Notes under the pieces: generated by a model | What the model saw: only the letters and a program-made list of their open reading frames with translations | Told to the model about the DNA's origin: nothing | The model's database searches: none | Program-made: the position numbers and the translations under genes | Source: Minutocellus sp. GHC0000111 | Taxonomy: Eukaryota | Direction: 5' to 3' | Assembly: GCA_977018835.1 (NCBI GenBank) | Contig: OZ361261.1 | Span: 434,001 to 498,000 of the forward strand | DNA length: 64,000 bases | In this document: positions 1 through 64,000 of the stretch, in pieces | Layout of the letters: every line of letters begins with the position of its first letter | How positions within the stretch are numbered: position 1 is the first letter of the stretch

Positions 1-998
1 AGTTTCAGCGGACCAACAAGATCAAGGCGGCGAGTGTACTGGTGGTGGCGATCGGGTCGTTCCTTGCCGCGAGGAGCGCGTATTGGTCAAATCCAGACAG
101 CTTTTTGCCGGGAATATGAAAGAAGAGGATGGTTTCTTTTCAATAGAACAGAGGAGACAGATGAAATATGAGCTGCGGGTGCAGTCGTTACAATCATCAC
201 CTGAACGTTGTTGATTGACAACGATAAAAAAGTGAAAGAAGGGAGAGAAAAGCGAGATAGCACGGTACCCTGCAATCCATTGCTGCATGTTACATACATA
301 AATATTGACGCATAATGCATACAACTGCTACCGCTGGTCAATCTGAGTCTAGAGAACGTACAAGATATTCCCCAAAGATGCGTTGACTGCAAGAAGAACG
401 GCAGAGCGGCAAGCAAAAAAATAAGCAGCCACTAGCGGGAAGTACTTGTGCCACTAATTCGACCAATTTCATCATATCGCAGGTCTGAATGTGCCTCATG
501 ACAGATGTCTTCTTTTCGTGCGAAGTCAAAGAGTACCGGTCGTCTCGAAGTCAAAGAGTACTGCCACCGCCAAGCCTGGGCGCCCTTTTCATTAATGAAA
601 TAACTCAACTGCAAGTGAGTGGTTGACTGCTTTCCGTCGAACAGCACTATTATCAGTCAGTGCGAGAGAGTTCCATAAGACAAGAATCGACCGGCCGCAC
701 CTCTTCCCTTCTTCCCTTCCGAAAAAGCAACAGAAGTCAAAGAGTAGCTTCCTTCCCCCCGAAGTACACCATTTGACATTGACAAAATACCTGCTGATAT
801 TGCATCTAAATCCACCCTCCTTGACCTTTCCGAGTAGAATCTAGTAACCGAACTTGATCTGCAACGCCCTTGAATCAGGATAGTCATTCGGATTCGTTTC
901 TCACTCCTACAAGACCGAATCGAACGAGTATTCATATTTTTGATTCTAATTGACTAGAAGAAGGTGAATCCCAATATCCATCCCCAGAGCAAATCATT

Positions 999-1589
999 AT
1001 GAAGGCACCCGTTCGCTTCCTTGCCGCCGCAGCGCTTGCATCTGCTCCCCGCACAGTCCTCGCCCAGGATTGTGCTTCGATTTCTTCCTGTGAGGGCTGC
1101 GCTCAATCTGAATCTTGTGTTTGGGTAAAGGACACAAGCCAATGTCTCTCAAATTGTCCTATCTGGCCAGGCCTCACCTGCACATTTGGTGATGCCTCGG
1201 TGTGTGAAATGGACTTGGTAGTCAACAGCGCTGGAGACGATAACAACAACGGTTTGAGTAATGGGGCGGTCGTGGGACTGATAATTGGTATCATTCTCCT
1301 CTTCATCCTGCTCTTGGCTTGTCTATGCCACGGAAAATGCAGGAAGAAACCACTCCCGATTGAAACAAAGGACACGGAAGAGACAGTAATGTCCAATGCA
1401 GACTTGGGCTCTCACAATAGCCACAAGATTGATGTTCACAAGTGTCATTCCGCGAATTGCGTGGAATGCCAAGGCGGTGGAAAGATTGACAGTCCCATCA
1501 AGTTTGTTCCTGCTGATGATAATGTTGTGGATGATGAGGAAGCTATCCCTTCAAACGAAGAACCTTTGGAAAATGTGAAGATTGTGTGA
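999..1589 (+). CDS. Type I membrane protein with a PSI-like Cys-rich ectodomain
   Basis: 196-aa ORF with a signal peptide, the Cys pattern SCEGCAQSESCVW..C, a transmembrane segment (AVVGLIIGIILLFILLLACLC) and a cytosolic DVHKCHSANCVEC motif. Confidence 0.75.
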   Translation: MKAPVRFLAAAALASAPRTVLAQDCASISSCEGCAQSESCVWVKDTSQCLSNCPIWPGLTCTFGDASVCEMDLVVNSAGDDNNNGLSNGAVVGLIIGIILLFILLLACLCHGKCRKKPLPIETKDTEETVMSNADLGSHNSHKIDVHKCHSANCVECQGGGKIDSPIKFVPADDNVVDDEEAIPSNEEPLENVKIV

Positions 1590-1878
1590 TTGGATTTACA
1601 ATAGAAGAGGCTGGGCTAAGAGTCCTGATCCCTGGCAATCATTTTGTGCCTGATAACTCGCACGACAAAGGTAGTCCAGGGTCAGATCAGTAAAGCCGGA
1701 TACGAAACGAAATGAAAAATAAGGACCAAGAAGATATATATGTTCAAATAATTGGACGAGAGACGACAAAATCATCTATTTTTATTTTATACTAGTATTT
1801 ATATCCGAAATCGAAACGAAAGACATGCATGTGAAATGCCCAAGTAAAATGACGAAGCGGCGATAGTAATCATCATGC

Positions 1879-2657
1879 TCACTTCAAAGGACGGTGGTGG
1901 CGCAGATTCTTCTTTTTGATAGCCATCACTTTACCAGTCTCTTTACCATCACGCAGGAGATGGACTGCAAGCCGATCGGGTGAAGCTGCTTTTCCTTCAA
2001 TTCGCACCCAATGATTGTTGAGATGAGCCGCTTTCTTCAAATTCTGCAAGATAGCCATATCGCCCTCCTGGAATCGGCCATACCGTTTGCAGTGATCGCG
2101 ATGTCCGTCCTCCCAAGCCTTGGCCTGACACTCATCATTGCAATAGAAGCAAGGCGACACTGTTTGCACTTGAGAAGACTCACCAAATCGTCAGATCCTT
2201 TGCCACAGCCATCGCAGAAAACGCCACCGACGGAGTGTGCATGAGGAGTGAAGCATCGATCATCGGCAACTAGGGTCGGAACAAGACTGCAATGGATATT
2301 ATGGAAAGTTTCCTCACAGCACGACACTCCCAGCATCCCTCCAAAGCGATCGAGATGTTCGTGAAGGATTCCGCGGAAATATAGGTTTGCATCGAATTGG
2401 AAATGCTGCCCATCGACATTTCGAAGACTGACACTCGGCGGCCACTCCTCGTCACTCGAGTTGGACGCATACTTGTAAGCGCACCTCAAATAGTTGGCCA
2501 CTGCTGTTGTGCACGATAATGGAGACTTCTTGTTGCAAAGAAAAACAGCCCGAAGAAGCATTGCAGTTGCGCGCATTGCCATCGTCTCCTCTTCATTCGC
2601 AGCTATCGCCTTCACCAAGGTCTTGACCTCATCGTTGAGCCATAAATCAGCATACAC
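1879..2657 (-). pseudogene. MYND zinc-finger protein, 5'-truncated and frameshifted
   Basis: CDGCGK..CKQCRLA in one frame continues as FYCNDECQ..W..H..HC in another (1-nt loss near 2146). It aligns by eye with the paralogue at 22130-23485 from about aa 205 onward, including the C-terminal NLRHHRP. There is no ATG, and an in-frame stop lies just upstream. Confidence 0.8.
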
Positions 2658-3246
2658 GGTCTATGCCGGTCCTAAGCAGGACACCTCCAAGGGTGCTGGT
2701 CGGAGTTGGAAATCGTTCTTCCACGCAGAAAGTAAAGAAGAGTGTGAGGCCAAGATGAAAGCTGGTGGGTGGGAATGGGAGTGGGGCGTCGGAGCAGATG
2801 GATCCAGTATGCCGGATGACTTTCTCAAGGCCAAGACGCCGGTCCTTGAGGTAGTCAAGATTGCTCCTGGTACCAACAAGAAGTGCTTCTTTAATCAGCT
2901 GATCGCAACGACGGCAAATGCATTGGAGTTTTCCAAGGTTGGCGTGAATGGTGGTGGGTTCGACCCCTCGACAGATATTCCTACGCAGGCCGGTATAGAC
3001 GCCTGCGTTTGTTTCGCTGATGGAACGTCTATCCCACTGGAAATATTGCTCGATGCCAAGAAAATGTGTGAAGATATTGCCATCGATGTACAGTGGCAGA
3101 AGGGTGACGTGGCTTTAGTTTGCAACTATCTAATGATGCATGCCCGTCGTCCATGGAAGGGAGAGGCCGGTACTCGTCAAGTTGTTGCTAGCTTGGTAGA
3201 GGAACCGAACTGCACCAGCTTTGGCAAGTCGTTGGTTGCGCTGTGA
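2652..3246 (+). pseudogene. TauD/clavaminate-synthase-like 2OG-Fe dioxygenase, C-terminal half only
   Basis: Contains GRSWKSFF, FFNQL, FADG and WQKGDVALVCNYLMMHARRPW. The N-terminal HxD/E half is absent, and the first ~50 codons of ORF 2494..3246 are antisense MYND sequence. Confidence 0.75.
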
Positions 3247-3367
3247 GGAATATTAGACTGCAATAAACCGTACCTAAGGTACACGGTCAATTACCTACTC
3301 GAAAATGGAAAAGAGTCAAGATCTAGAATCCAAGATAGTTCGTAGCCGCACAAACGAAATTGTACGG

Positions 3368-4672
3368 CTACCTTTTCTTGTGCTTCTTCCCACCTTTTTT
3401 GCGCTTTGGCCATGGGCACTGCACCTCCAGATATATCAGTGTCTCGAGAGATGAAAGATAATCAATATCCTGACCTTCAAGAACAAACTCGACAGACACT
3501 TCTCCACTTTTGGCGTCGAGCTCGAGACGAAGTCGCAATGAGTGATTGTGTACCACAGCACACTCATTGTAACCATCATAGTAAACATTATTCTCGTCGG
3601 TAACAAGTCTAGTCGTTGGGACACAAGGTGAATGCGAACATGATTCAAAACATATGTTTCCATCACTGTCGAAGAAAGTACTTTCGGCGTCAATTTGCAC
3701 TCGAGCCAACTCGACCATAGCCATGTCGGAAACCTTGGTAACTAGAACACGCGCAGTCATGTTCTTGAGCTGGTCTGTATTGAACGGATCATCACCAAGA
3801 CGCTTGCTAATCTCTGGATCTAGGTCTCCTTTGACAACGCCACGATGAGCATCAAACTCAAAGTCTTGATTCCAAAGCTTTGGTGTGAGCAGCCCTCTTC
3901 CCGAAGTAGCAAAGAGGAACTCATCTCCACTGCGGAACTCCACCGTGAAGATGTAGTCGGTCAGCTGCGTACGCGGCTGATACGGTGCCGGATTTCTCAT
4001 TTTGTTAGAGGCACCCCAGTGGGCCTGAAGAAGGCCCTTCCAAGAGAAACCGCTGACGCTGACGCTGATGCCGACGCCTTGCGAAGTAGTTCCAGTAGGG
4101 GAATCCACAAGGGCCTCGGCAACGGACGCGATTGTCGGATTCCCCCCCAGCACCATGTCGCGTCAGAGGGATGGCTTTTTGGAGGTTACATCGGGATCAT
4201 CGTTGCCCTCCATGACAACCCTGCGCCACGACTTGCACGTCCGTTCCATCCCGGCCAGACTCCGAGTGTCGGTCTGCAGCTTGCCGATTCGACGGACGAG
4301 ATCGGGAGGGAGAGCAGACCAGCCAGTTGTAACAATTTTCTCCCTGGTAGGAGCCTTACCACCGCCACTACCTTCACAACCTTGTGTGCCACCGACCTGT
4401 AGCTCATCCACCTTTCTCTTGGCCCCTGCCGTCTCATTACCAGACGCCGAGGATTCCGACGACAACGAAGACGGTTCAGCACTGACACTCGACCGACCAC
4501 CAGCTCTCCCACTACTACTACCGCTACCGCTACTACCCACAGCCGCGCCGCGAACAAACTTGCGCATGTCCTCCCTCGAAACACGGAGCTCGCCACACAT
4601 CTGGCAGCGGCTTCCTGGATGCTGGTGCCGATACGTGCAGATGCGGCAGTCCCAGCCGAACTTGCTCGTCAT
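3368..4672 (-). pseudogene. RanBP2-type zinc finger plus F-box protein with an in-frame TGA
   Basis: Contains WDCRICTY..CQMCG and the F-box-like WSALPPDLVRRI..TCKSWRR. ORFs 4163..4717 and 3368..4156 share one frame and are split by TGA at 4163-4165 (PSL*RDM, probably TGG->TGA). Confidence 0.7.
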
Positions 4673-4885
4673 TGTTGAAAAATGAAGCTGCTGCGATGCG
4701 AGGTGTTGGAGTTTCAAAACATTTCTGAAACGTCATTTTCTCATCACGCGTACACCGGACGAAATTTTGCAAGCGAGCAGCTACGTAGCGAGAAGATGGG
4801 AAGATTGGGCAAAATAAATGAGGCCAACAGCGTTTAGGCAAGGCGTATGATGAAGCCACTTCTTTCCCTCTCTGCGCGCTGAACA

Positions 4886-6010
4886 ATGTTCTCTTTTTCT
4901 GACAGTGTTGATTCTTTCTTCGGAATTGCCGATGCCGGCACTCGCCGACGGAAACTCCGTCATGACGTTTGGTCATCCAACGATGCTGCATGGGCTGAAG
5001 GCCTCGTCGAGAGTTACAATGCCATTGCTTTGCCCCTGTTGCAATCTGTTTCTGACGTTGGGAACGTCGATTCTCCCTCTGCTGGCATAGAGCAGCCAGT
5101 GCGCATACCCAAAATCATCCATTTCATTTGGCTGGGAAGCCAACCGATACCTCGCCATTTCAAGTCCGAGATGGATGGCAACGCAGCAGAGACCACCAAA
5201 GAAGCTCGTGTGCAAGATAAAGAAGGATGGAATGCATGTATGAGATCATGGTTGGACCACCATCCTCCGTCCTCTGAATGGGGCGTCCGACTATGGACCG
5301 AGAAGGAGGCTGAGGCGACGTTCCTCGACAGTACATCGGAATACACAATGGTGCATCGAAAGCCCTATGAGTATGCTCTGTCGAAACGAAACTATGGATT
5401 GGCTTCCGATATCCTGCGGCTGGAGGTTTTGTCTGCCTTTGGCGGTATTTATGCGGACATTGATTATCTATGTACGGCGCCATTTGACGATTTGCACTCA
5501 GCGGCAACATTTTACTGCGGCGCCTCGAATGTTGGTTGTGTCGAGATCAACAATGGTCTCATGGGAAGTGCGGTGGGACATACAGTGACGAAGCAGATGA
5601 TACGTGAAATTGGAGATTGGTTTCATGACACTGTCGAACGAGAAAAGGCGGAGGCTGCACCGGCAATAGCGGCATCGGCATTCCTTTCGTCCTTCCTTGA
5701 TGCAGAGACGTCACAATCGCTTACCAAGGCCAAGGAGCTGTCGCATGAGGATGTTATACGCAACACAGGACCTGGCTTAATTACAAGAATAATAATGGAG
5801 GTGGTCGCTGATCCTACATGTGGGAATGATGGTGACAGCGACGGCGCTGATCGCATAGTGGTACTGCCAGCTCAGTACTTCCACTCACTTCCAAATACAT
5901 GCAGGGGGAGCGTATCTGAGTTTGAGAATGTTCTTAAGTACTGTGAGAGTAATTTGCGCGAAAATACGGTTAAAGCGGTGCATCTATGGGGATGCTCTTG
6001 GCAAAAGTGA
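4886..6010 (+). CDS. GT32-like DXD-motif glycosyltransferase
   Basis: Motifs IPKIIHFIWLG, SDILRLEVL..FGGIYADID, NNGLMGS, TGPG and AVHLW..SW. Confidence 0.85.
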   Translation: MFSFSDSVDSFFGIADAGTRRRKLRHDVWSSNDAAWAEGLVESYNAIALPLLQSVSDVGNVDSPSAGIEQPVRIPKIIHFIWLGSQPIPRHFKSEMDGNAAETTKEARVQDKEGWNACMRSWLDHHPPSSEWGVRLWTEKEAEATFLDSTSEYTMVHRKPYEYALSKRNYGLASDILRLEVLSAFGGIYADIDYLCTAPFDDLHSAATFYCGASNVGCVEINNGLMGSAVGHTVTKQMIREIGDWFHDTVEREKAEAAPAIAASAFLSSFLDAETSQSLTKAKELSHEDVIRNTGPGLITRIIMEVVADPTCGNDGDSDGADRIVVLPAQYFHSLPNTCRGSVSEFENVLKYCESNLRENTVKAVHLWGCSWQK

Positions 6011-6328
6011 TAACATCGATTTAATCCCTTTTCGTACAAATAAATGGCATACCGACCTGTGTCAAAAGATACCGGTAGATAGATGTGATGGCTTACTTAC
6101 CGGTACCGTACCGGTACAAATTGCAATGTTCAGAGCTACCGGTATCACAGCGGCAAAAGTGAAATGTATTAGATGACAATGCACAAACATACACAACTCC
6201 TGCTGCATACGGAGGGCAAAAAGTCATAGCAGCGGCCGGTTTGTTCTCAGGGAAATGGTGTGAGGAGGTGGCGGGTGCGCTTGGCGGTAACGACGTACGT
6301 AGCTCCTAGGTAGGTCTACGCACCACAC

Positions 6329-7375
6329 ATGTACCGTACCTGGTACCAGCCACACACAGCACACAGCCTCTCAACCTCTCCAGGCAGAGGGCCGGAGGGC
6401 AAGGCAGGCAACGTCAAAATAGCCAAGTCCCCATTTCATCGAGCGATGCAACCTACAATTTGGCGCTGCGCTCCTGCTCAGCTGGCCCACCGATCGGCGT
6501 TGCGTAGCTATCACGGGCGCCGGCGACCCTTGTCTTCAACGTCACGCCGTTCACGATCACCCGACTATCGCACAAAGTCAAACGAAAAGTACCACCTCCC
6601 CGCGCCCTTACGCCATGACAATACGATTATGAACTCCCCGCGTGCTTTCATTGGCGGGCTGTCTCTATCTCAGGTGGCTGGGCACACGTCATTTGTATTT
6701 GCAGTCGCTGCGTTCAGCGTCAAAGACATGCTCGATCTCCGATGTCTTGCGATCAGCTCGACGTCACTTGCCATGATATTCCAGTACTATCGCCCAACTC
6801 CGTTGATCATACCACTGAAATGGAACGTGTTTGTACTCGGGATCAATGCGTTTATGGCAACGTCGCTATATCTCGAACGAAGAGATGCAGAAAATATGAG
6901 CGACGAGATGAAGGAATTGTATGTCTCAGGTGAATTCAAACGACGTGGGTTCAGTAACGTCGAGTTCAACAAACTTTTTTCTTTGGCCAAACGTCGGGAG
7001 TTGAAATCAGGAGAAATCTTGATGTATGAGGGAAAGCAAAATACAAAGATCTATTATTTGGTGGGTGGAAAAGTTGATATCAAGTGTGGTAAACGGAGGT
7101 TGGCCAACATTGATGACTCAAAATTCATTGGAGAGATGTCATTTTTAGATGTCCTCTCTGGCGAGGACGCAGCATCGGCAAAGAGTACTGCAGATGTCGT
7201 TGTGGGTGCAAAAGGCGCCACAGTGTACGAATGGGACTTTGGCGCATTGCAATTGTACCTCAAAAACCAGCATGAAGTGAAAAATGCGTTCTCAGCTTAT
7301 ATTAGCCATGATATGAGAGAGAAACTACGCGAAAGCAACGTCAAGATGATAAAGAGACATTTTACAATACGCTAA
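6329..7375 (+). CDS. Popeye-domain / cyclic-nucleotide-binding membrane protein (start may be 6446)
   Basis: Three TM segments (..DMLDLRCLAI..WNVFVLGIN) followed by a cNMP-type fold with FIGEMSFL. Confidence 0.8.
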   Translation: MYRTWYQPHTAHSLSTSPGRGPEGKAGNVKIAKSPFHRAMQPTIWRCAPAQLAHRSALRSYHGRRRPLSSTSRRSRSPDYRTKSNEKYHLPAPLRHDNTIMNSPRAFIGGLSLSQVAGHTSFVFAVAAFSVKDMLDLRCLAISSTSLAMIFQYYRPTPLIIPLKWNVFVLGINAFMATSLYLERRDAENMSDEMKELYVSGEFKRRGFSNVEFNKLFSLAKRRELKSGEILMYEGKQNTKIYYLVGGKVDIKCGKRRLANIDDSKFIGEMSFLDVLSGEDAASAKSTADVVVGAKGATVYEWDFGALQLYLKNQHEVKNAFSAYISHDMREKLRESNVKMIKRHFTIR

Positions 7376-7445
7376 CAAACCAAATCTAAACAATAGAACA
7401 CATGCATTACAGGCGCAGCAATGGTCAGGGCGAAACAATCGCCCT

Positions 7446-9122
7446 CTACTTCTTCACAGACACACCGACTTGGAAACCATCCTTCATCGACCTGACCATG
7501 GTCCACTTGTACTCTCCCGAATGCCCCAAAGAATCCTCAAAATCGAATTTTGGAAGCAAGTATGCCAGCGTAAGCTTCATAGTGCTCAGTGCCAGCGGTT
7601 TGCCGAGACAAGTCCTAGGACCCGCGTTGAAGACAGGGTACTTGTACATCGATGGCTCCTTGGCATTGAGAAATCGTGCTGGTTTGAATTCCAAAGCATC
7701 TTCTCCCCAGATATTTTTGTCCCGGCCCATTGCCAATGGCAGCCAGGCAACTGCAGCGCCAGCTGGGATAAATGTGCCGTCTGGCAGGACATCATCGCAA
7801 ACGGCATACTTGTGGTCATTTGGAACAGACGGGTGCAAACGCAATATCTCCATAACGACTGCATGTGTGTATCGAAGCTCCGATATCTTATCGAAGGAGT
7901 AATCTGGGTCCTCGTTTCCACAGACCTTGGCAACTTCTTGGGTGATGTTTTGGACTATATCTGGGCGCTTGGTAAGCTCATAGAACCCCCAAGAAAGAGC
8001 GCAAGCTGTGGTATCTCGCCCGGCTATCATTATATTCATCACCACAGACTGAAGCTCATCGTCACGCAAGGGTTGGCCCACTTTCTTGGCATGGTCGAGG
8101 AATCGGCTCAGTAGATCAGGGCCGAGTTTATCGCCGTCAGCAACGGATCTTCGGCGAGAATTGATGATTTCCATAGCCTCCTCGAATAGAATTTGTTTCA
8201 ACTGAGCGATTCGTTTTTCTCGTGAACCAATCTGGAATAGCCGTTTCAGCTCATAGAGTGGGTCGAGAATGCGTTCCTGGAATGTAGCAAGCAATTTAAT
8301 GGAAGATTTGAACGAGTGTTGGTAAAAAATAGTGAGAAATACATTTGACAAAAAAATAGCATTCGTTCAAGCACCGCTCTAGCTGCATCTCATAAAAAAA
8401 GAAGAGGCAAAGCGATGCTGCCCATCCGCCTTGAAGGAGTTCATCTCGCAGCCAAACGCAACATAGGATGTAATGTCGAACGTCATTCGAAAAAAGATAT
8501 CCTGCAAGTCGAGGTTCGCAACTTCATCGGGCGACGATGCGATGCGATTCTGCATAAGCTCCGCTACTTCATCCAGCTTCGCCTTGCTAACTTTCGAGGT
8601 CTGTCTCAAGAGATTGCGGCTGAAGATGTTGCTCATGACCTTGCGATGAACTCGCCACAGGTTGCCGTCGGTGGCAAAGATGCCCCAACCAAGCAAATCA
8701 CCGTAAAGCGATCGGAATGCCTTGCCCTTTTGGTAGTTCTCGAAATTCTTGGACAGAATATGATGAACTGATTCCTCGTCTACGACAAAGAAGAAAGCAC
8801 CGTTCATACCAGGAACATTTGGCAGACCACCTCCCCATGTACGGCCGTATTTGTGCGAGAATCTCGCCGCTTCTTCGGGCCAATCATCCCATGTCTTGAT
8901 GACATGGGGTAAAATGCCCACCATTGGGAACGGCTTCGAAGCTGGCAGTCGGCGAGGACGAAGACGTCGATACAGATGCAGCAAGACGATGGTGGAAATT
9001 ATCGTTGACAACCCGCAAAAGACAGGCAAAGGATAGTAGGTATCCGCCGCCCGAGGAAAGAAACTCGTGCGAGCATTGGCGTTGGCATTCGGACTGCCAT
9101 CGTCCATAATTGTTGGTGTCAT
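7446..9122 (-). CDS. Cytochrome P450, CYP86/704-clan-like, two exons, junction apparently disrupted
   Basis: Motifs LLGWGIFATDG..W, AGRDTT, EILRLHP and the heme motif FNAGPRTCLG. Intron-like DNA spans about 8278-8374. The frame breaks at the A7 run near 8394-8400, where FDEMQ is expected. Confidence 0.85.
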
Positions 9123-9500
9123 TTTTTGGTGAGCCGATGGCGTGTGGATCGAGAATCGGTCGTGAAAGTAGTCAACAATGCAGGACCGAAGATAAGTTGG
9201 ATTTCGCACCAGTGGACCAACGACTTCCCTGAACTTCGTTGGAACAATGACAGCCACTGTAGTCCAGCACTCAATCCAGGTGCCGAACAAGAGAACCTGC
9301 TTTGGCTAATGAGGTTCTCGAGAACTTTTGTCGTATCTTGAAGGTGTCAAGTGTCAGCTCAGGCCGCGAGAACGTAGCCTACGTACAAGCCGTAGCTCAG
9401 CTCCGTAGACTAGCTCTCCCTAGTAATGAACATTTGGTTCTTTTAGAGTAAAATTATAGGAAGGGGAGTGGCTTACTTTTGATTCCATTCTTCAACAACC

Positions 9501-9965
9501 ATGACGAACCTCCTCGTGATCGATAGAGCTCTCGGCACCATCACCCTCCAACTCCTCGCTGAATCTGCCCCCCAGACCGTATCTCACATAACCGACATTG
9601 GCAACTCCAAGCTCTACGACGGGACGAGTTTTTACCGATCCGATTTTGTCATTCAATTCGGCCTTCACGGCACCGGTCGAACCAGCGGCAAACTCTCGGT
9701 CAACGAGACGGGAAGCACGGGCACCGTCATTTCCAACACTCGTGGAACAGCGTCTGTGGCACACTTTGACGTTCCAGATTGCGGTGGAAGTGAATTGTTC
9801 ATAAATCTAGGAGACAACGCGCATATTGATTCAGCCTACGGGGGGTACTGTGTGTTTGCTCGTATTGACCCAAGTGACGAGGCCAGTTTTCGTGTTACCG
9901 ACGCAATCGCTGCCGAAGTGAAGAGCAAGGGAAGCGTTGAGATTCGGACTGTGCGGATCCAATAA
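9501..9965 (+). CDS. Cyclophilin-like peptidyl-prolyl isomerase
   Basis: Motifs LYDGTSFYRSDFVIQFG, NTRGT, SELFINLGDNAHID and YCVFA. Confidence 0.85.
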   Translation: MTNLLVIDRALGTITLQLLAESAPQTVSHITDIGNSKLYDGTSFYRSDFVIQFGLHGTGRTSGKLSVNETGSTGTVISNTRGTASVAHFDVPDCGGSELFINLGDNAHIDSAYGGYCVFARIDPSDEASFRVTDAIAAEVKSKGSVEIRTVRIQ

Positions 9966-9971
9966 AGAAAG

Positions 9972-11240
9972 ATGAAGCTCCCACAGATCATATCCTCTCT
10001 CCCGGCAGCAGGAGCGCCATCAGCTGCGGTTGCATCATCGGCACCGCTGGTTGCTCCTGCTTCACCGCACCGGCCTCATCTTGTGTTGCATTTCGACATT
10101 AACGAAACCATATTGGTCGGAGATGAGGCCGGTGGAGATACCCGGGAGGACTGTCTCAACAAGATGATTTGCAAATCGGCGTTTGTGCTGATGGATGACG
10201 ATCAAGAAGTGGAGAGCGATGAGAAGCAGCCAGGCATGAGTCGGCGTGCATTGGGTCATACCAAAAAGCTAACGCCCACCCGGTGGTGGGATGGATCACC
10301 AATATGGAGAGAGGATGGCGATTCCAGTGGCGATGTTCCGGCGCCACTGTACACAGGATGGGAGTGGCCACCCAATGCGTGTCCATACTATCGCACCTCA
10401 TTCAAGAAACGAGCGAAGGACTTTACACTGAATGATGGCAAGGCATATCGTCCTCTTTACCACGAATTGGAAAAGCGCATTGCCTTTTTGCCGGAGGATG
10501 TCAAGGCTGCCGATGGACATAAGTATCCACACGCATTGCACCACATGCTGCCAGCCTTTTTCCACACCCTGCATGAATTGAAACGGTCGGAGCGGTCCTT
10601 TGGTCTGGTATTAAGTACATTTGGGACTGACTTGCCAGATATTGCCGAGGCGCTGAATGTCTTCGCGCGAGGAGAACACCCGCTTTATCCAGATTTTCGA
10701 GACGAAAATTTGATTCTCACACCTGAACGCATGTTCAAAGGGAGATGGAAAGAGGGGAATGGCAATGGTATTAAAGATATTGAGTATCAACTACTGAAGT
10801 GGTCCGACAATGATGATAAGGCACCATCTTCTGATGATATCGTTGCATCTGGGGACGCCGAGCTTCTCGATATCCTTGAGCATTGTACAGTTGCTGGTAT
10901 TCAGGATCACTACAGCTACTGGGAAAAGAATGACAATGCGCTGTGGGCAGGTAAGCCTGTGTGGACTCATCGCAAGACTTCAGCCTCGGCGTCTGGGGAA
11001 CACTCGCACGGCTGCCACCATGTCTTCTTCGACGACAACATACACAATGATCCATCAGACAGTATTGCTGCTGTGAGAGTCGAGAACGAAGGAGGAGTCT
11101 ACAGGTCACTGTCTGGTGAGGAAATTCTAGAAGTACAAGGCTTGCATCTCGTGAAGGTTCCCACTGTTGCGCCCGTTCTTGACCAGGATTGGTTCTTGAA
11201 TCGAATACGGGAGGCTGAGGAGAGGTTGGCTAAGAAGTAA
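9972..11240 (+). CDS. Conserved hypothetical protein with HAD-like motifs
   Basis: 422-aa ORF containing LVLHFDINETIL, TFGTD and HVFFDDNI. Confidence 0.7.
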   Translation: MKLPQIISSLPAAGAPSAAVASSAPLVAPASPHRPHLVLHFDINETILVGDEAGGDTREDCLNKMICKSAFVLMDDDQEVESDEKQPGMSRRALGHTKKLTPTRWWDGSPIWREDGDSSGDVPAPLYTGWEWPPNACPYYRTSFKKRAKDFTLNDGKAYRPLYHELEKRIAFLPEDVKAADGHKYPHALHHMLPAFFHTLHELKRSERSFGLVLSTFGTDLPDIAEALNVFARGEHPLYPDFRDENLILTPERMFKGRWKEGNGNGIKDIEYQLLKWSDNDDKAPSSDDIVASGDAELLDILEHCTVAGIQDHYSYWEKNDNALWAGKPVWTHRKTSASASGEHSHGCHHVFFDDNIHNDPSDSIAAVRVENEGGVYRSLSGEEILEVQGLHLVKVPTVAPVLDQDWFLNRIREAEERLAKK

Positions 11241-11349
11241 ATTGATTTCTTTAAAGTTATTTGTATGCGAGATGAAGAAATCTTGGCCCGTTCTCCTCCA
11301 ATACACCAAGGCAAGCATCCGCAGCATCCAGAACACCAATGCGATGATA

Positions 11350-12037
11350 AAGGGTTCTGCTTCGACGGAAAGGTTGAAAGGCCAGTATCTTATCTCTCCT
11401 CGCCGTCGGTGAAGTTGAAGGTCACCTTCTGCTACCTACGCTGGAAACAGAATAAAACTCACTGTCTTGTGCTAGTAATAAAATCACGCACACTCAACCT
11501 CAGAAAACCACCGACATACCAACCGATAGAGCACTCTGAGAGGGTTCTCCTGATGTATTTTGAGCCGATGCAATCGAGTTGGTGATAGCAATTAGTTGCC
11601 TTGAACATGACCCTTTTTCGCTAACTTCGCCTGCGTGAAAAATGGCCACGTCACGGAGAAAGCGAACATAAAATTTATCAGGTTGGAGAAAATTTTATGT
11701 TTCAGAAAATTGGCGAGAAAAAAAGATACTAACAACCGCCTAGTAAAAGAGAAAAGGTTAATTGCCCCAACAACCAAGGCAGATAGAGCAATTCTGGAAA
11801 AAAAACTTTTACTATGAATTGTTTTCTTGAGGAACAGTCCTGTCGTTGCGACAAAAGAAAAAAATCGTTTCTTTGCCGATTTCGAAAAAATACCCCCCCA
11901 AAAAGACCGCTTTCCGGCCGTTTCCAGACTTTGTCGCAACCACCAATCGAAAGAACGCATAAATTTACCTGGGGTAACTCTGTTCGACTTGTGCCGTATC
12001 TCTATCCGTTCGGGGGGCAAAGAGGGTGTCCCACCTC
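11350..12037. mobile_element. Probable DNA-transposon end remnant (Sola-like GAGG terminus at 12037)
   Basis: A-tract-rich noncoding stretch ending TATCTCTAT..GAGGGTGTCCCACCTC, which resembles the end TATCTCTAT..GATGGGTGCCCCCTC at 50276-50305. The left boundary is approximate and no partner TIR was found. Confidence 0.4.
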
Positions 12038-12065
12038 GTCAGTTTCATTCTCGTTCCAGCGTGGT

Positions 12066-13787
12066 ATGGCAAAGCCAAAAGCCAAGCAAACTAAAACGCT
12101 CAAGAGGCGAGGCTCAAGCCCAGATAGAGGAAGGCAGGAGGCGGGCCTATCTCGCTGGCTGCGCAAATGTCCAAACATGATGTATATCGGCTTCATTTCT
12201 CTGCTCTTATTATTCTGCGTTCGCTTGACCTGGGTCGCAGGAATGACCGCTGAGGAGGGGTGGGCACATGCAGAGAAAGTGCTTCGCGAACACATAAGCC
12301 CTCCTACTTTCCCAACCGATGCCGATCGGAGCATACCGGACTTTGGTGCCGTAGGTGATGGCAAGACAGACTGTACCAAAGCGTTTCGGGATGCTATTGC
12401 CCTTTGCAGCTCATCTGGCGGGGGAAGAGTTGTGGTGCCGCCGGGTGGTGTCTACTTGACTGGACCCATTGTGCTGAAATCGAACGTAAATTTGCACGTG
12501 CCAGAGTCGGCCACAATACGCTTCAAACAAGATCCGAAGGCATATCTTCCACTCGTGAGAAGTCGGTGGGAGGGCGTGGAGCTAATGAATTATTCTCCAT
12601 TAATTTATGCCTACAAGGAAGAGAACGTTGCCATCACCGGCGATGGCACTCTCGATGGCAACGCGAATGCCACCGCATGGTGGCCCTGGAAGTACGGACC
12701 GCAAGATGCTGGACGTGATCGACTGTTCCAAATGGCCGAAGATGATGTTCCTGTACAGAAGCGATTATTTGGTGAGGGATACTACCTACGGCCAAACTTT
12801 ATCGAGCCATTCAAATGTCAGAACGTTTTGATTGAGGGGATCAAGATTGTAAATTCGCCGATGTGGGTCATCCATCCAACATTTTGCAATAATGTCATCG
12901 TGAGATCTGTAAATGTGGACAGTCATGGACCAAATAATGATGGGTGCGATCCGGACTCATGCAAAGATGTATTGATTGAAAATAGCGTTTTCAATACAGG
13001 AGATGACTGTGTGGCTGTAAAGAGCGGTCGAGGTGATGATGGACGGCGTGTCAACATACCTTCGGTGAATGTAATTATGCGCAATTGTACAATGAAGGAC
13101 GGTCACGGAGGACTGGTGGCAGGATCTGAGATTGCTGCAGGTGTTCGAAACTTGTATGCCGAAGATTGCAATTGGGACTCGCCTTATCTAAGGTATGGTT
13201 TGAGAATCAAATCTAACCCCTTGTTTGGAGGGCAAGCGGAGAACGTATTTGTGCGCAACGTTCAAATGAAGCAGGTAGAGAGAGCCGCCATTCGGTTGAA
13301 CTTTCATTATGAATGGGTTGAAGAGGGCCCTCATATGCCATCGGCCAGCAATATATTTGTAGAAAATGTAACATCGGAAAGAACGCAGTACGCTCTACAG
13401 CTGGAAGGTCTGAGCGATGCTTTGGCCAAGGATATTTCGATAACCAACAGCACATTCCACAACGTGCAACGGCAAAACGTTATCGACTTCATCGACGGAC
13501 TGGAGCTAGAAGACGTCGACATTCAATATGTCCCTTATCGTCCAAGTGGTCAGGTGGTTCTCTTTGGTTTTGTAATATTGCTATGTGGAGCTGCATGTTT
13601 TGTCGAGAAATATGTGCATCGACCAGTTCTTATAAAGACACCGTTGGGCGTGGTGGATTTATCCAAGCAAATAACATTTGTGCAAAAATTGTTTGGGAGT
13701 AATGGTTTTATTGGGTCCTCTTTACAATCAACTGGTATCGAGATGCCACCAAAAGAAGAAGGTGAAGAAGAACGGTTAGTGCCATGA
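12066..13787 (+). CDS. GH28 polygalacturonase-family glycoside hydrolase, membrane anchored
   Basis: All four GH28 motifs are present (NNDG, GDD, GHG, RIK), plus FGAVGDG and RWEGVELMNYSPLIYA. Hydrophobic segments lie at both ends. No intron. Confidence 0.9.
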   Translation: MAKPKAKQTKTLKRRGSSPDRGRQEAGLSRWLRKCPNMMYIGFISLLLLFCVRLTWVAGMTAEEGWAHAEKVLREHISPPTFPTDADRSIPDFGAVGDGKTDCTKAFRDAIALCSSSGGGRVVVPPGGVYLTGPIVLKSNVNLHVPESATIRFKQDPKAYLPLVRSRWEGVELMNYSPLIYAYKEENVAITGDGTLDGNANATAWWPWKYGPQDAGRDRLFQMAEDDVPVQKRLFGEGYYLRPNFIEPFKCQNVLIEGIKIVNSPMWVIHPTFCNNVIVRSVNVDSHGPNNDGCDPDSCKDVLIENSVFNTGDDCVAVKSGRGDDGRRVNIPSVNVIMRNCTMKDGHGGLVAGSEIAAGVRNLYAEDCNWDSPYLRYGLRIKSNPLFGGQAENVFVRNVQMKQVERAAIRLNFHYEWVEEGPHMPSASNIFVENVTSERTQYALQLEGLSDALAKDISITNSTFHNVQRQNVIDFIDGLELEDVDIQYVPYRPSGQVVLFGFVILLCGAACFVEKYVHRPVLIKTPLGVVDLSKQITFVQKLFGSNGFIGSSLQSTGIEMPPKEEGEEERLVP

Positions 13788-13841
13788 TGATCAATGTGGA
13801 TTAATAGAAAAATATTGTGTAGCTAGCGAGAAATATTATAT

Positions 13842-15542
13842 CTATTTTGGGCACTCGTAACCATCCACCGGATATGTTGGTGGGTAGCACTTGCAGCACG
13901 TTTCCTTGATCCGACGGTATCCTTTCGGGTGGCTGACGTCCAGTAAAGATTCTTGCTGGTCGAACATTTCAACCACATAATCGTATAGCTGCAGGTCATA
14001 ATTATTCTTTGCAGCAAGTAGCTCCCATCCTTCAGTGCCCTTTGCGGGATGGGCTTTCTTCGTTGCATTAACGTTGCGATTCGCTCCTCCGCCTTTGGAA
14101 AGAAGTTCTGCTCGGCACTTTTCTTGGTTGTGAGGGTTGACTCTGTACAACCACCGAAAGAAACGCTCAAAACGGTCCATGCTCTCTTCCATTTTGTCGG
14201 TTAGGCCCACAAAGAACTTCCGCCTCAACACCTCTTTGGCCAAAGCAAGGTCGTCTTCGGACAATGCGTCGATTGGATTGTTTGCCAACTGTCTGGTCAT
14301 CCAATTCTCTTCGGCCATAGTTGACCTTGCGTATTCCTCAATTGTCCAGTTCTGTAACTCGGGGTGATATGTCTCCTCCCAAGAGGCAGTTTGGATGTAG
14401 CAAATCTCGGAAATCGCTCTCTCGATTGGATGTCGAAAGACACCGAAGAATCTCAGCATGTGCGACGTTGAACCCAAAGCATCGGATTCGTGGACAAAAT
14501 TTGATACGATAATTTCTGCCATGCCTGATGAAGGGAAACCGATATCCTTCGCATGCTGAATGCCTTCGACGGTATGAGTGTCCACGTTCACGAACATGCT
14601 CCCGCCAGGTCGGACAATCTGTAAGATTTCGTCATTTTCATGCCCATCGAGTGTGCCAATATTGGACGCTGTGATGAGACGGTGACATGATCCAGCAACA
14701 TCCTTGATTGTTGAACCGCCGCTCTTTGGCACGTGCCAGAATGTTGGCACATCCGATTTATGGTAAGGTTCCGACGTATCTTTGAAATGCGCCATACCAA
14801 AAATGGGAGGGGCTTCAGTATCGTTGGGATCTTGTTCTGGCGAAAGAAGATCGGGGTCGTCTGGTATGATTTGTATTTGGGCATTCCCTGCAGTGCCCGA
14901 TTCGTTTGTTTTGCCATCAGCATTTGACTCGGCATCACCGCTATCGGCAGCACCAGAGGCTGCGGCATCGGACGGTAAACGTAGATGCAGCTTCTGAAAG
15001 CCAGAATTTTGTCGGTTCTTCTTGTTCATTTTCTCTTTCTTTCCGCCTGCATGAACTCGTGGTCTCTCGTTCTCGTTGTACTGTGCGCGTTGAACGACGT
15101 GGTGTCCTTCTTGAACAATTGTTTCGACCCTTCTCCGCACCAAGCCCGGCATTCCAGGAAATTTTATTCTCATTCGCCTTCTTCGGGGGATGACTAAAAT
15201 TAGCAAAAGTACCGAAGCTGCAACGACCAGCGCTTTCTTTTCCCGTCGTCTCTTCCACCAAGGCAACTGCGACTCATCCGAAATGTTTGGGCGCCGGGCA
15301 TGTATCTTGCTATCTATTTCGTCGTATTTCCCACTGGTATCGCGTTGCGTCCGAGGCAAATAGAGACTCTCTCTGTCTTCGCTGTCGTGATATCGAGAAA
15401 CGAGCCGATCCGCGTACGAGCCTTCGGATGATCCGGTCCCAGAGCCCCGGTAGCTATCATTGGAAGAGCTTTTGCGTTTATATTGTGGCTTGTACCTGTC
15501 ACGGCCGCCGCCGCTGTCCGGGTGTTGGTACCGGCTCGCCAT
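13842..15542 (-). CDS. Golgi-type sulfotransferase-like protein
   Basis: Type II TM segment, PAPS-binding motifs FWHVPKSGGSTIK and FRHPIERAIS, then ENWMTR and N.YDLQLY. Confidence 0.85.
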   Translation of the reverse strand: MASRYQHPDSGGGRDRYKPQYKRKSSSNDSYRGSGTGSSEGSYADRLVSRYHDSEDRESLYLPRTQRDTSGKYDEIDSKIHARRPNISDESQLPWWKRRREKKALVVAASVLLLILVIPRRRRMRIKFPGMPGLVRRRVETIVQEGHHVVQRAQYNENERPRVHAGGKKEKMNKKNRQNSGFQKLHLRLPSDAAASGAADSGDAESNADGKTNESGTAGNAQIQIIPDDPDLLSPEQDPNDTEAPPIFGMAHFKDTSEPYHKSDVPTFWHVPKSGGSTIKDVAGSCHRLITASNIGTLDGHENDEILQIVRPGGSMFVNVDTHTVEGIQHAKDIGFPSSGMAEIIVSNFVHESDALGSTSHMLRFFGVFRHPIERAISEICYIQTASWEETYHPELQNWTIEEYARSTMAEENWMTRQLANNPIDALSEDDLALAKEVLRRKFFVGLTDKMEESMDRFERFFRWLYRVNPHNQEKCRAELLSKGGGANRNVNATKKAHPAKGTEGWELLAAKNNYDLQLYDYVVEMFDQQESLLDVSHPKGYRRIKETCCKCYPPTYPVDGYECPK

Positions 15543-15735
15543 CGTTGAAAAATGGAGCGGCGCGAGAGGCGAGAGGCCGACCGAATGACGTCAACCTTTC
15601 GTCACAGAAAGATGACTGGGCGCCAGGCTACCGATCATATCAACATGCAGACCCAGTCAGAACATCATCAAGAGGTGGTGAGAACTAAAACCAAGATACC
15701 TCCAGTGTAAACCATTTACTAGCTAGAGTAACGAT

Positions 15736-18508
15736 TTATGCCGTGAACATCTTGCCCTGCTCTCGATAAAGTTGCTCAGCGAACTCATAAAGAAGGACGT
15801 CATATTTGTTGTGCTCGGCAATGAGGTTCCACAAGTCAGATCCCTCTTCAACATCATCATGCCGATGCTTTAGTGGCCAAGCCCAATTCAGCTTCTTATC
15901 GTGACACTCTCGCTCTGCCTCCGAACGAAGCTTCCAGCCAAAGTAAGCCTCGAATCTGGCCAGCGAGTCGCTCTTCTCATCCATCAATCCAACGAGACAT
16001 TTCCGACGGATGATGGCCTTGGCCACCTCCAAGTGACCTTCATCGATTTCAGATGTATGCTCATTGGAAAGGAAGCGAGTCATCCAATTGCTCTCGCCCA
16101 TCCCACCCTTGTAGTACTCGTCTATAGTAATCTTGGACAGCCCGATGCACTGGATGCCTGAACATGGTAAACAACCGAGCCCGATGATTTTCATCAAACA
16201 CCGAGGCACCATCGTACAGAAGCGACGTCATGAAGACATCAGCCATGCCAGACTCGGCAAGGCCTAAGCTCTTGGCCCGTTGGATACCAGGGCCATTCGA
16301 TGTATCGACATTGACATATTTGATTTTGCTAGGAAATTCCACCTCCTCGAGCATTTCGTCCTTGTCATGACCCTGTCTACCACCGGCATCACTGGCAATG
16401 GTTAGCTTCAAACAGCCTCCGAGGATATCATTCATACTGGCCCCGGCACTTCGCGGAATGTGCCAGTAATAGGCCAAGTCGTCCTTGTGGACCGGGACAT
16501 CATCGACGTCGGCAAGATTGTCGAGTTGTGGTGGTATTTCAACCCAGGCATGTTTGCCTCCCATCCCATCGGCGTACTCCATTCCCTCGTTCTGGCCGTC
16601 AGCACCAATGGATATTTCTTGGGCTTCATCTGGTTCCATTTTGCCATCAATTGTGTCCTGACCCTCGCCGGCATCGGCAAAATCATTCATATTTTCTTGC
16701 TCCGCGTCACTTGCAATGTCAATGTTGGGCTCAAGACCAGGAGTCTCAACAACACCGCCAACATCTTGGTTGCCCTTGTGATGCGCCATGCCTGCCCGAA
16801 TATGATTGGCAGCATCGACGCCCCGTCTCTGTCGAAAGTTGTTCATCGCCCGACCATACTCATCAACATCCATATCGCCAGGGCCCTGAGGCATCCGCTG
16901 ATCGCCCAACACGACGCGTTCCAACCCCAAGAAGATCACTCCGCAGAGTGCCCCCGCCACCAACATGCGCAAAATATATAGAACCTGGTTAAGACGCTGT
17001 TGTTGCGGTGTCTGCGAAACGACGGAGGCCGACGAGGAATTGTGATTCCCCGCACCGCCCATTATTTTCGAGAAGTAGTCATCGCTCTCCAGCGAGGATA
17101 CGGTCGAACCGCCCTTGGACTGAGAGTCAAACTTCTTGTTAGTATGGCGGGGTGATCCTGGTAGAACTGTGTTGCGCAATGTGCAGCACAATCGTCGGGC
17201 GTTGATCCAGCATGGCTCTGTGGCCCGGACGATGTAAACCAACAATGCGGCAATCGGACCGGGTAGAATTGCTTGGATGTTGGCACAGAGGGAAGGGCCG
17301 TGCGTTTGATAGGCCACCGAGGGAACGTAGCGCGACTGCGAACCCCCGCTACTGGCGCGGCTCCCAAAAGAGCGATTCGATGCCACACTCCGATTGCCGT
17401 CGTCATTATGGCCAGAGCCCAGACCGCTGCTCATACCGCCAGCTGCAGCTCCGGCCGCATTTCCACCACGGCGTGAGTAGACACTGCCCGAGCTCTTGTT
17501 GCCGACGTAGGCTGTGACATCAATCTGCTCCAGGGCACCAGAAACCGATCGACTACCCCGGGTGTTGTCACCAACTAGTTTGCTCTCCTTGCCGCCATTG
17601 GCCGCCGCGCCAGCTCCCCGGCTATTGGACAGAATGTATTCCAACCCACCAACGCTTTGTGCGACGCTGGCCGGTCCTCGTGGCCCACTGCCTCCCGCCT
17701 TGGCTCCACCAGCTTGTTGTATGCCGTTCTCCAGTTCCGCCAATTCGGCACTGCGCTCATAGTCATCGTCAGTCATGCGATCGGGCTTGTCTTGATGATT
17801 AGTCAAATTGGGTCCAGGTCCAGAATCGTCGCCACCGCTATCCCTCCGACCGAATTGGGATCCCATCTTGTTGCCGCCACCACCGCCGGTAGCCGTCGAC
17901 CCAAAGTAGTACGCGGTGCTGCCCACGGTATTGCCGGCCAGACTGCTGGTAATTTGACTCATGTCGTCGTCCCGATCGCGGGCGTAGATGGTCGGTCCCT
18001 CGGCCTCGCGGTAGGCCGTGACGCCCGTAATGGCCGTGGAGCGGGTGATGACCGATTGGTCTTCTTCTTCCTCTTTGTCTGGCATGTTGTCATCAGATGC
18101 TGTGCTGTAGACTCGGCTGGAGTAGTTTGCGGTTCGACCGGCCGCCCCTGCGCCGCTCCCAAAAGGGGTGGACGTGGAGCTAAAGGTCGGAGGTCGTGCT
18201 GATGGTGCTTCAACTTGCGGCGGGGCGGCGTTGTTCTTCGCTAGGGCTGATGATGTCTTGTTCTTTGCGCGGCCACTCACACTGTCCATCAGAGACAAAT
18301 CTTCCATCAGCGTGTCCAAGTCAACGCTGGCACCGCTCCCACCGTCTGCGGCACCGCCCACCGCTGCCGGGGTGGACTCGTCCAACCGACCCAGACCACC
18401 GGCGTTACCGGAATTGGGCCGGGCATATGCACTTGTGCCGGTACCGGCGCCGGTGGCTCCACGGCCTCTCCGTCGAGAGGACGACGTCTTCCAGTTCCGT
18501 TGAGACAT
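15736..18508 (-). pseudogene. Sulfotransferase-like gene with a frameshifting internal deletion
   Basis: YWHIPRSAG and FRHPVHRAV are joined out of frame to LSKITIDEYY..SNWMTRFL at 16136-16140. About 18 or more codons present in the two in-window paralogues are missing. Confidence 0.75.
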
Positions 18509-19080
18509 GGCGAGACTGAGAGGTTATTAGCTGGTGTTATATGTGCTCGATTTCACTCTGTTTTGTGCCTGGCAGTCCAGTATCTTCCCTCTGACCTGCC
18601 GGCGCACATACGTCTGTAGGAATTCGAGAAAATGACTTCATGGTGCTTTGCGCGATGACTTCGCTTGCTTCAGCTTCGCTTCGTGTCCAAAATGAATATG
18701 CACAAAAAGCGGATTGTTTAGTGGTTCAACATTCCAATTTGACTTTTTTTGTTTGCTCCCTTCCTGAACTGACTGGCCGATGATGAGACTCTGACGATGG
18801 CAGCAGGCAATGTATCCAAGGCATTGACTACAGCAAATCTTAAATAGATGAACTAATTTCCAAAGAAGCCCGGCAACTTTTATTAATTTTCTTTTGACTG
18901 ACCATTTTCTCCGTGTTTTCTCTCAGTGCTGGCTCACACCCCACCACGATCTTCTTCTCAAGTTTGCGCACACTTTTAAGGCATTCTTGAAACGAATTTG
19001 GCAACCTACAACGCATATATGTATGTTCAATATATGTTGGCATCCATGTCCGCTTCTCCCTCACATAATCCATCGTATCT

Positions 19081-20196
19081 TTACTGAATCCTCCTTTGCT
19101 GCAAACCCAGCATCGTCCTCACGATAACTGCAATCTTCTCCTTGGCCATCATCATGAGAGCGGCACTGAGAACACCCCGGGTCAATTCCGGTCCAATGCC
19201 ACGGAACACCTCCCCCAGACCTCCGTCGGCAAACATCTCCAACACCATGCCCGGGATGCCACCCTTGGGAGCACCGCCCTCGGCATACGTCGACTGGAGC
19301 ATCACCTTGCCCCTCACGTACGGGAAGCAGATGATGGTCGACACGGTCCGGGCCACCATGCCCAGGAAGAATGCCTCGGCGGCACCCAGCGATTCGTTCT
19401 GGGCATTGTTATATCCGGGCTTGGTACTTCGTCGGCCGGCCAGTACCATGGCCTTGACCTGCTCAAAAACGGTGTACTGAATGGCCGGCTTGAGACAGAG
19501 GACGGTGTAGGCCTGGATGCCCTTGTACATGCCCGCCATGCCCTTCTCGCTGAGCATGGCATTCAACAACGCAATGGGACCGGCACCGGTGGTATCGGTC
19601 TGGATCTTGGTCGTGAGACAATCGATGGGGAGGGTAATGGGCAGATGGGCCCACTCGGCCATGCATCCCAGCAACAGGTTGGGGAGGGCATCAATGGTGT
19701 GATTGCCAGTGAGCACTTTGTAGGCGTTTTTGAATCCAGTATACGCAAAGAAATACAACGCCTTCTCCGTGGCTGATTGGATGGCACTGGTCTCAATACC
19801 GGCATAAAAGCAGGAGATGCCCCCCTCGGCGTACATTTGTTTGGCGTAGGCGACCATCCCCTGCTGCGCCGCAGACGGCGGAGGCGGGGGGTCGTTGTCC
19901 TCGTCCTCTCCCTCCAGCATGGAATCGTCTCGAATGACTGATACTGCAGCGGTGGCAGTAGCAGTCTTATTGGCATCGGCCGCGACGTTGCACTGCTGAC
20001 AGCTCTCGCAGGTGCAGCTGCATTTTTGGTGCCGGACGACGGTGGCAACGGCCGGGGTGCTGCCTGTGCTGTCCTTGGTTTCGGCCTGCATCTTGGTCTT
20101 GAGAATTTCGAGAGGATACAGAGCGCTGGCCGAGAAGGACCCGCCCAGCGAGGCGGACACCACCTCGGCCAGGATGGACTCAGTATCGTTGGACAT
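19081..20196 (-). CDS. Mitochondrial-carrier-family protein, peroxisomal adenine nucleotide carrier-like
   Basis: PxE/DxxK signatures (YPLEILKTKMQ, LPIDCLTTKIQ, FPYVRGKVMLQ) and PAIQYTVFEQVK. Confidence 0.85.
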   Translation of the reverse strand: MSNDTESILAEVVSASLGGSFSASALYPLEILKTKMQAETKDSTGSTPAVATVVRHQKCSCTCESCQQCNVAADANKTATATAAVSVIRDDSMLEGEDEDNDPPPPPSAAQQGMVAYAKQMYAEGGISCFYAGIETSAIQSATEKALYFFAYTGFKNAYKVLTGNHTIDALPNLLLGCMAEWAHLPITLPIDCLTTKIQTDTTGAGPIALLNAMLSEKGMAGMYKGIQAYTVLCLKPAIQYTVFEQVKAMVLAGRRSTKPGYNNAQNESLGAAEAFFLGMVARTVSTIICFPYVRGKVMLQSTYAEGGAPKGGIPGMVLEMFADGGLGEVFRGIGPELTRGVLSAALMMMAKEKIAVIVRTMLGLQQRRIQ

Positions 20197-20388
20197 GGTT
20201 GGTGACCTCGGGCTTTGTCTGCTGTTATGTTCTGGCAAACGAGAATTGACGGCACATCACGTGACGCTGGCCGCCCCAAAACTGGCGTGGCCGGCTCGCA
20301 ACGACCGCCACTTGCTCAACACATGAAATGAATTTGTGAGTACGTCAGTGCACCATTGATTCGATATCCAGTCTACACCCAAGCCATC

Positions 20389-21885
20389 ATGCCGCTCCAT
20401 TTATCAGGCAGAGCCGCTATATTGGCCATTTTGGCATCAACGGCACGTCATGTGTCGGTCTCAGCCTTCTCGGCCGTATCTCCCGCCTACGAGACCATCC
20501 GAACATCGCCGTTGTTTGATCCAACTTCGGGACAACCATCTTCGGCGCCCATCCTCCCCGATGTCTCCTCTTCGCCATCATCCAACAAGTCACTGGTGGT
20601 AATACTGCCACAGCTAGGGGAATTCGACTCGTCGGAATACTGCGAGTATCTGGTAGCCGCCAAGGACAAGCTCGACGAGGCCAACATCGATCTCAAGGTG
20701 GTGGGAATTGGCAACGAAGATGCTGCTGCCGAATTCTGTGCCTTTACTGGTCTGTCCAAGGATGCCCTTTGGATCGATCCGGATGCCAAGTTGCACACGG
20801 AACTTGGTTTGCATGCAGGACCGAACTGGGATGTGCCGGATTGGGCCTCCGACGACTTGATCAAGTTTCTGTTCAAGGCATTCCTACTGCCCGGCGGAAT
20901 TCCAGATGATCCCGATATGCTCCGACCGGTAGCTCGATCGTGGCTCAACTATCTGCTCATGTGCGCTGGCATCGGTGCACCGGGAACGTTGAGGGAGATT
21001 TTGCGTGGATACTTTGGTGATTACAGGGCACCGGAGCGATTTAGAGACGATGACGTGGTCAAAGCCGGATTTATTAACATTGGGCCAGGCGTCGGTCCTA
21101 CGCAGTTGGGACGGCTAAAATACACTCAGTGGTTTGCCGACGAGAAGGGATGTCAGCGACCTGTTGAGCTGGCGACTGTTCGGCTGAAGAATATGGTGGA
21201 AGTGCTGACCAAGTGGGACGTCTATGTGTCCAATCCACTGACCATCGACAAACGCGGTGCAACACTTTTGTTTGATGCGGATGGGTCTGAGCTCTACTCA
21301 TACAAATCGAGAGGTGTGTTGACATATTCCGAGACCATGCCGAGGCCGCTAACATTTCTTAGCCCGTATATTGGGGAAGAATTCGCCAAGAATCCACTCG
21401 CTTTGCCAGACAACGGCGGAGGTGAATTGAAGAAGGGAAGAGGCATCCTCAAACCGGCTGGAAAAGCGATGGGCTTCCTGTCGCTCTTGTTCAAGCTCGA
21501 AAACAAACTTCAGGCGCAAGTATTGGGAGCTGACGAAGGAGATTTTGCAGCTGCACGAAAAGAGATTGAAGATATTATCGCAAGCGATAAGGTTGTGATT
21601 TATACCTATGGGTTGAGCCCATTCAGTACGGAAGCCACTGCGGTTTTGGATGAAATTGGTGCTCAGTACAAAAAAGTGGAACTTGGATTGGAATGGTTCC
21701 TTTTGGACAAGGAGAAGAGCACTGTCCGCGCGGAATTGTTGGAAATGACTGGTCAAAGCTCACTGCCACATGTCTTCATTGATGGAAAGCATGTTGGAGG
21801 ATTGTTCACAGGCAATGCCGATGGATCATCGCCAGGATTGGCAGGTCTGAAGGAGAGTGGAGAGTTGAAGAAGATGCTTGCATAG
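20389..21885 (+). CDS. Plastid-targeted AhpC/TSA-like domain plus glutaredoxin-like domain fusion
   Basis: Signal peptide ending VSA-FS, motifs [12 protein letters not shown] and [13 protein letters not shown], and a C-terminal [18 protein letters not shown]. Confidence 0.8.
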
Positions 21886-22129
21886 AAGATAAGACTGTGA
21901 AAGAATCTTTTGGTGTTGTAGATCTACAAGTCAGTCCTTGTCTGCGAATGATTATCGCCTCCCAGCTCCTCGCGCCAAGTCAGCGGCGGAGATTTGAATT
22001 TACGGGACCACATGGTCCCGTCCAAAACAGTTCCGCTGGAAGATACCCTCTCATCATCTCATCAGCAAAGGCCAGCTAATCGAGGCCAGTGTTTGCAGCA
22101 ATAGTATCTGGTTGATTATCAGAGGTACC

Positions 22130-23485
22130 ATGCCGAAGAAGAGCAGGCGCAACCGAGCGAAGGGAGGGGCGGCCGGCACGGGTCGCGGGGCTTCGGGAGT
22201 CGGTAGCTTCAACAGCAGTACCCAACGAGGAATGGACCTTGTGTCGTACTGTCCTGACAGGGATCGGAAGGTAGCGTTGTGGATGTACGAGTGGTCGGCG
22301 GCCAAAGATCGTCTCATGAAGGACATTCTCGATGCATTGGCTGAAGATCCTCGCATTCATGCCCTGTTCGATCCAGACTGCCTCTCTCCCACACTCGTCA
22401 ATTTATTGGAGTATTCCACTGCGAACTTTGTCACAATGACTTCTGGCAGCACGCCACACTCACTATTAGATGCTACGGCTCTCGCTGCTACCAAACCCTT
22501 ACTGGTTGAGGCGGCGAATATGGTTTTTAGGAACGGGTGCAAAACCAGCCTCCCTCCTCTCCAGCGCCGGAAAAAGTACGTGGAGGGTATTATCGATGAT
22601 GCCCGTGGTCTGATGGCCATCGGCCGAGGAGATGTGGCGGCTGCTCTGTGCAACTTTGGGCTGAATTGTGAGCAAACTAAGATATTTTGCGACGCGTTCC
22701 TCGCGGAGTGGGACTGTAATATTCACTCAAGCGATGCGTTTGTGGATGGCAAGGCGAAACGTGCGATGAAGATTATCTCGGAGAACGAGACAAATCCGAT
22801 GCATACTCGGGCCCATGCGTTGGTACTTCGAGGTATGATGTCTCATGAGTTTGAAGAGTGTCCAAGTCCAGCCACTGCCGCCTATTTCCGCAGGGCACTT
22901 CGATACAGCCGCAAAATTGAGGCAGGCGAAATGCGTTCCATCGACTTTGTTTTGCAGGGTGTCTCGTTACAACTTGACGTCAAGGAAAGAGTTGAGCTGA
23001 ATTTGGATGTGGCAAAGCGGTTACTTTCCTTCTATGAAGGACCAGGTGCATGTGTGGGGATGACGCTTTTGGAGAGGATTTCACATTTTGATAGAAGTTT
23101 CCCTTGCATTCCAAACTACCTGGCTATCGGAGGGGCACAATGCGACCACTGCGGCAAAACGGCCGAGGAAGCTGGTCTTCCCTGCTTGCACAAATGCAAG
23201 CAATGCCGCATGGCTCTTTACTGCAGCGTCGAGTGCCAGGCCGCCAGATGGTCTGGCGGTGGACATCGGGAGCACTGTAAGAAGTTTGGGCGATTTGGGG
23301 TTGGCGACAAGCTTGTTTTGTTTGGTTTGAAGAAACGATCTGACCTCAATACCTCCCTGGTCGAGGTAGTTGGCAAGACTATGCCCCATCGTTTGAACGT
23401 TCGTATCTGCTTCCCTCCCGAGCACGAGGGCACCGTCGTTGCTGCCAAGAAGACGAATCTGCGCCACCACCGCCCGATGAGGTAG
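22130..23485 (+). CDS. MYND zinc-finger protein
   Basis: CDHCGK..CKQCRMALYCSVECQ..W..H.EHC followed by an SH3-like GLKKRSDLN tail. Confidence 0.85.
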   Translation: MPKKSRRNRAKGGAAGTGRGASGVGSFNSSTQRGMDLVSYCPDRDRKVALWMYEWSAAKDRLMKDILDALAEDPRIHALFDPDCLSPTLVNLLEYSTANFVTMTSGSTPHSLLDATALAATKPLLVEAANMVFRNGCKTSLPPLQRRKKYVEGIIDDARGLMAIGRGDVAAALCNFGLNCEQTKIFCDAFLAEWDCNIHSSDAFVDGKAKRAMKIISENETNPMHTRAHALVLRGMMSHEFEECPSPATAAYFRRALRYSRKIEAGEMRSIDFVLQGVSLQLDVKERVELNLDVAKRLLSFYEGPGACVGMTLLERISHFDRSFPCIPNYLAIGGAQCDHCGKTAEEAGLPCLHKCKQCRMALYCSVECQAARWSGGGHREHCKKFGRFGVGDKLVLFGLKKRSDLNTSLVEVVGKTMPHRLNVRICFPPEHEGTVVAAKKTNLRHHRPMR

Positions 23486-23944
23486 GTAGAAAAGTACAAC
23501 CAAAGAAGAGAAATTTCGGGAAACAAACAAATTGAATCATCCAAGAGCCTGCCGTCACTGTCATTGTGGTAGCGAATAAGATTCAAATGCTTGAGTATAT
23601 TTAGCAAACGAGGCGGTCATGTTCTACATTAAATATACGACTTCATTTATCATTCCAATCTCTCGATCTCGTATCTGCTTCCCTCCCGAGCACGAGGGCA
23701 CCGTCGTTGCTGCCAAGAAGACGAATCTGCGCCACCACCGCCCGATGAGGTGATGAGGTAGGTAGAAAAGTACAACCAAAGAAGAGAAATTTCGGGAAAC
23801 AAACAAATTGAATCATCCAAGAGCCTGCCGTCACTGTCATTGTGGTAGCGAATAAGATTCAAATGCTTGAGTATATTTAGCAAACGAGGCGGTCATGTTC
23901 TACATTAAATATACGACTTCATTTATCATTCCAATCTCTCGATC
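23401..23944 (+). repeat. Tandem duplication (268 bp + 276 bp) of the MYND gene 3' end and UTR
   Basis: 23401-23668 is repeated at 23669-23944. The only difference seen is an extra GATGAGGT in copy 2. Confidence 0.95.
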
Positions 23945-24070
23945 AAATCGGCAGTAAATTTGCCAACCACTCGATTCGACGAATCGTCTTCGCCACTCAG
24001 TATCGTTCCAGTCATTTCCAGATTGTTCTGTCCACTCTTGCCTTCGATCTGCCGACGTCTGCCCCCGTCG

Positions 24071-24748
24071 ATGTATCCCTTGTACCATCATCGCCGGTCC
24101 AGGACCGTCGACAGCTACTTTCATGTTGACCTTGGATCCGCCGAGGGTGGGGAAAATAATGAGCAACCTGCAGTAAGCACAATCTCTCTGGAGATGTCCA
24201 AGCTGTCTCCAGTGGTTCCTCGCACTCTCGTTGCTCGTCCAGCCCACCTTCGTGACACGCGCCGATCGAAGAGTGTCGACTTTCATGCAAACGTTCTCGC
24301 TGGTGGGCATCGCCGCTCCAAGAGTTACAAGATCAGCAGCTCAACTTTAGCATCGTTATATTCCGGAACTTCGAGTAAGAGCTCCTCCAAGCCCAAGGCA
24401 GCTCGCAAGGCAAAGAAGGGAGTCAAGTTCGGTCAAGTTCATTCGCGTGGCTTCAATTTGATTGTATCAGAAAATCCAAATGTCACGTCTGGTCTTGGTA
24501 TTGAATTTGGTTGGGAGCATTGCACCCTGTCGTCGCGGAATCTTGATGAATACGAGCAGAGATTAGAAAATGAATCAGGTGAAACAAAGCGAAGCAATGA
24601 CGAGCTCCTATTGTCGCGCAAGATGAGGAACCGAAAGTTGGTGAAATATGGCAATTATTCTGAGCGTGAGATATTCCTGGAGGAGCGAAAGAGGGAGATG
24701 TCGGATCGTGCCGACTTCTTTCGTCCCGTTGAATCGTTTGATATGTAA
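24071..24748 (+). CDS. Hypothetical protein with a KxVxF..DNP..GW-type motif
   Basis: KKGVKFGQVH..SENPNVTSGLGIEFGWE..DEYE, a motif type I recognise from diatom proteins. The start is uncertain. Confidence 0.6.
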   Translation: MYPLYHHRRSRTVDSYFHVDLGSAEGGENNEQPAVSTISLEMSKLSPVVPRTLVARPAHLRDTRRSKSVDFHANVLAGGHRRSKSYKISSSTLASLYSGTSSKSSSKPKAARKAKKGVKFGQVHSRGFNLIVSENPNVTSGLGIEFGWEHCTLSSRNLDEYEQRLENESGETKRSNDELLLSRKMRNRKLVKYGNYSEREIFLEERKREMSDRADFFRPVESFDM

Positions 24749-24872
24749 ATAGTGCACATATCTAGAGTAGAGAAAGGAGAGTCCTTGCTTAGATGAACCC
24801 CATTGCACATACAGACCTAGATAAGAGAATAGAACCAGCCAAGCAATTCATGTAATAGTTCCCTTTCTACAA

Positions 24873-25649
24873 TTATTTGCAGCTGACTGATGCCATGGAA
24901 CGACATATATCCCCCATCTCCCTCTTCCTCCGTCTCTTCTCTTGCAGTTTGACCACCATCTCGATGCGTTTCAGCCGCCTCTGATCGCGCAGTCGTCGCT
25001 TCAGTTCCTTCCCCGCACCCATCCCGCACGGGTTGGCTTTGGTGCCGGTATGAGAAGATGAACCGTACGGAACATTCACAGCCTTGCGCACTATCCGTCG
25101 CTGTCGTCGCTTGGAACTGGATATTGTCCGATCCTTGCCCCTTGCCTTGGCGTGTGCAAATAAAGACGATACTTTCTTGCAGAGTTCATCATCAATGGCT
25201 GCATCTGCTGAGGGAGAGGCCCGTCTTCGTGGTGCTTGCTTCTTTGTGACACGTGCTTGCTCTTTCTTCTTATTATTCGCACTCCCATCTTTCGCCGAGG
25301 ACTCGCCCACCCAAAAGTCCGGAAAGTCGGGAAATCCTGGTACTCCGCCACTGTCACCACCGGTGTTCTTTTCACCTGCCGACATGGTTGCATCGCCCAA
25401 TGTGTTGCTGTACAGCCCCATGTGAAGCTTCTTGGGCAACGCAAAGTTGTTCCACGGTCCGTCCACCGTCGCTGGTCCCATGGACAGACTGGCCGTGGCC
25501 GCCCGCGCCAGTTCTTCGTCGATGCTGGATGGTTCCGCCGGTGCCGGAGATGGATTCAGCGGCCGGGGCGGGGGTGCGTACACCACCAACGCCGAGGACG
25601 AGGCCGAGGAGGGCGGGGCGCAGGAGGAATTCGGTCGGTCGATGTCCAT
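24873..25649 (-). CDS. Hypothetical basic protein
   Basis: 258-aa ATG-initiated ORF, low complexity with a basic C-terminus, positioned divergently from the next gene. Confidence 0.5.
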   Translation of the reverse strand: MDIDRPNSSCAPPSSASSSALVVYAPPPRPLNPSPAPAEPSSIDEELARAATASLSMGPATVDGPWNNFALPKKLHMGLYSNTLGDATMSAGEKNTGGDSGGVPGFPDFPDFWVGESSAKDGSANNKKKEQARVTKKQAPRRRASPSADAAIDDELCKKVSSLFAHAKARGKDRTISSSKRRQRRIVRKAVNVPYGSSSHTGTKANPCGMGAGKELKRRLRDQRRLKRIEMVVKLQEKRRRKREMGDICRSMASVSCK

Positions 25650-26130
25650 CGTGCCGGCTTTTTTTGCTTGCTTGCTTTCTGTTGCGCTGCGCTCGGGTTC
25701 GGCCCGTCGTCGTCAATCCTGAATCGCCGAGAAAAACGAAATTATTGATTTATCGTCGCAAATCCAACAATGTTGAACCTTCCCTTCCCTGCCTCAATGG
25801 CGCCTTGCAGCCTCCATCGATATGCTCAATGGCCCCTCGCAGCCTCCTGCTTTGCGCCTTTCCCGCCGCCGCCGCGCGCGGCCTCTCGCCAAAACGTACG
25901 TATTCGTTCGCCGTACGTAATTCCGGTGACGTGTCAACACGTGGCAAATTCTTCCTCGAAAAATCCAAGCACGGCAGCACCCAAGTCAAGACGCGCCTCA
26001 AAAAGATGGCCACCGGCACCGGCGGCCCGGTCGAAACACATCGATTGCTTCCATTCTACAACCCATTATCTATTCATCAACATCCCTACGTAGGTTGGTG
26101 AATAGAAACAGATAAGGGCCCGAGAAAGCA

Positions 26131-28671
26131 ATGGGGCGCTTCCACGTCGGCGATCCTGCGGAGGACGACGACGCGTCGTCCCCGTCAGCTGCTGCCGCCG
26201 CCAAGAATGGCCATGGCGGGAGCTCAAACGTGGAGGCGATGGAGGTGGACGACAACATGGCCCACGATCCTTCCTCTCGTGTCGGTGATGACAGCGAAGA
26301 AGAAGAGGAGCTCGTGGGCAGAGCGAGTGAACCGTGGGAGGACCGGTGCTACGACGACGAGCACGTGGCGGTCCGCCATACTTCTACTCGTGGCACGAGC
26401 AAAGGGAGGAGCGAGCCAGTATCAACCCCGCCACCGCCGCACGATGACAACGACAACAACAGCGGTGCCGTGATACCGTACGATCCCGACCAAGCCGCGG
26501 CCGAAGAGCTGGCGGCCCAGATGGATAGAGACTGCCACAATCATCGGCGCTACCGGTCGTATTCGCACGAGCACGAGCATCAGCCGGAATATGAGTATCA
26601 TGATGACGAGGAAGAGGAGAGGGAGAAGCAGGCACGGATTGCCACGAGGATGCAGATGCTCTGGGGTGGACGCGGCGGGTCGCAGCAGAGACGACGCGGG
26701 GGCAGCTCCGATGCTGGTGACGGAGAATATGATGAGAACGACGACAAAAGAGTGGGTGGTCATGTGCTCGGCGGTGGAGGCTACAATATGTACAACAATG
26801 GAGGAGGCGGTGCTGCACCGCCGTATTCAGCCAACATTTACGGCCACGGATACGGCTACTTCCAGGGAGGGCAGCAGTACAACAACAACGGTGGAGCAAT
26901 GATGGCTTCTTATCATGGCAATGGCAATGGAGATCCTTACGCATTCCATCCGCACAATGGCAATTCCTATACCGGCAATTCCCACCAACCCAGCCTCCTC
27001 CAACGTCTGCGCCGCTCTCGTCCCATCGTCCGGTACAGTATCATCATTCTTTTGGGCATCCTTTTGTCCTATCTGTCTCGCCGGGCCCCGCCCCCTCCTC
27101 TGCCGCATTACGACTGGACGTCGTACATCGTCCACTCGACGCACAGCATCCTCGGCGAGGTGGAGAGGGTGTCGCACGATGCGGTGTACATACTGGGTGG
27201 ATTCGTCCGCAACGTGTATCAGGATGCGGTGGAATTGAAGGATGCGATGGCGTTTGGGGGTGATGGAGATGGACTAGGAGGGGGAAGAAACGGTAGATGC
27301 GTCCTCAGAATCCCTACCTTTCCCATGGATGAGTCGGCTGACGCTACGATCAGTCCATTGGATACCATAAGTTTTATTGAGCAGCGTCTCGGCGAGAACA
27401 TCTTTGGGCAGGAACGAGCACTTCGAGCCATCTCCCGGGCATTGGAGGCCTGGGAAGGCCCGAGTGGCGACGACAATGGATCAGAGTCGGAAGCAAGCGT
27501 CGAGGGAGAATGCACGCCGAGCAACAACGAGAATGACGACGAGAATTCTAAAACTTGCAAAGCTCCAATCTCGTCGCCCAACCATCGAGGTGATGGCAAA
27601 CCACTCACACTGTTGTTGTCTGGTCCGGAGGGCACCGGAAAGAGTGAAACGGCAAGGCTCCTAGCACGACTTGTCTTTCCAGATTGTCTTGGATCAGACA
27701 ATGATTTGGCCGGCGATTCTGATCCTTCTGCACCCCTGCGAAGCATTCATCAGGCAGCAATGCCCCGAGGACTTCTTTTCATCGATGGTCAATCCTATTC
27801 CGATGTTGATAGGCAGCAACCAGAAGGATATGCCTACCACCAACGAACCAGGACATTCAGTGATCGAATCGACAGTCATATTCAGAAGCAACGAGGGGCC
27901 GGGGCTGTCATTATCATCAGTCACATAGAGGATGTGTCCCCTTCCATTGCTGGAGAGTTGGTGCGACTGATCAGGTCGTCGTCGGCAAAAATAAATGGCA
28001 ACGAATCAAGCGGATTATTGGTGGGTGAGAAAGGCGTACAGTGGAACAATGTACTGTTCCTCTTTACTTCATACCTCGGCGCGGACAAACTCTTCCAACT
28101 TATTCATACCTATGAGGGAATCGAGTACATTTCCGATAAAGATCTCACCACTACCGTCCGCAACGAGATCGATAATCACTTTGGTTCGTCGACTGGCCTT
28201 GGAAATGCGATCAATACCATCACCACCTTCATGCCTCTTAAGGCGGAACAGATGGAGGACATACTCTACCGCAAGGTTATTGAGCTTAGCCAGAAGCATG
28301 AAGGGTCGCTTTGGAAGCGACTTGATGTTACTGAGCGAGCACTGTCATACTTCGCAGGGTCGGATCATAATGAGTATCTATCGCTGAAGAATCGGGAGAC
28401 CGGATCGACCGTCTTCTCTTTCTCAAAGCGCGGTGCTCATACGCTAGATGACGATGTCTTGCTGCAAACCTTGCGATCGGTCCGTCGGCACATCTCGGCG
28501 AGGCCGGATGAGATTGCTGTCTTTGATTATGATTTGAATGATGGCGTAGCGACAATAGTCTGGTGCACTGATGATGATTCATCGTTGGTCGACCGGCAGA
28601 ACCAGCCGAGTTTGGACTTGTCAACACTCAAGTGCGCTGGCGATGTTGCGTGGCGAGGAGACTTGAAGTAA
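26131..28671 (+). CDS. Torsin/ClpB-D2-like AAA+ membrane protein
   Basis: One TM segment, then L.ENIFGQERA, KPLTLLLSGPEGTGKS (Walker A), FLFTS..G and FMPL. Confidence 0.75.
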   Translation: MGRFHVGDPAEDDDASSPSAAAAAKNGHGGSSNVEAMEVDDNMAHDPSSRVGDDSEEEEELVGRASEPWEDRCYDDEHVAVRHTSTRGTSKGRSEPVSTPPPPHDDNDNNSGAVIPYDPDQAAAEELAAQMDRDCHNHRRYRSYSHEHEHQPEYEYHDDEEEEREKQARIATRMQMLWGGRGGSQQRRRGGSSDAGDGEYDENDDKRVGGHVLGGGGYNMYNNGGGGAAPPYSANIYGHGYGYFQGGQQYNNNGGAMMASYHGNGNGDPYAFHPHNGNSYTGNSHQPSLLQRLRRSRPIVRYSIIILLGILLSYLSRRAPPPPLPHYDWTSYIVHSTHSILGEVERVSHDAVYILGGFVRNVYQDAVELKDAMAFGGDGDGLGGGRNGRCVLRIPTFPMDESADATISPLDTISFIEQRLGENIFGQERALRAISRALEAWEGPSGDDNGSESEASVEGECTPSNNENDDENSKTCKAPISSPNHRGDGKPLTLLLSGPEGTGKSETARLLARLVFPDCLGSDNDLAGDSDPSAPLRSIHQAAMPRGLLFIDGQSYSDVDRQQPEGYAYHQRTRTFSDRIDSHIQKQRGAGAVIIISHIEDVSPSIAGELVRLIRSSSAKINGNESSGLLVGEKGVQWNNVLFLFTSYLGADKLFQLIHTYEGIEYISDKDLTTTVRNEIDNHFGSSTGLGNAINTITTFMPLKAEQMEDILYRKVIELSQKHEGSLWKRLDVTERALSYFAGSDHNEYLSLKNRETGSTVFSFSKRGAHTLDDDVLLQTLRSVRRHISARPDEIAVFDYDLNDGVATIVWCTDDDSSLVDRQNQPSLDLSTLKCAGDVAWRGDLK

Positions 28672-29012
28672 GTGCACGCAATGATTGAGTCCTCAATAAC
28701 AAGAAAATAAGCGCATAAAATATTTTAGCGAATAATGATTTCATCTTTTTGTTATCTACTCGATTGGTTTGATGTTGGTAAACTAAATTGTGTGCAGAGA
28801 TCGATACGAAATCGTCCTCGTGTTTACTACGTAGCTTGAGGAGGTGAATCTGTTTCCCTCTGATATTATCGACGACACGCCACCCTCCTTTTTTGTTAAA
28901 AGCATGTTTTACATGCTGTAGCTGCAAATGCGTCTAAGGCACTGCGTAAAAAACATGGGATCCCCATTGGCAATTATGATGCTTTAGCCAAGTTGCAATT
29001 TACTCGTTGGCT

Positions 29013-31338
29013 TTAGTGCACCTTCTGCCTCTTCGTACCACCGATCACATCCTCCTCGTGGACGGAGAGGGCGCGCTTCCTCTGGTCGGCGGGGGAGGTG
29101 CCATGTGACTGAGCAATGGCATCAAAGTGTTGAAGAGCCTGGTTGGCGACGATGGGAGAGGCGCGGAAGCCTCCTCGGGGTCCGGAGGCCGTGACGACCT
29201 TCATGCGGGTAGGATTGGCACTCGGAGTCTTGGTAGCCGAGAGGGTCTGAGAGGGAAAGGCCGGACTCTGAAGAGGGAACGGCTGACGCAGCATAGACGT
29301 TTCCCACCCGGGTGAGCCAAGCAATCCGCCGTGCTCTCCCTTCTCGTTGGGAGTGAAGCCCTTGATACCCTGAGAAAGAAAAGAATACAATATGAAGACG
29401 TTCGAAGAAGATGAGATCGATTGAAAAGCCGTTTGAGGAGAAACGGTGATTCTCGCCGATTGATCTTACCTGAATGGAGGAAAAGCCGGGGGAGCCCATG
29501 AAGGGGCTGCATTCGAAGGACTTGAAAGCGGCACCGGGCGTACCGATGGCGGAGGTGTCGATATCCTTTCCACGCTTCGAGCGCGAAGGTGTTTTCATCT
29601 TCCTGCTACCTCCTCTGCCCGGAGTAGTCGTTTCCGAAAAGAAATCGATCGTACCGGCGATGCTGCTCAAACTGGCAGCGCCCTTGAGCGTACCGGCCCC
29701 CATTGGAGAAGGCTGCAACTGAGCAGGAACGGGTCTATTCGATCTTCTCGGAGAGGTCAAGGGCTCTTCATCCCCCCACGTTAGGAGGTTGCCAGCAAGA
29801 GGACTAAAGTCTTCTTCGGGAACCTTATCGGACGTGGCAGTCGAGACGTCCTTTTCGGGCTTGCCATCCTTGCCGGTGTAGGGATTGAGCCTCTCGGCCT
29901 TCATCTGGAAGAAAGATGGCAGGGCCTCGCGCTCTTCATCCGTCAGATTGATCGAGTTGAGAGCAGCGGTGCTACCAGTCTCGAAGACGCCGTTTTCCTC
30001 TGCCAGTCGTTGACGCTCCAATTTTGAGCACCACATACCATCGATGTAGCCCCCCTTCAGGTTCTTCTTGGCATGTTCTTTCAGCTCCTCGAGCTGTTCC
30101 TTGGTAGGTTGAGGAGAAACGTCGTTGATGAAAGCTCTGGGCCGCTTGGAATGAGCAGAAGGGGTGGGTACTTCCATCGAATCGAAAGGATAAATGCCAG
30201 CTCCGTGTCCATGGTGAGCACCGCCAGGAACAGCTCCATGTCCGTGGTGCATGGCCAACATTCCACCGATGGCCGAGGCATCGTACTGACCATGACCGTA
30301 GGAACCGTAAGGACCGTGAGATGCATACGTAGACTGGGTCTGACCAGGAATAGGTGGGACAGGTGGAATAGGCATGGTTGCCATGATATGGGCAGGGTGG
30401 GCGACGTGGACTGCAGGATGAGAGTGGCCAGGACCGCTACTAGTATGACCGGGATGGCCGTACGCGTGGGGTCGCCCGGGGTGGCCGGCAGGAGGTGCAG
30501 CAACCGCAGTGGCAGCGGCATGGGCCGCCTTGGCGGCATTCATCGCCTCGAAGCTGTCGAACTGACGTCGGGGCTGGGCAATGTACAAAGTGGGTGGGTT
30601 CTTCTGGGAGCTTTCCTTCTTGCCTTTTCCTCGGTTGGCAGTTGCCGAGGTTCGGACGGCCCTGAGAACGCCCTCCACGTCTTTGCCGATGATGTAGCGA
30701 CCCGTCTCGGGATCTTTGATGAGGGACTTGCCCTTCTGATCAACCCAATTCTTGGAGGCGATGTACCGCTCGATCTTGCGCTTCATGCTGGAATTCCAGT
30801 GGTTCTTGATGGCATTGTCGGTACGTCCAGGAAGGAGCTTGGCAATCTCGGCCCACTTGTTGCCGAGACCCTCGTGATGGGCGATGATGAGACGGTCCTC
30901 CTCCTCACTCCAGGGCATCTTGCTGATGGCCGGGTTGAGATGGTTGTGCCAACGCTCGCGGCACTGCTTTCCGATGCGGCCGGGGAGTTCGGCAGCGATC
31001 TGACTCCAACGCTTGGCTCCATGAGCCTCGACGAGGCGCATAATCTTTTCATCTTCCTCCTTCGTCCACGGACCCTTGAGGGCACCGGCCTTCTCTCCTC
31101 CGCGGATGCCGGTAATCTTGTTGTATCGCCTCATGCACTCGGCCGACTTGCGACCGTTGCCGACCATACGGGCAACCTGGGACCAATCCAGATCGCGAAT
31201 CTTGTCCCTCTCCAGCTCCGAGGCATCCCGGCGGTCAGGGTTGAGCTGGTAGGCATCGTTCGACGACGACGACTTCTTCTTGCCCTTCTTGCCATTGCTG
31301 GGGTGGAGGGCCTCGACGGCCTTCATGAGGTCTTGGTC
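29013..31338 (-). CDS. MYB transcription factor (3R-type); first exon not located
   Basis: R2/R3 repeats [42 protein letters not shown] and a partial R1 ([18 protein letters not shown]). There is a GT-AG intron at 29469-29370 and an upstream acceptor CAG at 31339-31341. Confidence 0.85.
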
Positions 31339-31559
31339 CTGTTGAGTTTTGTTGGTATTGGTGTGGGTGGAAGGAAAATGAAAAGGATATACAATAGGCA
31401 GCGAGAAAGAAAGCGTGGGGAGTCAGTATTGAGTAAGATCGGGAGAATAATGCCATCCAGAGGGGAAACGGGCTCTCGTCATCAGACCGGCAAAAATATC
31501 AAGTGCGGAAACCTCCTCCCTCCATCCCACCACGGTTCAATAGAGACAAGATACCAATG

Positions 31560-32800
31560 TCTTCGGCCGAAGGCTTAATGATGAGCTCATGATATCGGAA
31601 CAATCAGCGGACAAAGGATGGGCTGTGGGGTGTTGACGAGAGGAATGACGGACCTGACCCGCCGGAACTGTGATGGTCAGGTCTTGACCGCATGGTGACG
31701 GTACTACTCAACCCTCCTCCCTCCACACGACGGCGGCCGCCAACCCTCCCGCTGCCACGACGCTTCCCAACCTTGGCATGAAACCCGAAGGATCCGGCCT
31801 GCGCGAACGCACGCGTTACAATCCCGAACGGGTTCGATGAAATGCTCCAGACATCCACTCTCAGGTACTGGCTCGTCATGACTGGAATGTTGGCTCGTCA
31901 AAACCTGGAAAGTACCGTCCTTTCCCAACTCAATGGCATTGGCGCAACGAAAAGGTCCGACGGCAGGGCCGGTCGGACCTTGAAATGCTTGGATTGTTGA
32001 AACTTACCTGTGATGGGTCAAGAAGTGGAGGTGCGGCACAAAACCAAATGGCCAAAACAAAAAACAAGCACGTGTAGTGTTGCGGTGAGATACGATTGAG
32101 ATACCGGAGGTTCAAAGTTCAAAGAGGAGACACAAAGTACAAATGCACATTATCATATTGCAGTGGGTACCATATGCAAACAAATGTGTGTATGCGAGGG
32201 TATCTTGGCCGACTGACGAACATCCGGTCCCTTCGTCGGCACCTCACCATGGCTGGCCTCAAAATCCAGCACAACACAAGCCCAAACAAACACGAGACGC
32301 ATGCACCAGCAGCCGATGAGCACGCGACAACCGCAAAACAAAGCTTACCTCCTTATCGGACCAGCGCAGGGCACGGGCCGAGATGATGGGCGGTCCCTCC
32401 ATGGATGTGGGCATATTTTTGAATTGATGGATGAATTTGAATGGGGATGCAATTCAAACAAGTGCGACGAGAATCAGTCAGGCGAGAGATGTGCTGATCT
32501 GGTCTGTGCGTGCGACGATCGGAGGATACGCAAGCGGGAGATATTCAGGAACGAATCGAGATACCGGATGCAGCAGCGGATACTGCGAGCAAAGGACTGG
32601 ATTGAGGATGCTAATGCCTTGCCCAATGCACTGGAATTTTGAAGTATCCAGGCAGTGTGTGGTACTTGGTCCTCCAGCGCAAAATATGAGCCAACACGAA
32701 ATGCTGTGCCAAAGTTTTTGGCCAAGAAGATCGCTTGACCAGCCCAGTCGAAATAAATTCAAAAATTGAGGCCTTTTAAAGCGTACAAGGCCTTTGTTTA
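31560..32800. mobile_element. Possible degenerate repeat or TE-derived DNA
   Basis: No credible ORF, CA/TG-rich TA-poor patches, and an A-tract end near 32750-32790. Boundaries are approximate. Confidence 0.3.
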
Positions 32801-33006
32801 GTTATTACTTTTTTATACAGACATGAAGAAAAATATGATAATCCAAGGCCTTTCAGAGTCGAGTGAGTCCGTAGATTCGAGCATTGAAAATCCGACACGC
32901 CAAACGAACCTCGACCGACCTCACACTCACAGACCTCACACGCCCATCACAACTGCTGGCTTGCGCACTGCTCCCTGGGGCTTCCTTCCTTCTTGTGTTG
33001 GTAAAA

Positions 33007-34440
33007 ATGACATCATCACCACCATCCACACGCCCCAAACCCATGCCCACCAGAGTCTATGTGCGGATACGACCCGAATCCGAGAGCGGTGGTCATGCTT
33101 CCGTCGCCCTCACAGCAGCCACTTCCAACTCAAATTCCAAGAAAGCCAAGGCCCAGCGAAAGCTCACCGCCAAGGCTTTGCATAGCTGGTCCGACGATTC
33201 CGTCACTCTCAGCACGCAGTATACCTTTTCCAAAGGCAAGGCGTGCTACAATTTCCCCCAAAGAGTGCTCGGACCCACCACGAAACAGGCTCAGGCATAT
33301 GAGGAAATGAATGTGGCATCTCTCGTGGAGGAATTCACAACCTTTGGCGGACGGAATGTCATGATGTTTGCATATGGACAGACTGGAAGTGGAAAGACGC
33401 ATACGATGCTTGGTACAGACGATTCCCTAAGGTGGCGCGATGACGACATTAGCAACACTTATTCCACTTGCCAAGAAGATACCGCCACCAAAGCCAAGAA
33501 GACGAAGAAAGGATGGGGAATTTTCCCTCGCGCATTTTCTCAGGCAATCAACATCCTGAAGGAAAGAGATCAGCCACACATGCTATCGGCATCCGCAGTA
33601 GAGTTCTATCTTGGCGGATGTTCCGATCTGCTGACTCAAGAGCCCAATGCTGTGCAGATTGATCCAGATACCAATGAACCGATTAATGCCACAACGATGG
33701 AAATGACGTCCATGGCCGATCTACTGAGATATCTCAACCTGGTACAAAAGAACCGAACGACGCGAGGCACATGCATGAACGATAGCAGCAGTCGCAGCCA
33801 CGCGGCATTGATTCTTACTTTGCGGCAGATCGATGTCGATGACAAGACTTGCAGCCAAACAACCTTTACTCTTGTGGATTTGGGTGGTGCCGAAAGGCCG
33901 ACCAAAACAAAGGAGAAGCGATTTACGAGCACGGACATGATATTGTGGGAGATGTCCAAAGGAAAAGAGGTGCCGACTGGAGCTCAGGCCTACATCATCA
34001 ACTGGGAGCTATCCATGATTGCTACTGAGATTGCCCGAGCGACCGAGGCACATAGGAAAAAACGGCCATATGCACCACCTAGGCAATTGGCAACCGATGC
34101 CACTCGTTTCCTCAGCTCTAGTTTCAATGGATCTGCATTAACTTGTCTGTGTCTGTGCCTTTCTCCGGCAAATATCAATGGCTGGGAAACTTGGTTCTCC
34201 TTGAAATGGGGCGAGAATGTGAGTAAGTTGGAAATCGATGTAAGGGGACAAAGGCCTAAAAACATCGCCCAGGAAACTAAGGAAGCCGAAAAGGAAGTCA
34301 GAATTGCAAGAAAAGATTTGGATGGGGCTTCAAAGAATAACAGATTTTATGCCAAACGAAAATTCCGATTCGATGCCGCTAGCAAAAAACTGAGCGATTT
34401 GCATGCGATGTCGAAAATGATGGGCGCTCGTAGCGCGTAG
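33007..34440 (+). CDS. Kinesin motor-domain protein (divergent)
   Basis: Motifs VYVRIRP, FAYGQTGSGKTHTM, NDSSSRSHA and LVDLGGAER. Confidence 0.92.
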   Translation: MTSSPPSTRPKPMPTRVYVRIRPESESGGHASVALTAATSNSNSKKAKAQRKLTAKALHSWSDDSVTLSTQYTFSKGKACYNFPQRVLGPTTKQAQAYEEMNVASLVEEFTTFGGRNVMMFAYGQTGSGKTHTMLGTDDSLRWRDDDISNTYSTCQEDTATKAKKTKKGWGIFPRAFSQAINILKERDQPHMLSASAVEFYLGGCSDLLTQEPNAVQIDPDTNEPINATTMEMTSMADLLRYLNLVQKNRTTRGTCMNDSSSRSHAALILTLRQIDVDDKTCSQTTFTLVDLGGAERPTKTKEKRFTSTDMILWEMSKGKEVPTGAQAYIINWELSMIATEIARATEAHRKKRPYAPPRQLATDATRFLSSSFNGSALTCLCLCLSPANINGWETWFSLKWGENVSKLEIDVRGQRPKNIAQETKEAEKEVRIARKDLDGASKNNRFYAKRKFRFDAASKKLSDLHAMSKMMGARSA

Positions 34441-34529
34441 TCTACGAGTAGACTAGTAGAGAATCAATATATGTAAGATATATAGGGAATGTCGACAAAC
34501 AATTACAGGGATTTAAAGTATGCTAAAGA

Positions 34530-35924
34530 TCACTTCCAGAACATTGAGCCCTGGAGCTCATGCAATTCTTGAGCGTACTCATACAGCCGCACGTCAAATG
34601 TATTTTGATCCCATAGTGCCTTCCATTCCGAGGAGCCTTCACGCACTCTCGGGTGGTTCACTTTCCCCTCCCAACCCCAACCTAATAATCTCTCGACGCA
34701 GCGTTCGCCCCATTCGCCCTGACTTTCCAGAACAATGTTCCATCCCAGAAAGTGAACGAACCGATGAAAACTTTCCTCCTTCTTTTCTAGCAGTCCGACC
34801 ATCACTTTTGTTCGTAGTACCTCCCTCGCCACAGCCTCGTCCTGAACCGGTAGCTCGCCATTAATCTTTCCGCTGAGATACCGCGTCAGCCAGTTGTTCT
34901 CGGCAAGGTCCGATCTGGCATACTTGTCCAACGAATCCAGACCAAACCGTGCCAGTTCAATCTGCAGCTTCTTATCTTGCAACATGCGGTAATACAAACT
35001 GGCTCCGCGATCGATCGGATGTCTCAAAAGAGCAAACGCTCGGCCTCGGTTAGATGAGTCGAAGAGTTGCGACACTTCCTGAAGATATGACGATACAATT
35101 AGATCAAGAGGACGGAACTTTGCAAGATGCAATGCCTTGGCGCGTTCCAGCCCGAAAGGCGACGTTGTGTCAACGTTGACGTATTTCTGCCCCTTATCAT
35201 CTGCTACCACCATGAGCGTATTGCCAATATTTTCCTTGCTGGTTCCAAGCACTCCACGCTCGGAAGCTATTGTAAGCCCCAGACATTGTGAGGCAATGGT
35301 CTTCATCGTCGCTCCGCCTGATCGTGGTATGTGCCAGTATAGTGGCAAATCCTTTTCGGTAATTTCGTTGGACGTGTCGGCAAGATTGACCAACGCGGCA
35401 GGGATGGGCACACTCCGACCCAGGTATATGGTTGGTTTCGACGGATCGGACTCGAGAGTCATGGTATTATTTTGTTCCCAACCCAAGGCAGATGTCTGTG
35501 TGAACGAACCTCGCTTATTGTTGAAGCCACTGGTATCTCTTATTCGTTTTCTTCGACTGGTGACCGGCATGGCATCGCTGCTTCTTTCCGGTGGTCCCTG
35601 AACAACATTTGCCATTTCCAGCGCCTTGCGAGTTGTGAACAGGCACGCACTGGATGCAAACAGCAGTACCATGATGCGCTTCCCCTTCGCTGTGGCATTG
35701 AGCGCCCGCGTTTGTCTCTGTTCGTCGTTTTCGAGTTTGCCCAATGTTGCATCGGCATCTTTGGCATCTCCATTTAAAAGCTTTGCAAGTTCGTCGTGTT
35801 GTTGGTGGTGGTGTTTGTTGGGCGGTTCCTTCACCGGTTTGCGATGCCGCCGTATCCTTGACCTCATGGAGTCATGGAACGGCGTCGCTATTGTACGCAG
35901 CATCGACGCGGTCGTTTGTACCAT
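34530..35924 (-). CDS. Golgi-type sulfotransferase-like protein
   Basis: Motifs YWHIPRSGGATMK, LLRHPIDRGASLY, ENNWLTR and N.FDVRLY. Confidence 0.85.
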   Translation of the reverse strand: MVQTTASMLRTIATPFHDSMRSRIRRHRKPVKEPPNKHHHQQHDELAKLLNGDAKDADATLGKLENDEQRQTRALNATAKGKRIMVLLFASSACLFTTRKALEMANVVQGPPERSSDAMPVTSRRKRIRDTSGFNNKRGSFTQTSALGWEQNNTMTLESDPSKPTIYLGRSVPIPAALVNLADTSNEITEKDLPLYWHIPRSGGATMKTIASQCLGLTIASERGVLGTSKENIGNTLMVVADDKGQKYVNVDTTSPFGLERAKALHLAKFRPLDLIVSSYLQEVSQLFDSSNRGRAFALLRHPIDRGASLYYRMLQDKKLQIELARFGLDSLDKYARSDLAENNWLTRYLSGKINGELPVQDEAVAREVLRTKVMVGLLEKKEESFHRFVHFLGWNIVLESQGEWGERCVERLLGWGWEGKVNHPRVREGSSEWKALWDQNTFDVRLYEYAQELHELQGSMFWK

Positions 35925-36429
35925 GTTGGCTGGTCGATTAATTATGGTTTGCGAAATGAATGGGGGGAGATTGGGTGGGTGGGGCTAATGCTTGAACGAG
36001 GAAACGAGGAATGCATGTAATGACCGCTGCTGTATCTGCACAAGACGAAGTTCAGATGGGGCTCGCCGCAGCAGAGCCACAATTGTGTATGAATCTGCGA
36101 CTTGCACGAAACAGCTTGCTGGTAGTGGTGCCTTGGGCGGGTACGCCTGTCGTGCCGTTCAATTTGCGGTCATATCAAACGGATATCAAGCCGCCGGTTG
36201 CGAATGACCATGGCGCAAGGTCCGGTCAAATGTACTCTTTCAATTGCGTACGTAGGCCTAGTACAGAGCCTACTACGTAGCTACGTTGTACCCCAGAAAA
36301 GCTCCCAAAAACCAGAAAACCCCAAATGTAGTTGATGGAAATCGACCCGTTTGATGAAACGCTCCCCCCCGTTTGATGGAATTTGACCGCGTAAACAGTT
36401 AGTCGATCAAACGCTTCCGGGGCCATTTT

Positions 36430-36915
36430 ATGGCCCCGCTACACCGTGACAACATCGCTCGAGCTCTCTCTTGCATTAATAAATACCACCCAACCATGTC
36501 GCTTCCCAGCCGCGACACCGCAGCAGCCTCGCGGCCACAGCGCCGCAGCAGCGACATTGTCATAGAGAAGGGTGTGCGTGCGGGCGCAAAGCGATTCCGG
36601 CTGTGCTTTCCCGGCGTAAACAGTAAGAAGAAAAAAGGGTGGAAAGCCCAACCCGACGTTGGGTACTCTCTTTGCAACGATTTGCGGCCCAGTGCGGCAA
36701 GGAAAAGGAAGAAGCTGGGATACGATGATGCCACCAACCTCAACAATAGATTGAAGGCATACTATGCAATAAAATGTGGAAAGTACTCAGCGGATGACTT
36801 GAAAATTCAGAGCGCAGCCAATCTTATGAGCATGGGAGTGAGAGCTAAGGCTGGCACAACATCCACTTACTTTGATTTGGCGGTAGAGATTTACAACAGC
36901 GAGAACGGTGCCTAA
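36430..36915 (+). CDS. Small basic protein with an AP2-like DNA-binding pattern (element accessory ORF)
   Basis: FPGVNSKKKKGWKAQ...RKKLGY...AYYA resembles the AP2 pattern (Y/F)xGV...WxA...LGxF...AY. An AT-rich shared terminator region follows (36916-36997). Confidence 0.55.
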   Translation: MAPLHRDNIARALSCINKYHPTMSLPSRDTAAASRPQRRSSDIVIEKGVRAGAKRFRLCFPGVNSKKKKGWKAQPDVGYSLCNDLRPSAARKRKKLGYDDATNLNNRLKAYYAIKCGKYSADDLKIQSAANLMSMGVRAKAGTTSTYFDLAVEIYNSENGA

Positions 36916-36997
36916 AATAGTAACATGATAACCTATTTACATGAAAATACTAATGCACTTATGATATTATTATAAGTTACATAATACACATTTATGA

Positions 36998-38491
36998 TTA
37001 CAAGTTACCAGCACCAGCAACAGCCTCCTCGGTGGGAAACTCCGTTACAGCACGTGAACCATCGGCGACTGTCTTGAAAACGGCAATCTTTTTAATCTGC
37101 TCTACAATAGCAGGAGTTCCCTCTCTGTCCCCGTCTGCCATGTATTGCAAAAGAATTTCAAGGGCTGCCCACCTTCCAACTCTCTTCATGATGTGCAAGT
37201 CAGCACCACACATCCTCGCCCACAAAGTCCCGGAGTACCGGATCGAATGCGATGAGTACTCGAGCCACTTTTCATCCCCAGTAATTTCATAAGCTCTGTC
37301 AAAAACAATCTTGACATGCTGCTCATAGGTAGCAGCAGTGATATCAAATATTTTTTTGTCATCGTCGGCTAGTCCATTAGTCTCAAGGTAGTTGAACCAG
37401 TCCAACAAGAGATAGACAATGTCAAACCTAGCCTGATTCTCAATAGTGTTGCTGTGGAATCGAATGGGATACTGTGCATCAACAAATCTTATGTTTCGGC
37501 TCTTCCAATTTCTCCAAACAAGCCTTATCCAGTGAGGCAGAGTCGATCCTGTGAAGTATTCATCTTCCATCGGCGGGTACTCCACCTCCTTCTGCAAAGG
37601 ACAATGTGTAGTAATGCAGGACGCCCGGCCCATCACGTTGAGCTGGAGCATCATCATCACCCAAGTGCGTTTCTTAACCTCTTCGTGCTTCCGAGGATGG
37701 TTCATGCAAGCGTCATGTAGAAGCGGAAGCTCGGTGATGAGAAAGGACGGTGCAGACTTTTTGGTGCGAAAATGACCACGCATCCATTTCTTTATCTCCG
37801 ACGAAAGCGTTGCGTCCTTTCGATCAAGTTTTGGCCCACCAAAAAGAACTGAAATGGAAGATATTGCAGCAAGTTTCAGCCCCAAAGTGCCCCAGTTGTT
37901 ATTTCTGCCTGCGACGTTTACACCACCAAAATTGGTCGTCGTGCTTGGTGATGAGTGAAGGTAACTGCACCAGTCCACGACGGCACCGGCATCCGGCGCC
38001 ATCCACCGCAACCGTCGCACCTGTCCCTCTTCAAGATCTTCGTCGGTAACGTGCGCCGGCACAATATCCTCGAGGCGGAAGGAGCCATTGTCGTACGCTT
38101 CGATCTGTTCCTTGACCTGAACGATGTACTTGGTGTATTCGTTCTCGGGCATGTGCTTGAGGAGGAAGCACTCCAACTCAGCGAAGTACTTCACCGCGCT
38201 AACTGTTATGGCGTCACTGCGGAAGCGATTGCAGTGCCTCTTCAGCGCGTCGATGTTCAGTATATTTTTGGAAGTGATGGCGTTATTCGGCTCGAAGTGG
38301 ATCTTCCATGCATAAAGTAGGACACACGCATTCGGCACCGTTTCCTTGTCGCTCTCGGTTGCCTCTCGCCAATGCTTGACCGCCTCGTCGTACACACGCA
38401 AAATGCGGAATTCCATGCCCTCCATCGGAGCAGGAGCAGGACGATTTCGGCCAGCATCGGCCCTTGCCCGAGAAGCGGAACGATCTGCCAT
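36998..38491 (-). CDS. Tyrosine recombinase/integrase
   Basis: Catalytic residues appear in order: R (MGRAS), K (NWKS), HxxR (HSIRYSG), W (GRW) and Y (QYM). The ORF is uninterrupted, and the first ATG is at 38491. Confidence 0.85.
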   Translation of the reverse strand: MADRSASRARADAGRNRPAPAPMEGMEFRILRVYDEAVKHWREATESDKETVPNACVLLYAWKIHFEPNNAITSKNILNIDALKRHCNRFRSDAITVSAVKYFAELECFLLKHMPENEYTKYIVQVKEQIEAYDNGSFRLEDIVPAHVTDEDLEEGQVRRLRWMAPDAGAVVDWCSYLHSSPSTTTNFGGVNVAGRNNNWGTLGLKLAAISSISVLFGGPKLDRKDATLSSEIKKWMRGHFRTKKSAPSFLITELPLLHDACMNHPRKHEEVKKRTWVMMMLQLNVMGRASCITTHCPLQKEVEYPPMEDEYFTGSTLPHWIRLVWRNWKSRNIRFVDAQYPIRFHSNTIENQARFDIVYLLLDWFNYLETNGLADDDKKIFDITAATYEQHVKIVFDRAYEITGDEKWLEYSSHSIRYSGTLWARMCGADLHIMKRVGRWAALEILLQYMADGDREGTPAIVEQIKKIAVFKTVADGSRAVTEFPTEEAVAGAGNL

Positions 38492-38835
38492 TGCTGCCGA
38501 GAGTGTGACGAACAAGGAGCCACCATCGCTCCTGCGAATGGCACGTGTCTTGCTCGAAAAACGACTGGTGGTCAAAAACTGTCGATGTGACGTGTCAAAA
38601 CACATCTTGTGCCGTATCTTTTCCTATCCACTAGCTAGGGCAGATGCTGCCGCCGCTAAGCGATCAACCTGACGACTTTGTCGCTTCGTATCTCGAGCAA
38701 TATTTGGATTCATGCATCAAGCGACGCATGGAGTTCATCGGCAAGACGAGATGAGGCCAAATCCGGTGTCTTTGGGGGGGTTTACGGGCATTTATGTTCC
38801 GTTTGATCAAATAGTGACGTCATCCAAGCTACCTA

Positions 38836-39630
38836 ACGTTGTACCCCAGAAAAGCTCCCAAAAACCAGAAAACCCCAAATGTAGTTGATGGAAATCGACC
38901 CGTTTGATGAAACGCTCCCCCCGTTTGATGGAATTTGACCGCGTAAACAGTTAGTCGATCAAACGCTTCCGGGGCCATTTTGTGGCCCCGCTACACCGTG
39001 ACAACCCAAACAACATCGCTCGAGCTCTCTCTTGCATTAACAAACACCACCCAACCATGTCGCTTCCCAGCCGCGACACCGCAGCAGCCTCGCGGCCACA
39101 GCGCCGCAGCAGCGACATTGTCACAGAGAAGGGTGTGCGTGCGGGCGCAAAGCGATTCCGGCTGTGCTTTCCCGGCGTAAACAGTAAGAAGAAAAAAGGG
39201 TGGAAAGCCCAACCCGACGTTGGGCACTCTCTTTGCAACGATTTGCGGCCGAGTGCGGCAAAGAAAAGGAAGAAGCTGGGATGCGATGATGCCACCAACC
39301 TCAACAATAGATTGAAGGCATGCTGTGCAATAAAATGTGGAAAGTACTCAGCGGATGACTTGAAAATTCAGAGCGCAGCCAATCTCATGAGCATGGGAGT
39401 GAGAGCTAAGGCTGGCACAACATCCACTTACTTTGATTTGGCGGTAGAGATTTACAACAGCGAGAACGGTGCCTAAAATAGTAACATGATAACCTATTTA
39501 CATGAAAATACTAATGCACTTATGATATTATTATAAGTTACATAATACACATTTATGATTACAAGTTACCAGCACCAGCAACAGCCTCCTCGGTGGGAAA
39601 CTCCGTTACAGCACGTGAACCATCGGCGAC
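38836..39630 (+). mobile_element. Truncated tandem second copy of the YR element (direct repeat of 36283-37069)
   Basis: About 790 bp near-identical to copy 1, with 11 substitutions, a 1-bp indel and a 9-bp indel. It includes the accessory ORF (ATG->GTG) and the last ~24 YR codons, then stops abruptly. Confidence 0.95.
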
Positions 39631-41642
39631 CAACCTCGGCGCCGACGCCGTATTCCAGCAACGTGACGGCGGTGCCACCGCCGCTACCACCGGGACCACG
39701 GACCAGTTCCAGTTCCGGCACGGCCGCCCGGGCCCACGCCTACGCGTCAAGTCGGATGGCCTCGTCGAGCTTTGGGGATTTTCACGTCGGTCATTTAAAC
39801 GGCGGCGCCGGGAGCTCTGCTTCGGCGGTGTATTATTCCGGCAATTCGTCGGCCACAACTGCCGACCACGTGTCGTCGGCTGCTCCAATGTCGAGCGTCG
39901 GAATACCGTCGCAGCAGCGATCGCTAAGCACGGACGATGCCGACATTGCCGCTGGGCTCTACGTGGGCGGTGGCAGAGGACGGCACGTCGCTGCATCGAC
40001 GTCGTCCTCGAAGCATCAGCAACACCGCAGCAGCACCGGCGCTCGTCGCCGGGCGCCGCGGCAGAATGCTCTGGATGCCTTCCGGGATTCCGAGGCGGAC
40101 TTTTTGAAGCTCAGCAGCGTCGGCAGCGTGGCGGGCAGTACTGGCACGGCGGGATACATGAGCGGGGCCGAGAGCAGCATCGGGACCATACCGACCCCAC
40201 CCACCAGTGGCAACATGGTCTTGAACTTGCCCACCTTGGACAGCAAGGGCGAGGGCGGTGGGAAGGGCGCGGATATCGACCACCGGGAGCAGATACTTGT
40301 CCTTGGCATTGATATTTCGCACCTGTCTCGGAAGAAGCAGTTCATCTATTGTGCTGGCGGAGTGTTTTTCTTTTTCGTTGCTCTATGGGTTCCTCCAGGA
40401 ACTCATTAGCGTGACATTGTGCTGTCGACAGCTGGGACTCTTCTTAGCAGTGGCGCAATTTTCGGGATATACCTTCTGGAGCTATCTATTGCGAGAGTAT
40501 GTCAATGAAAAATAGGCCCGGCACCGAAGAAGAAGCATGAGGATGAATGGCGATGGTGGTGGCAATCATGCATTGGAGTTGGATGGCGGTGCACATGGAG
40601 AATCGCCATCGGCTATATGTTGGCGCAACGGGTCCAGTATAGTTCGATCTATCTTCAGAAGAGGTGGCAAATCACCAAGTGCTGGGAAGAAGGGACCCCA
40701 GGGCAAGGGAACTATTCCCGTTCCTATCGCAACTTATCTCGGCCTTTCCATCTTACGTGCAATTGATCTCGGTGCTACCAATCTGGCAATGCAATATGTC
40801 ACGCCAAGACCCTCATGAAGTCTGCCAGGGTCGTCTTCACTATGCTCTTCGGCGTTATCGTAGCCAAGCGTCGATATCAGCTCGGTGACTACGCCGTCGT
40901 AATGATCATGGTCGCTGGTCTTGCCCTCTTTATGCATGCCGATGCCAACTCGAGCGCCGTCTTTCAGCCCTTTGGCATCATGCTCCTCGTCCTTTCGCTC
41001 AGCTGCGATGGTGCTATATCCAACGTGTCCGAGAATTTAATGAACCAGCTTGGTGTCGGCCAAGACGAATTCATCTTCCGATTGTACAGTATCGCTACTC
41101 TTGCCATTTTAGCCGCGGCAACATTCAAGGGTGACATGACAGAGGGAGCTAGATTCCTTTTCCTTCCTGGAACTTACGATGAGATCAACAATGGCGAAGA
41201 GCCTACGTGGTCAGTGGCTAGAAAAATATTTGTCGTGGTTCTTTTTTCTACCATGGGATTTTTCGGTTCTAGCTGTTCCGCTGCCATTACCAAGCACTTT
41301 GGTGCCCTTACCATGTCTATTACCTCTACCGCAAGAAAGGCAACAACACTTTTCCTTTCGTTTGCTTTCTTCAATAACGTCTGTACCCTCGAGCATATTA
41401 GCGGTATTGTTCTCTTCATCACAGCACTCATCATGAAGAGTCTCAGAGCGAGTCGAAAGGGACGTCATCGTAGTCATTCCAGGAAAAAGCGACTGCGAAG
41501 ATCACCAGAAAGAACACCACTTGTGAACTCCACGAGTAGCATTGAAATTGGAAGTGGAGGTGCCGATGCTGCTGCACTTCATCAGCGAAGGACTGGCAAC
41601 AGCCCTATGCGCCATCCCAATCGTAGCTCCAATGTTGTATAA
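39631..41642 (+). pseudogene. SLC35B-family (PAPST2-like) nucleotide-sugar/PAPS transporter pseudogene
   Basis: Motifs VLGIDISHL..QF..GGVFFF/SLLYGFLQELI, TNLAMQYV..AKTLMKS and FGAL..ITSTARKATT. The 5' end is replaced by element DNA. Lesions are a +1 shift near 40375, TAG at 40513-40515 and a ~7-nt loss near 40800. Confidence 0.8.
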
Positions 41643-42574
41643 TAGTATAATGCTTGTGTAAAGTAAAAGGATTTTGCGCACATGTAAAGTTGATATATTG
41701 GCCAATTACCGGTACCGGCGCTGGTACCGGTAGATAGCAGCCAGCCAGTCCTTGGCTTTTCAATTCTTGCTTTGCAATGCTCGCTCGGCACAGCCCCATC
41801 TCGTCTTGTTTCGCCGGTCGGATGAAGCGTTTTTCGGCAGAAGACGAACACTTCACGAAGAAACCCACCAAAACCCAATCTCGTTCGTCACCCATTCTTT
41901 GACCGTCCAACACCATGGTGGTCCGTCGGCGTTGCGCCGGCGCATAACTATATTTTCGTACCAAACACGCATTCATTATCATGTTTGGATGTAGTTGAAG
42001 CTTACTGCATCCTCAGATTGGCCTCCGCTGCGTATCAACGCCACGAACCATCGGCCTACTTTTCCTCCATCTGTCGGCCGTTCGTTTCTCTGGGGTGGTA
42101 CCATTGCTCCGTCTTTGTGCTCGTCGTGCTCCCGTTGTGATGCCCCAGACCCTCTGGTACTTTCCCACGTTGCTGTTGATGATAAACTGCCGGGATTGCG
42201 CCGCACCCCCCGCATGACCGACTCTCGCTGATCCCGACCGATCGCATCCCCACTCGACCTCCCCCGGAATTCCGACAATAATTTTGCGCCCGAGGAGAGA
42301 CAGATAGTATTGGGATAAGTTTATGCAACAATCAACCCGACAAAGGGACTTTTTGGTCTGGGAGATAAATGGGTGAGTTAAGAAGGACGTGATGTGTTTG
42401 TTTGGGTGTACTATTTACTTTTTTGCTCAATCGCGACACATGCTGTTTGTAAAAGTTGGATTATTGTGCAAAATTCATTTGTTGTTGTGTAGTAGTAGTG
42501 TAATTTCATTTTCTAATTTTATACATGCCCTGCTCCCATCTCTACATCCTCATCTCCATCGGTGGCCATCATGA

Positions 42575-44364
42575 TCATTTGTTGGCGCTTGTCATCAGTT
42601 TCTGCTTTTTAACAGCTTCGGTCCTAGTCCTTTTCCTTGTTCTTGCCACCCGAGAGTTTCGCTCCCGCCTCTCCTCGACCTTTGGATTGGATGCCCTCTC
42701 CTCAGCCTTGAACTGCGCCGTCTGTTGGGCCTCATGTCCCTTGACGCCCTGAGTCCGACGATCTTCCTTAACGCCCTCTTGGTGGGCTCGCTCTACAAAC
42801 GATTCGTCGAGCCAACAGATGCCGCCCCATCCATTCTTCACTAGCCAAATGTGTTGGTCCAAGATGTGATCTTCGAGTAAGTGCCACTTGGGCGTCATGC
42901 TAATACCGATTGCCCGTGCTTGCTTGAGGGCACTTGCAATCAATGCTTCAAGCTCTCTCACAGCCTTCTTTGCCTCTCATCATCCCATTTCATGCACCAT
43001 TTCAGAAACCTGGAATGTGTTGCGTCAAGAGTGTGGAGCAAATTAGAGCAAGCTTTGCAGAGCTCTTTGATGTCGTCATCCGTCATGCCATCTTCCTCGC
43101 GATTGTGCTCTAGGAGAGTTCCTTTGGTGGAGGTGTTGTGGTGGATGAACTCTGTTGTCCTTGGTTTCTTCTTGTTGTTGCCATCAGAAATGTTAATAGA
43201 TAAAGCTCTCCAGCATTCTGCCAGCACTGCCCTTATTTTACCTGAGTCGGCCGCCTCAATGCCGGCCTTTTTCAGGAAATGGAAGTGAGGGGCATCGTCA
43301 TCCTCGGCATCATCGACAGCTCCCATCTCTGGCTCGCCATCACCGTGCTTCTGACGATTCTTCTCAAAGTGCTGCTGCATGCATGCTTCATGTGTAGCGT
43401 CCTCTCTTGCAATGTCAGCTTCGTCCTCATAACAGGGCACACAGTCCTCGTCTTCGTCGTCATCGTCCTCACTGATCTCGCCGGCCTCCGTCGTGGTCAG
43501 GGTGCCCACCGTCCCAACATCGTCGTCATTGTCCCACCCATCGTCCTGGCCGTTGTGCCCACCAGGGAACTTCTGGGCCTCGAGCAACATCTGCCTGTTG
43601 ATTTCGTAGTCCATCGCCGCATGTCCCACCGATATATGTGGTGCGACCGACTTGAGGAATGCATTACATGCCTTCGTCAAATTGAGCCGCGGCGGCGGTG
43701 TTTCGAGGCGAAATTGTTGCTCGACCGTGACCATGTCACGTCGAAAGCCAGCCATCCATCATCATGGAGAGCGTCGGCTGCACGAGGATTGATGGAACCG
43801 AGGCGAACAAATATGCTCTTTTTGCATGGGGTTCGCTGAACGTCGTCGGCAAGGCAGTGTCTTGACACCATTTCATCCCATCCATTCTGGTTGTCTGTCC
43901 TCACAAAAAACACATCGCAGTCTTCGTGTTTCTTCTTCTTCAAACCCAAGATGCCCGCAGTGCACATGACGGCGCCGTACATGATGGGACTGCATCCCAA
44001 CACATTCATCAAGGAGTCGTTGTTGTTGCCGATGAAATTGTAGTAATGAAGTTCCTTTCTGCGAAGACGGACGAGCAGTTCAGCCAGGGCGTCCTGCACC
44101 GCAACTCTGTCTGCGGTGTTGACCGCGGGATTGCGGCCGTTATTTTTTTTTAAACCAGCGAAAAAGCTGAAGACGATGGAGACTAATTGTCAGCCTATCT
44201 TCATCTGGAGTAGCTGATTTTGCGCTCATACAGTCAGCTAGCTCCTTAAAGGTTGCCATCGCACCCTTCATCCGAGTAGCATGCGAGTTGGTCCGGCCGG
44301 TTTTAGGTGAGGCACTCCCCGAATAATTGTCAAAAAGTTCCTCTAATCTTTTGGTTTGATTCAC
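42575..44364 (-). mobile_element. Degenerate, internally deleted transposase-like gene (Transib/RAG1/Chapaev-like C-terminal motif)
   Basis: Four consecutive frameshifted ORF pieces. The last has TPKWHLLEDH..G..DESFVERAHQ (H-x4-H followed by an acidic catalytic-type E). The region is too short for a full DDE core and is depleted in Tyr. Confidence 0.55.
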
Positions 44365-44942
44365 TCGACTGATTTAAAATCGCCGACTTCACCGACCATC
44401 ATTGCCATCAACCCCGAGAATTCCCTGAGAAGAGATCTCTCATCTTGACTCATAACCTGATCGAGGTCGATCATCCCTCATCCCCAAAACGAAACGATGG
44501 CGCCATTCATCGGCTCGCATCAACTCTCTCAGTAGAGATGAGGAGTTGCGCTCTCTTCGGTCCATAAAACAGACCATGCAGAGTATTTTGTGAGCTCGTT
44601 GCCTCTGTGTCACCAAAATTGATGGAGGAGATAGCTCCACAAATTTGGTGTGGCGGAAGCTGTGGCGGGCGCGCCACCGCCGCCACTATTATGCCCGAGA
44701 GGCGGATGATTATGATGGCCGAGCTCGTCATTCCATCACTCCCTCCACCCATGGATCAGCCAGATATTAGCATGTGCGAGGACTTTTTCAACTTTGAAAA
44801 AGTGCTGGCACAGGTGGTGTCGTGTCAAGGTCGAGCCTTTGCTAGCTGATCGCCTTCATCTTTCGTCGCGGCATCATTTATTTATGCCACCGACCAGCGC
44901 GAACAGCTGGAATGACATCTGTCAGGGAATACTTTTCGAAGG

Positions 44943-44980
44943 GACCAGCCCATCCCAGAATTTTCTGGGACGAGCTGGTC
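44943..44980. repeat. 18-bp-stem inverted repeat followed by a T-rich tract
   Basis: GACCAGCCCATCCCAGAA-TT-TTCTGGGACGAGCTGGTC, with 16 of 18 positions paired. Confidence 0.8.
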
Positions 44981-45180
44981 GTTCTTTATTTTTATTCAGA
45001 GGAGAATGAGACAGAATGATTGGCACATGTAGAGGAGAGAGGGATGAAGCACAGGATGCAAATTGGCACATTGGTACATGTACATGTACATGTGCCGTAC
45101 GAATCAACAATCAACCGCCTTGATGGAAGAATTGGTAAGTGGTACGTGTTAAATATGTGCCCAAATATTTATGTGTACAT

Positions 45181-48100
45181 TCATTGCTCCTCTTCATCCT
45201 CGTCCCCCTCTTCATCTGATGAATCATCAATGGCCAACTCTTCATCATCACCATCTAATCCGGTTTCTTCCTCTTCTCTATCGCTATCCCCGCCCTCATC
45301 ATCATCATAGGTAATAGTGCGATTCATGCACCCTCTTCTCTCATCTCTTCGAGGATTTGAGAATGGGCTTCCTCCCCGAGATACCGAGGATCTAGAGTAA
45401 GCACTTTGTTGCGATGGTCAGGATTCAAGCTCTGTCGATTGAGATTGTTGTCATCAGATATTGGTAGCATTTTGATGTCGCCTGCCAGAACATGGGATAC
45501 ATAAAATGTAGCCCTTGCCCGAGCTGCCAAAGTTTCCTCCGGATGATACCACCAGTATCGCGCTCCGTCTACTCTGTACAGGTAAGTGCCATCGCACATC
45601 ATTTCCCCCGTTTCTTGATCTGCATACGGCAATCCATCCCATCTCACCAAATAGTAGTCATACTCTGGATCGTCATTTACATCTACCGCGCCATACCCAC
45701 CGACCTCAATCAGGCCTGCTTCTCGAGATGAAACCGTTTCAAGGGTATCTTCCTTGAGCTCATCTATTTCATCGGGGTCTGATTTGTTTGTTGTTTGGAC
45801 TGATGTTATTTTCCAATCATTCAATCCCTCAAATATCTTCCAATATTTGCATTCTTTATTCTGCTTGAATCTCGGCTGCTCCTCGTCGCACTGCGGCCTT
45901 GTTTGTTCCGAGTTCCCAAGAGGTGAGCAAATTGTAGTGAGCGCGGATTCCGGTGTATTCTTTGTTGCGGACAGCAAGAGGAGGTGATATTGCTGCAAAT
46001 ACACTTTGGTGCTTGACATCTTCTGACGTTCGAACGTGGTTGTGCCTTTCACTTATTCTCACTTCATCTGCTTCTCGCTTCCGTCTCTTGTTGCCCACAG
46101 TTTTGACACCATCTTTCCTGTCAGGCTGGTCTAGCAGGCGCTGCATTTCCACCGCGAGGCTTTTGTGCTGGCCATCTTGATACAACTGTGGCTCCATCTT
46201 CTGGTCAGCATAAATGGCATCACAGTCTACATCAGGGGTCATTATGTCCCGCATCCGAGCAATGAGATATGCCTTGTTGGCTGCATTGAGGCCATCAACG
46301 TGATCTTTTCCGTGCCCTGGCGCCCCAAGAGCTCTATCGATAGTAATTTTATACTTGACGCTCAACCAAGAGAGAAAGAGTAAGACCACCGCACAACGAT
46401 ACTGCTTGGTGCAGCCGTCAGAGCCATCATAAATAGTAGAACCAATTTTCAACACCCCCGACTGAAGTAAATGATTGATTTGTACCTGCATGTGCTGATT
46501 TGTGCTGTACCTAGGTACGCATTCTGCATCTTGTCATCGGCGAGGTGAGCGTGGAATTGCATGGCTACCTTCTCATCTACACTACCCATCTCCTCGAGAT
46601 GAGCTGTGATTTCATCGTCACTCATTTCTTTCATTATTTCCAAAGCTTCCTTCTTCCAGTGCTCTACCGAGCAACCTTCCATCGACACTGTAGCGTTACC
46701 ACCGAAGTGCATCGACATAATCTCATTGTTGAGAGCCGCAGTGAGTCTCTCTGCGTAGTCTCGGTGGGTTAGCACGTCACCGGGCTTGGACTTCCAAACC
46801 TCCTTCCTCTCATTGCCGGTGTGGGAGTTGGATAAAATAAGAACATGGTGACGATGGTAAGCATATTTTTCGAGCGCTTTCAGGTAGTGTTGTTTGATAA
46901 AGATTCCAATCGGTTCAGATCTAGCCATGAGATATTTTCTTGTAGAAATCTTTCCGGCTTTTGGCTTTGGCACCTTGCTGTCAGGATCGTCTCCGATTCT
47001 TTGCTCGTAAGTTTCAATAAGTTCATCACATTTTGGGCAAGACTTGCTACGTAGAGGTAGCTGCTGCTCTGGATGAGAGCGGCATGAAGTAACACTCTCG
47101 TAAGTGTGAAACTTTATGCGGTCATCGTCGGCAGCCTCACCGGCCTCCTCGGGCATGACTTCGTAGGCAGGGCAATCTGAACATCGTCTCAAGACACAAC
47201 TCCAATGAGGAAATTCAAAGCCTTCGACATTGCCACATTGGATGCAAAGTAAAGCGTCCTTTGGATGTGGGTGTGTCGGACTCCCATCCTCATTCGTCGT
47301 CTTGGCCTTGTAACTTTGGTACCTCTCTTCCGCGGCCTCTCTCTCCGCAGAATTTTCGGCGACCTCACCAAAATTATCAACAGCGTCCTTCATTCTCTTT
47401 ATGCGACGACGACGATAGGCATTCAGAGAAGCCTGGTGCCGTTTCATAATAATGCAATACTCACACCCGCACATTACCTTGTGAGATTCTCGCATAGCGA
47501 CGAAGTTGGGCGGGATGATGGCTCGAAACTTCGTGTCGGATGTTATCTCCCTTCCTCGATCGTCACGAGCCTCCGGTATTTTGAGCGGCCCCTCGTACAT
47601 GCTGTTGTAGAGCTCTCGAATAGAGCACATCATCAACCTCTTTCGCACACGAACCTTCTCTCCGGTGTTGGCATCGCGAACGAGAATAGTGTCTTTTATT
47701 GTTGGAGACTCGACGATTGAGGGATGATTCTTTAGCCACTCTACTACTTTTTTCTGGAGCTCTTTGGACACCTTGCTCCACCCCTTCCTCTTTTTAACAC
47801 GAGAATACATTAGCCCTTCCTCTTTTGCTCCTACTTTGAACTTTGTCTTTCGATCCTTTGATTTCTTTACTCGCCGCTGAACCGTAGCTCTTGACCCTGG
47901 AAGCACCTTCTGGTAGTCAGTTGTTGTAAGCTTTGGAGTGCTCGAGGTAGAGGTAGCGGTAGAGGCAGCATTGGCATTGCATGCCTCAACTATTGCATCG
48001 TACAACACTTGCAGGGCGCTGGACTGATCATCATTTACCCGTCCTTTTGCAGCACCGTCACTCTTGAATAGTTCAGATGCGTGGGAGGTCAAGTTATCGA

Positions 48101-49454
48101 GAATCTGCAGCTTCTTTTCCGTATTATCCGGCACCTTCAGTCCAGAACCGAGAACAATTTTCGCTGCTTGCGGCTTGTTGGCAAATAAACGAAGGGCATA
48201 GGCCTGAACTTGCTCATCGCCAACGCTTTGGACAGCATTCAATATTACATTAGCTGCTCGTTCCTTTGCCTTTCTTATGGCATCGGCGGATGTCCTCGGC
48301 TGATTGTTCCGCTGATTGACATCAAAGGCAGAATAATTTATTGTTGGAACGAGAAGATTGTTGCCTCTTCTTTTTGCTCTCTCCTCCTCTCTTGATGCAG
48401 CTCCCAATCTCGATACTACAGGCATAGAAGAAATAGTAGATACCATTTCATTGCCTATAGCGGCAGCATCGCCGGTTAGGCTACCACTCTTGATTCCATC
48501 CTTGAGAGCAGTCATCATCAAATGAAAACAACGACCGACTGCATCTGATCCGGCAGCTCCGACCTCGACACCCTTCAGCACGTCCCCAATGCTCTTTCCG
48601 ATGCCATCAATACCGGTAGAAGTGCCGTCCAATGATGCAAGAATGGCTCCTCCGGCCGCTGCTCCATCAGAATCTGCCGCTGCATGTGGACCAGCACGGT
48701 CAGAGCCCACAGCAGACATGTCGGTGCTAGCTGTTGCTGTTGCATTGGAAGTGCCAGGGCCAACCGGATCGCGAGCGCGAGGAGGGCCGTCAGGAAAGAG
48801 TTCCGATGCGGAAGGAAAGGTGCTGGGCGATGGGTTGCTGCACTTGTCGCATGTGCTGGGACAATCGCAAGTACCAAAACAGAACGTGGAGATGGCGGAT
48901 GTGTCTGCCGGATGCGGAGTACCAGTACAGTCGGGAAGGGATGGCGGGATAGCTAACAACGATTGAGACCTTGATATCACCATTGTGTCAGTGGGTGGTA
49001 ATGGCGATGAGCGAAGTGTGCGGCGTCTACCATCCGCTTGTGCGCCGGCGGGGAGTGGTGCTGGTGGATGGAGCGGTCCGGTAGTGCGGCCGGTGCGTTC
49101 GTGGTCCGACGATGAGGATGAGGATGAGGACGCATCGTTCGCGATGCCAGCGGCAGCAGCAGATCGTTTACGCGTCGATGGTCGCATCGATCGGCCTTTG
49201 GTGAGAGTATGGGCGGCGGTGGACGAAGCGGAGGTATCGTCGTTTGACGGGGCGGATGGTTCGGACGACGTCCTTGTCGTCACGTCATTATTTCCGGGAG
49301 GCGAGGATGAAGAATGAGGGTTGGAAGAAGCTGATGCAGCAGGCGTCTTCCGAGCCTGTCTCTGCTGTCGCAGTCTTTCCTTCTTCGCCCTCTCTCTAGA
49401 CTCCTTTCGGGAGTATTTCTTGCCATTGCTGGTCTCTTCCTTTCCGTCGGTCAT
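45181..49454 (-). pseudogene. Sola2-like DDD transposase pseudogene (~1400 codons)
   Basis: Motifs MCGCEYC, C..C..CPAY, HRDYAE..EIMSMHF, SDGCTKQYR and PGHGKDHVDG (three catalytic-type Asp). Lesions are an 8-bp insertion at about 46511-46518, a deletion near 45882 and a frameshift near 45340 before the acidic tail. Confidence 0.7.
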
Positions 49455-50305
49455 GGTCTCGCAAAAATCGAGCGGCCGTGGTTTTTGCTTGATTTTTCCC
49501 CCTTTATTGCTCAGCGAGTTTGGCCACAGGTCTTGCTACGTCCCCTCTCTTCAGATGTCGAAGAATGGGGACATGTCCAGTTTGTTGGCAAAGAAGTTAT
49601 CCAAGTGTCATTTATTTAGGGGGTAAAATGCTGTTGAATAACCTAAATATAAATCAAAACAATCAACCTGTGTTCGAGTACGCGAAAAAGGGCCGCGGAT
49701 GAGAAGTGATACCGTGAGAGCCACAGCCGCCCAATCCACCCAGAAATGCAGAGACACACGCCCAAGATATGTATGAAAATGTTTGTATGGTTGATTGTTG
49801 TGGTTTTTGTTCGTATCCGCCCCCGAATCGGCCGCCAATCGTCATCTTTTTTTTTTGCGTGATTTTCCCCCCTCGATAGCTCAGCCTGTGTGCGGAATTT
49901 TCGAGCCGGCCCTTCGATGTCCCCAACCTTGAATGTGTCTAGAGTGGGGACGTAAGCGAGGCAGGCCGGCTCGATCAAGTCTTTTTGCCATATTTCAGGG
50001 GGAAAAGTTGGTCCGGCAGGAAATTGCGACTTTTCCCGTACTTCGCCGCGTTGGAAACACGGACGACGGAAAGACGAATGTCCAGTTTTTGGGTCGAGCG
50101 GCTCACCTAAAGCTGGACCACGACACATGTAAAAAACACCCGTTACTTAGACTTTAACAACAACATGCTTCTGCTCGCATTCAACTCATCGGGGCACCCG
50201 GGCCATCTGCTGTAGCGCAACTATCCACACGAATCTGACTACGTGCCGGAACAAAGGAAATCTAGCAAAAAAACTATCTCTATTTTCGCAGATGGGTGCC
50301 CCCTC
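45181..50305 (-). mobile_element. Sola-like DNA transposon with one terminus retained
   Basis: Upstream noncoding A-tract region ends (minus strand) 5'-GAGGGGGCACCCATCTGC at 50305, matching the GRG/GAG termini described for Sola elements. A partial inverted copy lies at 50191-50210. No distal TIR was found. Confidence 0.5.
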
Positions 50306-50628
50306 CCTGAGCTTGCTTTAGCCACTAGAACATCACCGCATCAGCACTAAACACGCATTGAACGCGTGCTAGGCTACGTAGGGTCTATGTAGTCGTAGAT
50401 GACGTGTGTCAGTCTTTCCGACCAAAGTGCTCTCAAAAGTTCATTTCTCCATTTTAAGAATTTTGCAACTCCAGAAAATACTGGTACGAATGCTGCATGT
50501 TTTGCGCTACAAGTGTGTTGACATGCTGCATACCGGTACATATTCCTACGTAACTAGATCTAAAGTCAACTCTAGAGGAATCCACCAGTACTGAGATAGA
50601 TCTAAGTAGCTAGATCCAATTGTCATTT

Positions 50629-51726
50629 TTATATTTTTAGCACCCTAAAACTTCCTTCCACTTCGTCGGTTTCGCCTTCGCTGTCATTTTTTCCTGCCTC
50701 CCCATCATCTCCGTTTATTCCATGCTTCTCCTTCCATTTGGCAGCCCGGGCCTTGCTCTTTTCCGCAGCGAGGCAGCATTTTTTGTACCGTAGCCCGCTT
50801 CCGCAGGGACAAGGATTGTTCTTCCGCAAAGTCTTCTCTGGTTTTTCGTTTTGTTGCTGCTTGTCTTCAGCAACAGCGCTGTCGCCTTCATCATCACAGT
50901 GACTTTTATCATCATCAGCACGAGACGTACCCTCGTCAAAATCATCCTTCTTTTCATCGTCCTCCAATCCGCTCTTGTCCTTCTTCTTTTTCTTCTTTCG
51001 GCCACCACCACCACCACCACCACCACCATTGGAATTCTTGGTTCTACCATTGGTATCAGTAGAAACACTCATGGGTTTGATCTTGGTATTTTCGTCTCGG
51101 ATGCTGTTGTAGTGGTCCTGCCCATGATACGATAGCAATAGCTTATCGCCCGACTCTTCGTCATGGCCACTCTCGATCGAAAAGGCGCCCGTTGGACTGT
51201 ACACCGTAATCGTCCTTCGATAAAATCTTGCGGCCGCCACTAGCTCCACATTTCCACCCCACTCGCCATCCTCCTTCATCCTACCGACGTAGGTGTCAAA
51301 ATCGGCAACGTCCTCATCGTGTTCGTCCAGCAGTAGAAATACCGCAAATTCTTCCTCGTTATCTTCGAGGAAGCTGCACACATTCTGGCGAATAACATCG
51401 TGCCGATTGCCGTAGTCTCCAAATAACTGATCGGATAGCGATCGGAACAAACAATTACCATCCGCCGCCATCTCGTTAATGCTGAAGGACCCTTGGGCCA
51501 GAAGAGTTTTTCGAAAAGCGTCGTCGTCGTGCATCATTTGTTGATTCCTCGCCTTGTTGCCTCCCCTCGTCTTTTTCTTGCCACGTCTGCCCTGTGACTG
51601 TCTTGGTTGCGATGAGGCGTCATCGCTATTTTCGTCTTCCATGGCAGCATATTTCCCACCTCTCTTCTTCTTGCCACCACCTGCCGAGCCCTTGGCCTGC
51701 TTGCCGCCGCCCTTTTTCTTCCCCAT
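50629..51726 (-). CDS. OTU deubiquitinase with a SEC-C motif (OTUD3-like)
   Basis: Motifs DGNCLFRSLSDQ, WGGNVEL, LSYH..HYNS and NNPCPCGSGLRYKKCC. Confidence 0.92.
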   Translation of the reverse strand: MGKKKGGGKQAKGSAGGGKKKRGGKYAAMEDENSDDASSQPRQSQGRRGKKKTRGGNKARNQQMMHDDDAFRKTLLAQGSFSINEMAADGNCLFRSLSDQLFGDYGNRHDVIRQNVCSFLEDNEEEFAVFLLLDEHDEDVADFDTYVGRMKEDGEWGGNVELVAAARFYRRTITVYSPTGAFSIESGHDEESGDKLLLSYHGQDHYNSIRDENTKIKPMSVSTDTNGRTKNSNGGGGGGGGGRKKKKKKDKSGLEDDEKKDDFDEGTSRADDDKSHCDDEGDSAVAEDKQQQNEKPEKTLRKNNPCPCGSGLRYKKCCLAAEKSKARAAKWKEKHGINGDDGEAGKNDSEGETDEVEGSFRVLKI

Positions 51727-52302
51727 TGCACCTTTCACCAACGCAGCTGGTACGGATGTATGTACCGGCCTGCTACTATGTACTCTGTCGCTATGCTCTC
51801 GCTCTCGGCCAGCTCTCTCAGCCTTGCACCTTGACTTCTCGCATTCGATCGAAAAACGTCTGTCATGCCGTCCACCACTCTCTGACACAAATTGACGCCA
51901 ATGCCAAAGCATCAACTTTTGCGAACGAGAACGCTGATCGCGACGATAGCACTCGCAAGCAAAGTCAACGAGGTGGTCGATCTGCTCACAAAAGCACGTA
52001 CAAGGCTTCATCAAACTGCAAAACAATAGTAATGAGCGTCTGCTTCTCCAAGTACCAACTGTCCACCCAAAAAACTGCCAGCACTTTCAGTAGCACCAGC
52101 AATCAAATGCAATCCGCCATCTTGGGCCGAAAGAAGTCCATCAGTCATCATCATCAAGAACAAGAAACGGTAGTAGTAGCAACCAGATATCAACATTTCC
52201 CAGCGACAGAACCGGCGAGGAATAATCGTAGGAGACGCCCCCTTCGGGGCGTCGTCATTCGCATACAACAAAATACTACTCATAGCGGTACTGCTTAGGT
52301 TG

Positions 52303-54130
52303 ATGGTTGGGCGGGGGATTGTTCAGGCATTCTTATCATCCGGAACAAGTGCAGGCAGCAAAAGCAATAGTGGCAAGACGTGGGGCAGCGCCAAAATCAG
52401 TCCGCTACGACCGCCAATATCGTCATCAAGAGGCCGTAGCGATACCACAAATAATAACGGCAGCGGCAGTGAAAGTTTCCTTTCGGCGAAAGAGAGTGAA
52501 GCGTCAGACCGAGAGCAACAGAAAGAGGAGCCATCGTACAGCGAACGATATCTGAAGAGAGAAGGAGAGTCACCCTCGATGATCTCTCAGGCCCGATTGG
52601 CGGCATCGACAAGCGCACGGCGAACATTGAAAAATGATGTAGCTGCAGTGTCTGCTACATCTTCAACTTGGGGGTGGTCTGGCCGACTGGTTGCCAGGAT
52701 CTTACCCAAGACGTTTAGCGAATATGAGTCTTCCAAGCCCAAGTGGGCGATCGACCCATCCAGTTTGGAGGGTGGGGTCGTTGAGCCTATCACCAAGGTG
52801 CCAGTCATAGAACGGAAGGGATCGGAGGGGGTCTGCAGCGACGTTCTCAGTCTCGCTCCAGCTGATCAAGATGGATGCCAGTATGATTTATCTGGATCGG
52901 GTGGAGAGAGCGACCTGTTGGTGACCTTGGATGTGTTCCTATTCCGTCAGCACATACCAAGCTTTGTCAATATTCAACGGAGTATTCACGGTCCTGGGAG
53001 CGGGAGTGGGAGTGGAAGCAACTCAGATATTAATTCCGAATCGGGGTCAGTGGGTGCGTCGAGTACTTCGCCGTATACTGAAGAAGGCTCCTCACAACTG
53101 CTCTTTATCCACATGAAAGGAGATGCCGACGAAAGTGCGCTAAGAACACTGCGTAGATTAGAGCTATCAACCGAAAAGAAGATGCAAACAGTTACTCATA
53201 GATGCGGTAGAGGCAAGAGACAAAACAAGAAGAGGACCGAAAATATCGCAACTCAGAATGTCACTGCTTCGAGCTCAATGGTTGTCAAGGCCAATGCCAA
53301 AGATGAATGGGACAACGGCGATAAGCTGCAGGAAATAGATTTGTCAGGCTTAACAAATGCCGAGCTCTGGCGAAAGGTAGCTTATGAATACGAACTCCAT
53401 CCCGATCAGAGAAATCGTGTCGGTGTATCGGTTTTGAATCCAGACGTCGAAGACGACTCGCTGGACAGCTACATTCACTTAGATGTAGTGTGTTGCCCGC
53501 CTACAATTCTGCGAGTCCAAATATTCGTAAGTATACTTGTAACTGTGCGTGCTTGTCGATCATGTTCACTGCAATAATTGCTAATTCTCTGCTTCGCACC
53601 CTTCTATGCCCATTTATAGGAAAATTTTGAGGCTCAGGTGTTCGTGGGGGTGCCACAATTATCGCTGGGAGATGGGCGACACGTCCTGGATGCTAGATCA
53701 TGGCTACGTCGGCAATGAAGCCACCGCCGATACAGAAGAGGACCCTCTCTACGTCGAGGAAACATTTGAAGAGGCTCACGAAGATGAAGAATCCCTCGCT
53801 GATGACTCATTTACCGAGCCATTTCATCCCCCTCCGATTGTGCTACCTCCCTCATTTCCCAACCTCGTTTCAGGATGTCCCGACATGCCCGAGTTCACCA
53901 ATTTCGCTGTGGACTTTGTTGAGACTCTCGATTACGTGTTGGCTTCCGAAATATCGGAGCATGATCGGTATGGATTCAGGCCCAAGAAGGCAGCACCAAT
54001 GCCCAACGCTGACGAGATTAGTCGATATGTGGCTATGCCAAATGAATTCATGCCATCGGATCATGTCTCGGTTGTTTGTGATCTCGAATGGACAACCAAT
54101 GAGACGAGCCCAGGAGAGCAAAGACATTAA
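52303..54130 (+). pseudogene. PDE12/CCR4-like EEP phosphodiesterase gene missing most of its catalytic domain
   Basis: Intron at 53527-53619. Exon 2 (ENFEAQVFVGVP) jumps out of frame near 53653 to the C-terminal FTNF..TLDYV..PSDH. The EEP motifs YNIL, LQE and GDFN are absent. Confidence 0.65.
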
Positions 54131-54378
54131 TTGCCTGACGGACATTTCATTCATTTGGATCGATTCGATTCCGACATTAGATGACGACCAAGCTACTGCG
54201 GGAAGAAAACAATTACGCACAAAATCCAAAGAAATCTGCACTTTGCACATGAATAGCGCCATTAATAGTAAAATATCAGTGAAGATCTTATCTCTATTGT
54301 ACTCCGATTTACGTTTTAGCCTACATTATGAATTTGTTTGTGATACAACTGTAGCATTGTGCACATTGTGTCGCCTGA

Positions 54379-57300
54379 TCAGCGATTCCTCAACTTGCGG
54401 TTGCGATAGCACGAGTTGCTAAATTGGCGGACGGTCGAGTTGAGCTCATCCCGAGGGACTTTGCTCGCAAGGCTCTTGAGGAATTGGTCTCGAGGTCCTT
54501 GGGGGGCCGTAGTAAGCGCAGGGTTGATCCACTGCATCAAAAGTTGGGGGCATAATTCGTTAAGTTTGAACAGGACCCCTGCGATCGAACCTCGCTCATT
54601 GTCGAGTCGGTATGCCGGGAGGTCGCCCAGGAGGGCCTGGGCAAGGTTGATAACAATCGGCTGGCCTTCCGCGATAACTGCCTGCTCAACAGCTTGGCGG
54701 ACTGCCTGCTTTTCAGCGCCGGCTGGAGTTGTTGGGGATAAACTCAAGCCGTATGAAATGGTATTCTCGAGGAATGTTAGGATTCCACTGTTGGCATCGC
54801 GATGGTCAAGTTTCATCCCAACGGCTGCACATTGTAGAAGAGAATGTAGCAGCGGGTTGAGCACAAGCGGTTCAGGGCAGTGCGCCATGGTCCTGGCGGC
54901 CAAGAAGAAGAATTCTTCGACAACGTCGGGGTGGGCGGTAAAGTCGGCAGGCGATTTCAGGGCCGCAAAGACAGCTACCGACAAGTCGTTGAACATACTC
55001 ATGAGCATAGGAATAAGGTCAGAATCGCGACCGTACTCCGCAACACAGATACTGGCACAGTAGAGGTAGGGAGATAAGTGTGATTGCGAGAAGTTTCGTA
55101 CAAGTTGCGTTCGAAGGGGCTCAAGCATTGGGCGGTATGCACCGGGACCACAGCCTCGGATCGCATGCTTATGAAGCCGACAAAGCTTTTCGGCGAGATT
55201 GATGTCTCGCGAATGCTTCTGACTAATGGCGTCGAGTAAGGGCCAGAATTGAGACATGATATCTTTTGTAAATTCAGCCCTGGCGGTTTGTTGCGCCACT
55301 GCGGCGGTTTGGTTGGGTTCTGCCGCTCGGGGGGGGTTCCAAGAAACGAACAATTACAGTGAGGCGCTCAATTTCGGCAGTGGCCGACTTCGGACCGGCT
55401 CCGTTATCTGGAGCGGCAAGGGCAGTCAAACGACTTCCAACCGGTTGCACAATGCGGTTGATGAATTCCGTGATTTTGTCAGCACTCATACCCCCCTGGC
55501 GGAGTTGCCGCGATACAGCCTTGCACGCTCCCTCCAGTACCTCCAGCTCATCTTTCAAGTTCAAAACTCCACCTCCAGCTGCACCCGCCTGTTGTAGCAG
55601 CTGTGCTGCAATAATACCATCGTACAGCTCCAACACCGGCTCACCAAGGGACATCTGTCTATTGCAGCTTTCGCAGAGATGTTTGATTGCAACAGCTGCG
55701 GATGAGGCACACTGAGGCACCTGCATCTGCAATCCCTGAGCAAGGTAGGGAAGTAGTGGCTGAAGGAGCTCAATGTGAGCATCGAGCCACAAGGCATATT
55801 GGCCGACGGTAAGATTGGCAGTTTCGCGTAGTTGAGTTACATTGGAGGGCAGCTGAGGAATCATCTTCATAACAAAGGGGACAACGGCATTTTCATCTTC
55901 GGGTATGTATCGAGCAACTGCTCGAATGGCGAACAAGCATGCCTCGATTCCATGCCATTCGGCCAGTTGTCTCTCTCCGGGAAGCGTCGATACTCGATAG
56001 CACTCTTCCTGCAGCTGAGTTCCAAGATTTTGTAGAACAACGTGACCACCAAGAAGCCGGCAGCAATCCTCGACGGTATCTGATACGTAGTACCGATCTC
56101 TGATAATGTCCTCGACGCGATCTTCGGTTAGAGAATCTATGTCTGGCGGATACCGCATGAGAGATGTACAAATGGTAAGCAGCCGAAGCAGCTGGTTGGC
56201 AAAATCGTTTGTTTTGTGGTCACGAAATTCGTATGGCTCGAGATCTTCCAACCAGGAAACGAATCGATACCAAAAATGGAGCGTAATTGATGCGATTTCT
56301 GTGTTTTGCGGGTGATACATTGATGGAAATAGTGAGAGTGAGAACAATTTATGTTGGTATTGAACAAATCAACCAATCTGACAGGGAGGCAACAAAATGA
56401 CCTACCTTTGTCTGGTATTGCGGAACAGTCCAGCACAAGGTCGACCAAAGCCGCCTGATTCAAGTCGCGGTGACACATGATGAGGCTCATGTAGCTCTCC
56501 CCCATCTCAGTGAAGATGCGGCAGTACCCACGAAGCAGATCCTCATCTGCCGATGCCAGGGCGGAACGGAACGGCCCATCCGGTTCCGGCCGGCCCAGTG
56601 CCATGGCCAGTGGGATCACGCCGTGCACCAACCTTTCGTTCTCGGGATAATCGGAAGGGAAAGCTCTTAGTATTTCCACAACTACATCGACAGCAGCCTC
56701 GTAACAGTCTCCCTCGTACCTCGGATCGGCCAATACGTGGAAGGTCCACTCGACGAGGGGACTGCCCTCCAACATTCGGGGATGGAATCGCACATACCGC
56801 ACCCAGGAATGCAGCGTGTGAAGAATATTTTCTGTGATTGTCAAATCCTCCGCGGCCGGACCACGTTCAGCATTCGTCTTGGCCGTTCGCAAAAGAAATG
56901 CCATGAGCATCCCCGATGAATCCTCCAGCCGCCTACCGAACTGATTGCGAAGCATGTCGTCCTCCAGAATGAGCCGATCTGAGCAAGTCTCCTCCGGTAA
57001 CAATTTGAATAACTCAAGCGCTGCCGGCACCAACTCGGGACGGGTTGGGATCATGGTATCGGCATTGACATTGTTGTCGCTTCCACCGCCGCTGAGATTG
57101 ATGCCGAGGACGCCACTCAACACATCCTCAATAACACCGAACCAGCTCATTTGCACCGCAAGGGCCGCACTTGCCATGGCCAATCGGGTAACAAGCGCCC
57201 TATTCCCGCCGCCACTGCTCGTACTGGCACTGGTGAGGTGATTCATCAAGCTATCCCGCAGACTGGGCAAAGAATCCTTGGGGAGCTGAACGACATCCGT

Positions 57301-57684
57301 CCGACATTTCGCATGGAGCGTCTGTGCCGCGAAGAATTGCGACTGTACGGCCGCTGGGTTGTTTGCGCTGCCTCCACTACCGCTGCTTGCGTTGAGGAGC
57401 CGATCGCACACCATCCACGCCACTGCCTGTCGCTGGAAGGAGGTCAGGTATCGGTTGGCCACGTCCCGGCTGGCGGCCAGGCCGCTTGCTGCATCTGCCG
57501 CTGCGTCAGGAGAGCCCGACCGAGAACCTGCCGCCGCAGCGTCGACCGAAAACACTGCCTCGAGGGCCTGGACTACGCGACGACATTCCTCGTCGACGTC
57601 GGTCGAGTGTGGGGGCAAGTCGGCGTTGGTGGCGCTCCCTGCTGGGCCTCCAACGGCGCCGTTGGCTCCACCTCCACCCGTCAT
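54379..57684 (-). CDS. TNPO3: Transportin-SR/MTR10-like importin-beta (apparent +1 frameshift in a C8 run)
   Basis: Motifs ANRYLTSFQ..AW, FFAAQTL, RIFTEMGE, ITLHFWY, EKLCR and HPDVVEEFF. Intron at 56405-56299. The frame switches at the G8 run 55329-55336. Confidence 0.8.
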
Positions 57685-58315
57685 GTCGAGCAAACGGTCG
57701 CCCACACAGTCGTTATGTGTCACCAGGCAGGGAGGGTACTGTGGGCTCCAGTCAAGGCTTACACTCTATCACAGAGTATAGACTGCACCGAGCGCTTGGG
57801 GTGTACGCAATTCTGGTCGATCCACAGCCGGAGAGGTAGAGGCTGCCCGTGGTAGTACGGTATCGGTATCGGTATCGAATATCGCATCGACGGCATGGGC
57901 TCATGGCTCGTTCGATCGATGGCCATCGCCAACGGCTTCGATGGGACGTCATCATGACTCGATGAAATGGGGTGCATGCATGCGCATGGGGGGGGGATCT
58001 TCGTACCGGTACTTCATTACATGGGTATGATCTTTCTGCTGGCTCGCGTGATGGAGAAAGGTACTGATTGGCATGGTGCGGCTTGTTGTGAATCACTTTC
58101 GCCTCGCCTCGCCTCGCATCCAACAATCAATCGTCCTTCTCTTTTTGGCCCTGACTTTTTTCTTGAACAAGACTTTCCGTCAGCATCGATAACAACAAGT
58201 GATGGCGAGTACCCTGCGCCTGAAGTATTTCACATCTATTAGTCAAAATCATACAAATAATATGTAAACAATATGCACTTAGGAATTGTACATGCATAAA
58301 GACACAACTCTAGCT

Positions 58316-58870
58316 TTACGTTGTCAGAGACATGATGGCATTGACCAGATCGCCGTCGTTCTCCTTGAGAGCGGCGACGGCCTTGGCCCGGGAGCAGGAG
58401 GCCTGGGACATGACGAGCTCGATGTCCTTGGCCTCGACGCCGCTGTCATCGACGGCCTCGTCGGCATCATCACCGGCGTCCTCGACGGTGGGGACCTCCA
58501 CATCGTCCTGGAGGGCGGCAGCGGCCTTGGCCTGCTGCATGGCGGCCTGCTGCTGGAGGCCACCTCCCTGGCGGGCCTCGCCGAAGATGACGTAGGTGCC
58601 GTTCTTCTCGAAGACATCGGGTCTCTCGATGGCGAAGTATCCACCCTTGCCGGCGGTCTTGAGAGTGACGCGGGCAACGCCGGACACGGGGCGCATGCCG
58701 AGGCGCTGCATCATCTTCCGGGCCTTCTTCTCGGCGCGGTTGAGCTGCTTGCCCTCGCCCGACTCCTCGGCACCCTCGGCGGCAGCACCCTCATCCTGCT
58801 CCTCGAGATCCGGGACGTCGTCGTCGTCGGATTCCTCGAGCTTCTTGGCCTTGATTTCAGCGTCCGTCAT
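58316..58870 (-). CDS. NACA: Nascent polypeptide-associated complex alpha subunit
   Basis: Motifs NRAEKKARK..LG, PDVF..TYVIFGEA and the UBA-like DIELVMSQA..SRAKAVAALKENDGDLVNAIMSLT. Confidence 0.95.
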   Translation of the reverse strand: MTDAEIKAKKLEESDDDDVPDLEEQDEGAAAEGAEESGEGKQLNRAEKKARKMMQRLGMRPVSGVARVTLKTAGKGGYFAIERPDVFEKNGTYVIFGEARQGGGLQQQAAMQQAKAAAALQDDVEVPTVEDAGDDADEAVDDSGVEAKDIELVMSQASCSRAKAVAALKENDGDLVNAIMSLTT

Positions 58871-59157
58871 GGTTGAGATTGGGTCAAGTAAGGAGTAACT
58901 CAAAAAATGAGAGGCAGACAGACCAATACCTAGGTAAAGGGTTATGAGCTTTCTCTTTTAACCCTTTCCCTTCTCGTTCTCTCTTCTTTTCCATATATGT
59001 GCCGGTTTTGTACGTACGTACTACGTAGATTTCTGGGCCGGCGTCGTCTTCTTTTGTTTGGTGAGACGGACATTTCTCCTCTCTCTTCTGCATTAGAGTC
59101 AAGTCTAAACCATTTAAGATAGAACTAGAAGACCTATGGATACAGTTTTACCGGTAC

Positions 59158-61257
59158 TTATACATTCATGAACGCTGAATGATGCCGACCACTCGCTGCG
59201 CTTCTTCTGCCACTTGAGCCCCTGCCATTGGCAAGTCCTCCTCCTCCTATGCCCCCACCACCATTCCTTGCTCTGTTGTTGCTTCTGCTATCAGATCGAG
59301 CACTTGATCTACCTCGCCCTGTAGCAAGTCCTGATGAGCTTTCCCTTGGGTCTTGTCCCCCCGACGTTTTACTTCCGGTGCTATATCGTTGTCTCATTCT
59401 GTTACCAGGTGCGTAGCTACGAAGACCCGTTCGTCCATTCGCACCATCTTTCCTCTTGTTATTTCGGCTTGACCCAATGGAAATAGTTGGCAGACTCCAG
59501 TTGAATGTGTCAAAAATATTCCACCTCTTTTCTTTCAGTCGTTTGTCATTTTTCATCCAGTACTGTTTCAGAGCTAACCCCAGTGCACCCAACAGGACGA
59601 TTATGATCAAGTCGGTGAATACCCCGCCCGCAGCCGAGCGCAATCTACCGAGAGGCCGGCGCTTCCCACGCCATGGCTTGATGACAATAATTCGAGGATT
59701 TTGGATTCCTGCTGGCCAGTAGACGGACTTGACATGATCATATATTGCGGCATTGTCCACACCTCCCAATGTACCAAAGCAAGCCGGACATTCCTCCTGA
59801 GTTGGCCACATTATTTCTTGTGACGGTACAACGGCGGCCCCCCCGGATGCAATGCTCGAACGAATGTGATTGTGAACGTTCCACAGCCATACTGTGAGCT
59901 CATGCCAACCCGGATCGGACTGTGGTGTATCAGCTTGAACATCTGCCAAACTACCGCACAGCTCAAACAGGCAGTCGTCAACGGATTCCAAAAAGACTCG
60001 TCTCAGTATTCTGGAAGATCCTCCATAAAACGATTCCACGTAGTCTCGGAAGACCGTCGCAACATGCGACGGGCGGACGCGATCGGTTTCTCCCAACACT
60101 CGACTGTGCTGCTGCGCCACGCCAATGGCCGATATGTGAAACATGCGGAGCAAACCGCAGCTGTATCCAGAGAATTCCTGCACCACATCCAATCCACCAG
60201 TCTCGTTGGGATCAATGTATTGTCCTCGGACGCAGGAACGGCTCCAGCTCGGTCGGTCGCCGGGGTTTCGATGGCGATCCAGCACCCGGAGAAGCTGAGT
60301 TCGGCCCTTAATGATGGTGTCGTAATCGGATCGCAAATCATTGATCAGATCGTGTAGACGCCAGTTCGGTGGAAGGGTCCAGTGCAGCAAGTCTAGATAT
60401 TCTCTCAGAGTGTAGGCTAATTCACGAGCCAGTGGGGAGTCTCGTCCATTCGGATCGTAGACGGTCTGCTCCATGGACACAATAAAGGATGCGGCCGCGT
60501 CTGAAAATACCACAGTGGATTCAGGATCAGCAGCTGCTGCGGCGGCAGCTGCGGCATGATGGTGATGGGTAGCCGGGTGGATCCCTCCCCCTCCTCCGGC
60601 TCCCCTGTTGATACCCCCCGCTGCTGCATGCTTTGTAGTAGATCCAGCCATCCCGCCCACCACCATAACGCCGGCATCTTGCCCCCTGCCCCCATTGCCA
60701 TCACCCCCACCATTCTCAAATTGGCCATCCTCCGCTGGACCCAAATTCAATTCCAAAACATCAGCAACAGACATAATGTCAATGGTGTTATCCTGGGTAC
60801 GTTCGAGCGCCAGCCCATCGACCCTCCCAGCCTTGAAGGCCAATATCACCGGTACGGAACGGATCTCAAACTCGGCACACACTTCATCGTGAACGGCGCA
60901 GCTCACGGCATGAAAGGCGACGGGCACTCGGCTGCTCCGATGTCGTACGGCGCGGGCCAGGGCAATGTAATTGGACGTAAAGTCCTGACATGCGGCCGAC
61001 GTGGGGTGGTAGAACACTGCCACACGAGGCCACGTAACGTCCAAAACGAAGGAGGGGGTGATGGTAGCGGCGACGCCCTCCTTGTTCTCGTTGCCGTTGA
61101 CGACGCCTCGGGTCACGTCGTCGGTGGGATTCTCATCCTCGGGAAGCAGTTCGAGGAAGGGATGGGAGGCAACGCCGTCGTTGAAGAGATATCGGATGTT
61201 GGTGTCGCCAACAGCGGCGATGTCGCCGCCGATGGCATCTCTCACTGCCGATGGCAT
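59158..61257 (-). CDS. QSOX-like protein (thioredoxin-like plus ERV/ALR domains, TM); 5' end uncertain
   Basis: PRVAVFY..C.DF, AVSC..VC..I.SVP, GYSCGL..FH, WLWNVHN.I and WPT..CPAC, followed by a TM segment. Confidence 0.7.
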   Translation of the reverse strand: MPSAVRDAIGGDIAAVGDTNIRYLFNDGVASHPFLELLPEDENPTDDVTRGVVNGNENKEGVAATITPSFVLDVTWPRVAVFYHPTSAACQDFTSNYIALARAVRHRSSRVPVAFHAVSCAVHDEVCAEFEIRSVPVILAFKAGRVDGLALERTQDNTIDIMSVADVLELNLGPAEDGQFENGGGDGNGGRGQDAGVMVVGGMAGSTTKHAAAGGINRGAGGGGGIHPATHHHHAAAAAAAAADPESTVVFSDAAASFIVSMEQTVYDPNGRDSPLARELAYTLREYLDLLHWTLPPNWRLHDLINDLRSDYDTIIKGRTQLLRVLDRHRNPGDRPSWSRSCVRGQYIDPNETGGLDVVQEFSGYSCGLLRMFHISAIGVAQQHSRVLGETDRVRPSHVATVFRDYVESFYGGSSRILRRVFLESVDDCLFELCGSLADVQADTPQSDPGWHELTVWLWNVHNHIRSSIASGGAAVVPSQEIMWPTQEECPACFGTLGGVDNAAIYDHVKSVYWPAGIQNPRIIVIKPWRGKRRPLGRLRSAAGGVFTDLIIIVLLGALGLALKQYWMKNDKRLKEKRWNIFDTFNWSLPTISIGSSRNNKRKDGANGRTGLRSYAPGNRMRQRYSTGSKTSGGQDPRESSSGLATGRGRSSARSDSRSNNRARNGGGGIGGGGLANGRGSSGRRSAASGRHHSAFMNV

Positions 61258-61922
61258 GGCATACCGCTGGCACTACCGATGCGATACCACTGGCAACTGG
61301 CAGCTGCCGGTTTGGTCTTCGCGATGGTCGTCATGGCACCATGGCACCTTGCAACCTTGCGTCAGCATGCGGCATTTGTTCCATGGTGCGTCGCACAGAA
61401 GATTCTAAGATTAAAAGATCTCTGTGTTTTGCGTTTCGTTTTCTCGTGGGAAACTAACTGTTTCCGCAGCAGCCAGCCATCGCCAGCAGCAGCAGCAGCA
61501 GCACACTTCAATTGACTTCATTGCTTCATCCATGGCGCCAATGGCGCCGGGAGCAATGGTGACTTGGGGGCAGCGCCGTGACGTGGCGTCCCTCTCCTCA
61601 TTTTTGCACAGGAACGTTCGTGCGGTAGTATTGTCTCTCCTTGGCTTATAAAATATGAAACGTTTTCGTTTCCTGAGCGAGATTTCTTCCGAATGAATGA
61701 ATGAAACCTGCCGACGCCATGGATGCTTCGCATCGTCGGATTTGAATGAACGAATGAATCGTGCCGACGCGATGGATGCGAGGAATGTTTTCGCTGCTTC
61801 GCATCGTCGGATTTTGCGGCCCTTCAAGGCACTGCAATCTGCCTCATAAAACAAAGATCGAACTGAAAGAACACAAAAATACAATATAATTTGAGCAACT
61901 CAGTGTGGAGGAACGAAAAGAC

Positions 61923-64000
61923 ATGAAGATTTCAACCGTGGCCTTTGTGGTGGCCCTCGCCGGTGTGACGAGCGTTGCTTCTGGACGTCGCCTCGGGGAG
62001 ACGGGTCATTATCTGGCGGAGAGGAAGAAGAAGGCGATGATGACGAAGAAGATGAATCGTGGAGCCGATGAGAAGCATTTGGAGATGTCCAAGAAGCGAG
62101 GCAGGAACGTCAGGGACGAACGTCACCTTTCCACTGCCGCAATCATCCAGGCGTCTTGTAGCGTCCCGGATCGAAGCTGGCTCGGTGATGGCGAATGCGA
62201 TGGCGGTGTCTACAACGTCGAGGAGTGTGGTTGGGATGGAGGCGATTGCATCATTGATGAACTTCCAGATTGTCATGTTGATGACCCATCCATGATTGGA
62301 GATGGTACATGTGATGGGGCAGAGTACAATATTTTTGCTTGTGATTGGGATGGTTCTGACTGCATCCACAATGATTACCCCGATTGCCATGTGAGCGACC
62401 CTACTTACTTGGCCGACGACCACTGCGATGGTGGTGAATATGCGACAGAAGCTTGCGGGTGGGATGCAGGAGACTGTGATTCGGGCCCAGATGGCACCTG
62501 CGATGTTTCCATGCAATCCTGGCTCTCAGATGGGCGCTGTGATTTGCTTCTAGAAGAGCACAACACTTTGCAGTGTGACTGGGTAAGTGTTCGTATAATC
62601 TTTCTGCTCTTCTTCACAATTCGCATGCTCTTCATTTCGGCTCTTTACTACTTTTTATCTGATGTCGCTTGATTTGCTCTCTTTCTTCGCATCCCACAAA
62701 AGGACGGTGGCGATTGTATCGTCCCTGAATATCCTGATTGTCATGTTCAGGTCCCCGATTTTCTAGGCGACGGGGAATGCGATGGCGGTGCATATTCGAC
62801 GCCAGAGTGTGGCTTCGATCTAGGGGACTGCCCTGCCTATCAAAGTGGTCGTAACGACGATACAGGGGGTGGTGAAAACGCCGGTGTCCCTATGCAACGT
62901 CTCCTCTACCTAAATGACTTCGAGGACCCCAATCGTCGTGTTTTCTCTAGTTGTGGAGGCGGTGCCGACATTAGAGATGATGTCATCAACATTCTTTTCT
63001 CTAAATCAGGCTTCAAGTTTCACCAGCAAGAGACCGTCGAGGTCGTCCATCTCGATGGCCTCCAGAGAAATCTCGATCACTCTGAAGGAGACCCGATTTT
63101 CGAAAACCCTCAAGGCGTCGGTGGGAACTTTGCCATCGGCATGTTTTCCGATCAAGAAGAAGACAAGCTTTCGCTCACACTAGACACTCACGACTTTTCA
63201 TTCCTCAACATCGGCATGAGTCTCGCCGCTGCAAATCTTCCTGGATGCGGCGGTCCATTCACCTACGAGAACCGTTTGTACAAACCAAAAGTCCACGTGT
63301 CTGTTTTGGACAGTCCCGAACTTGAAGGAGACTTCAACGGTTGGGGTGAGCCGCCCCTCGATGAAGGTGATCTCGAAGGAAGTGAAGTAAGTGGGTCAGA
63401 TCTCGCGGATCTACCATTCAAGCTGGATTGGGGCTACGATATGATTGGTCTGGATGTATCCTCATCTTCTGACGGGTACGTGACGATCGTCTTTGATCTT
63501 GAAAGCGTACCGTATGCCATCTTCGATGACCTCATTATCGTGGGATCCTCAACCAAATGGCCCTGTAATGAGGACGAACCATATGTTGAAGATCCTGAAT
63601 GCGATTGCTCCAAGGTCAGTTGCGCTGTTGGCAAAAAATGCGATCCTTACTCCTGCCTGTGCTTCGATGAGGATCTGCTTGCACCGTGTGTTGCAGTTAT
63701 CGATGAGGACGACGACTTCAACTGCAACAACTGGAACGGCAATACTCCATGCACGCAAGAAGATCTCTGGGATCTATTTAGGCAGGAATATCGCTATCGT
63801 CCGTTCTGCCTCCTGATTCCAGCTGATGAAGCCAACGATCCCCTCTCCCTTCCCGACAACTTCCTCAACGACGGCAACAAAGTTATTAAGTACGGCATCG
63901 ATCGTAACGGGGCTATCGAGGATTGGGCCTCATATTGTGAATTGGACGGTTACACCTCCAACAATGTCCAGTTCATTGGCCTGTTCGTTGATAACTCCGG
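61923..64000 (+). CDS. Secreted LNR(Notch)-like repeat protein, two or more exons, runs off the window
   Basis: Signal peptide and five GDG.CD..YN...C.WDGGDC-type repeats. Intron at 62583-62702. Exon 2 is open from 62703 to the end of the window and finishes GLFVDNS, possibly the start of a vWA MIDAS motif. Confidence 0.8.

Follow-up and report, generated by a model that had tools for sequence, protein, structure and literature searches.

Gene lesions on both haplotypes of a diatom genomic window and their probable origin in sheltered, reciprocal loss

Diatoms are usually thought to require sex to restore cell size. In long-term clonal diploids, sheltered and complementary gene loss is predicted but seldom observed at high density.

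Several described systems resemble the locus studied here. The asexual hybrid yeast Pichia sorbitophila combines a mosaic of heterozygous and homozygous tracts with allele pairs of a CDS and a pseudogene (PMC3284337). Both features are shared by our window, the whole 64-kb stretch of DNA that was analysed (positions 434,001-498,000 of contig OZ361261.1), which is diatom DNA. In the yeast, 38 of 3205 pairs are of the CDS-pseudogene type and 82% fall on one subgenome, whereas in the window at least 13 of 28 genes are affected, on both copies and mostly in low-divergence tracts. In mitotic asexuals with the Meselson effect and loss of complementation, haplotypes mutate independently and gene conversion resets divergence (PMC7953838). 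The same probably applies here, although the signal in the window consists of gene knock-outs at just ~0.4% divergence.

The allodiploid or highly heterozygous diatoms and algae Fistulifera solaris (PMC5935921), P. tricornutum (PMC10833087) and Auxenochlorella (PMC12636532) share vegetative diploidy, divergent alleles, loss of heterozygosity and loss-of-function alleles with the window. The homoeologues of F. solaris differ in being 75% alike, and the accessible accounts of the three organisms report no reciprocal pseudogenisation at the density of the window. Degenerating fungal mating-type chromosomes (PMC4379399) have permanent heterozygosity, transposon build-up and degeneration in common with it, but the window contains no visible mating locus. 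Our search of the openly accessible literature turned up no description of reciprocal pseudogenisation for any diatom.

Lesions in the window

Counted from open reading frames and Pfam matches, the window holds 28-29 host genes. A preliminary description had listed about eight of 28 as broken, and all eight that it named are indeed broken where it placed the damage, by 11 lesions in total:

1879..2651, minus strand: remnant of a MYND-finger gene; 5' half lost by deletion at 2651/2652, -1 frameshift near 2147
2652..3246, plus strand: TauD-family dioxygenase remnant; N-terminal half gone
3368..4672, minus strand: F-box gene; TGA at 4163-4165
7446..9122, minus strand: cytochrome P450; +2 in the T run 8394-8400
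15736..18508, minus strand: sulfotransferase-like gene; frameshifting deletion of ~20 codons near 16136-16140 (against P0368/P0369)
39631..41642, plus strand: SLC35B/UAA transporter; 5' end lost, +1 at 40371, TAG at 40513, -7 near 40801
52303..54130, plus strand: exo/endonuclease-phosphatase gene, which we take to be PDE12-like; ~1.1-kb deletion at 53653-53655
54379..57684, minus strand: Transportin-3 (TNPO3); +1 in the G8 run 55329-55336 (against P0001), intron 56299-56406

Alleles were traced in contigs of the public sequencing runs X1, X3, X5 and X6, in a search that reaches copies of at least 85% likeness. The assembly may have been built from X1-X4. X6 (RNA, 2016) belongs to a separate study and X5 to another; both are labelled sponge. 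An exact look-up of the window translations found 14 of 27 (misses 6/7, 1/10 and 6/10); the 13 misses are probably due to start choice, and absence of a match carries no weight. The marine RNA runs X9-X12 contain 0.30-0.43 of the words, from which we make no habitat claim.

A single deletion at 2651/2652 leaves what remains of MYND and TauD, both without their 5' ends, fused head to head. The TauD remnant is ~180 N-terminal residues short of its relatives (alignment A1), and longer TauD alleles such as P0258 are 97-99% identical to it. Contigs stop at 2651 on the MYND side without overlap in X1, X3 and X6 and start at 2652 on the TauD side in X1, X3 and X5, and an X6 RNA contig continues past 2651 into an open MYND frame. 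The junction forks in contigs of X1, X3, X5 and X6; its exact DNA pattern gave 0 matches in the JGI metagenomes. At the -1 near 2147, X1 and X3 contigs agree with the window, with no gap there.

The F-box stop is carried by X1/X3 contigs, and a read-through allele (P0275, with W at the stop site) lies on a contig of 121,519 bases. In the P450 gene, X1, X3 and X6 have the frame-restoring allele, and an X5 contig at half depth has that of the window. The gene may also have lost the splice donor before the acceptor at 8277: the only in-frame GT donors, 8349 and 8313, have weak context, and the donor is seemingly absent from the X1/X3 contigs as well.

Compared with P0360, SLC35B carries four lesions. 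A mobile element that ends at 39630 takes the place of its first 34 codons, the element's right repeat standing where the gene would start:

36283..39630, minus strand: tyrosine-recombinase-like element with ~790-base direct repeats

The SLC35B stop allele is at about half depth in X5, and an X1 contig has the unbroken allele. At the PDE12-like deletion, an X1 contig contains 1141 additional bases and the mean depth is 100, against 101.6 expected if heterozygous; contig breaks and depth suggest that the window allele is present in the runs. The TNPO3 run is G8 in X1 and G7 in X3 and X5, and it forks in the X6 RNA. Rescue of TNPO3 and the PDE12-like gene by splicing was rejected: the introns are real, as seen from X6 joints, yet the lesions remain.

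Ploidy and the partner haplotype

Allele-specific contigs have depths of 55.7 and 57.8 against 112.6 in X1, and at 12671 the depths are 60 of 120 and 78.8 of 158.8. Half-depth contigs of this kind indicate a diploid, the pattern returned by the coverage and ploidy check that the preliminary description had suggested. Forks, or opposite alleles between runs, are observed at 2651/2652, 8394-8404, 40513, 53653 and 55329. From the forks and the half depth we infer that the lesions are heterozygous. Contigs also support the lesions: they carry the window allele for most of them, among these the two homopolymer shifts that had been suspected as assembly errors (TNPO3 in X1, P450 in X5).

An intact partner, as had been anticipated, is visible at the lesion site for six of the eight broken genes. 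The partner is ~99.5% identical (about 0.2-0.5% different) across most of the window. Of the earlier suggestion that the window is a homeologue or a haplotype, the haplotype part stands, given half depth and this close allele, and the part concerning a separate redundant homeologue falls.

The related idea that only one copy is degenerating does not hold, as the partner has lesions of its own in other genes. Sixteen genes intact in the window were looked up and 11 found, and for seven of these a further long contig carries an allele; for the other four no long-contig allele is among the matches listed, which carries no weight. Partner alleles are damaged in five of the seven (three seriously, two in the tail) and whole in two. 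Except for the one at 15353, these lesions come from predicted proteins on long contigs and are possibly assembly errors. The five genes are open in the window:

12066..13787, plus strand: GH28 gene; partner P0309 ends 19 codons early
13842..15542, minus strand: sulfotransferase-like gene; partner with 10 bases deleted at 15353 and its frame shifted near 14120
19081..20196, minus strand: mitochondrial carrier; partner frameshift near 19630
26131..28671, plus strand: AAA-type membrane protein; partner P0344 without the first ~300 codons, with an out-of-frame join
59158..61257, minus strand: thioredoxin-domain membrane protein; partner frameshift near 59530, in the tail

The gene at 13842..15542 matches Pfam Sulfotransfer_2 only below the cut-off (E 0.014). 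Its partner lesions are represented by X1 and X3 contigs and P0321, the 15353 deletion being seen in X1/X3. The carrier partner (P0331, P0329, P0332) sits on a contig of 431,174 bases and the thioredoxin-domain partner (P0355) on one of 3,282,676 bases. X1/X3 variants at 3029, 9526-9623, 52397, 53074 and 53119 agree with the long-contig alleles.

The window is one haplotype, and mostly different genes are broken on each copy: eight in the window and five others on what is likely the partner, giving at least 13 of 28 with a damaged copy. Complementarity is not strict, because of the MYND -1 in X1 and X3, the P450 donor and a short partner TauD call (145 aa). Of seven genes broken in the window, zero to three may have no working copy at all (Fisher p=0.021 to 0.59), and some dispensable genes may likewise have lost both.

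One segment stands apart from the low-divergence tracts:

9423..12700, no strand: divergent block with the cyclophilin gene and the 9972 gene, each whole in either haplotype

Here the haplotypes are ~10% divergent, about 10-12% in protein. Identity between the copies is 87.6-89.5%, for the most part less than either shares with relatives outside the pair; P0285/P0287 match the window at 96% and the partner at 92%. Judged from pairwise identities in this one block of two genes, it is likely a hybrid relic, and the hybrid origin raised in the preliminary description is suggested solely here.

A count of non-synonymous and synonymous differences between the copies, also proposed earlier, used 42 coding rows among the variant rows listed (40 of 479 and 40 of 111). 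The low-divergence tracts gave 14 (1 nonsense):7, against a neutral expectation of 72-77% non-synonymous (p=0.45), and the old block gave 6:15 (Fisher p=0.029 between the two). The low-divergence differences look neutral, with relaxed selection between alleles, and the block shows past purifying selection.

X5 has the non-window allele alone at 9423-9623, 11226-11311 and 12671, and its genotype may differ from that of the window organism. The junction fork and the P450 and SLC35B window alleles appear to recur in X5, and the junction and TNPO3 forks in X6.

Explanations for the lesions

In our assessment, the window probably comes from a clonal diploid that is losing genes reciprocally under the shelter of the other allele; it is likely a hybrid, homogenised by mitotic recombination. 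The breakage on both haplotypes likely arises because the lineage is clonal and each recessive knock-out is covered by the other allele. Two diverged parents would have fused, the ~10% divergent block at 9.4-12.7 kb being the remnant. Mitotic recombination, reported to be frequent in diatoms (10.1101/2020.11.08.373134), would then have made most of the region homozygous and reset its divergence. Without meiosis, nonsense, frameshift, deletion and transposon hits would pile up near-neutrally, whichever copy was hit first becoming the broken one. Once one copy is dead, selection would keep the other, provided that the gene matters; dispensable genes could lose both. With the surviving copy held in this way, we propose, any further loss of heterozygosity, or selfing, would do harm, and the heterozygous state would be locked in. 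More tentatively, the organism could be a sponge-associated asexual hybrid clone with a reciprocally eroding diploid genome, about half of its genes functionally single-copy and its haplotypes acting as balanced lethals.

Local decay in an otherwise sexual diatom, within a non-recombining, permanently heterozygous region (mating-type-like, an inversion or a balanced-lethal supergene), is an unlikely alternative that also predicts strata of differing ages and transposon build-up; a non-recombining region had been raised in the preliminary description too. Allele divergence is indeed stepwise (88-90%, 96%, 98%, 99%), transposon nests are big, the partner alleles lie on three separate long contigs, suggesting rearrangement, and comparable regions reportedly degenerate in fungi (PMC4379399). 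Both copies, however, decay at merely ~0.4% divergence, the window's Pfam hits include no sex-related or mating-locus gene, and each stratum spans a few kb, resembling a conversion tract more than an inversion. If the window were a homeologue decaying after genome doubling, its intact counterpart lying in a separate subgenome, the 10% divergent block would fit, and allopolyploid diatoms are known (PMC5935921). We give this reading very little credence: depth corresponds to two copies at 85% likeness or above with no separate diverged copy, and the close partner is itself broken. Assembly or consensus errors are just as improbable and already largely refuted. Three lesions (in SLC35B the +1 and the -7, and the deletion in the sulfotransferase-like gene) are absent among the contig rows listed and several lesions lie in homopolymers, but for seven of the eight genes the window allele is seen or implied in X1, X3, X5 or X6. 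The preliminary description was right to regard the lesions as real.

Whether the density exceeds chance bears on a further reading, ordinary recessive load at normal heterozygosity, in which the window would be a tail case and its divergent block an introgressed segment. P. tricornutum accessions hold many loss-of-function alleles, more than 1,100 heterozygous ones being shared between accession pairs (PMC10833087). Against a loss-of-function gene rate of ~15%, a rough reading of those figures, the single-haplotype excess of 8/28 is marginal (p=0.049). In hybrid yeast, by comparison, 44 of 3205 allele pairs include a pseudogene (PMC3284337), and the window rate exceeds this by more than chance would give (binomial p=3e-9). 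We consider ordinary load improbable, in view of the 13 or more genes damaged on one copy, the conserved genes among them (TNPO3, SLC35B, the mitochondrial carrier), the four lesions in SLC35B, the near-neutral coding SNPs and the open alleles of relatives; five of five genes are open in the syntenic block of a related diatom (L001).

If sheltered reciprocal loss is the true explanation, this diatom would be a test case for loss of complementation making asexuality irreversible, with nearly half of the genes damaged on one copy. It would show how the genome of a eukaryotic photosymbiont begins to erode, a eukaryotic parallel to endosymbiont genome decay at an early stage (~0.4% allele divergence). 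A collapsed assembly of this diatom would misreport gene content.

Mobile and repeat sequence

The recombinase-like ORF of the element beside SLC35B has no Pfam match under the cut-off and a PDB search yielded nothing useful; its atlas neighbours contain Phage_integrase in 30-86% of members. Repeat-induced point mutation was ruled out, given no TpA excess, no GC drop and a diatom as the organism. Two further repeat features are present:

11436..12061, no strand: repeat of high copy number, directly upstream of the GH28 gene
41790..50300, no strand: broken transposon-like nest, from the depth table

Across 11348-12215 the partner haplotype carries 904 different bases. The segment at 41.3-44.5 kb is very high copy, and that at 44.9-49.6 kb lies at ~6x gene depth.

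Gene content and lesions

The window is eukaryotic, with a GC content of about 51%. Of 142 matches in a transportin-3 (TNPO3) search, 120 were listed; those with names are diatoms (47–61%), and near-identical sequences reach up to 99%. ORFs and Pfam domains delineate 28–29 host genes, 8 of which are broken by 11 lesions. The reference for calling each lesion was an unbroken relative, the pattern of the family or an allele in a contig. These lesions bear out the damage to 8 of about 28 genes reported in the preliminary description. The broken genes are MYND, TauD, F-box, P450, a sulfotransferase-like gene (15736..18508), TNPO3 and two genes with Exo_endo_phos and UAA domains, which we take to be PDE12-like and SLC35B, respectively. 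In the syntenic block of a related diatom (OTU, exonuclease, TNPO3, NAC, thioredoxin protein), all five genes are open. Near this block, the NAC-alpha gene occurs as two inverted copies (L001:3528-3962 and 7202-7774). Within the window, the 3' end of an intact MYND paralogue lies in an exact tandem duplication of ~270 bases (23401-23944).

Lesions in public sequencing runs

Of 24 runs listed, four were compared with the window: X1 and X3 (organism A, possibly the source of the assembly), X5 (sponge metagenome DNA) and X6 (a sponge metatranscriptome from 2016). The data consist of contigs, in which one allele is kept per bubble. X5 and X6 come from other studies and carry the label sponge metagenome. 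Sponge symbionts include diatoms according to the available portion of PMC2646722, and a sponge-dwelling habit of this diatom is a possible lead.

At the 2651|2652 junction, the X1 and X3 contigs abut without overlap, the X5 contig starts at 2652 and the X6 contig stops at 2651, while a second X6 contig continues into unbroken MYND sequence. We infer a fork at which both alleles are present. The F-box stop and the MYND -1 are both internal to X1 and X3 contigs; an F-box allele from the protein clusters (P0275) has W in place of the stop. Contigs of X1, X3 and X6 lack the P450 shift, whereas an X5 contig has it, at a depth of 5.7 against ~11–13 alongside. Absent from X1 and X6, the SLC35B stop accounts for about half of the X5 depth (C in 30.4 of 58.8). 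The exonuclease deletion is matched by 1141 extra bases in an X1 contig, whose mean depth of 100 fits the 101.6 given by a half-depth insert. Three lesions, SLC35B +1 and -7 and the deletion in the sulfotransferase-like gene, do not appear among the contig differences listed in the truncated tables. An X6 RNA contig over SLC35B (39823-40849) falls 27 bases short of the window's length, a difference accounted for by neither known allele.

The extra TNPO3 base is contained in the X1 contig and missing from X3 and X5. At this G run the X6 RNA contigs break, with a depth of 3.8 for the intact branch and, by subtraction, ~3.7 for the other allele. The frameshifted allele (55329-55336) is apparently found in spliced RNA at about the same depth as the intact one, as far as contigs, which give no expression levels, can indicate. 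Weak nonsense-mediated decay of this transcript is a possible lead.

Decay of the probable partner haplotype

Allele-specific contigs have half depth (55.7 and 57.8 versus 112.6; 60 of 120; 78.8 of 158.8). Partner alleles were drawn from contigs of public runs and from protein clusters. The window proteins lie on a 761,871-base contig, and near-identical alleles on contigs of 121,519, 431,174 and 3,282,676 bases. We treat the latter as the partner haplotype because their residue changes agree with the X1/X3 variants. Over 17,300 bases of long X1 contigs, 41 (0.24%) depart from the window, which is a lower bound; in the partner proteins of six genes with low divergence, 23 of 2,382 residues are changed (~0.4% per non-synonymous site). 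The partner alleles of window positions 2600–61300 are spread over the three long contigs, and the 431,174-base contig holds two versions of the C-terminal piece of the mitochondrial carrier; rearrangement, duplication or several assemblies could account for this.

Among 16 window-intact genes looked up, 11 yielded a match, and for 7 of these an allele lies on a long contig. Five of these 7 retrievable partner alleles are damaged; those of cyclophilin and the 9972 gene are intact.

Damaged partner alleles of genes intact in the window
Second sulfotransferase-like gene: late start, in line with a 10-base deletion that X1/X3 share, and a frameshift
Mitochondrial carrier: frameshift
AAA protein: first ~300 codons gone
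Thioredoxin-domain protein: frameshift in the tail
GH28: 19 codons short

The decay proposed in the preliminary description therefore stands, but its restriction to a single chromosome copy does not, since the partner has damaged genes too: two copies are decaying. At least 13 of the 28 genes are damaged on one copy or more (11 if the two tail cases are set aside), in contrast to 38 CDS–pseudogene and 6 pseudogene–pseudogene pairs of 3205 in Pichia sorbitophila (PMC3284337, available text). A literature search, supplements excepted, found no diatom report of such two-copy gene decay. For Phaeodactylum tricornutum, the accessible part of PMC10833087 gives 31,536 loss-of-function alleles across 17 accessions. 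The comparison also took in the alga Auxenochlorella and the mating chromosomes of anther-smut fungi.

Complementarity is not strict: the MYND -1 is found in both X1 and X3. The window P450 intron (8277-8380) lacks a good in-frame donor, with no further gap there in X1/X3 contigs, and the partner TauD call spans only 145 aa. MYND, P450 and TauD, which we call dispensable, may be dead on both copies. At 8380, in the P450 intron region, a fork in an X6 RNA contig hints at a third allele.

Selection, origin and mobile elements

Coding SNPs were counted in two tables that showed 40 of 479 and 40 of 111 rows; entries from non-coding sequence or transposons, and those at 2089 and 8394, did not enter the count. 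On these listed SNPs, the non-synonymous to synonymous ratio in low-divergence tracts is 14:7, no different from the neutral 72–77% (p=0.45). The 9.4–12.7 kb block has 6:15 on the same basis (p=1e-5 versus neutral; Fisher 0.029 versus low-divergence tracts). Its two genes are 10–12% divergent, yet whole on both copies. The current lesion rate is ~0.27 per kb at ~0.4% divergence, under which two whole genes at 10–12% are unlikely; the block divergence thus likely predates relaxed selection, as from separate parents. Proteins P0285 and P0287 are nearer to one of the two copies in the block, in agreement with separate parents. With an assumed ~5e-10 mutations per site at each division, 0.4–0.5% divergence would very roughly represent a few million divisions. 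The rest of the region was likely homogenised through mitotic recombination, for which diatom rates exceeding 4 per 100 divisions have been reported (10.1101/2020.11.08.373134, in part). High heterozygosity occurs chiefly among hybrids in the consulted part of a parthenogen review, and Fistulifera homoeologues are 75% alike (PMC5935921, excerpt).

In a clone, a recessive knock-out would be masked by the other allele, with no meiosis to expose it, making the first lesion in a gene near-neutral. Further lesions could then collect on the already dead copy (SLC35B has four), while selection would keep the surviving allele. Lesions interleaved between copies would make selfing and long homozygous tracts costly. 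Transposon insertions next to GH28, at SLC35B and at 41.8–50.3 kb are consistent with the same relaxation.

A tyrosine-recombinase-like ORF (36283-39630) is flanked by ~790-base direct repeats, 97% alike, each containing a 170-aa ORF and the recombinase 3' end; its atlas neighbours are eukaryotic integrase-type clusters. A broken element at 41323-44527 reaches a summed contig depth of 15,000–68,000, versus 100–170 for genes (X1, X3), and is likely a member of a very large, recent transposon family. At 44885-49650, a broken transposase-like element comprises a 1028-aa ORF and frameshifted pieces at ~6x gene depth, with small indels at 45342 and 49513 between run consensus and window.

What the first reader, a model, noticed from the sequence alone, without database searches (positions are those of the whole stretch)
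36279..38832. Compact two-gene tyrosine-recombinase element: YR plus a convergent AP2-like protein, no RT
Seen in sequence: an intact YR with R-K-HxxR-W-Y, a convergent 161-aa basic ORF, a shared AT-rich 3' spacer, a 6-bp AGCTAC direct repeat at both ends, and no TIR or LTR. Established: Cryptons are YR-only DNA transposons with short terminal direct repeats, and AP2-like folds act as arm-binding domains in lambda/Tn916-type integrases. Inference: this may be an undescribed Crypton-like lineage in which the end-binding or directionality function is a separate gene, similar to an Int/Xis pair.
Basis: partly seen in the sequence, partly recalled or inferred. Interest (0 to 1): 0.8.

Follow-up and report, generated by a model that had tools for sequence, protein, structure and literature searches.

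The report
Two-gene Crypton-like transposon, not AP2
A 2.6-kb mobile DNA element in a marine eukaryote (likely a diatom) carries an intact Cre-like cut-and-rejoin enzyme and a conserved second gene of unknown fold that has lost its middle in this copy; it likely inserts by recombining at a 4-base ACGT core, and it appears to be an uncatalogued lineage of Crypton-type transposon.

Summary
Real element, different details. The terminal repeat is ACGT (TACGT in a relative), not AGCTAC. The tyrosine recombinase (YR) is intact (R327-K368-H453-R456-W479-Y488). Its model is closest to Cre (Z 17.5) and much less like Crypton-derived Ndc10 or QRICH1 (Z about 7). It has 169 relatives at 50% clustering, and none of the 86 scanned hit a reverse transcriptase family. 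The '161-aa ORF' is a 139-aa in-frame deletion remnant of a conserved ~319-aa protein (dN/dS 0.19) with no AP2 support from Pfam or its low-confidence model. A YR-less relative (L001) keeps both ends and this second gene, so the gene belongs to the element. Copy 2 differs from copy 1 mostly by TpA>CpA/TpG changes (9 of 11), the signature described in Bigelowiella, but short-read contigs do not show them. Verdict: Crypton in the broad sense and probably a separate lineage. The Int/Xis-like role of the second gene is open, and no tree against named Crypton, DIRS or Ngaro sequences could be built.

The parts
36283..38839 (.). Copy 1 of the element, 2557 bp including both ACGT cores
   Evidence: Left end repeated at 38836; right boundary from X5 and X3 contigs; both ends conserved in L001
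36283..36286 (+). Left terminal core ACGT (TACGT from 36282); likely crossover site
   Evidence: L001 has TACGT at both ends
36331..36380 (+). Three subterminal [GT]TTGAT[GC][AG]A motifs (36331, 36350, 36372); candidate protein-binding arm sites
   Evidence: 3 here and 2 in the left end of L001; background 0.1 per kb; the motif was read off the element itself
36496..36915 (+). ORF2, 139 aa from the conserved ATG (161 aa from the upstream ATG at 36430); remnant of a ~319-aa protein with an in-frame deletion of 180 aa at about 36687
   Evidence: deletion junction carried by contigs of X2, X3 and X5, full-length join in X13; dN/dS 0.185 against L001
36916..36997 (.). Shared 82-bp 3' spacer, 79% A+T
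36998..38491 (-). Intact Cre-like tyrosine recombinase, 497 aa from the conserved start (open frame extends to 38605); R327 K368 H453 R456 W479 Y488 in 535-aa numbering
38802..38810 (+). Right subterminal TTTGATCAA motif, same family as the left motifs
   Evidence: conserved in L001
38836..38839 (+). ACGT core shared by the right end of copy 1 and the left end of copy 2 (head-to-tail junction)
   Evidence: 69-bp contig 38797-38865 with no differences in run X2
38836..39631 (.). Partial copy 2 (left end, ORF2, last codons of the YR); 97% identical to copy 1; 9 of 11 substitutions are TpA>CpA/TpG
39630..39631 (.). Abrupt join of copy 2 to the interior of a host UAA-transporter gene through 2 bp of microhomology; rare deletion or assembly chimera
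   Evidence: runs X1, X2 and X3 show two intact upstream alleles here and no listed contig bridges the join

Best explanation
This is a two-gene, reverse-transcriptase-free DNA element with an intact Cre-like tyrosine recombinase, which likely moves as Cryptons are proposed to: by recombining its two ACGT-cored ends into a circle and recombining that circle into a TACGTA-type target. SHOWN: the ends, the intact enzyme, the head-to-tail junction, a YR-less relative with the same ends and the same second gene, and purifying selection on that gene. INFERRED: the circle; that the tandem arose when a circle inserted into the end of an existing copy; the TACGTA preference (two loci plus one loose end); that L001 is mobilised in trans. 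ORF2 is likely a nuclear DNA-binding accessory protein acting at the subterminal TTGAT motifs. I put about 30% on a role in end pairing or direction of recombination, 25% on transcription or anti-silencing of the element, and the rest on other or no role in mobility. In this copy it is a deletion remnant, so any such function would come from full-length copies elsewhere.
For: YR family profile hits Cre at E 4e-10 in both the core-binding and catalytic parts. The model has pLDDT 91; Foldseek's best hit is Cre, E 1e-7; VIA gives Cre Z 17.5, rmsd 3.6, 288 aligned. 32 of 86 family members hit Phage_integrase and none hit an RT, DUF3504, NDC10_II or DUF3435 family at E<=0.1. 149 of the 150 listed relatives are 584 aa or shorter. 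Ends. The junction contig is in run X2 at word depth 82, against 95-147 for single flank alleles. L001 holds left end, full-length ORF2 (one frameshift) and right end in 1419 bp with no YR. Precedent: CryptonF-1_cRei ends in CACCG and targets CAYCG (PMC9977147, passages).
Against: No empty site and no free circle was seen; a tandem and a circle give the same junction. The target preference rests on very few sites. Only one relative (L001) was obtained as DNA. ORF2 relatives were found only down to 45% identity, so co-occurrence with the distant YR relatives (about 20-30% identity) is untested, and their contigs could carry RT. ORF2 has no identified fold (model pLDDT 54). The deleted form of ORF2 is the main path in X2, X3 and X5, so full-length ORF2 is not needed in cis. 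No tree with named eukaryotic YR families was built.
Confidence: 0.72

Rival explanations
1. It is an ordinary member of a described Crypton group (most plausibly CryptonS of stramenopiles, or another Repbase Crypton group) that carries an extra gene, as some CryptonS elements carry a peptidase gene.
For: CryptonS occurs in oomycetes and a diatom, is about 2.5-5.9 kb, has 5-7 bp terminal repeats and no GCR1_C, and some members have a second ORF (PMC3212892 passages and supplement 1). This family also has a short conserved C-terminal tail, DPI..W.F.
Against: Most CryptonS ends are TATGG and the diatom element ends in CTGTAAG; here the core is ACGT. None of the 30 clusters looked up listed an NCBI or UniRef source among the members shown. 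No CryptonS sequence could be compared directly.
Confidence: 0.15
2. It is a remnant or non-autonomous derivative of a DIRS- or Ngaro-type retrotransposon, and the 797-bp repeat is a split direct repeat.
For: DIRS and Ngaro YRs also belong to Phage_integrase PF00589 (PMC13465315, passage), the only family these proteins hit repeatedly. The HS.RR...A....G....GRW...Y motif looks Ngaro-like (recalled, not tested). Ngaro is common in a stramenopile (PMC12477816, passages).
Against: Both ends are defined within 2557 bp with no RT or Gag. L001 closes with the same ends and no long repeat. The 797-bp repeat contains whole ORF2 and the YR 3' end and starts at the terminal core, as a tandem copy would. 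The family has its own conserved N-terminal region and tail.
Confidence: 0.07
3. One reading: ORF2 is an AP2-fold end-binding or directionality factor that works with the YR as an Int/Xis pair.
For: ORF2 is basic, conserved and inside the ends; a V...KK..W stretch superficially recalls AP2 strands 1-2; repeated subterminal motifs exist.
Against: 0 of 30 family members hit AP2 in Pfam at E<=10. The G of the 'GV' motif is not conserved. The model puts helices, not a three-stranded sheet, in that stretch, though at pLDDT 40-55. This copy lacks residues 65-244.
Confidence: 0.06

Closest known systems
Cryptons in the broad sense (YR-only eukaryotic DNA transposons; PMC3212892 passages and supplement 1; PMC13465315 passages)
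   Same: Single intact YR, no RT, no TIR, short terminal direct repeat matching the target, apparently few copies, non-autonomous derivatives with both ends.
   Different: YR hits Phage_integrase and folds closest to Cre, not DUF3504 or NDC10_II. ACGT/TACGT core. A conserved, convergent ~319-aa second gene of unknown fold; the second genes those papers list are a DDE transposase, a C48 peptidase and an HTH domain.
CryptonS of oomycetes and Phaeodactylum tricornutum
   Same: Probable host group, size range, no fused GCR1_C, 5-bp-scale ends, conserved C-terminal region.
   Different: Ends are TATGG, TTACTG, TAATG or CTGTAAG against ACGT; second gene is a peptidase; sequence relationship not testable here.
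CryptonF, including the active CryptonF-1_cRei of Chlamydomonas (PMC9977147, passages)
   Same: End motif nearly identical to the target motif; associated with rearrangements.
   Different: CryptonF has a fused GCR1_C domain; this YR ends 47 residues after the catalytic Tyr. Ndc10, a CryptonF-derived protein, matches at Z 7.4 only.
Cre/XerH/integron and Tn1549/lambda integrases
   Same: Core-binding plus catalytic fold and R-K-H-R-W-Y set.
   Different: 10-15% identity; extra conserved N-terminal strands; no relative found in the phage, viral-contig or prokaryote genome scans run here.
TpA hypermutation of integrated viral DNA in Bigelowiella natans (10.64898/2026.01.13.699255, passages)
   Same: TpA>TpG and TpA>CpA transitions concentrated in foreign DNA.
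   Different: Here it is seen in a transposon copy of a different eukaryote, from one 797-bp comparison, and is not confirmed in short-read contigs.

Membership tests
Tyrosine recombinase superfamily | R-K-H-x-x-R-(H/W)-Y catalytic set and Cre/Int fold | tested here: met
   (Cre Z 17.5, rmsd 3.6, 288 aligned)
Crypton, broad sense | YR with no RT or DDE transposase between the ends | tested here: met
   Only two genes in 36283-38839; L001 has none either
Crypton, broad sense | 4-6 bp terminal direct repeat, no TIR | tested here: met
   ACGT in the window, TACGT in L001
Crypton, broad sense | Terminal repeat matches the empty target site | tested here: inconclusive
   No empty site recovered; flanks of two loci and one loose end suggest TACGTA
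Crypton, broad sense | Circular intermediate | not testable with these tools
   End-to-end junction is real but the window shows it as a chromosomal tandem; contigs cannot tell circles
CryptonF | GCR1_C domain fused C-terminal to the YR; NDC10_II-type YR | tested here: not met
   47 residues after Y488; 0 of 86 members hit those families at E<=0.1; Ndc10 Z 7.4 against Cre 17.5
CryptonA / Glomhopper | DUF3504-type YR | tested here: not met
   0 of 86 members; QRICH1 complex Z 6.8
CryptonS | TATGG-type termini (majority of families) | tested here: not met
   ACGT/TACGT here; list of CryptonS termini
CryptonS | YR groups with CryptonS; shared C-terminal region | not testable with these tools
   No Repbase sequences held; supplements searched gave names only
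DIRS / PAT / Ngaro / VIPER | RT-RNase H and Gag in the same element | tested here: not met
   not tested for distant relatives, whose DNA was not obtained
DIRS / PAT / Ngaro / VIPER | ITR+ICR or split direct repeats | tested here: not met
   The only long repeat is a tandem second copy; L001 has none
Starship | DUF3435 captain and large cargo region | tested here: not met
   0 of 86 members; element is 2.6 kb
AP2/ERF-like domain (ORF2) | Sequence match to the AP2 profile | tested here: not met
   0 of 30 family members at E<=10; window ORFs none at E<=1. Divergent AP2 domains can escape this profile (recalled)
AP2/ERF-like domain (ORF2) | Three-stranded sheet packed on a helix | tested here: inconclusive
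   Model predicts helices there at pLDDT 40-55; fold searches gave no clear match
Int/Xis-type pair | Accessory protein sets the direction of recombination | not testable with these tools
   Needs an excision/integration assay

The most novel reading that the evidence does not exclude
A widespread, uncatalogued lineage of marine-protist DNA transposons built on a Cre-like recombinase, in which a separate conserved gene of new fold binds the subterminal repeats and controls excision versus integration: a eukaryotic Int/Xis-like pair, with ORF2-only non-autonomous elements as helpers or parasites, and with copies being erased by a host TpA-rewriting defence.
Probability: 0.2. Interest if true: 0.8.

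Novelty: new variant of a known kind. Interest (0 to 1): 0.5.

Why it matters
How eukaryotic YR transposons choose between excision and integration is open; the Starship preprint read here reports circles but its text has no occurrence of 'directionality'. A 3-kb element with defined 4-bp cores, repeated subterminal motifs, an intact Cre-like enzyme and one conserved accessory gene is a minimal system in which to test this. It could also be a short-site integration tool for algae. The TpA>CpA/TpG pattern in copy 2, if confirmed in reads, would extend the Bigelowiella hypermutation to transposons in another eukaryotic group.

Tried and rejected
No own genome is held, so copy number and empty sites could not be taken from an assembly. 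AGCTAC as the terminal repeat: rejected. The 797-bp repeat as an LTR or split repeat: rejected. RIP in the fungal direction (CpA>TpA in copy 1): rejected, because relatives carry the TpA state. Locus scans that found no YR relative: metagenome contigs, viral contigs (DNA pattern), genome contigs, phages tblastn; these are pattern-seeded or limited collections, so absence is weak. ORF2 fold: no match at E<=0.001 in BFVD or PDB by Foldseek; VIA best Z 3.7 among 48,161 chains, with no AP2 entry among the 50 rows shown; no PDB sequence hit at E<=10; Atlas top score 0.78, a lead only. A by-eye resemblance of the ORF2 C-terminal domain to GCR1_C (recalled pattern) got no Pfam support and could not be tested further. 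An arm-binding-like domain in the YR N-terminus (three strands then a helix; conserved family-wide) is unproven: that helix aligns with the start of the lambda and Tn1549 core-binding domains, and the part was not folded alone. YR-ORF2 complex prediction gave no verdict (score 0.00, alignments not used). RNA run X6 contigs cover parts of both ORFs and not the ends; contigs cannot show transcription. A protein-level test for TpA-type changes across nine clusters showed no clear excess. Rfam: nothing in 35000-41000. The family-only tree (48 sequences; fragments and one near-duplicate left out) has no outgroup and does not place the family.

Full report
Setting. The window is gene-dense eukaryotic DNA: kinesin and UAA transporter beside the element; Myb, mitochondrial carrier, P450 and importin repeats elsewhere (20 ORFs scanned). 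Public runs that hold the element are one coded organism plus sponge, marine and estuary metagenomes. 'Diatom' is my inference from gene style and habitat and was not tested. No whole genome is held.

Anatomy. The repeat begins at ACGT in both places and contains the left end, the small ORF and the last codons of the YR, so it is a partial second copy joined head to tail.

Ends. AGCTAC occurs at 36279 and 38827, but three results put the boundary at ACGT. At the tandem junction the right end reads CTACCTA-ACGT-TGTACCCC, which needs no extra bases if ACGT is the shared core and five extra if AGCTAC is. In run X5 a contig matches the right end to 38839 and then leaves; in X3 one leaves at 38843 with one unlisted mismatch. 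The metagenome relative L001 has the same left end and a homologous right end, with TACGT at both and AAACTAC in place of AAGCTAC. The junction is in the raw data: a 69-bp contig covering 38797-38865 without differences in X2 (39 letters left of the core and 26 right of it, short of the tool's 31-letter bridging rule on one side). The flanks suggest a TACGTA-type target; this is inferred from two loci and one loose end, and no empty site was seen. A [GT]TTGAT[GC][AG]A motif occurs three times at the left end and once at the right, and twice and once in L001, against 6 in 60.5 kb elsewhere.

The recombinase. The window protein alone hits no relevant Pfam family. A profile search found 169 relatives at E<=0.001 among 50%-identity representatives. 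Of the 150 listed, one is longer than 600 aa; it has a long N-terminal extension in which I saw nothing RT-like by eye, and it was not scanned against Pfam. The six catalytic positions are conserved. 32 of 86 aligned members hit Phage_integrase; none hit DUF3504, NDC10_II, DUF3435 or an RT family; PHROG integrase families were hit by 22 and 15 of 86. The profile hits Cre at E 4e-10. The AlphaFold model (pLDDT 91) ranks Cre first by Foldseek and VIA (Z 17.5), then XerH, a staphylococcal integrase and the integron integrase (Z about 15). The Crypton-derived proteins Ndc10 and QRICH1 are at Z about 7; these are diverged and domesticated, so the ranking is suggestive only. That Ndc10 is the Cbf2 named in PMC3212892 is recalled. 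None of the 30 clusters looked up showed an NCBI or UniRef source among listed members, and no relative was found in the viral, phage or prokaryote scans.

The second gene. Relatives show that the real protein is about 307-339 aa and starts at the ATG at 36496. The window copy has lost residues 65-244 in frame. The deletion is real: it is the path taken by contigs in X2, X3 and X5, while X13 shows the full-length sequence joining at the same point (4 runs laid). Against L001 the retained 114 codons give dN 0.18 and dS 0.95. ORF2 and YR proteins are recorded on contigs of the same three lengths, and L001 carries ORF2 between the same ends with the YR removed and its upstream region kept. So it is part of the element. 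It is not recognisably AP2: 0 of 30 members hit any convincing Pfam family, the model is helical and low-confidence in the suspected stretch, and fold searches gave no clear match. Only the C-terminal helical domain (about 255-320) is modelled with confidence.

Mechanism. Shown: intact enzyme, matched 4-5 bp cores, end-to-end junction, non-autonomous relative. Inferred from the Crypton model (PMC3212892 and PMC9977147, passages) and from Starship circles (10.64898/2026.09.21.753150, start of abstract and passages): excision as a circle and re-insertion at a matching core, the tandem being a circle inserted into an existing end. Word depths over the element are roughly one to two times those of the flanks in X1 and X2, which hints at few copies; the tool warns that this is no copy number. 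ORF2's role is a guess from its basic character, conservation and the repeated motifs.

Copy 2. Nine of its 11 substitutions change TpA to CpA or TpG. Among transitions that is 9 of 10, against 7 of 27 in host allele differences nearby (Fisher p 7e-4; 38 listed differences used, the list being cut). Relatives carry the TpA state, and three changes in the copy 1 YR (C94, A208, A532) fit the same rule. This is the signature reported for integrated viral DNA in Bigelowiella natans; an earlier scan note (e1-7691518) led me to that paper after I had seen the pattern. Against this: in the runs laid, every listed contig over these sites shows the copy 1 letter, though contigs drop minority variants. 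The join of copy 2 into the UAA transporter gene at 39631 is not bridged by any listed contig, and both intact alleles are present in X1, X2 and X3, so it is a rare deletion or an assembly chimera.

Comparison and novelty. 'Crypton' is now used for any eukaryotic YR-only DNA transposon without implying common origin (PMC13465315, passage); in that sense this is one. It fails the tests I could run for CryptonF, CryptonA, Starship and DIRS/Ngaro, and its ends differ from those listed for CryptonS. Its relation to CryptonS and other Repbase groups is untested. Nine literature searches showed no description of a two-gene ACGT-ended element, but the library lacks most subscription papers and Repbase. 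Also read as passages: PMC12130899, PMC6681497 (12 of 13 supplements searched), PMC12477816, PMC12220804; the supplement of PMC13465315 was searched without hits; bioRxiv supplements were not seen. Earlier scan notes list other Crypton-like elements in diatoms, and a sequence look-up found none like this one.

Verdict. A real, probably recently mobile Crypton-type element of an apparently uncatalogued Cre-like lineage with a conserved accessory gene; the AP2 and AGCTAC claims fall. New variant of a known kind; interest 0.5.

Noticed in passing
window 38836-39631: 9 of 11 substitutions against copy 1 are TpA>CpA/TpG, matching the Bigelowiella hypermutation signature; not seen in short-read contigs.
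   Followed up: partly
window 39630-39631: Copy 2 runs into the middle of a UAA-transporter gene; three runs show two intact alleles there, so the window's join is rare or an assembly error.
   Followed up: partly
window 36232-36282: Another allele (run X5) leaves the window sequence at about 36215-36231, before the TACGTA-rich left flank; the element may sit inside a larger haplotype-specific insertion.
   Followed up: no
window 38917-38954: Runs X2 and X3 hold a contig that shares only this 38-bp subterminal stretch and differs on both sides: probably a related subfamily in the same organism. A variant right end also appears as a loose end at 38823 in X1, X2, X3 and X5.
   Followed up: no
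window 38588-38599 and 38814-38821: GTGACGTGTCAA upstream of the YR and TGACGTCA near the right end are conserved in L001; they resemble bZIP-type sites (recalled).
   Followed up: no
window 38395-38491 (YR residues about 60-105): Confidently modelled three strands plus helix at the YR N-terminus, conserved across the family; function unknown, possibly extra DNA contact.
   Followed up: partly
window 23401-23944: Tandem duplication of 268/276 bp, identical apart from an 8-bp insertion, across an exon-intron stretch; possibly an assembly artefact.
   Followed up: no
L001 1-420: Left flank is rich in TACGTA/CTAG-type palindromes (TACGTA at 123, 264, 287), like the window's flank; such patches may be insertion hot spots.
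   Followed up: no
P0140 (family member, not in the window): 1239-aa relative with about 740 extra N-terminal residues including a C2H2-like motif.
   Followed up: no

What the first reader, a model, noticed from the sequence alone, without database searches (positions are those of the whole stretch)
38836..39630. One-directional TpA->CpA/TpG (TAY->TGY) hypermutation of a repeat copy: a possible reverse-RIP genome defence
Seen in sequence: hand alignment of 36283-37069 with 38836-39630 gives 11 substitutions. Nine are TA in copy 1 versus TG or CA in copy 2 (positions 38982, 39041, 39045, 39124, 39225, 39283, 39322, 39325, 39386), and none run the other way. Read on the A-bearing strand, 8 of the 9 are TAY->TGY. 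They turn ATG into GTG and Tyr into His/Cys. All nine fall in a ~400-bp patch, while the TA-rich 3' part is unchanged. Established: fungal RIP acts in the opposite direction (CpA->TpA) and creates stop codons. Inference: copy 1 keeps its ATG and a stop-free YR ORF, so copy 2 is probably the derived one. That implies a context-specific A->G mutator acting on repeated or mobile DNA, for example adenine modification/deamination or error-prone repair. I know of no characterised pathway for this and cannot confirm that it is undescribed.
Basis: partly seen in the sequence, partly recalled or inferred. Interest (0 to 1): 0.9.

Follow-up and report, generated by a model that had tools for sequence, protein, structure and literature searches.

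The report
TpA hypermutation of algal transposon copies
In this marine alga (likely a diatom), one of two neighbouring copies of a mobile element has had nine TA letter pairs changed to TG or CA, and a second, high-copy mobile element shows the same change at many of its TA pairs, likely the work of a host DNA-editing defence that my searches found reported only in one 2026 preprint on an unrelated alga.

Summary
Observation confirmed, direction confirmed. Nine of 11 substitutions between the repeat copies are TA (copy 1) versus TG/CA (copy 2). Diverged homologues keep Tyr/Ile where copy 2 has Cys/Thr, so copy 2 is derived and this is not RIP. An Illumina contig from a wild sample carries the copy-2 letters, so it is not a sequencing artefact.

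A high-copy transposon 3 kb away shows the same process across 135 protein fragments. Ancestral Tyr codons read Tyr 235, Cys 235, His 202, Arg 0. A>G is about 80-fold enriched at TpA, TAY is preferred (0.36 vs 0.09), hits are patchy, both strands are hit independently, and host genes show no excess.

Most likely cause: a host adenine deaminase acting on integrated transposon DNA (inferred; no enzyme found).

Prior art: the same TpA signature in integrated viruses of Bigelowiella natans (bioRxiv 2026). This scan has already noted it, TAY preference included, in other diatom genomes. I found no paper on it in diatoms.

The parts
36283..37069 (+). Repeat copy 1 (left part of a YR element); keeps TA at all nine sites; lacks 9 bp that copy 2 and other copies have
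36496..36915 (+). Small ORF (139 aa, no Pfam family) in copy 1, Tyr-bearing ancestral state
36998..38491 (-). Tyrosine recombinase ORF (497 aa; an upstream ATG gives 535 aa); Cre-like predicted fold; R289, K330, H415, R418, W441, Y450 conserved; a few TA-type changes (T170A, T494A, Y56C)
38836..39630 (+). Repeat copy 2: partial second unit of a head-to-tail arrangement (spacing 2553 bp), ending in a host gene
38982..39386 (.). Hypermutated patch: 9 of 16 TA steps changed to TG (4) or CA (5); strand order +----+++-
39057..39476 (+). Small ORF in copy 2, still open, with I>T, Y>H, Y>C x3 from the TA changes, plus one R/K difference
42600..44200 (-). Frameshifted copy of a high-copy transposon-like family (limits approximate); 21 of 46 reconstructed TA steps are TG/CA in this copy; TpA o/e 0.33

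Best explanation
Nine TpA steps in a 400-bp patch of repeat copy 2, and many TpA steps of a high-copy transposon family of the same organism, have changed to TpG or CpA, likely because a host enzyme deaminates the adenine of TpA in integrated transposon DNA. Shown: the direction (TA ancestral), near-pure transitions, both strands hit about equally and independently, preference TAY >> TAA > TAG with a weak second target AAT, patchy and copy-dependent load, no excess in host genes. Inferred: the activity is recruited to stretches of silenced or foreign chromatin rather than to paired repeats (only one of two adjacent copies was hit); it works on both strands in separate small events over many cell generations (no strand coordination); inosine is fixed as G at replication; and once a step becomes TG or CA it is no longer a target, so CG does not appear. 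Inferred function: slow inactivation of mobile DNA by loss of Tyr, Ile and TA-containing signals. Copy 2 is an early stage, the high-copy family a later one.
For: Outgroups: 5 of 5 diverged homologues covering the region (P0004-P0008, 56-83% identical), plus P0029, keep Tyr at the three Y>C sites; P0009 keeps Ile at the I>T site; a further near-identical copy P0016 keeps all four Tyr. Contigs of runs X1, X3, X5 carry copy-1 letters, including A at 38982 on contigs of the copy-2 type. Family star pattern: ancestral-Tyr codons Y235/C235/H202/S1/R0; 18 of 22 steps readable on both strands show both TG and CA states in at least 3 copies. Rates per informative A: TAT 0.375, TAC 0.369, TAA 0.119, TAG 0.050, against 0.0033 for other A>G, 0.0025 C>T, at most 0.001 for transversions. 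TAY vs TAR: 45 vs 22 sites, 0.36 vs 0.09, P=2e-7; on sites not chosen for variation 0.23 vs 0.04, P=3e-4. Same-strand neighbours 288 of 539 vs 281.8+-10.2 permuted. Co-mutation within 30 bp 267 of 366 vs 232.5+-5.9; load overdispersed between copies, P=8e-10. Single-copy control: 5 of 28 flank SNPs are TA-type vs 9 of 11 (P=4e-4); host Tyr codons 606 of 639 unchanged. De novo TpA>TpG/CpA mutation in mitotic lines is shown in B. natans.
Against: No enzyme, base modification or de novo mutation was seen here; no genome is held. The data cannot tell whether the lesion is on the A or on its partner T. A deaminase running along one exposed strand should give strand-coordinated clusters, and none was found. 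The one natural ADAT2 with DNA activity that I read about prefers GAA and TCG, not TAY (PMC10354150). The family analysis rests on protein sequences mapped to one DNA copy; copies share ancestry (one 7-site pattern in 6 of 25 copies), so counts are not independent events, and overdispersion could reflect copy age. The host-gene control is blunted by selection. Both small ORFs and the YR ORF remain open, so no inactivation is shown at this locus.
Confidence: 0.6

Rival explanations
1. Error-prone patch synthesis by a polymerase-eta-like enzyme, recruited to transposon DNA during repair, puts G opposite T at WA motifs.
For: Hits are patchy; the second-best context is AAT (26 of 843, 0.031; AAC 0.009), giving a TA>AA order like the WA motif described for pol eta (PMC4686820 passages).
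Against: That paper describes A to C/G changes at WA; here 437 of 438 non-Tyr states at ancestral-Tyr codons are transitions and A>C is 0.0002. One synthesis tract should mutate one strand; no strand coordination was found. The AAT count rests on 5 sites.
Confidence: 0.17
2. A writer enzyme marks TpA in silenced DNA with a modified base (on A, or on T such as an oxidised thymine), and the mark mispairs or deaminates, so mutation is a by-product of an epigenetic mark.
For: A palindromic dinucleotide hit on both strands independently and slowly is how CpG decay behaves (established knowledge). The flank rule at step level (RTAY most hit, YTAR spared) fits an enzyme reading duplex DNA.
Against: No modification data are available here. 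In B. natans the process is on in some lines and off in others, and the rate is very high for passive decay.
Confidence: 0.17
3. Fungal-type RIP (CpA>TpA), perhaps by the RID-related DNMT4 of diatoms, mutated copy 1.
For: CA/TG versus TA differences are formally what RIP leaves; diatoms have DNMT4 enzymes related to RID, function unknown (PMC9998398 passages).
Against: Outgroups and other copies carry the TA state. In the family both TG and CA occur at the same step with no CG state, which needs a TA ancestor.
Confidence: 0.01
4. A-to-I editing of the element's RNA followed by reverse transcription.
For: ADAR-type enzymes favour U before the edited A (stated in the B. natans preprint).
Against: Both strands are hit equally (C235 vs H202); no reverse transcriptase lies in the unit; copy 2 is a truncated tandem unit; 18 distinct patterns among 25 copies point to hits after insertion.
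Confidence: 0.03
5. Base-calling or assembly artefact of a long-read assembly.
For: No contig of X1, X3 or X5 shows the copy-2 letters; no raw reads were available.
Against: A 172-bp Illumina RNA contig of run X6 (depth 2.7) matches 39142-39313 with 0 differences across four diagnostic sites. Short-read contigs of four runs show the same TA/TG/CA polymorphisms in the family at high depth (10 of 15 listed rows). Such contigs drop variants, so absence in X1/X3/X5 proves nothing.
Confidence: 0.02

Closest known systems
TpA hypermutation of integrated NCLDV and virophage DNA in Bigelowiella natans (Mettrop et al., bioRxiv 10.64898/2026.01.13.699255)
   Same: A:T>G:C transitions restricted to TpA, giving TpG or CpA; confined to foreign DNA; uneven between lineages or copies; deaminase proposed, not shown.
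   Different: Here the host is likely a diatom (a different lineage) and the targets are transposons. The preprint's main text has no hit for 'diatom' or 'trinucleotide', so the TAY preference, the AAT second target, strand independence and sub-kilobase patchiness are not in the text I read; its closed supplements (Table S2) could show them. Here the evidence is comparative, there it is de novo.
Repeat-induced point mutation (RIP) of Neurospora and other ascomycetes
   Same: Dense, context-specific transitions concentrated in repeats and transposons.
   Different: Opposite direction (C>T at CpA, creating TA and stops). RIP typically mutates both copies of a duplication (recalled); here only one copy was hit.
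Polymerase eta A:T mutagenesis at WA motifs (somatic hypermutation, signature 9)
   Same: Clustered A:T mutations with TA>AA preference.
   Different: Includes many A>C changes (PMC4686820 passages); here nearly pure A>G with no strand coordination.
TadA/ADAT-family adenine deamination of DNA (amphioxus ADAT2; engineered adenine base editors)
   Same: A>I>G chemistry on DNA; a TA/YAC preference of base editors is recalled, not from a call.
   Different: Amphioxus ADAT2 prefers GAA and TCG and also deaminates C (PMC10354150 passages); no such enzyme was identified here.
Crypton DNA transposons (CryptonS of stramenopiles; Kojima and Jurka 2011, PMC3212892)
   Same: The mutated element encodes a tyrosine recombinase, and no reverse transcriptase or DDE transposase lies in the unit.
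   Different: Extra small convergent ORF; the 790-bp direct repeat looks like a partial tandem unit rather than the 5-6 bp termini described; no phylogenetic test done.

Membership tests
B. natans-type TpA hypermutation | A:T>G:C transitions restricted to TpA | tested here: met
   9 of 11 in the pair; 886 of 3271 vs 64 of 19245 in the family
B. natans-type TpA hypermutation | Confined to foreign or mobile DNA | tested here: met
   Flank SNPs 5 of 28 TA-type; host Tyr codons 606 of 639 unchanged; small control, blunted by selection
B. natans-type TpA hypermutation | De novo, about 1000-fold raised rate in mitotic lines | not testable with these tools
   needs a mutation-accumulation experiment
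B. natans-type TpA hypermutation | Same (homologous) enzyme | not testable with these tools
   enzyme not identified in either organism; no genome held
Fungal RIP | C>T transitions, mostly at CpA | tested here: not met
   TA is the ancestral state
Fungal RIP | Both copies of a duplication mutated after homology recognition | tested here: not met
   9 private hits in copy 2, 0 in copy 1; feature recalled from RIP literature
Fungal RIP | Premeiotic timing, RID dependence | not testable with these tools
   no crosses, no genome
Polymerase eta signature | WA motif | tested here: inconclusive
   TA 0.27; AAT 0.031 and AAC 0.009 but AAA 0.002 and AAG 0
Polymerase eta signature | Substantial A>C transversions | tested here: not met
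   A>C 4 of 18562 outside TA; 1 of 438 changed Tyr codons is not Cys/His
Tyrosine recombinase | Cre-like fold and R-K-H-R-W-Y catalytic residues | tested here: met
   model pLDDT 85.5; Foldseek Cre E=5e-7; R289 K330 invariant, H415 R418 W441 Y450 at least 90% conserved in 30 sequences; residue roles assigned from recalled Cre pattern
Crypton (CryptonS) | 5-6 bp terminal direct repeats, mostly TATGG; no long repeats | tested here: inconclusive
   element ends not fixed; no clear terminal repeats
Crypton (CryptonS) | YR groups with CryptonS in a tree | not tested
   no named Crypton sequences fetched

The most novel reading that the evidence does not exclude
Diatoms run an adenine-editing genome defence: a nuclear enzyme that reads about four bases (RTAY best), is guided to integrated mobile DNA without needing repeat pairing, and edits both strands in small patches until TpA is exhausted. 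Shared with Rhizaria, it would be an old SAR-wide counterpart of RIP and APOBEC and a natural DNA adenine editor.
Probability: 0.45. Interest if true: 0.9.

Novelty: new variant of a known kind. Interest (0 to 1): 0.7.

Why it matters
It extends a mutator that my searches found in only one preprint (viral insertions in a rhizarian) to transposons of what is likely a diatom. It adds mechanistic constraints: TAY preference, near-pure transitions, strand independence, patchiness and one-copy targeting. The locus is a good test case: a hit and an unhit copy lie 2.5 kb apart, and an empty allele exists. A natural enzyme that converts A to G in chromosomal DNA would matter for genome-defence biology and base editing. 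The process would also distort transposon dating and annotation in these genomes.

Tried and rejected
No whole genome was held, so no genome-wide spectrum or deaminase search was possible. Two scans of metagenome contigs for DNA relatives of the YR and the small ORF found nothing (86 and 337 pattern matches, 0 confirmed), so DNA outgroups are limited to the read-laying tables.

The protein Atlas returned no result, so the host's class is not confirmed by a tool. A cluster look-up of 10 host proteins (8 found) gave no organism names. Pfam gave no family above threshold for the YR, the small ORFs or the family proteins tested; PDB sequence search of the YR profile gave no real hit.

Absence of copy-2 letters from X1/X3/X5 was first read as an unmutated allele, then dropped because these contigs lose variants. 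Strand runs in copy 2 alone are not significant (P=0.26).

CpG decay was rejected as the source (no Arg state at Tyr/Cys/His codons; CpG o/e about 1). GC-biased gene conversion was rejected (it has no dinucleotide specificity; non-TA A>G is 0.0033). PMC7884421 (Rhizoctonia) and PMC10661471 (deaminase review) were checked by passage search and held nothing on this signature.

Full report
1. Observation. The two copies (36283-37069 and 38836-39630) differ by 11 substitutions, a 9-bp insertion and a 1-bp deletion. TA bases make up 11% of the repeat, so 9 of 11 has P=1e-7. Nine of the 16 TA steps between 36429 and 36825 are hit, and none of the 24 downstream or 4 upstream (rank-span P=4e-4; span in bases P=0.07). 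On this pair alone the TAY preference is marginal (8/48 vs 1/40, P=0.03).

2. Anatomy. The unit is 2553 bp: a small ORF (139 aa, +) converging on a 497-aa ORF (-), followed by a partial second unit that ends inside a host transporter gene. The long ORF has no Pfam hit itself. Its AlphaFold model from a 30-sequence alignment (pLDDT 85.5) matches Cre best (E=5e-7), and R289, K330, H415, R418, W441 and Y450 are conserved, so it is a tyrosine recombinase. It resembles Cryptons (PMC3212892, passages), but membership was not established. Contigs of runs X1 and X3 show both the inserted and an empty allele at similar depth (64 vs 65; 130 vs 126). The host is likely a diatom. This is inference from marine runs, a recalled plastid-targeting motif at the start of the ORF at 20389, and the scan's similar notes; no tool named the organism.

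3. Direction. Outgroups settle it. Of 7 hits, one is copy 2's own protein. The five that cover the C-terminal half (56-83% identical) all have Tyr at the three Tyr/Cys sites, and the sixth has Ile at the Ile/Thr site. A further near-identical copy on a 5.3-Mb contig keeps all four Tyr (P0016). Contigs of X1, X3 and X5 show copy-1 letters, including A at 38982 on copy-2-type contigs; X1 has a third letter (A) at 36480. So copy 2 is derived. At 36701/39262 the outgroups side with copy 2 (Lys), so the copies also have a little ordinary divergence. Both copies share two further TA-type states: 37012 (Thr>Ala in the YR tail, polarised by P0010, P0018 and P0020) and 36897 (T in X1, X3, X5; not polarised by an outgroup). 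The 3' part is therefore probably not immune; it was likely hit before the duplication or homogenised later.

4. Real or artefact. One Illumina RNA contig from a 2016 wild sample (X6; 172 bp, depth 2.7) matches copy 2 at 39142-39313 with no differences, across two TA-derived and two other diagnostic sites. That is thin but independent. X1, X3 and X5 show no copy-2 contig, but these contigs drop variants. I laid 5 of the 24 listed runs in all; all were contigs, not raw reads.

5. A second family in the same window. TAY/TGY reaches its window minimum at 42.5-44 kb (0.16-0.28). This stretch belongs to a high-copy family: 40 protein hits, with clusters of up to 80 members on ENA contigs mostly of 0.1-5.3 Mb, including the contig length that holds the window's own genes. 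Read depth is roughly 170 times the single-haplotype depth (a rough measure). I mapped 159 proteins (40 hits plus 119 listed members of 10 clusters that hold 312); 135 passed filters of 80% identity and 40 residues, giving 483 codons with depth of 10 or more. At ancestral Tyr codons the states are Tyr 235, Cys 235, His 202, Ser 1, Arg 0. Of 22 steps readable on both strands, 18 show both TG and CA in three or more copies. Two derived states with no CG require a TA ancestor, which excludes RIP and CpG decay. Per informative A: TAT 0.375, TAC 0.369, TAA 0.119, TAG 0.050; other A>G 0.0033 (AAT 0.031 on 5 of 19 sites); C>T 0.0025; transversions 0.001 or less. Twenty-one of 46 steps were recognised because they vary; on the unselected steps TAY still exceeds TAR (0.23 vs 0.04, P=3e-4). 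Short-read contigs show the same sites polymorphic in DNA: 10 of 15 listed rows are TA/TG/CA-type, 3 CG-type, 2 transversions (contexts read).

6. Pattern of hits. Neighbouring hits in one copy are not on the same strand more often than chance (288 of 539 vs 281.8+-10.2; within 30 bp 100 of 201 vs 98.6). They do cluster: concordance within 30 bp is 267 of 366 vs 232.5+-5.9, and load differs between copies (0.22-0.93 in 57 proteins; P=8e-10). A 7-step block shows 18 patterns in 25 copies, one of them six times, so most hits likely follow amplification but some are inherited. Counts are observations, not independent events.

7. Single-copy control. Five of 28 flank SNP rows (5 rows of that table were not shown; some lie in a poorly aligned stretch) are TA-type, against 9 of 11 in the repeat (P=4e-4). 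In 46 of 55 host-gene proteins over 3005 codons, 606 of 639 Tyr observations are unchanged and TA-target changes (1.8%) are below the general rate (5.7%). Selection weakens this second test.

8. Mechanism. Near-pure transitions with a three-to-four-base context fit enzymatic deamination of A best (0.6). Independence of strands suggests duplex DNA or many small separate events rather than one pass along an exposed strand. All nine private hits being in one copy argues against targeting by repeat pairing and for local chromatin or position. Rivals are a pol-eta-like tract (0.17; WA order fits, transversions and strand bias do not; PMC4686820 passages) and a mutagenic mark on A or T (0.17). Amphioxus ADAT2 edits DNA but prefers GAA and TCG (PMC10354150 passages). 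Defence is inferred; at this locus no ORF is yet broken.

9. What is known. Mettrop et al. (bioRxiv 10.64898/2026.01.13.699255; I read parts 1-3 of 5, abstract to conclusion, plus a term search; supplements closed) report de novo TpA>TpG/CpA hypermutation, about 1000-fold, in integrated viral DNA of Bigelowiella natans, including a single-copy region, with TpA-depleted transposon-like genes elsewhere and ADAT2 proposed. I found this paper through the scan's notes. Searches for a diatom report (open-access library only) found none. Diatom DNMT4 is RID-related, function unknown (PMC9998398 passages). The scan has noted the same signature in other diatom genomes (458 notes hold the words, 8 shown) and the flank rule twice; nothing on this genome or this YR. 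These notes are unchecked and were not counted as evidence.

10. Verdict. A real, well-polarised early-stage case of TpA hypermutation of mobile DNA, backed by a later-stage family in the same window. New variant of a kind described once; enzyme unknown. Interest 0.7.

Noticed in passing
window 39555-41642: The insertion appears to have replaced the upstream region and 5' end of a UAA-family (SLC35B-type) transporter gene; the end of copy 2 supplies an in-frame ATG at 39555. Empty-site alleles are seen as loose ends at 36215 and 39630/39633.
   Followed up: partly
window 39142-39313: In RNA run X6 only the mutated copy-2 form of the small ORF was assembled (one contig, depth 2.7); possibly transcribed, but DNA carry-over is not excluded.
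   Followed up: no
window 45324-49535: Long transposon-like ORFs (1028 aa and 242 aa, no Pfam family above cut-off) with host-like TpA content (o/e 0.61, 42 RTAY) lie about 1 kb from the depleted copy: an apparently unhit neighbour.
   Followed up: no
window 42600-44200 family: The few shared non-TA variants are mostly AAT>AGT (5 of the 9 listed), a possible second target.
   Followed up: partly
window 36998-38491: The YR belongs to a wider family: 185 representatives at E<=0.001; only 1 of 27 scanned passed the Pfam integrase cut-off.
   Followed up: partly
window 23401-23944: Tandem duplication of about 270 bp with no mismatches and one gap.
   Followed up: no
window 13842-15590, 16061-18523, 34530-35984: Three ORFs share a similar C-terminal region by eye; no Pfam hit for the one tested.
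   Followed up: no

Follow-up and report, generated by a model that had tools for sequence, protein, structure and literature searches.

TpA-directed A-to-G hypermutation in a RAG1-like DNA transposon family of the diatom Minutocellus

RIP in fungi acts mainly in a CpA context, through the RID methyltransferase and with premeiotic timing. Abstracts on RIP describe its changes as C>T transitions. A second system is that of the alga Bigelowiella natans, in which de novo TpA to TpG/CpA changes occur in integrated NCLDV/virophage DNA at about 1000 times background and in some lines only, according to the main text of a preprint (Mettrop et al., bioRxiv 10.64898/2026.01.13.699255). That text proposes an ADAT2-like enzyme, as a candidate only, and places DDE endonuclease domains among the TpA-poor genes; the words "diatom", "polymerase", and "flank" are absent from it. 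Our literature searches, mostly of openly accessible papers, found no report of TpA hypermutation in a diatom.

Here we describe a scar in Minutocellus sp. GHC0000111, in a stretch of 64,000 nucleotides (contig OZ361261.1, positions 434,001 to 498,000) that we refer to as the window. The scar is a real, polarised TpA-directed A>G hypermutation that works like the B. natans process, and it differs from that process in host lineage, target type, and measured finer context. The original prediction, made from the letters of this DNA, pointed to two ORF pieces with few Tyr residues. Both pieces are part of an internally deleted, non-autonomous RAG1-like DDE DNA transposon, which is comprised of the following features.

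42300..44312, minus strand: RAG1-like DDE transposon copy, internally deleted, placed by contig depth and sibling alignment
43680..44150, minus strand: 5' part of the transposase frame, with conversion at 2 of its 5 variable Tyr codons (Cys at 43964 and 43826)
42958..43755, minus strand: middle ORF piece (original prediction), 7 of 9 variable Tyr codons converted
42575..42976, minus strand: 3' ORF piece (original prediction), with conversion at both of its variable Tyr codons (Cys 42817, His 42736)
42519..42608, minus strand: C-terminal tail and TAA stop, in another frame, assigned by sibling comparison
43108..43113, minus strand: internal-deletion junction, about 570 aa of the full-length protein gone
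42782..42889, minus strand: transposase His/Glu motifs KWHLLEDH ... DESFVERAH, genuine and not Tyr-derived
42734..43623, minus strand: span of nine Tyr-derived codons in the two predicted ORFs, recognised by sibling variation

The right end of the element lies near 44312, where contig depth, high across 42300-44315, falls about 100-fold in run X1. RAG1/Transib-like transposons have terminal inverted repeats that begin with CAC and a 5-bp target duplication, and ProtoRAG alone also carries a RAG2-like partner gene. A minus-strand CAC is present at 44309, near the right end, and a matching left end was not found. The left end, at or left of 42300, was not located, a search of 41640-42520 gave no terminal inverted repeat, and an empty-site junction was likewise not found. 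The siblings align across 42335-44150. The transposase is one frameshifted minus-strand reading frame from 44150 to 42519, made of the two predicted pieces, an upstream piece, and a downstream tail. In siblings P0011 and P0013 the TAA stop is replaced by Gln with read-through, as expected from TAA to CAA. The internal deletion removes the first two putative catalytic aspartates and is common to 34 of the 44 siblings; three other siblings are full length. Further deletion derivatives are seen in contigs within 42372-44297 (joints 42436-42665, 42462-43396, and 42492-44297), and other copies carry different 5' sequence at 44147-44150.

The sibling set contains 44 proteins from homologue searches, mostly 88-98% identical and nearly all on large contigs, with the first cluster represented by 15 of its 23 members. 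P0018 (48 aa, unrelated) and the short fragments P0033, P0034, P0039, and P0041 were excluded from the counts, and P0003, at 51% identity, served as the outgroup for polarity. The predicted structure of the full-length sibling P0002 (mean pLDDT 76.7) matches the RAG1 core (E 2.5e-12), BbRAG1L (ProtoRAG, 4e-8), and HzTransib (1.6e-3), and these matches, together with the internal deletion, identify the element as a non-autonomous RAG1-like DDE transposon. Language-model neighbours of the transposase include RAG1 clusters at 0.90-0.94. The P0002 model has the RAG1-core fold, but its identity to RAG1, ProtoRAG, and Transib is only 10-12% with a TM-score of 0.40 of the query, and the diatom transposase differs from all three by a long coiled-coil insertion.

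P0002 contains the motifs GADHG, GAGDLAF, CVCCD, KWHLLEDH, and DESFVERAH, which we take to map to the D-D-E triad and CxxC/His zinc ligands; the window copy retains only the last two. The K, H, E, E, and H of KWHLLEDH/DESFVERAH are invariant in 25 distant homologues and unchanged in the outgroup, with H806 and E827 of P0002 likewise invariant in 25 homologues. Pfam and PDB sequence searches gave no match naming the transposase, a profile search with it matched coiled coils solely, and a metagenome scan with P0024 gave 12 pattern matches but no true relative. A search with the catalytic core returned P0002 alone. P0002, P0021, and P0024 are RAG1-like transposases at full length, about 1100 aa each, whose catalytic domain contains a long coiled coil; they also show Tyr/His/Cys and Ile/Thr variation.

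The residue counts first given for the two ORFs are exact: 2 Tyr, 13 His, and 8 Cys in 42958..43755 and 0, 5, and 1 in 42575..42961, for 2, 18, and 9 in 393 aa. Against 16 pooled window ORFs (9138 aa) there is a Tyr deficit (P=0.0009), a marginal His excess (P=0.035), and ordinary Cys (P=0.35). The prediction had placed these His and Cys residues at aromatic positions, which is borne out for 9 of the 27, those that vary between Tyr, His, and Cys in siblings. Their codons start at 43623 (H), 43557 (H), 43443 (C), 43383 (C), 43371 (H), 43017 (H), 42996 (C), 42817 (C), and 42736 (H), and among the listed differences in public contigs, DNA alleles at 42816, 43016/7, 43371, 43442, and 43556/7 back them. 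For most of the other residues the idea does not hold. Thirteen are identical in the outgroup, the transposase histidines among them, and four show neither Tyr/Cys variation in siblings nor Tyr in the outgroup; His 43392 is fixed in all 26 siblings covering it, yet is Tyr in the outgroup. As judged from these alignments, two thirds of the His and Cys (17-18 of 27) are genuine residues. Of the motifs cited in favor of converted aromatics, HEACMQQHF and GGICW are correct, KELCKACSNLLHTLDATHSRF is correct for its last His alone (one of four), and APHFHFL and DQHIW consist of genuine residues.

Across the 44 siblings, 16 codons vary between Tyr, His, and Cys. Their 352 alleles are 103 Tyr, 114 His, 132 Cys, 2 Ser, and 1 Arg, with both Ser alleles coming from one near-duplicate sibling pair, and the window copy is converted at 11 of the 16. 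Both His (CAY) and Cys (TGY) are present at 14 of them. CAY and TGY differ by two steps, and the intermediate can only be TAY or CGY. At the 13 codons it covers, the outgroup shows Tyr 10 times, Phe twice, Ile once, and never His, Cys, or Arg; together with the scarcity of Arg, this indicates that the ancestor was TA. The conversion of TAY to CAY/TGY proposed at the outset is therefore supported by the Tyr found at these columns in siblings and outgroup alike, and public contigs carry the TA, CA, and TG alleles in DNA. Five ATA codons show both Thr and Met among siblings, with Ile in the outgroup at four. Over the 520 codons covered, TA-class changes make up 57 of 121 variant pairs, versus 27.6% of possible non-silent transitions (P=4e-6); they comprise 48 of 64 variants seen at least twice and 341 of 430 when weighted by copies. 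Judging from these comparisons, the direction is TA to CA or TG, and RIP polarity and CpG decay are excluded. The sibling counts are based mostly on predicted proteins with codons inferred from window DNA, so that silent sites are invisible, and the siblings are not fully independent (four near-duplicate pairs). That a TpA-directed A>G process with this direction has acted on the RAG1-like family is, in our assessment, almost certain.

At the DNA level, 30 of the 34 differences listed inside the element in public contigs are of the TA/CA/TG type, covering 22 of 26 sites; three of these TA/CA/TG sites are non-coding, and at 42878 and 42905 the listed allele is silent. The underlying read tables hold the best 40 of 86 and the best 40 of 93 differences, at thresholds of 5% and 25%. 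The same alleles are found in contigs from four runs, four samples, and four studies. TpA itself is depleted: at 43001-44000 its observed/expected ratio is 0.27, below that of every other kb when the window is cut into 64 non-overlapping ones (mean 0.58, sd 0.11), and the element CDS has 28 TpA observed versus 51 expected (P=0.0003). We rejected the TpA ratio alone as proof, since single-copy 61301-62300 is equally low (0.256). This latter stretch sits between two divergent genes and has small imperfect repeats near 61690-61810.

The element directly to the right provides a control.

44313..50270, minus strand: adjacent low-copy "Sola-like" element (label of the original prediction), control, not hypermutated

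In the Sola-like family (15 siblings), TA-class changes account for 12 of 40 variant pairs, versus 29.8% by chance (P=0.55), and 2 of 117 TA sites are hit. Among the best-supported differences listed for the host region, 2 of 29 are TA-type and 15 of 29 are transversions. Tyr content is normal in the neighbouring ORFs, as had been noted, at 2.2% in 46452-49535 and 3.1% in 37001-38623; Pfam at its cut-offs gave no support for the labels "Sola-like" and "YR". Since the RAG1-like siblings are all hit and the Sola-like family and host are spared, the process is neither regional nor private to the window copy. The claim that the effect is not regional thus stands, the adjoining family being at chance level, but the claim that it is copy-specific fails, as none of the 44 siblings is free of converted sites.

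The process affects some repeat families, and load is unequal between copies. Load variance between RAG1-like copies is above all 2000 shuffles, the extremes being 9 of 20 scored sites converted in P0021, which is full length, and 21 of 21 in P0007. Site association between copies (0.14) is barely above that in shuffles (0.11), so most hits likely occurred after each copy had landed. Two columns fixed as His or Cys against an outgroup Tyr suggest, as far as the alignment can indicate, earlier hits in a founder copy. In run X2, the depth of invariant contigs is 9,000-12,300 for the RAG1-like element, approximately 100-113 for the host, and 600-680 for the Sola-like element, the last being about six times single copy. 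This suggests about a hundred copies of the RAG1-like element and about six of the Sola-like one, with depth being no strict copy number. The Sola-like family may be spared only through younger age: the family that is hit is high-copy, the one that is not is low-copy and 98-99.9% alike, and age and copy number are confounded.

The Sola-like siblings are mostly 98-99.9% alike and distant homologues 28-41%, and some siblings are free of the frame breaks found in the window copy. A small higher-copy stretch lies within the end of this element at 49645-50270. Positions 50080-50130 resemble the RAG1-like right end (44280-44329) in inverted orientation, and could represent a related miniature element.

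A similar TA versus CA/TG difference is present between two repeats in the left part of the window.

36283..39630, no strand assigned: 796-bp direct repeats (36283-37069 and 38836-39630) flanking the "YR" ORF, found by repeat comparison

Nine of the 11 substitutions between them are TA in the left repeat and CA/TG in the right, with no outgroup polarity. All nine fall among the 20 TA sites up to 36825, and 0 of 24 TA sites differ at 36846-37046 (a split chosen post hoc), which suggests a tract boundary. Elsewhere in the window, a tandem duplication of about 268 bp over the 3' end of a gene (23401-23944) has zero substitutions and one 8-base indel. From 20389 onward there is what we take to be a SAF motif after a signal peptide, which, with the gene content, points to a diatom host.

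The specificity of the process can still be read from the family because conversion is incomplete: TAY > TAR > AAY, pure transitions, and an absence of strand runs. This fingerprint can serve for testing candidate enzymes. The A>G, CpG, transversion, and AAY/AAR site counts omit the 24 codons at which the window is already converted, and the 3'-base and RTAY counts omit four near-duplicate siblings. By 5' base, A>G hits occur at 20 of 32 TA, 12 of 108 AA, 3 of 137 CA, and 3 of 188 GA sites, with CA and GA at background level. AA sites are hit solely before a pyrimidine (AAY 12/45 versus AAR 0/63), and at an allele frequency of 0.0095, about a tenth of the 0.117 at surviving TA sites. The converted share at TA by 3' base is 0.42 for T, 0.40 for C, 0.19 for A, and 0.06 for G (P=2e-4), with 82% of RTAY sites converted versus 41% of other TA sites. 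Of the TA sites that survive in the element, 6 of 36 are RTAY, versus 301 of 709 in host ORFs and 35 of 139 in the Sola-like ORF; the deficit is clear against the host ORFs and slight against the Sola-like ORF.

The changes are near-pure transitions (approximately 99%), with 246 His/Cys versus 2 Ser alleles at the 16 Tyr codons. Transversions are seen at 29 of 2233 possible sites and, at TA, in 2 of 248 changed alleles. Both strands are affected about equally (195 CA versus 168 TG alleles). Strand-coordinated bursts were looked for and none were detected, as neighbouring hits agree in strand at 0.49 versus 0.50 in shuffles. C>T changes are present at 11 of 99 CpG versus 7 of 332 non-CpG sites in the RAG1-like family (P=4e-4) and at 1 of 134 CpG sites in the Sola-like family. 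This CpG decay suggests methylation of the RAG1-like family, and it is from the decay alone that we infer methylation and silencing. TEs are the main CG-methylated targets in P. tricornutum, according to the accessible text of PMC9998398.

Deamination of A to inosine would produce the pattern seen here: nearly pure A>G change at a single dinucleotide, close to saturation there while the background stays at 1-2%. The likely agent is a DNA adenine deaminase of the host that acts on silenced repeats, an inferred candidate in which we place moderate confidence. Deamination to inosine would strike the A of single TpA sites, spread over many cell generations, with replication then fixing A:T to G:C. 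The first hit would destroy TpA on both strands, making CG doubles rare. Targeting would track the methylated, silenced chromatin of high-copy repeats, and the outcome would be transposase decay, a defence like fungal RIP in effect but of opposite chemistry.

Known deaminases agree with this candidate in part. TAC is the preferred motif of TadA-type deaminases, and ABE7.10 has the 5' order TA>CA>AA>GA, in the accessible text of PMC8065034; the native TadA motif is given as UACG in a source available in part. However, the 5' order here is T then A, closer to the WA of Pol eta than to ABE7.10 as described there, and this counts against a deaminase, as does the preference of amphioxus ADAT2 for GAA. 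The hot spot of ADAR2, UAG, is the least-hit 3' context in the RAG1-like family. More tentatively, diatoms, and perhaps SAR as a whole, could possess a DNA adenine deaminase dedicated to silencing repeats. It would recognise T-A-pyrimidine where high-copy repeats are methylated, edit bases singly on both strands of chromosomal DNA, and thereby inactivate DNA transposons.

A Y-family polymerase of the Pol eta/iota type could instead have left these changes during error-prone patch repair of the methylated repeats, which we consider unlikely. In this scheme, mismatch repair would be drawn to the T:G pairs left by 5mC deamination, and the polymerase would place G across from T at WA while filling the gap. 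The observed context follows the antibody rule as given in the accessible text of PMC8749460 (TA, TAT/TAH favoured, 3' G negative, AAH>AAG), even though the frequencies of TAH and TAG are not significantly different in those antibody data. Pol eta also makes T to C changes at TA hot spots in vitro, per the accessible text of PMC9723645, CpG decay coexists in the RAG1-like family, and many small patches would leave no strand coordination. What fits poorly is the purity and depth of the scar: about 70% of variable Tyr codons are converted with other changes at 1-2% of sites, transversions at TA and the frequency of AA changes are as low as given above, and a quarter of POLH errors in vitro are at C/G in the portion of PMC6423074 available. 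CpG hits are also far rarer than TA hits, so that the recorded triggers are too few.

Another possibility is that TpA in silenced repeats carries a base modification, such as methylated A or oxidised T, which deaminates or mispairs later on with no dedicated deaminase involved. Such a mark would explain why the changes keep to one dinucleotide, affect both strands, are pure transitions, and stay within marked chromatin, all of which are seen. We nonetheless regard it as quite improbable, since the weak AAY class requires a second explanation; we also know of no TpA-specific mark in diatoms.

ADARs have the 5' order U>A>C,G, which the order here resembles (their U preference is also given in the B. 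natans preprint), and the element sequence is present in RNA runs, where DNA carry-over is possible. ADAR-like RNA editing followed by reverse transcription is still highly improbable: the element is a DDE DNA transposon, the UAG hot spot is its least-hit context (3' G 0.06), and each copy mixes CA and TG without strand runs, a mixing that largely refutes this route.

Genome-wide mutation bias, GC-biased conversion among copies, or assembly error would accord with the low TpA throughout the window (0.58) and with siblings that may share one assembly. Each is very improbable given the near absence of TA-type differences in the host region, the chance level in the Sola-like family, and the recurrence of the same alleles in the contigs of four studies. 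Gene conversion follows no dinucleotide rule. Lastly, the opposite direction or ordinary decay, as RIP-like CA/TG to TA or CpG deamination from ancestral CG (Arg codons), is scarcely credible: CpG decay does give CA and TG at one site and some is present, but one ancestor cannot be both CA and TG as 14 sites would demand, a CG ancestor conflicts with Arg in 1 of 352 alleles and with an outgroup of Tyr, Phe, and Ile, and TpA is depleted rather than enriched.

The scar likely reflects a genome-defence process of DNA editing, and it can be placed among the known systems. The UAG hot spot and single edited strand per molecule of ADAR-type editing are not seen here, with 3' G least hit and no strand runs. 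As in Pol eta antibody hypermutation, TA exceeds AA, 3' G is disfavoured, and T>C occurs at TA (accessible text of PMC9723645 and PMC8749460); unlike Pol eta, for which broad errors would be expected, non-CpG C>T (7/332) and transversions (29/2233) are rare while TA is near saturation. As in fungal RIP, dinucleotide-specific transitions riddle repeats and spare unique genes. However, RIP creates TA and the diatom process destroys it, and we rejected RIP on the direction TA to CA/TG, the depletion of TpA, and C>T at CpA in only 1 of 116 sites.

The closest likeness is to B. natans as described in the preprint's main text, with A>G/T>C at TpA, both strands, hardly any transversions, foreign or mobile DNA, and uneven activity. 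Confinement is also seen here, with 30 of 34 listed element differences but 2 of 29 listed host differences TA-type, and a mobile Sola-like family that is spared. Unlike the rhizarian B. natans, in which that text describes two viral regions, the large one single-copy, the host here is a diatom and the target a high-copy DNA transposon. The B. natans changes are de novo and all on TpA, whereas the diatom family carries a historical load of about 70% at variable Tyr codons; relative to the same account, the 3'-pyrimidine preference and the weak AAY class (12/45) may be the diatom family's own. In the literature found, targeted A-to-G mutation of a genome is described for a single alga, in viral inserts and with a candidate enzyme. 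The present family proves the direction at the population level, and does so for a DNA transposon of a distant lineage. In genomes with such TA erasure, TE ages and protein annotations are distorted. If a deaminase is the agent, this would be a new genome-defence pathway and a natural DNA adenine editor; if the dedicated diatom enzyme exists, it would be the A-to-G counterpart of fungal RIP and a natural genomic adenine base editor.
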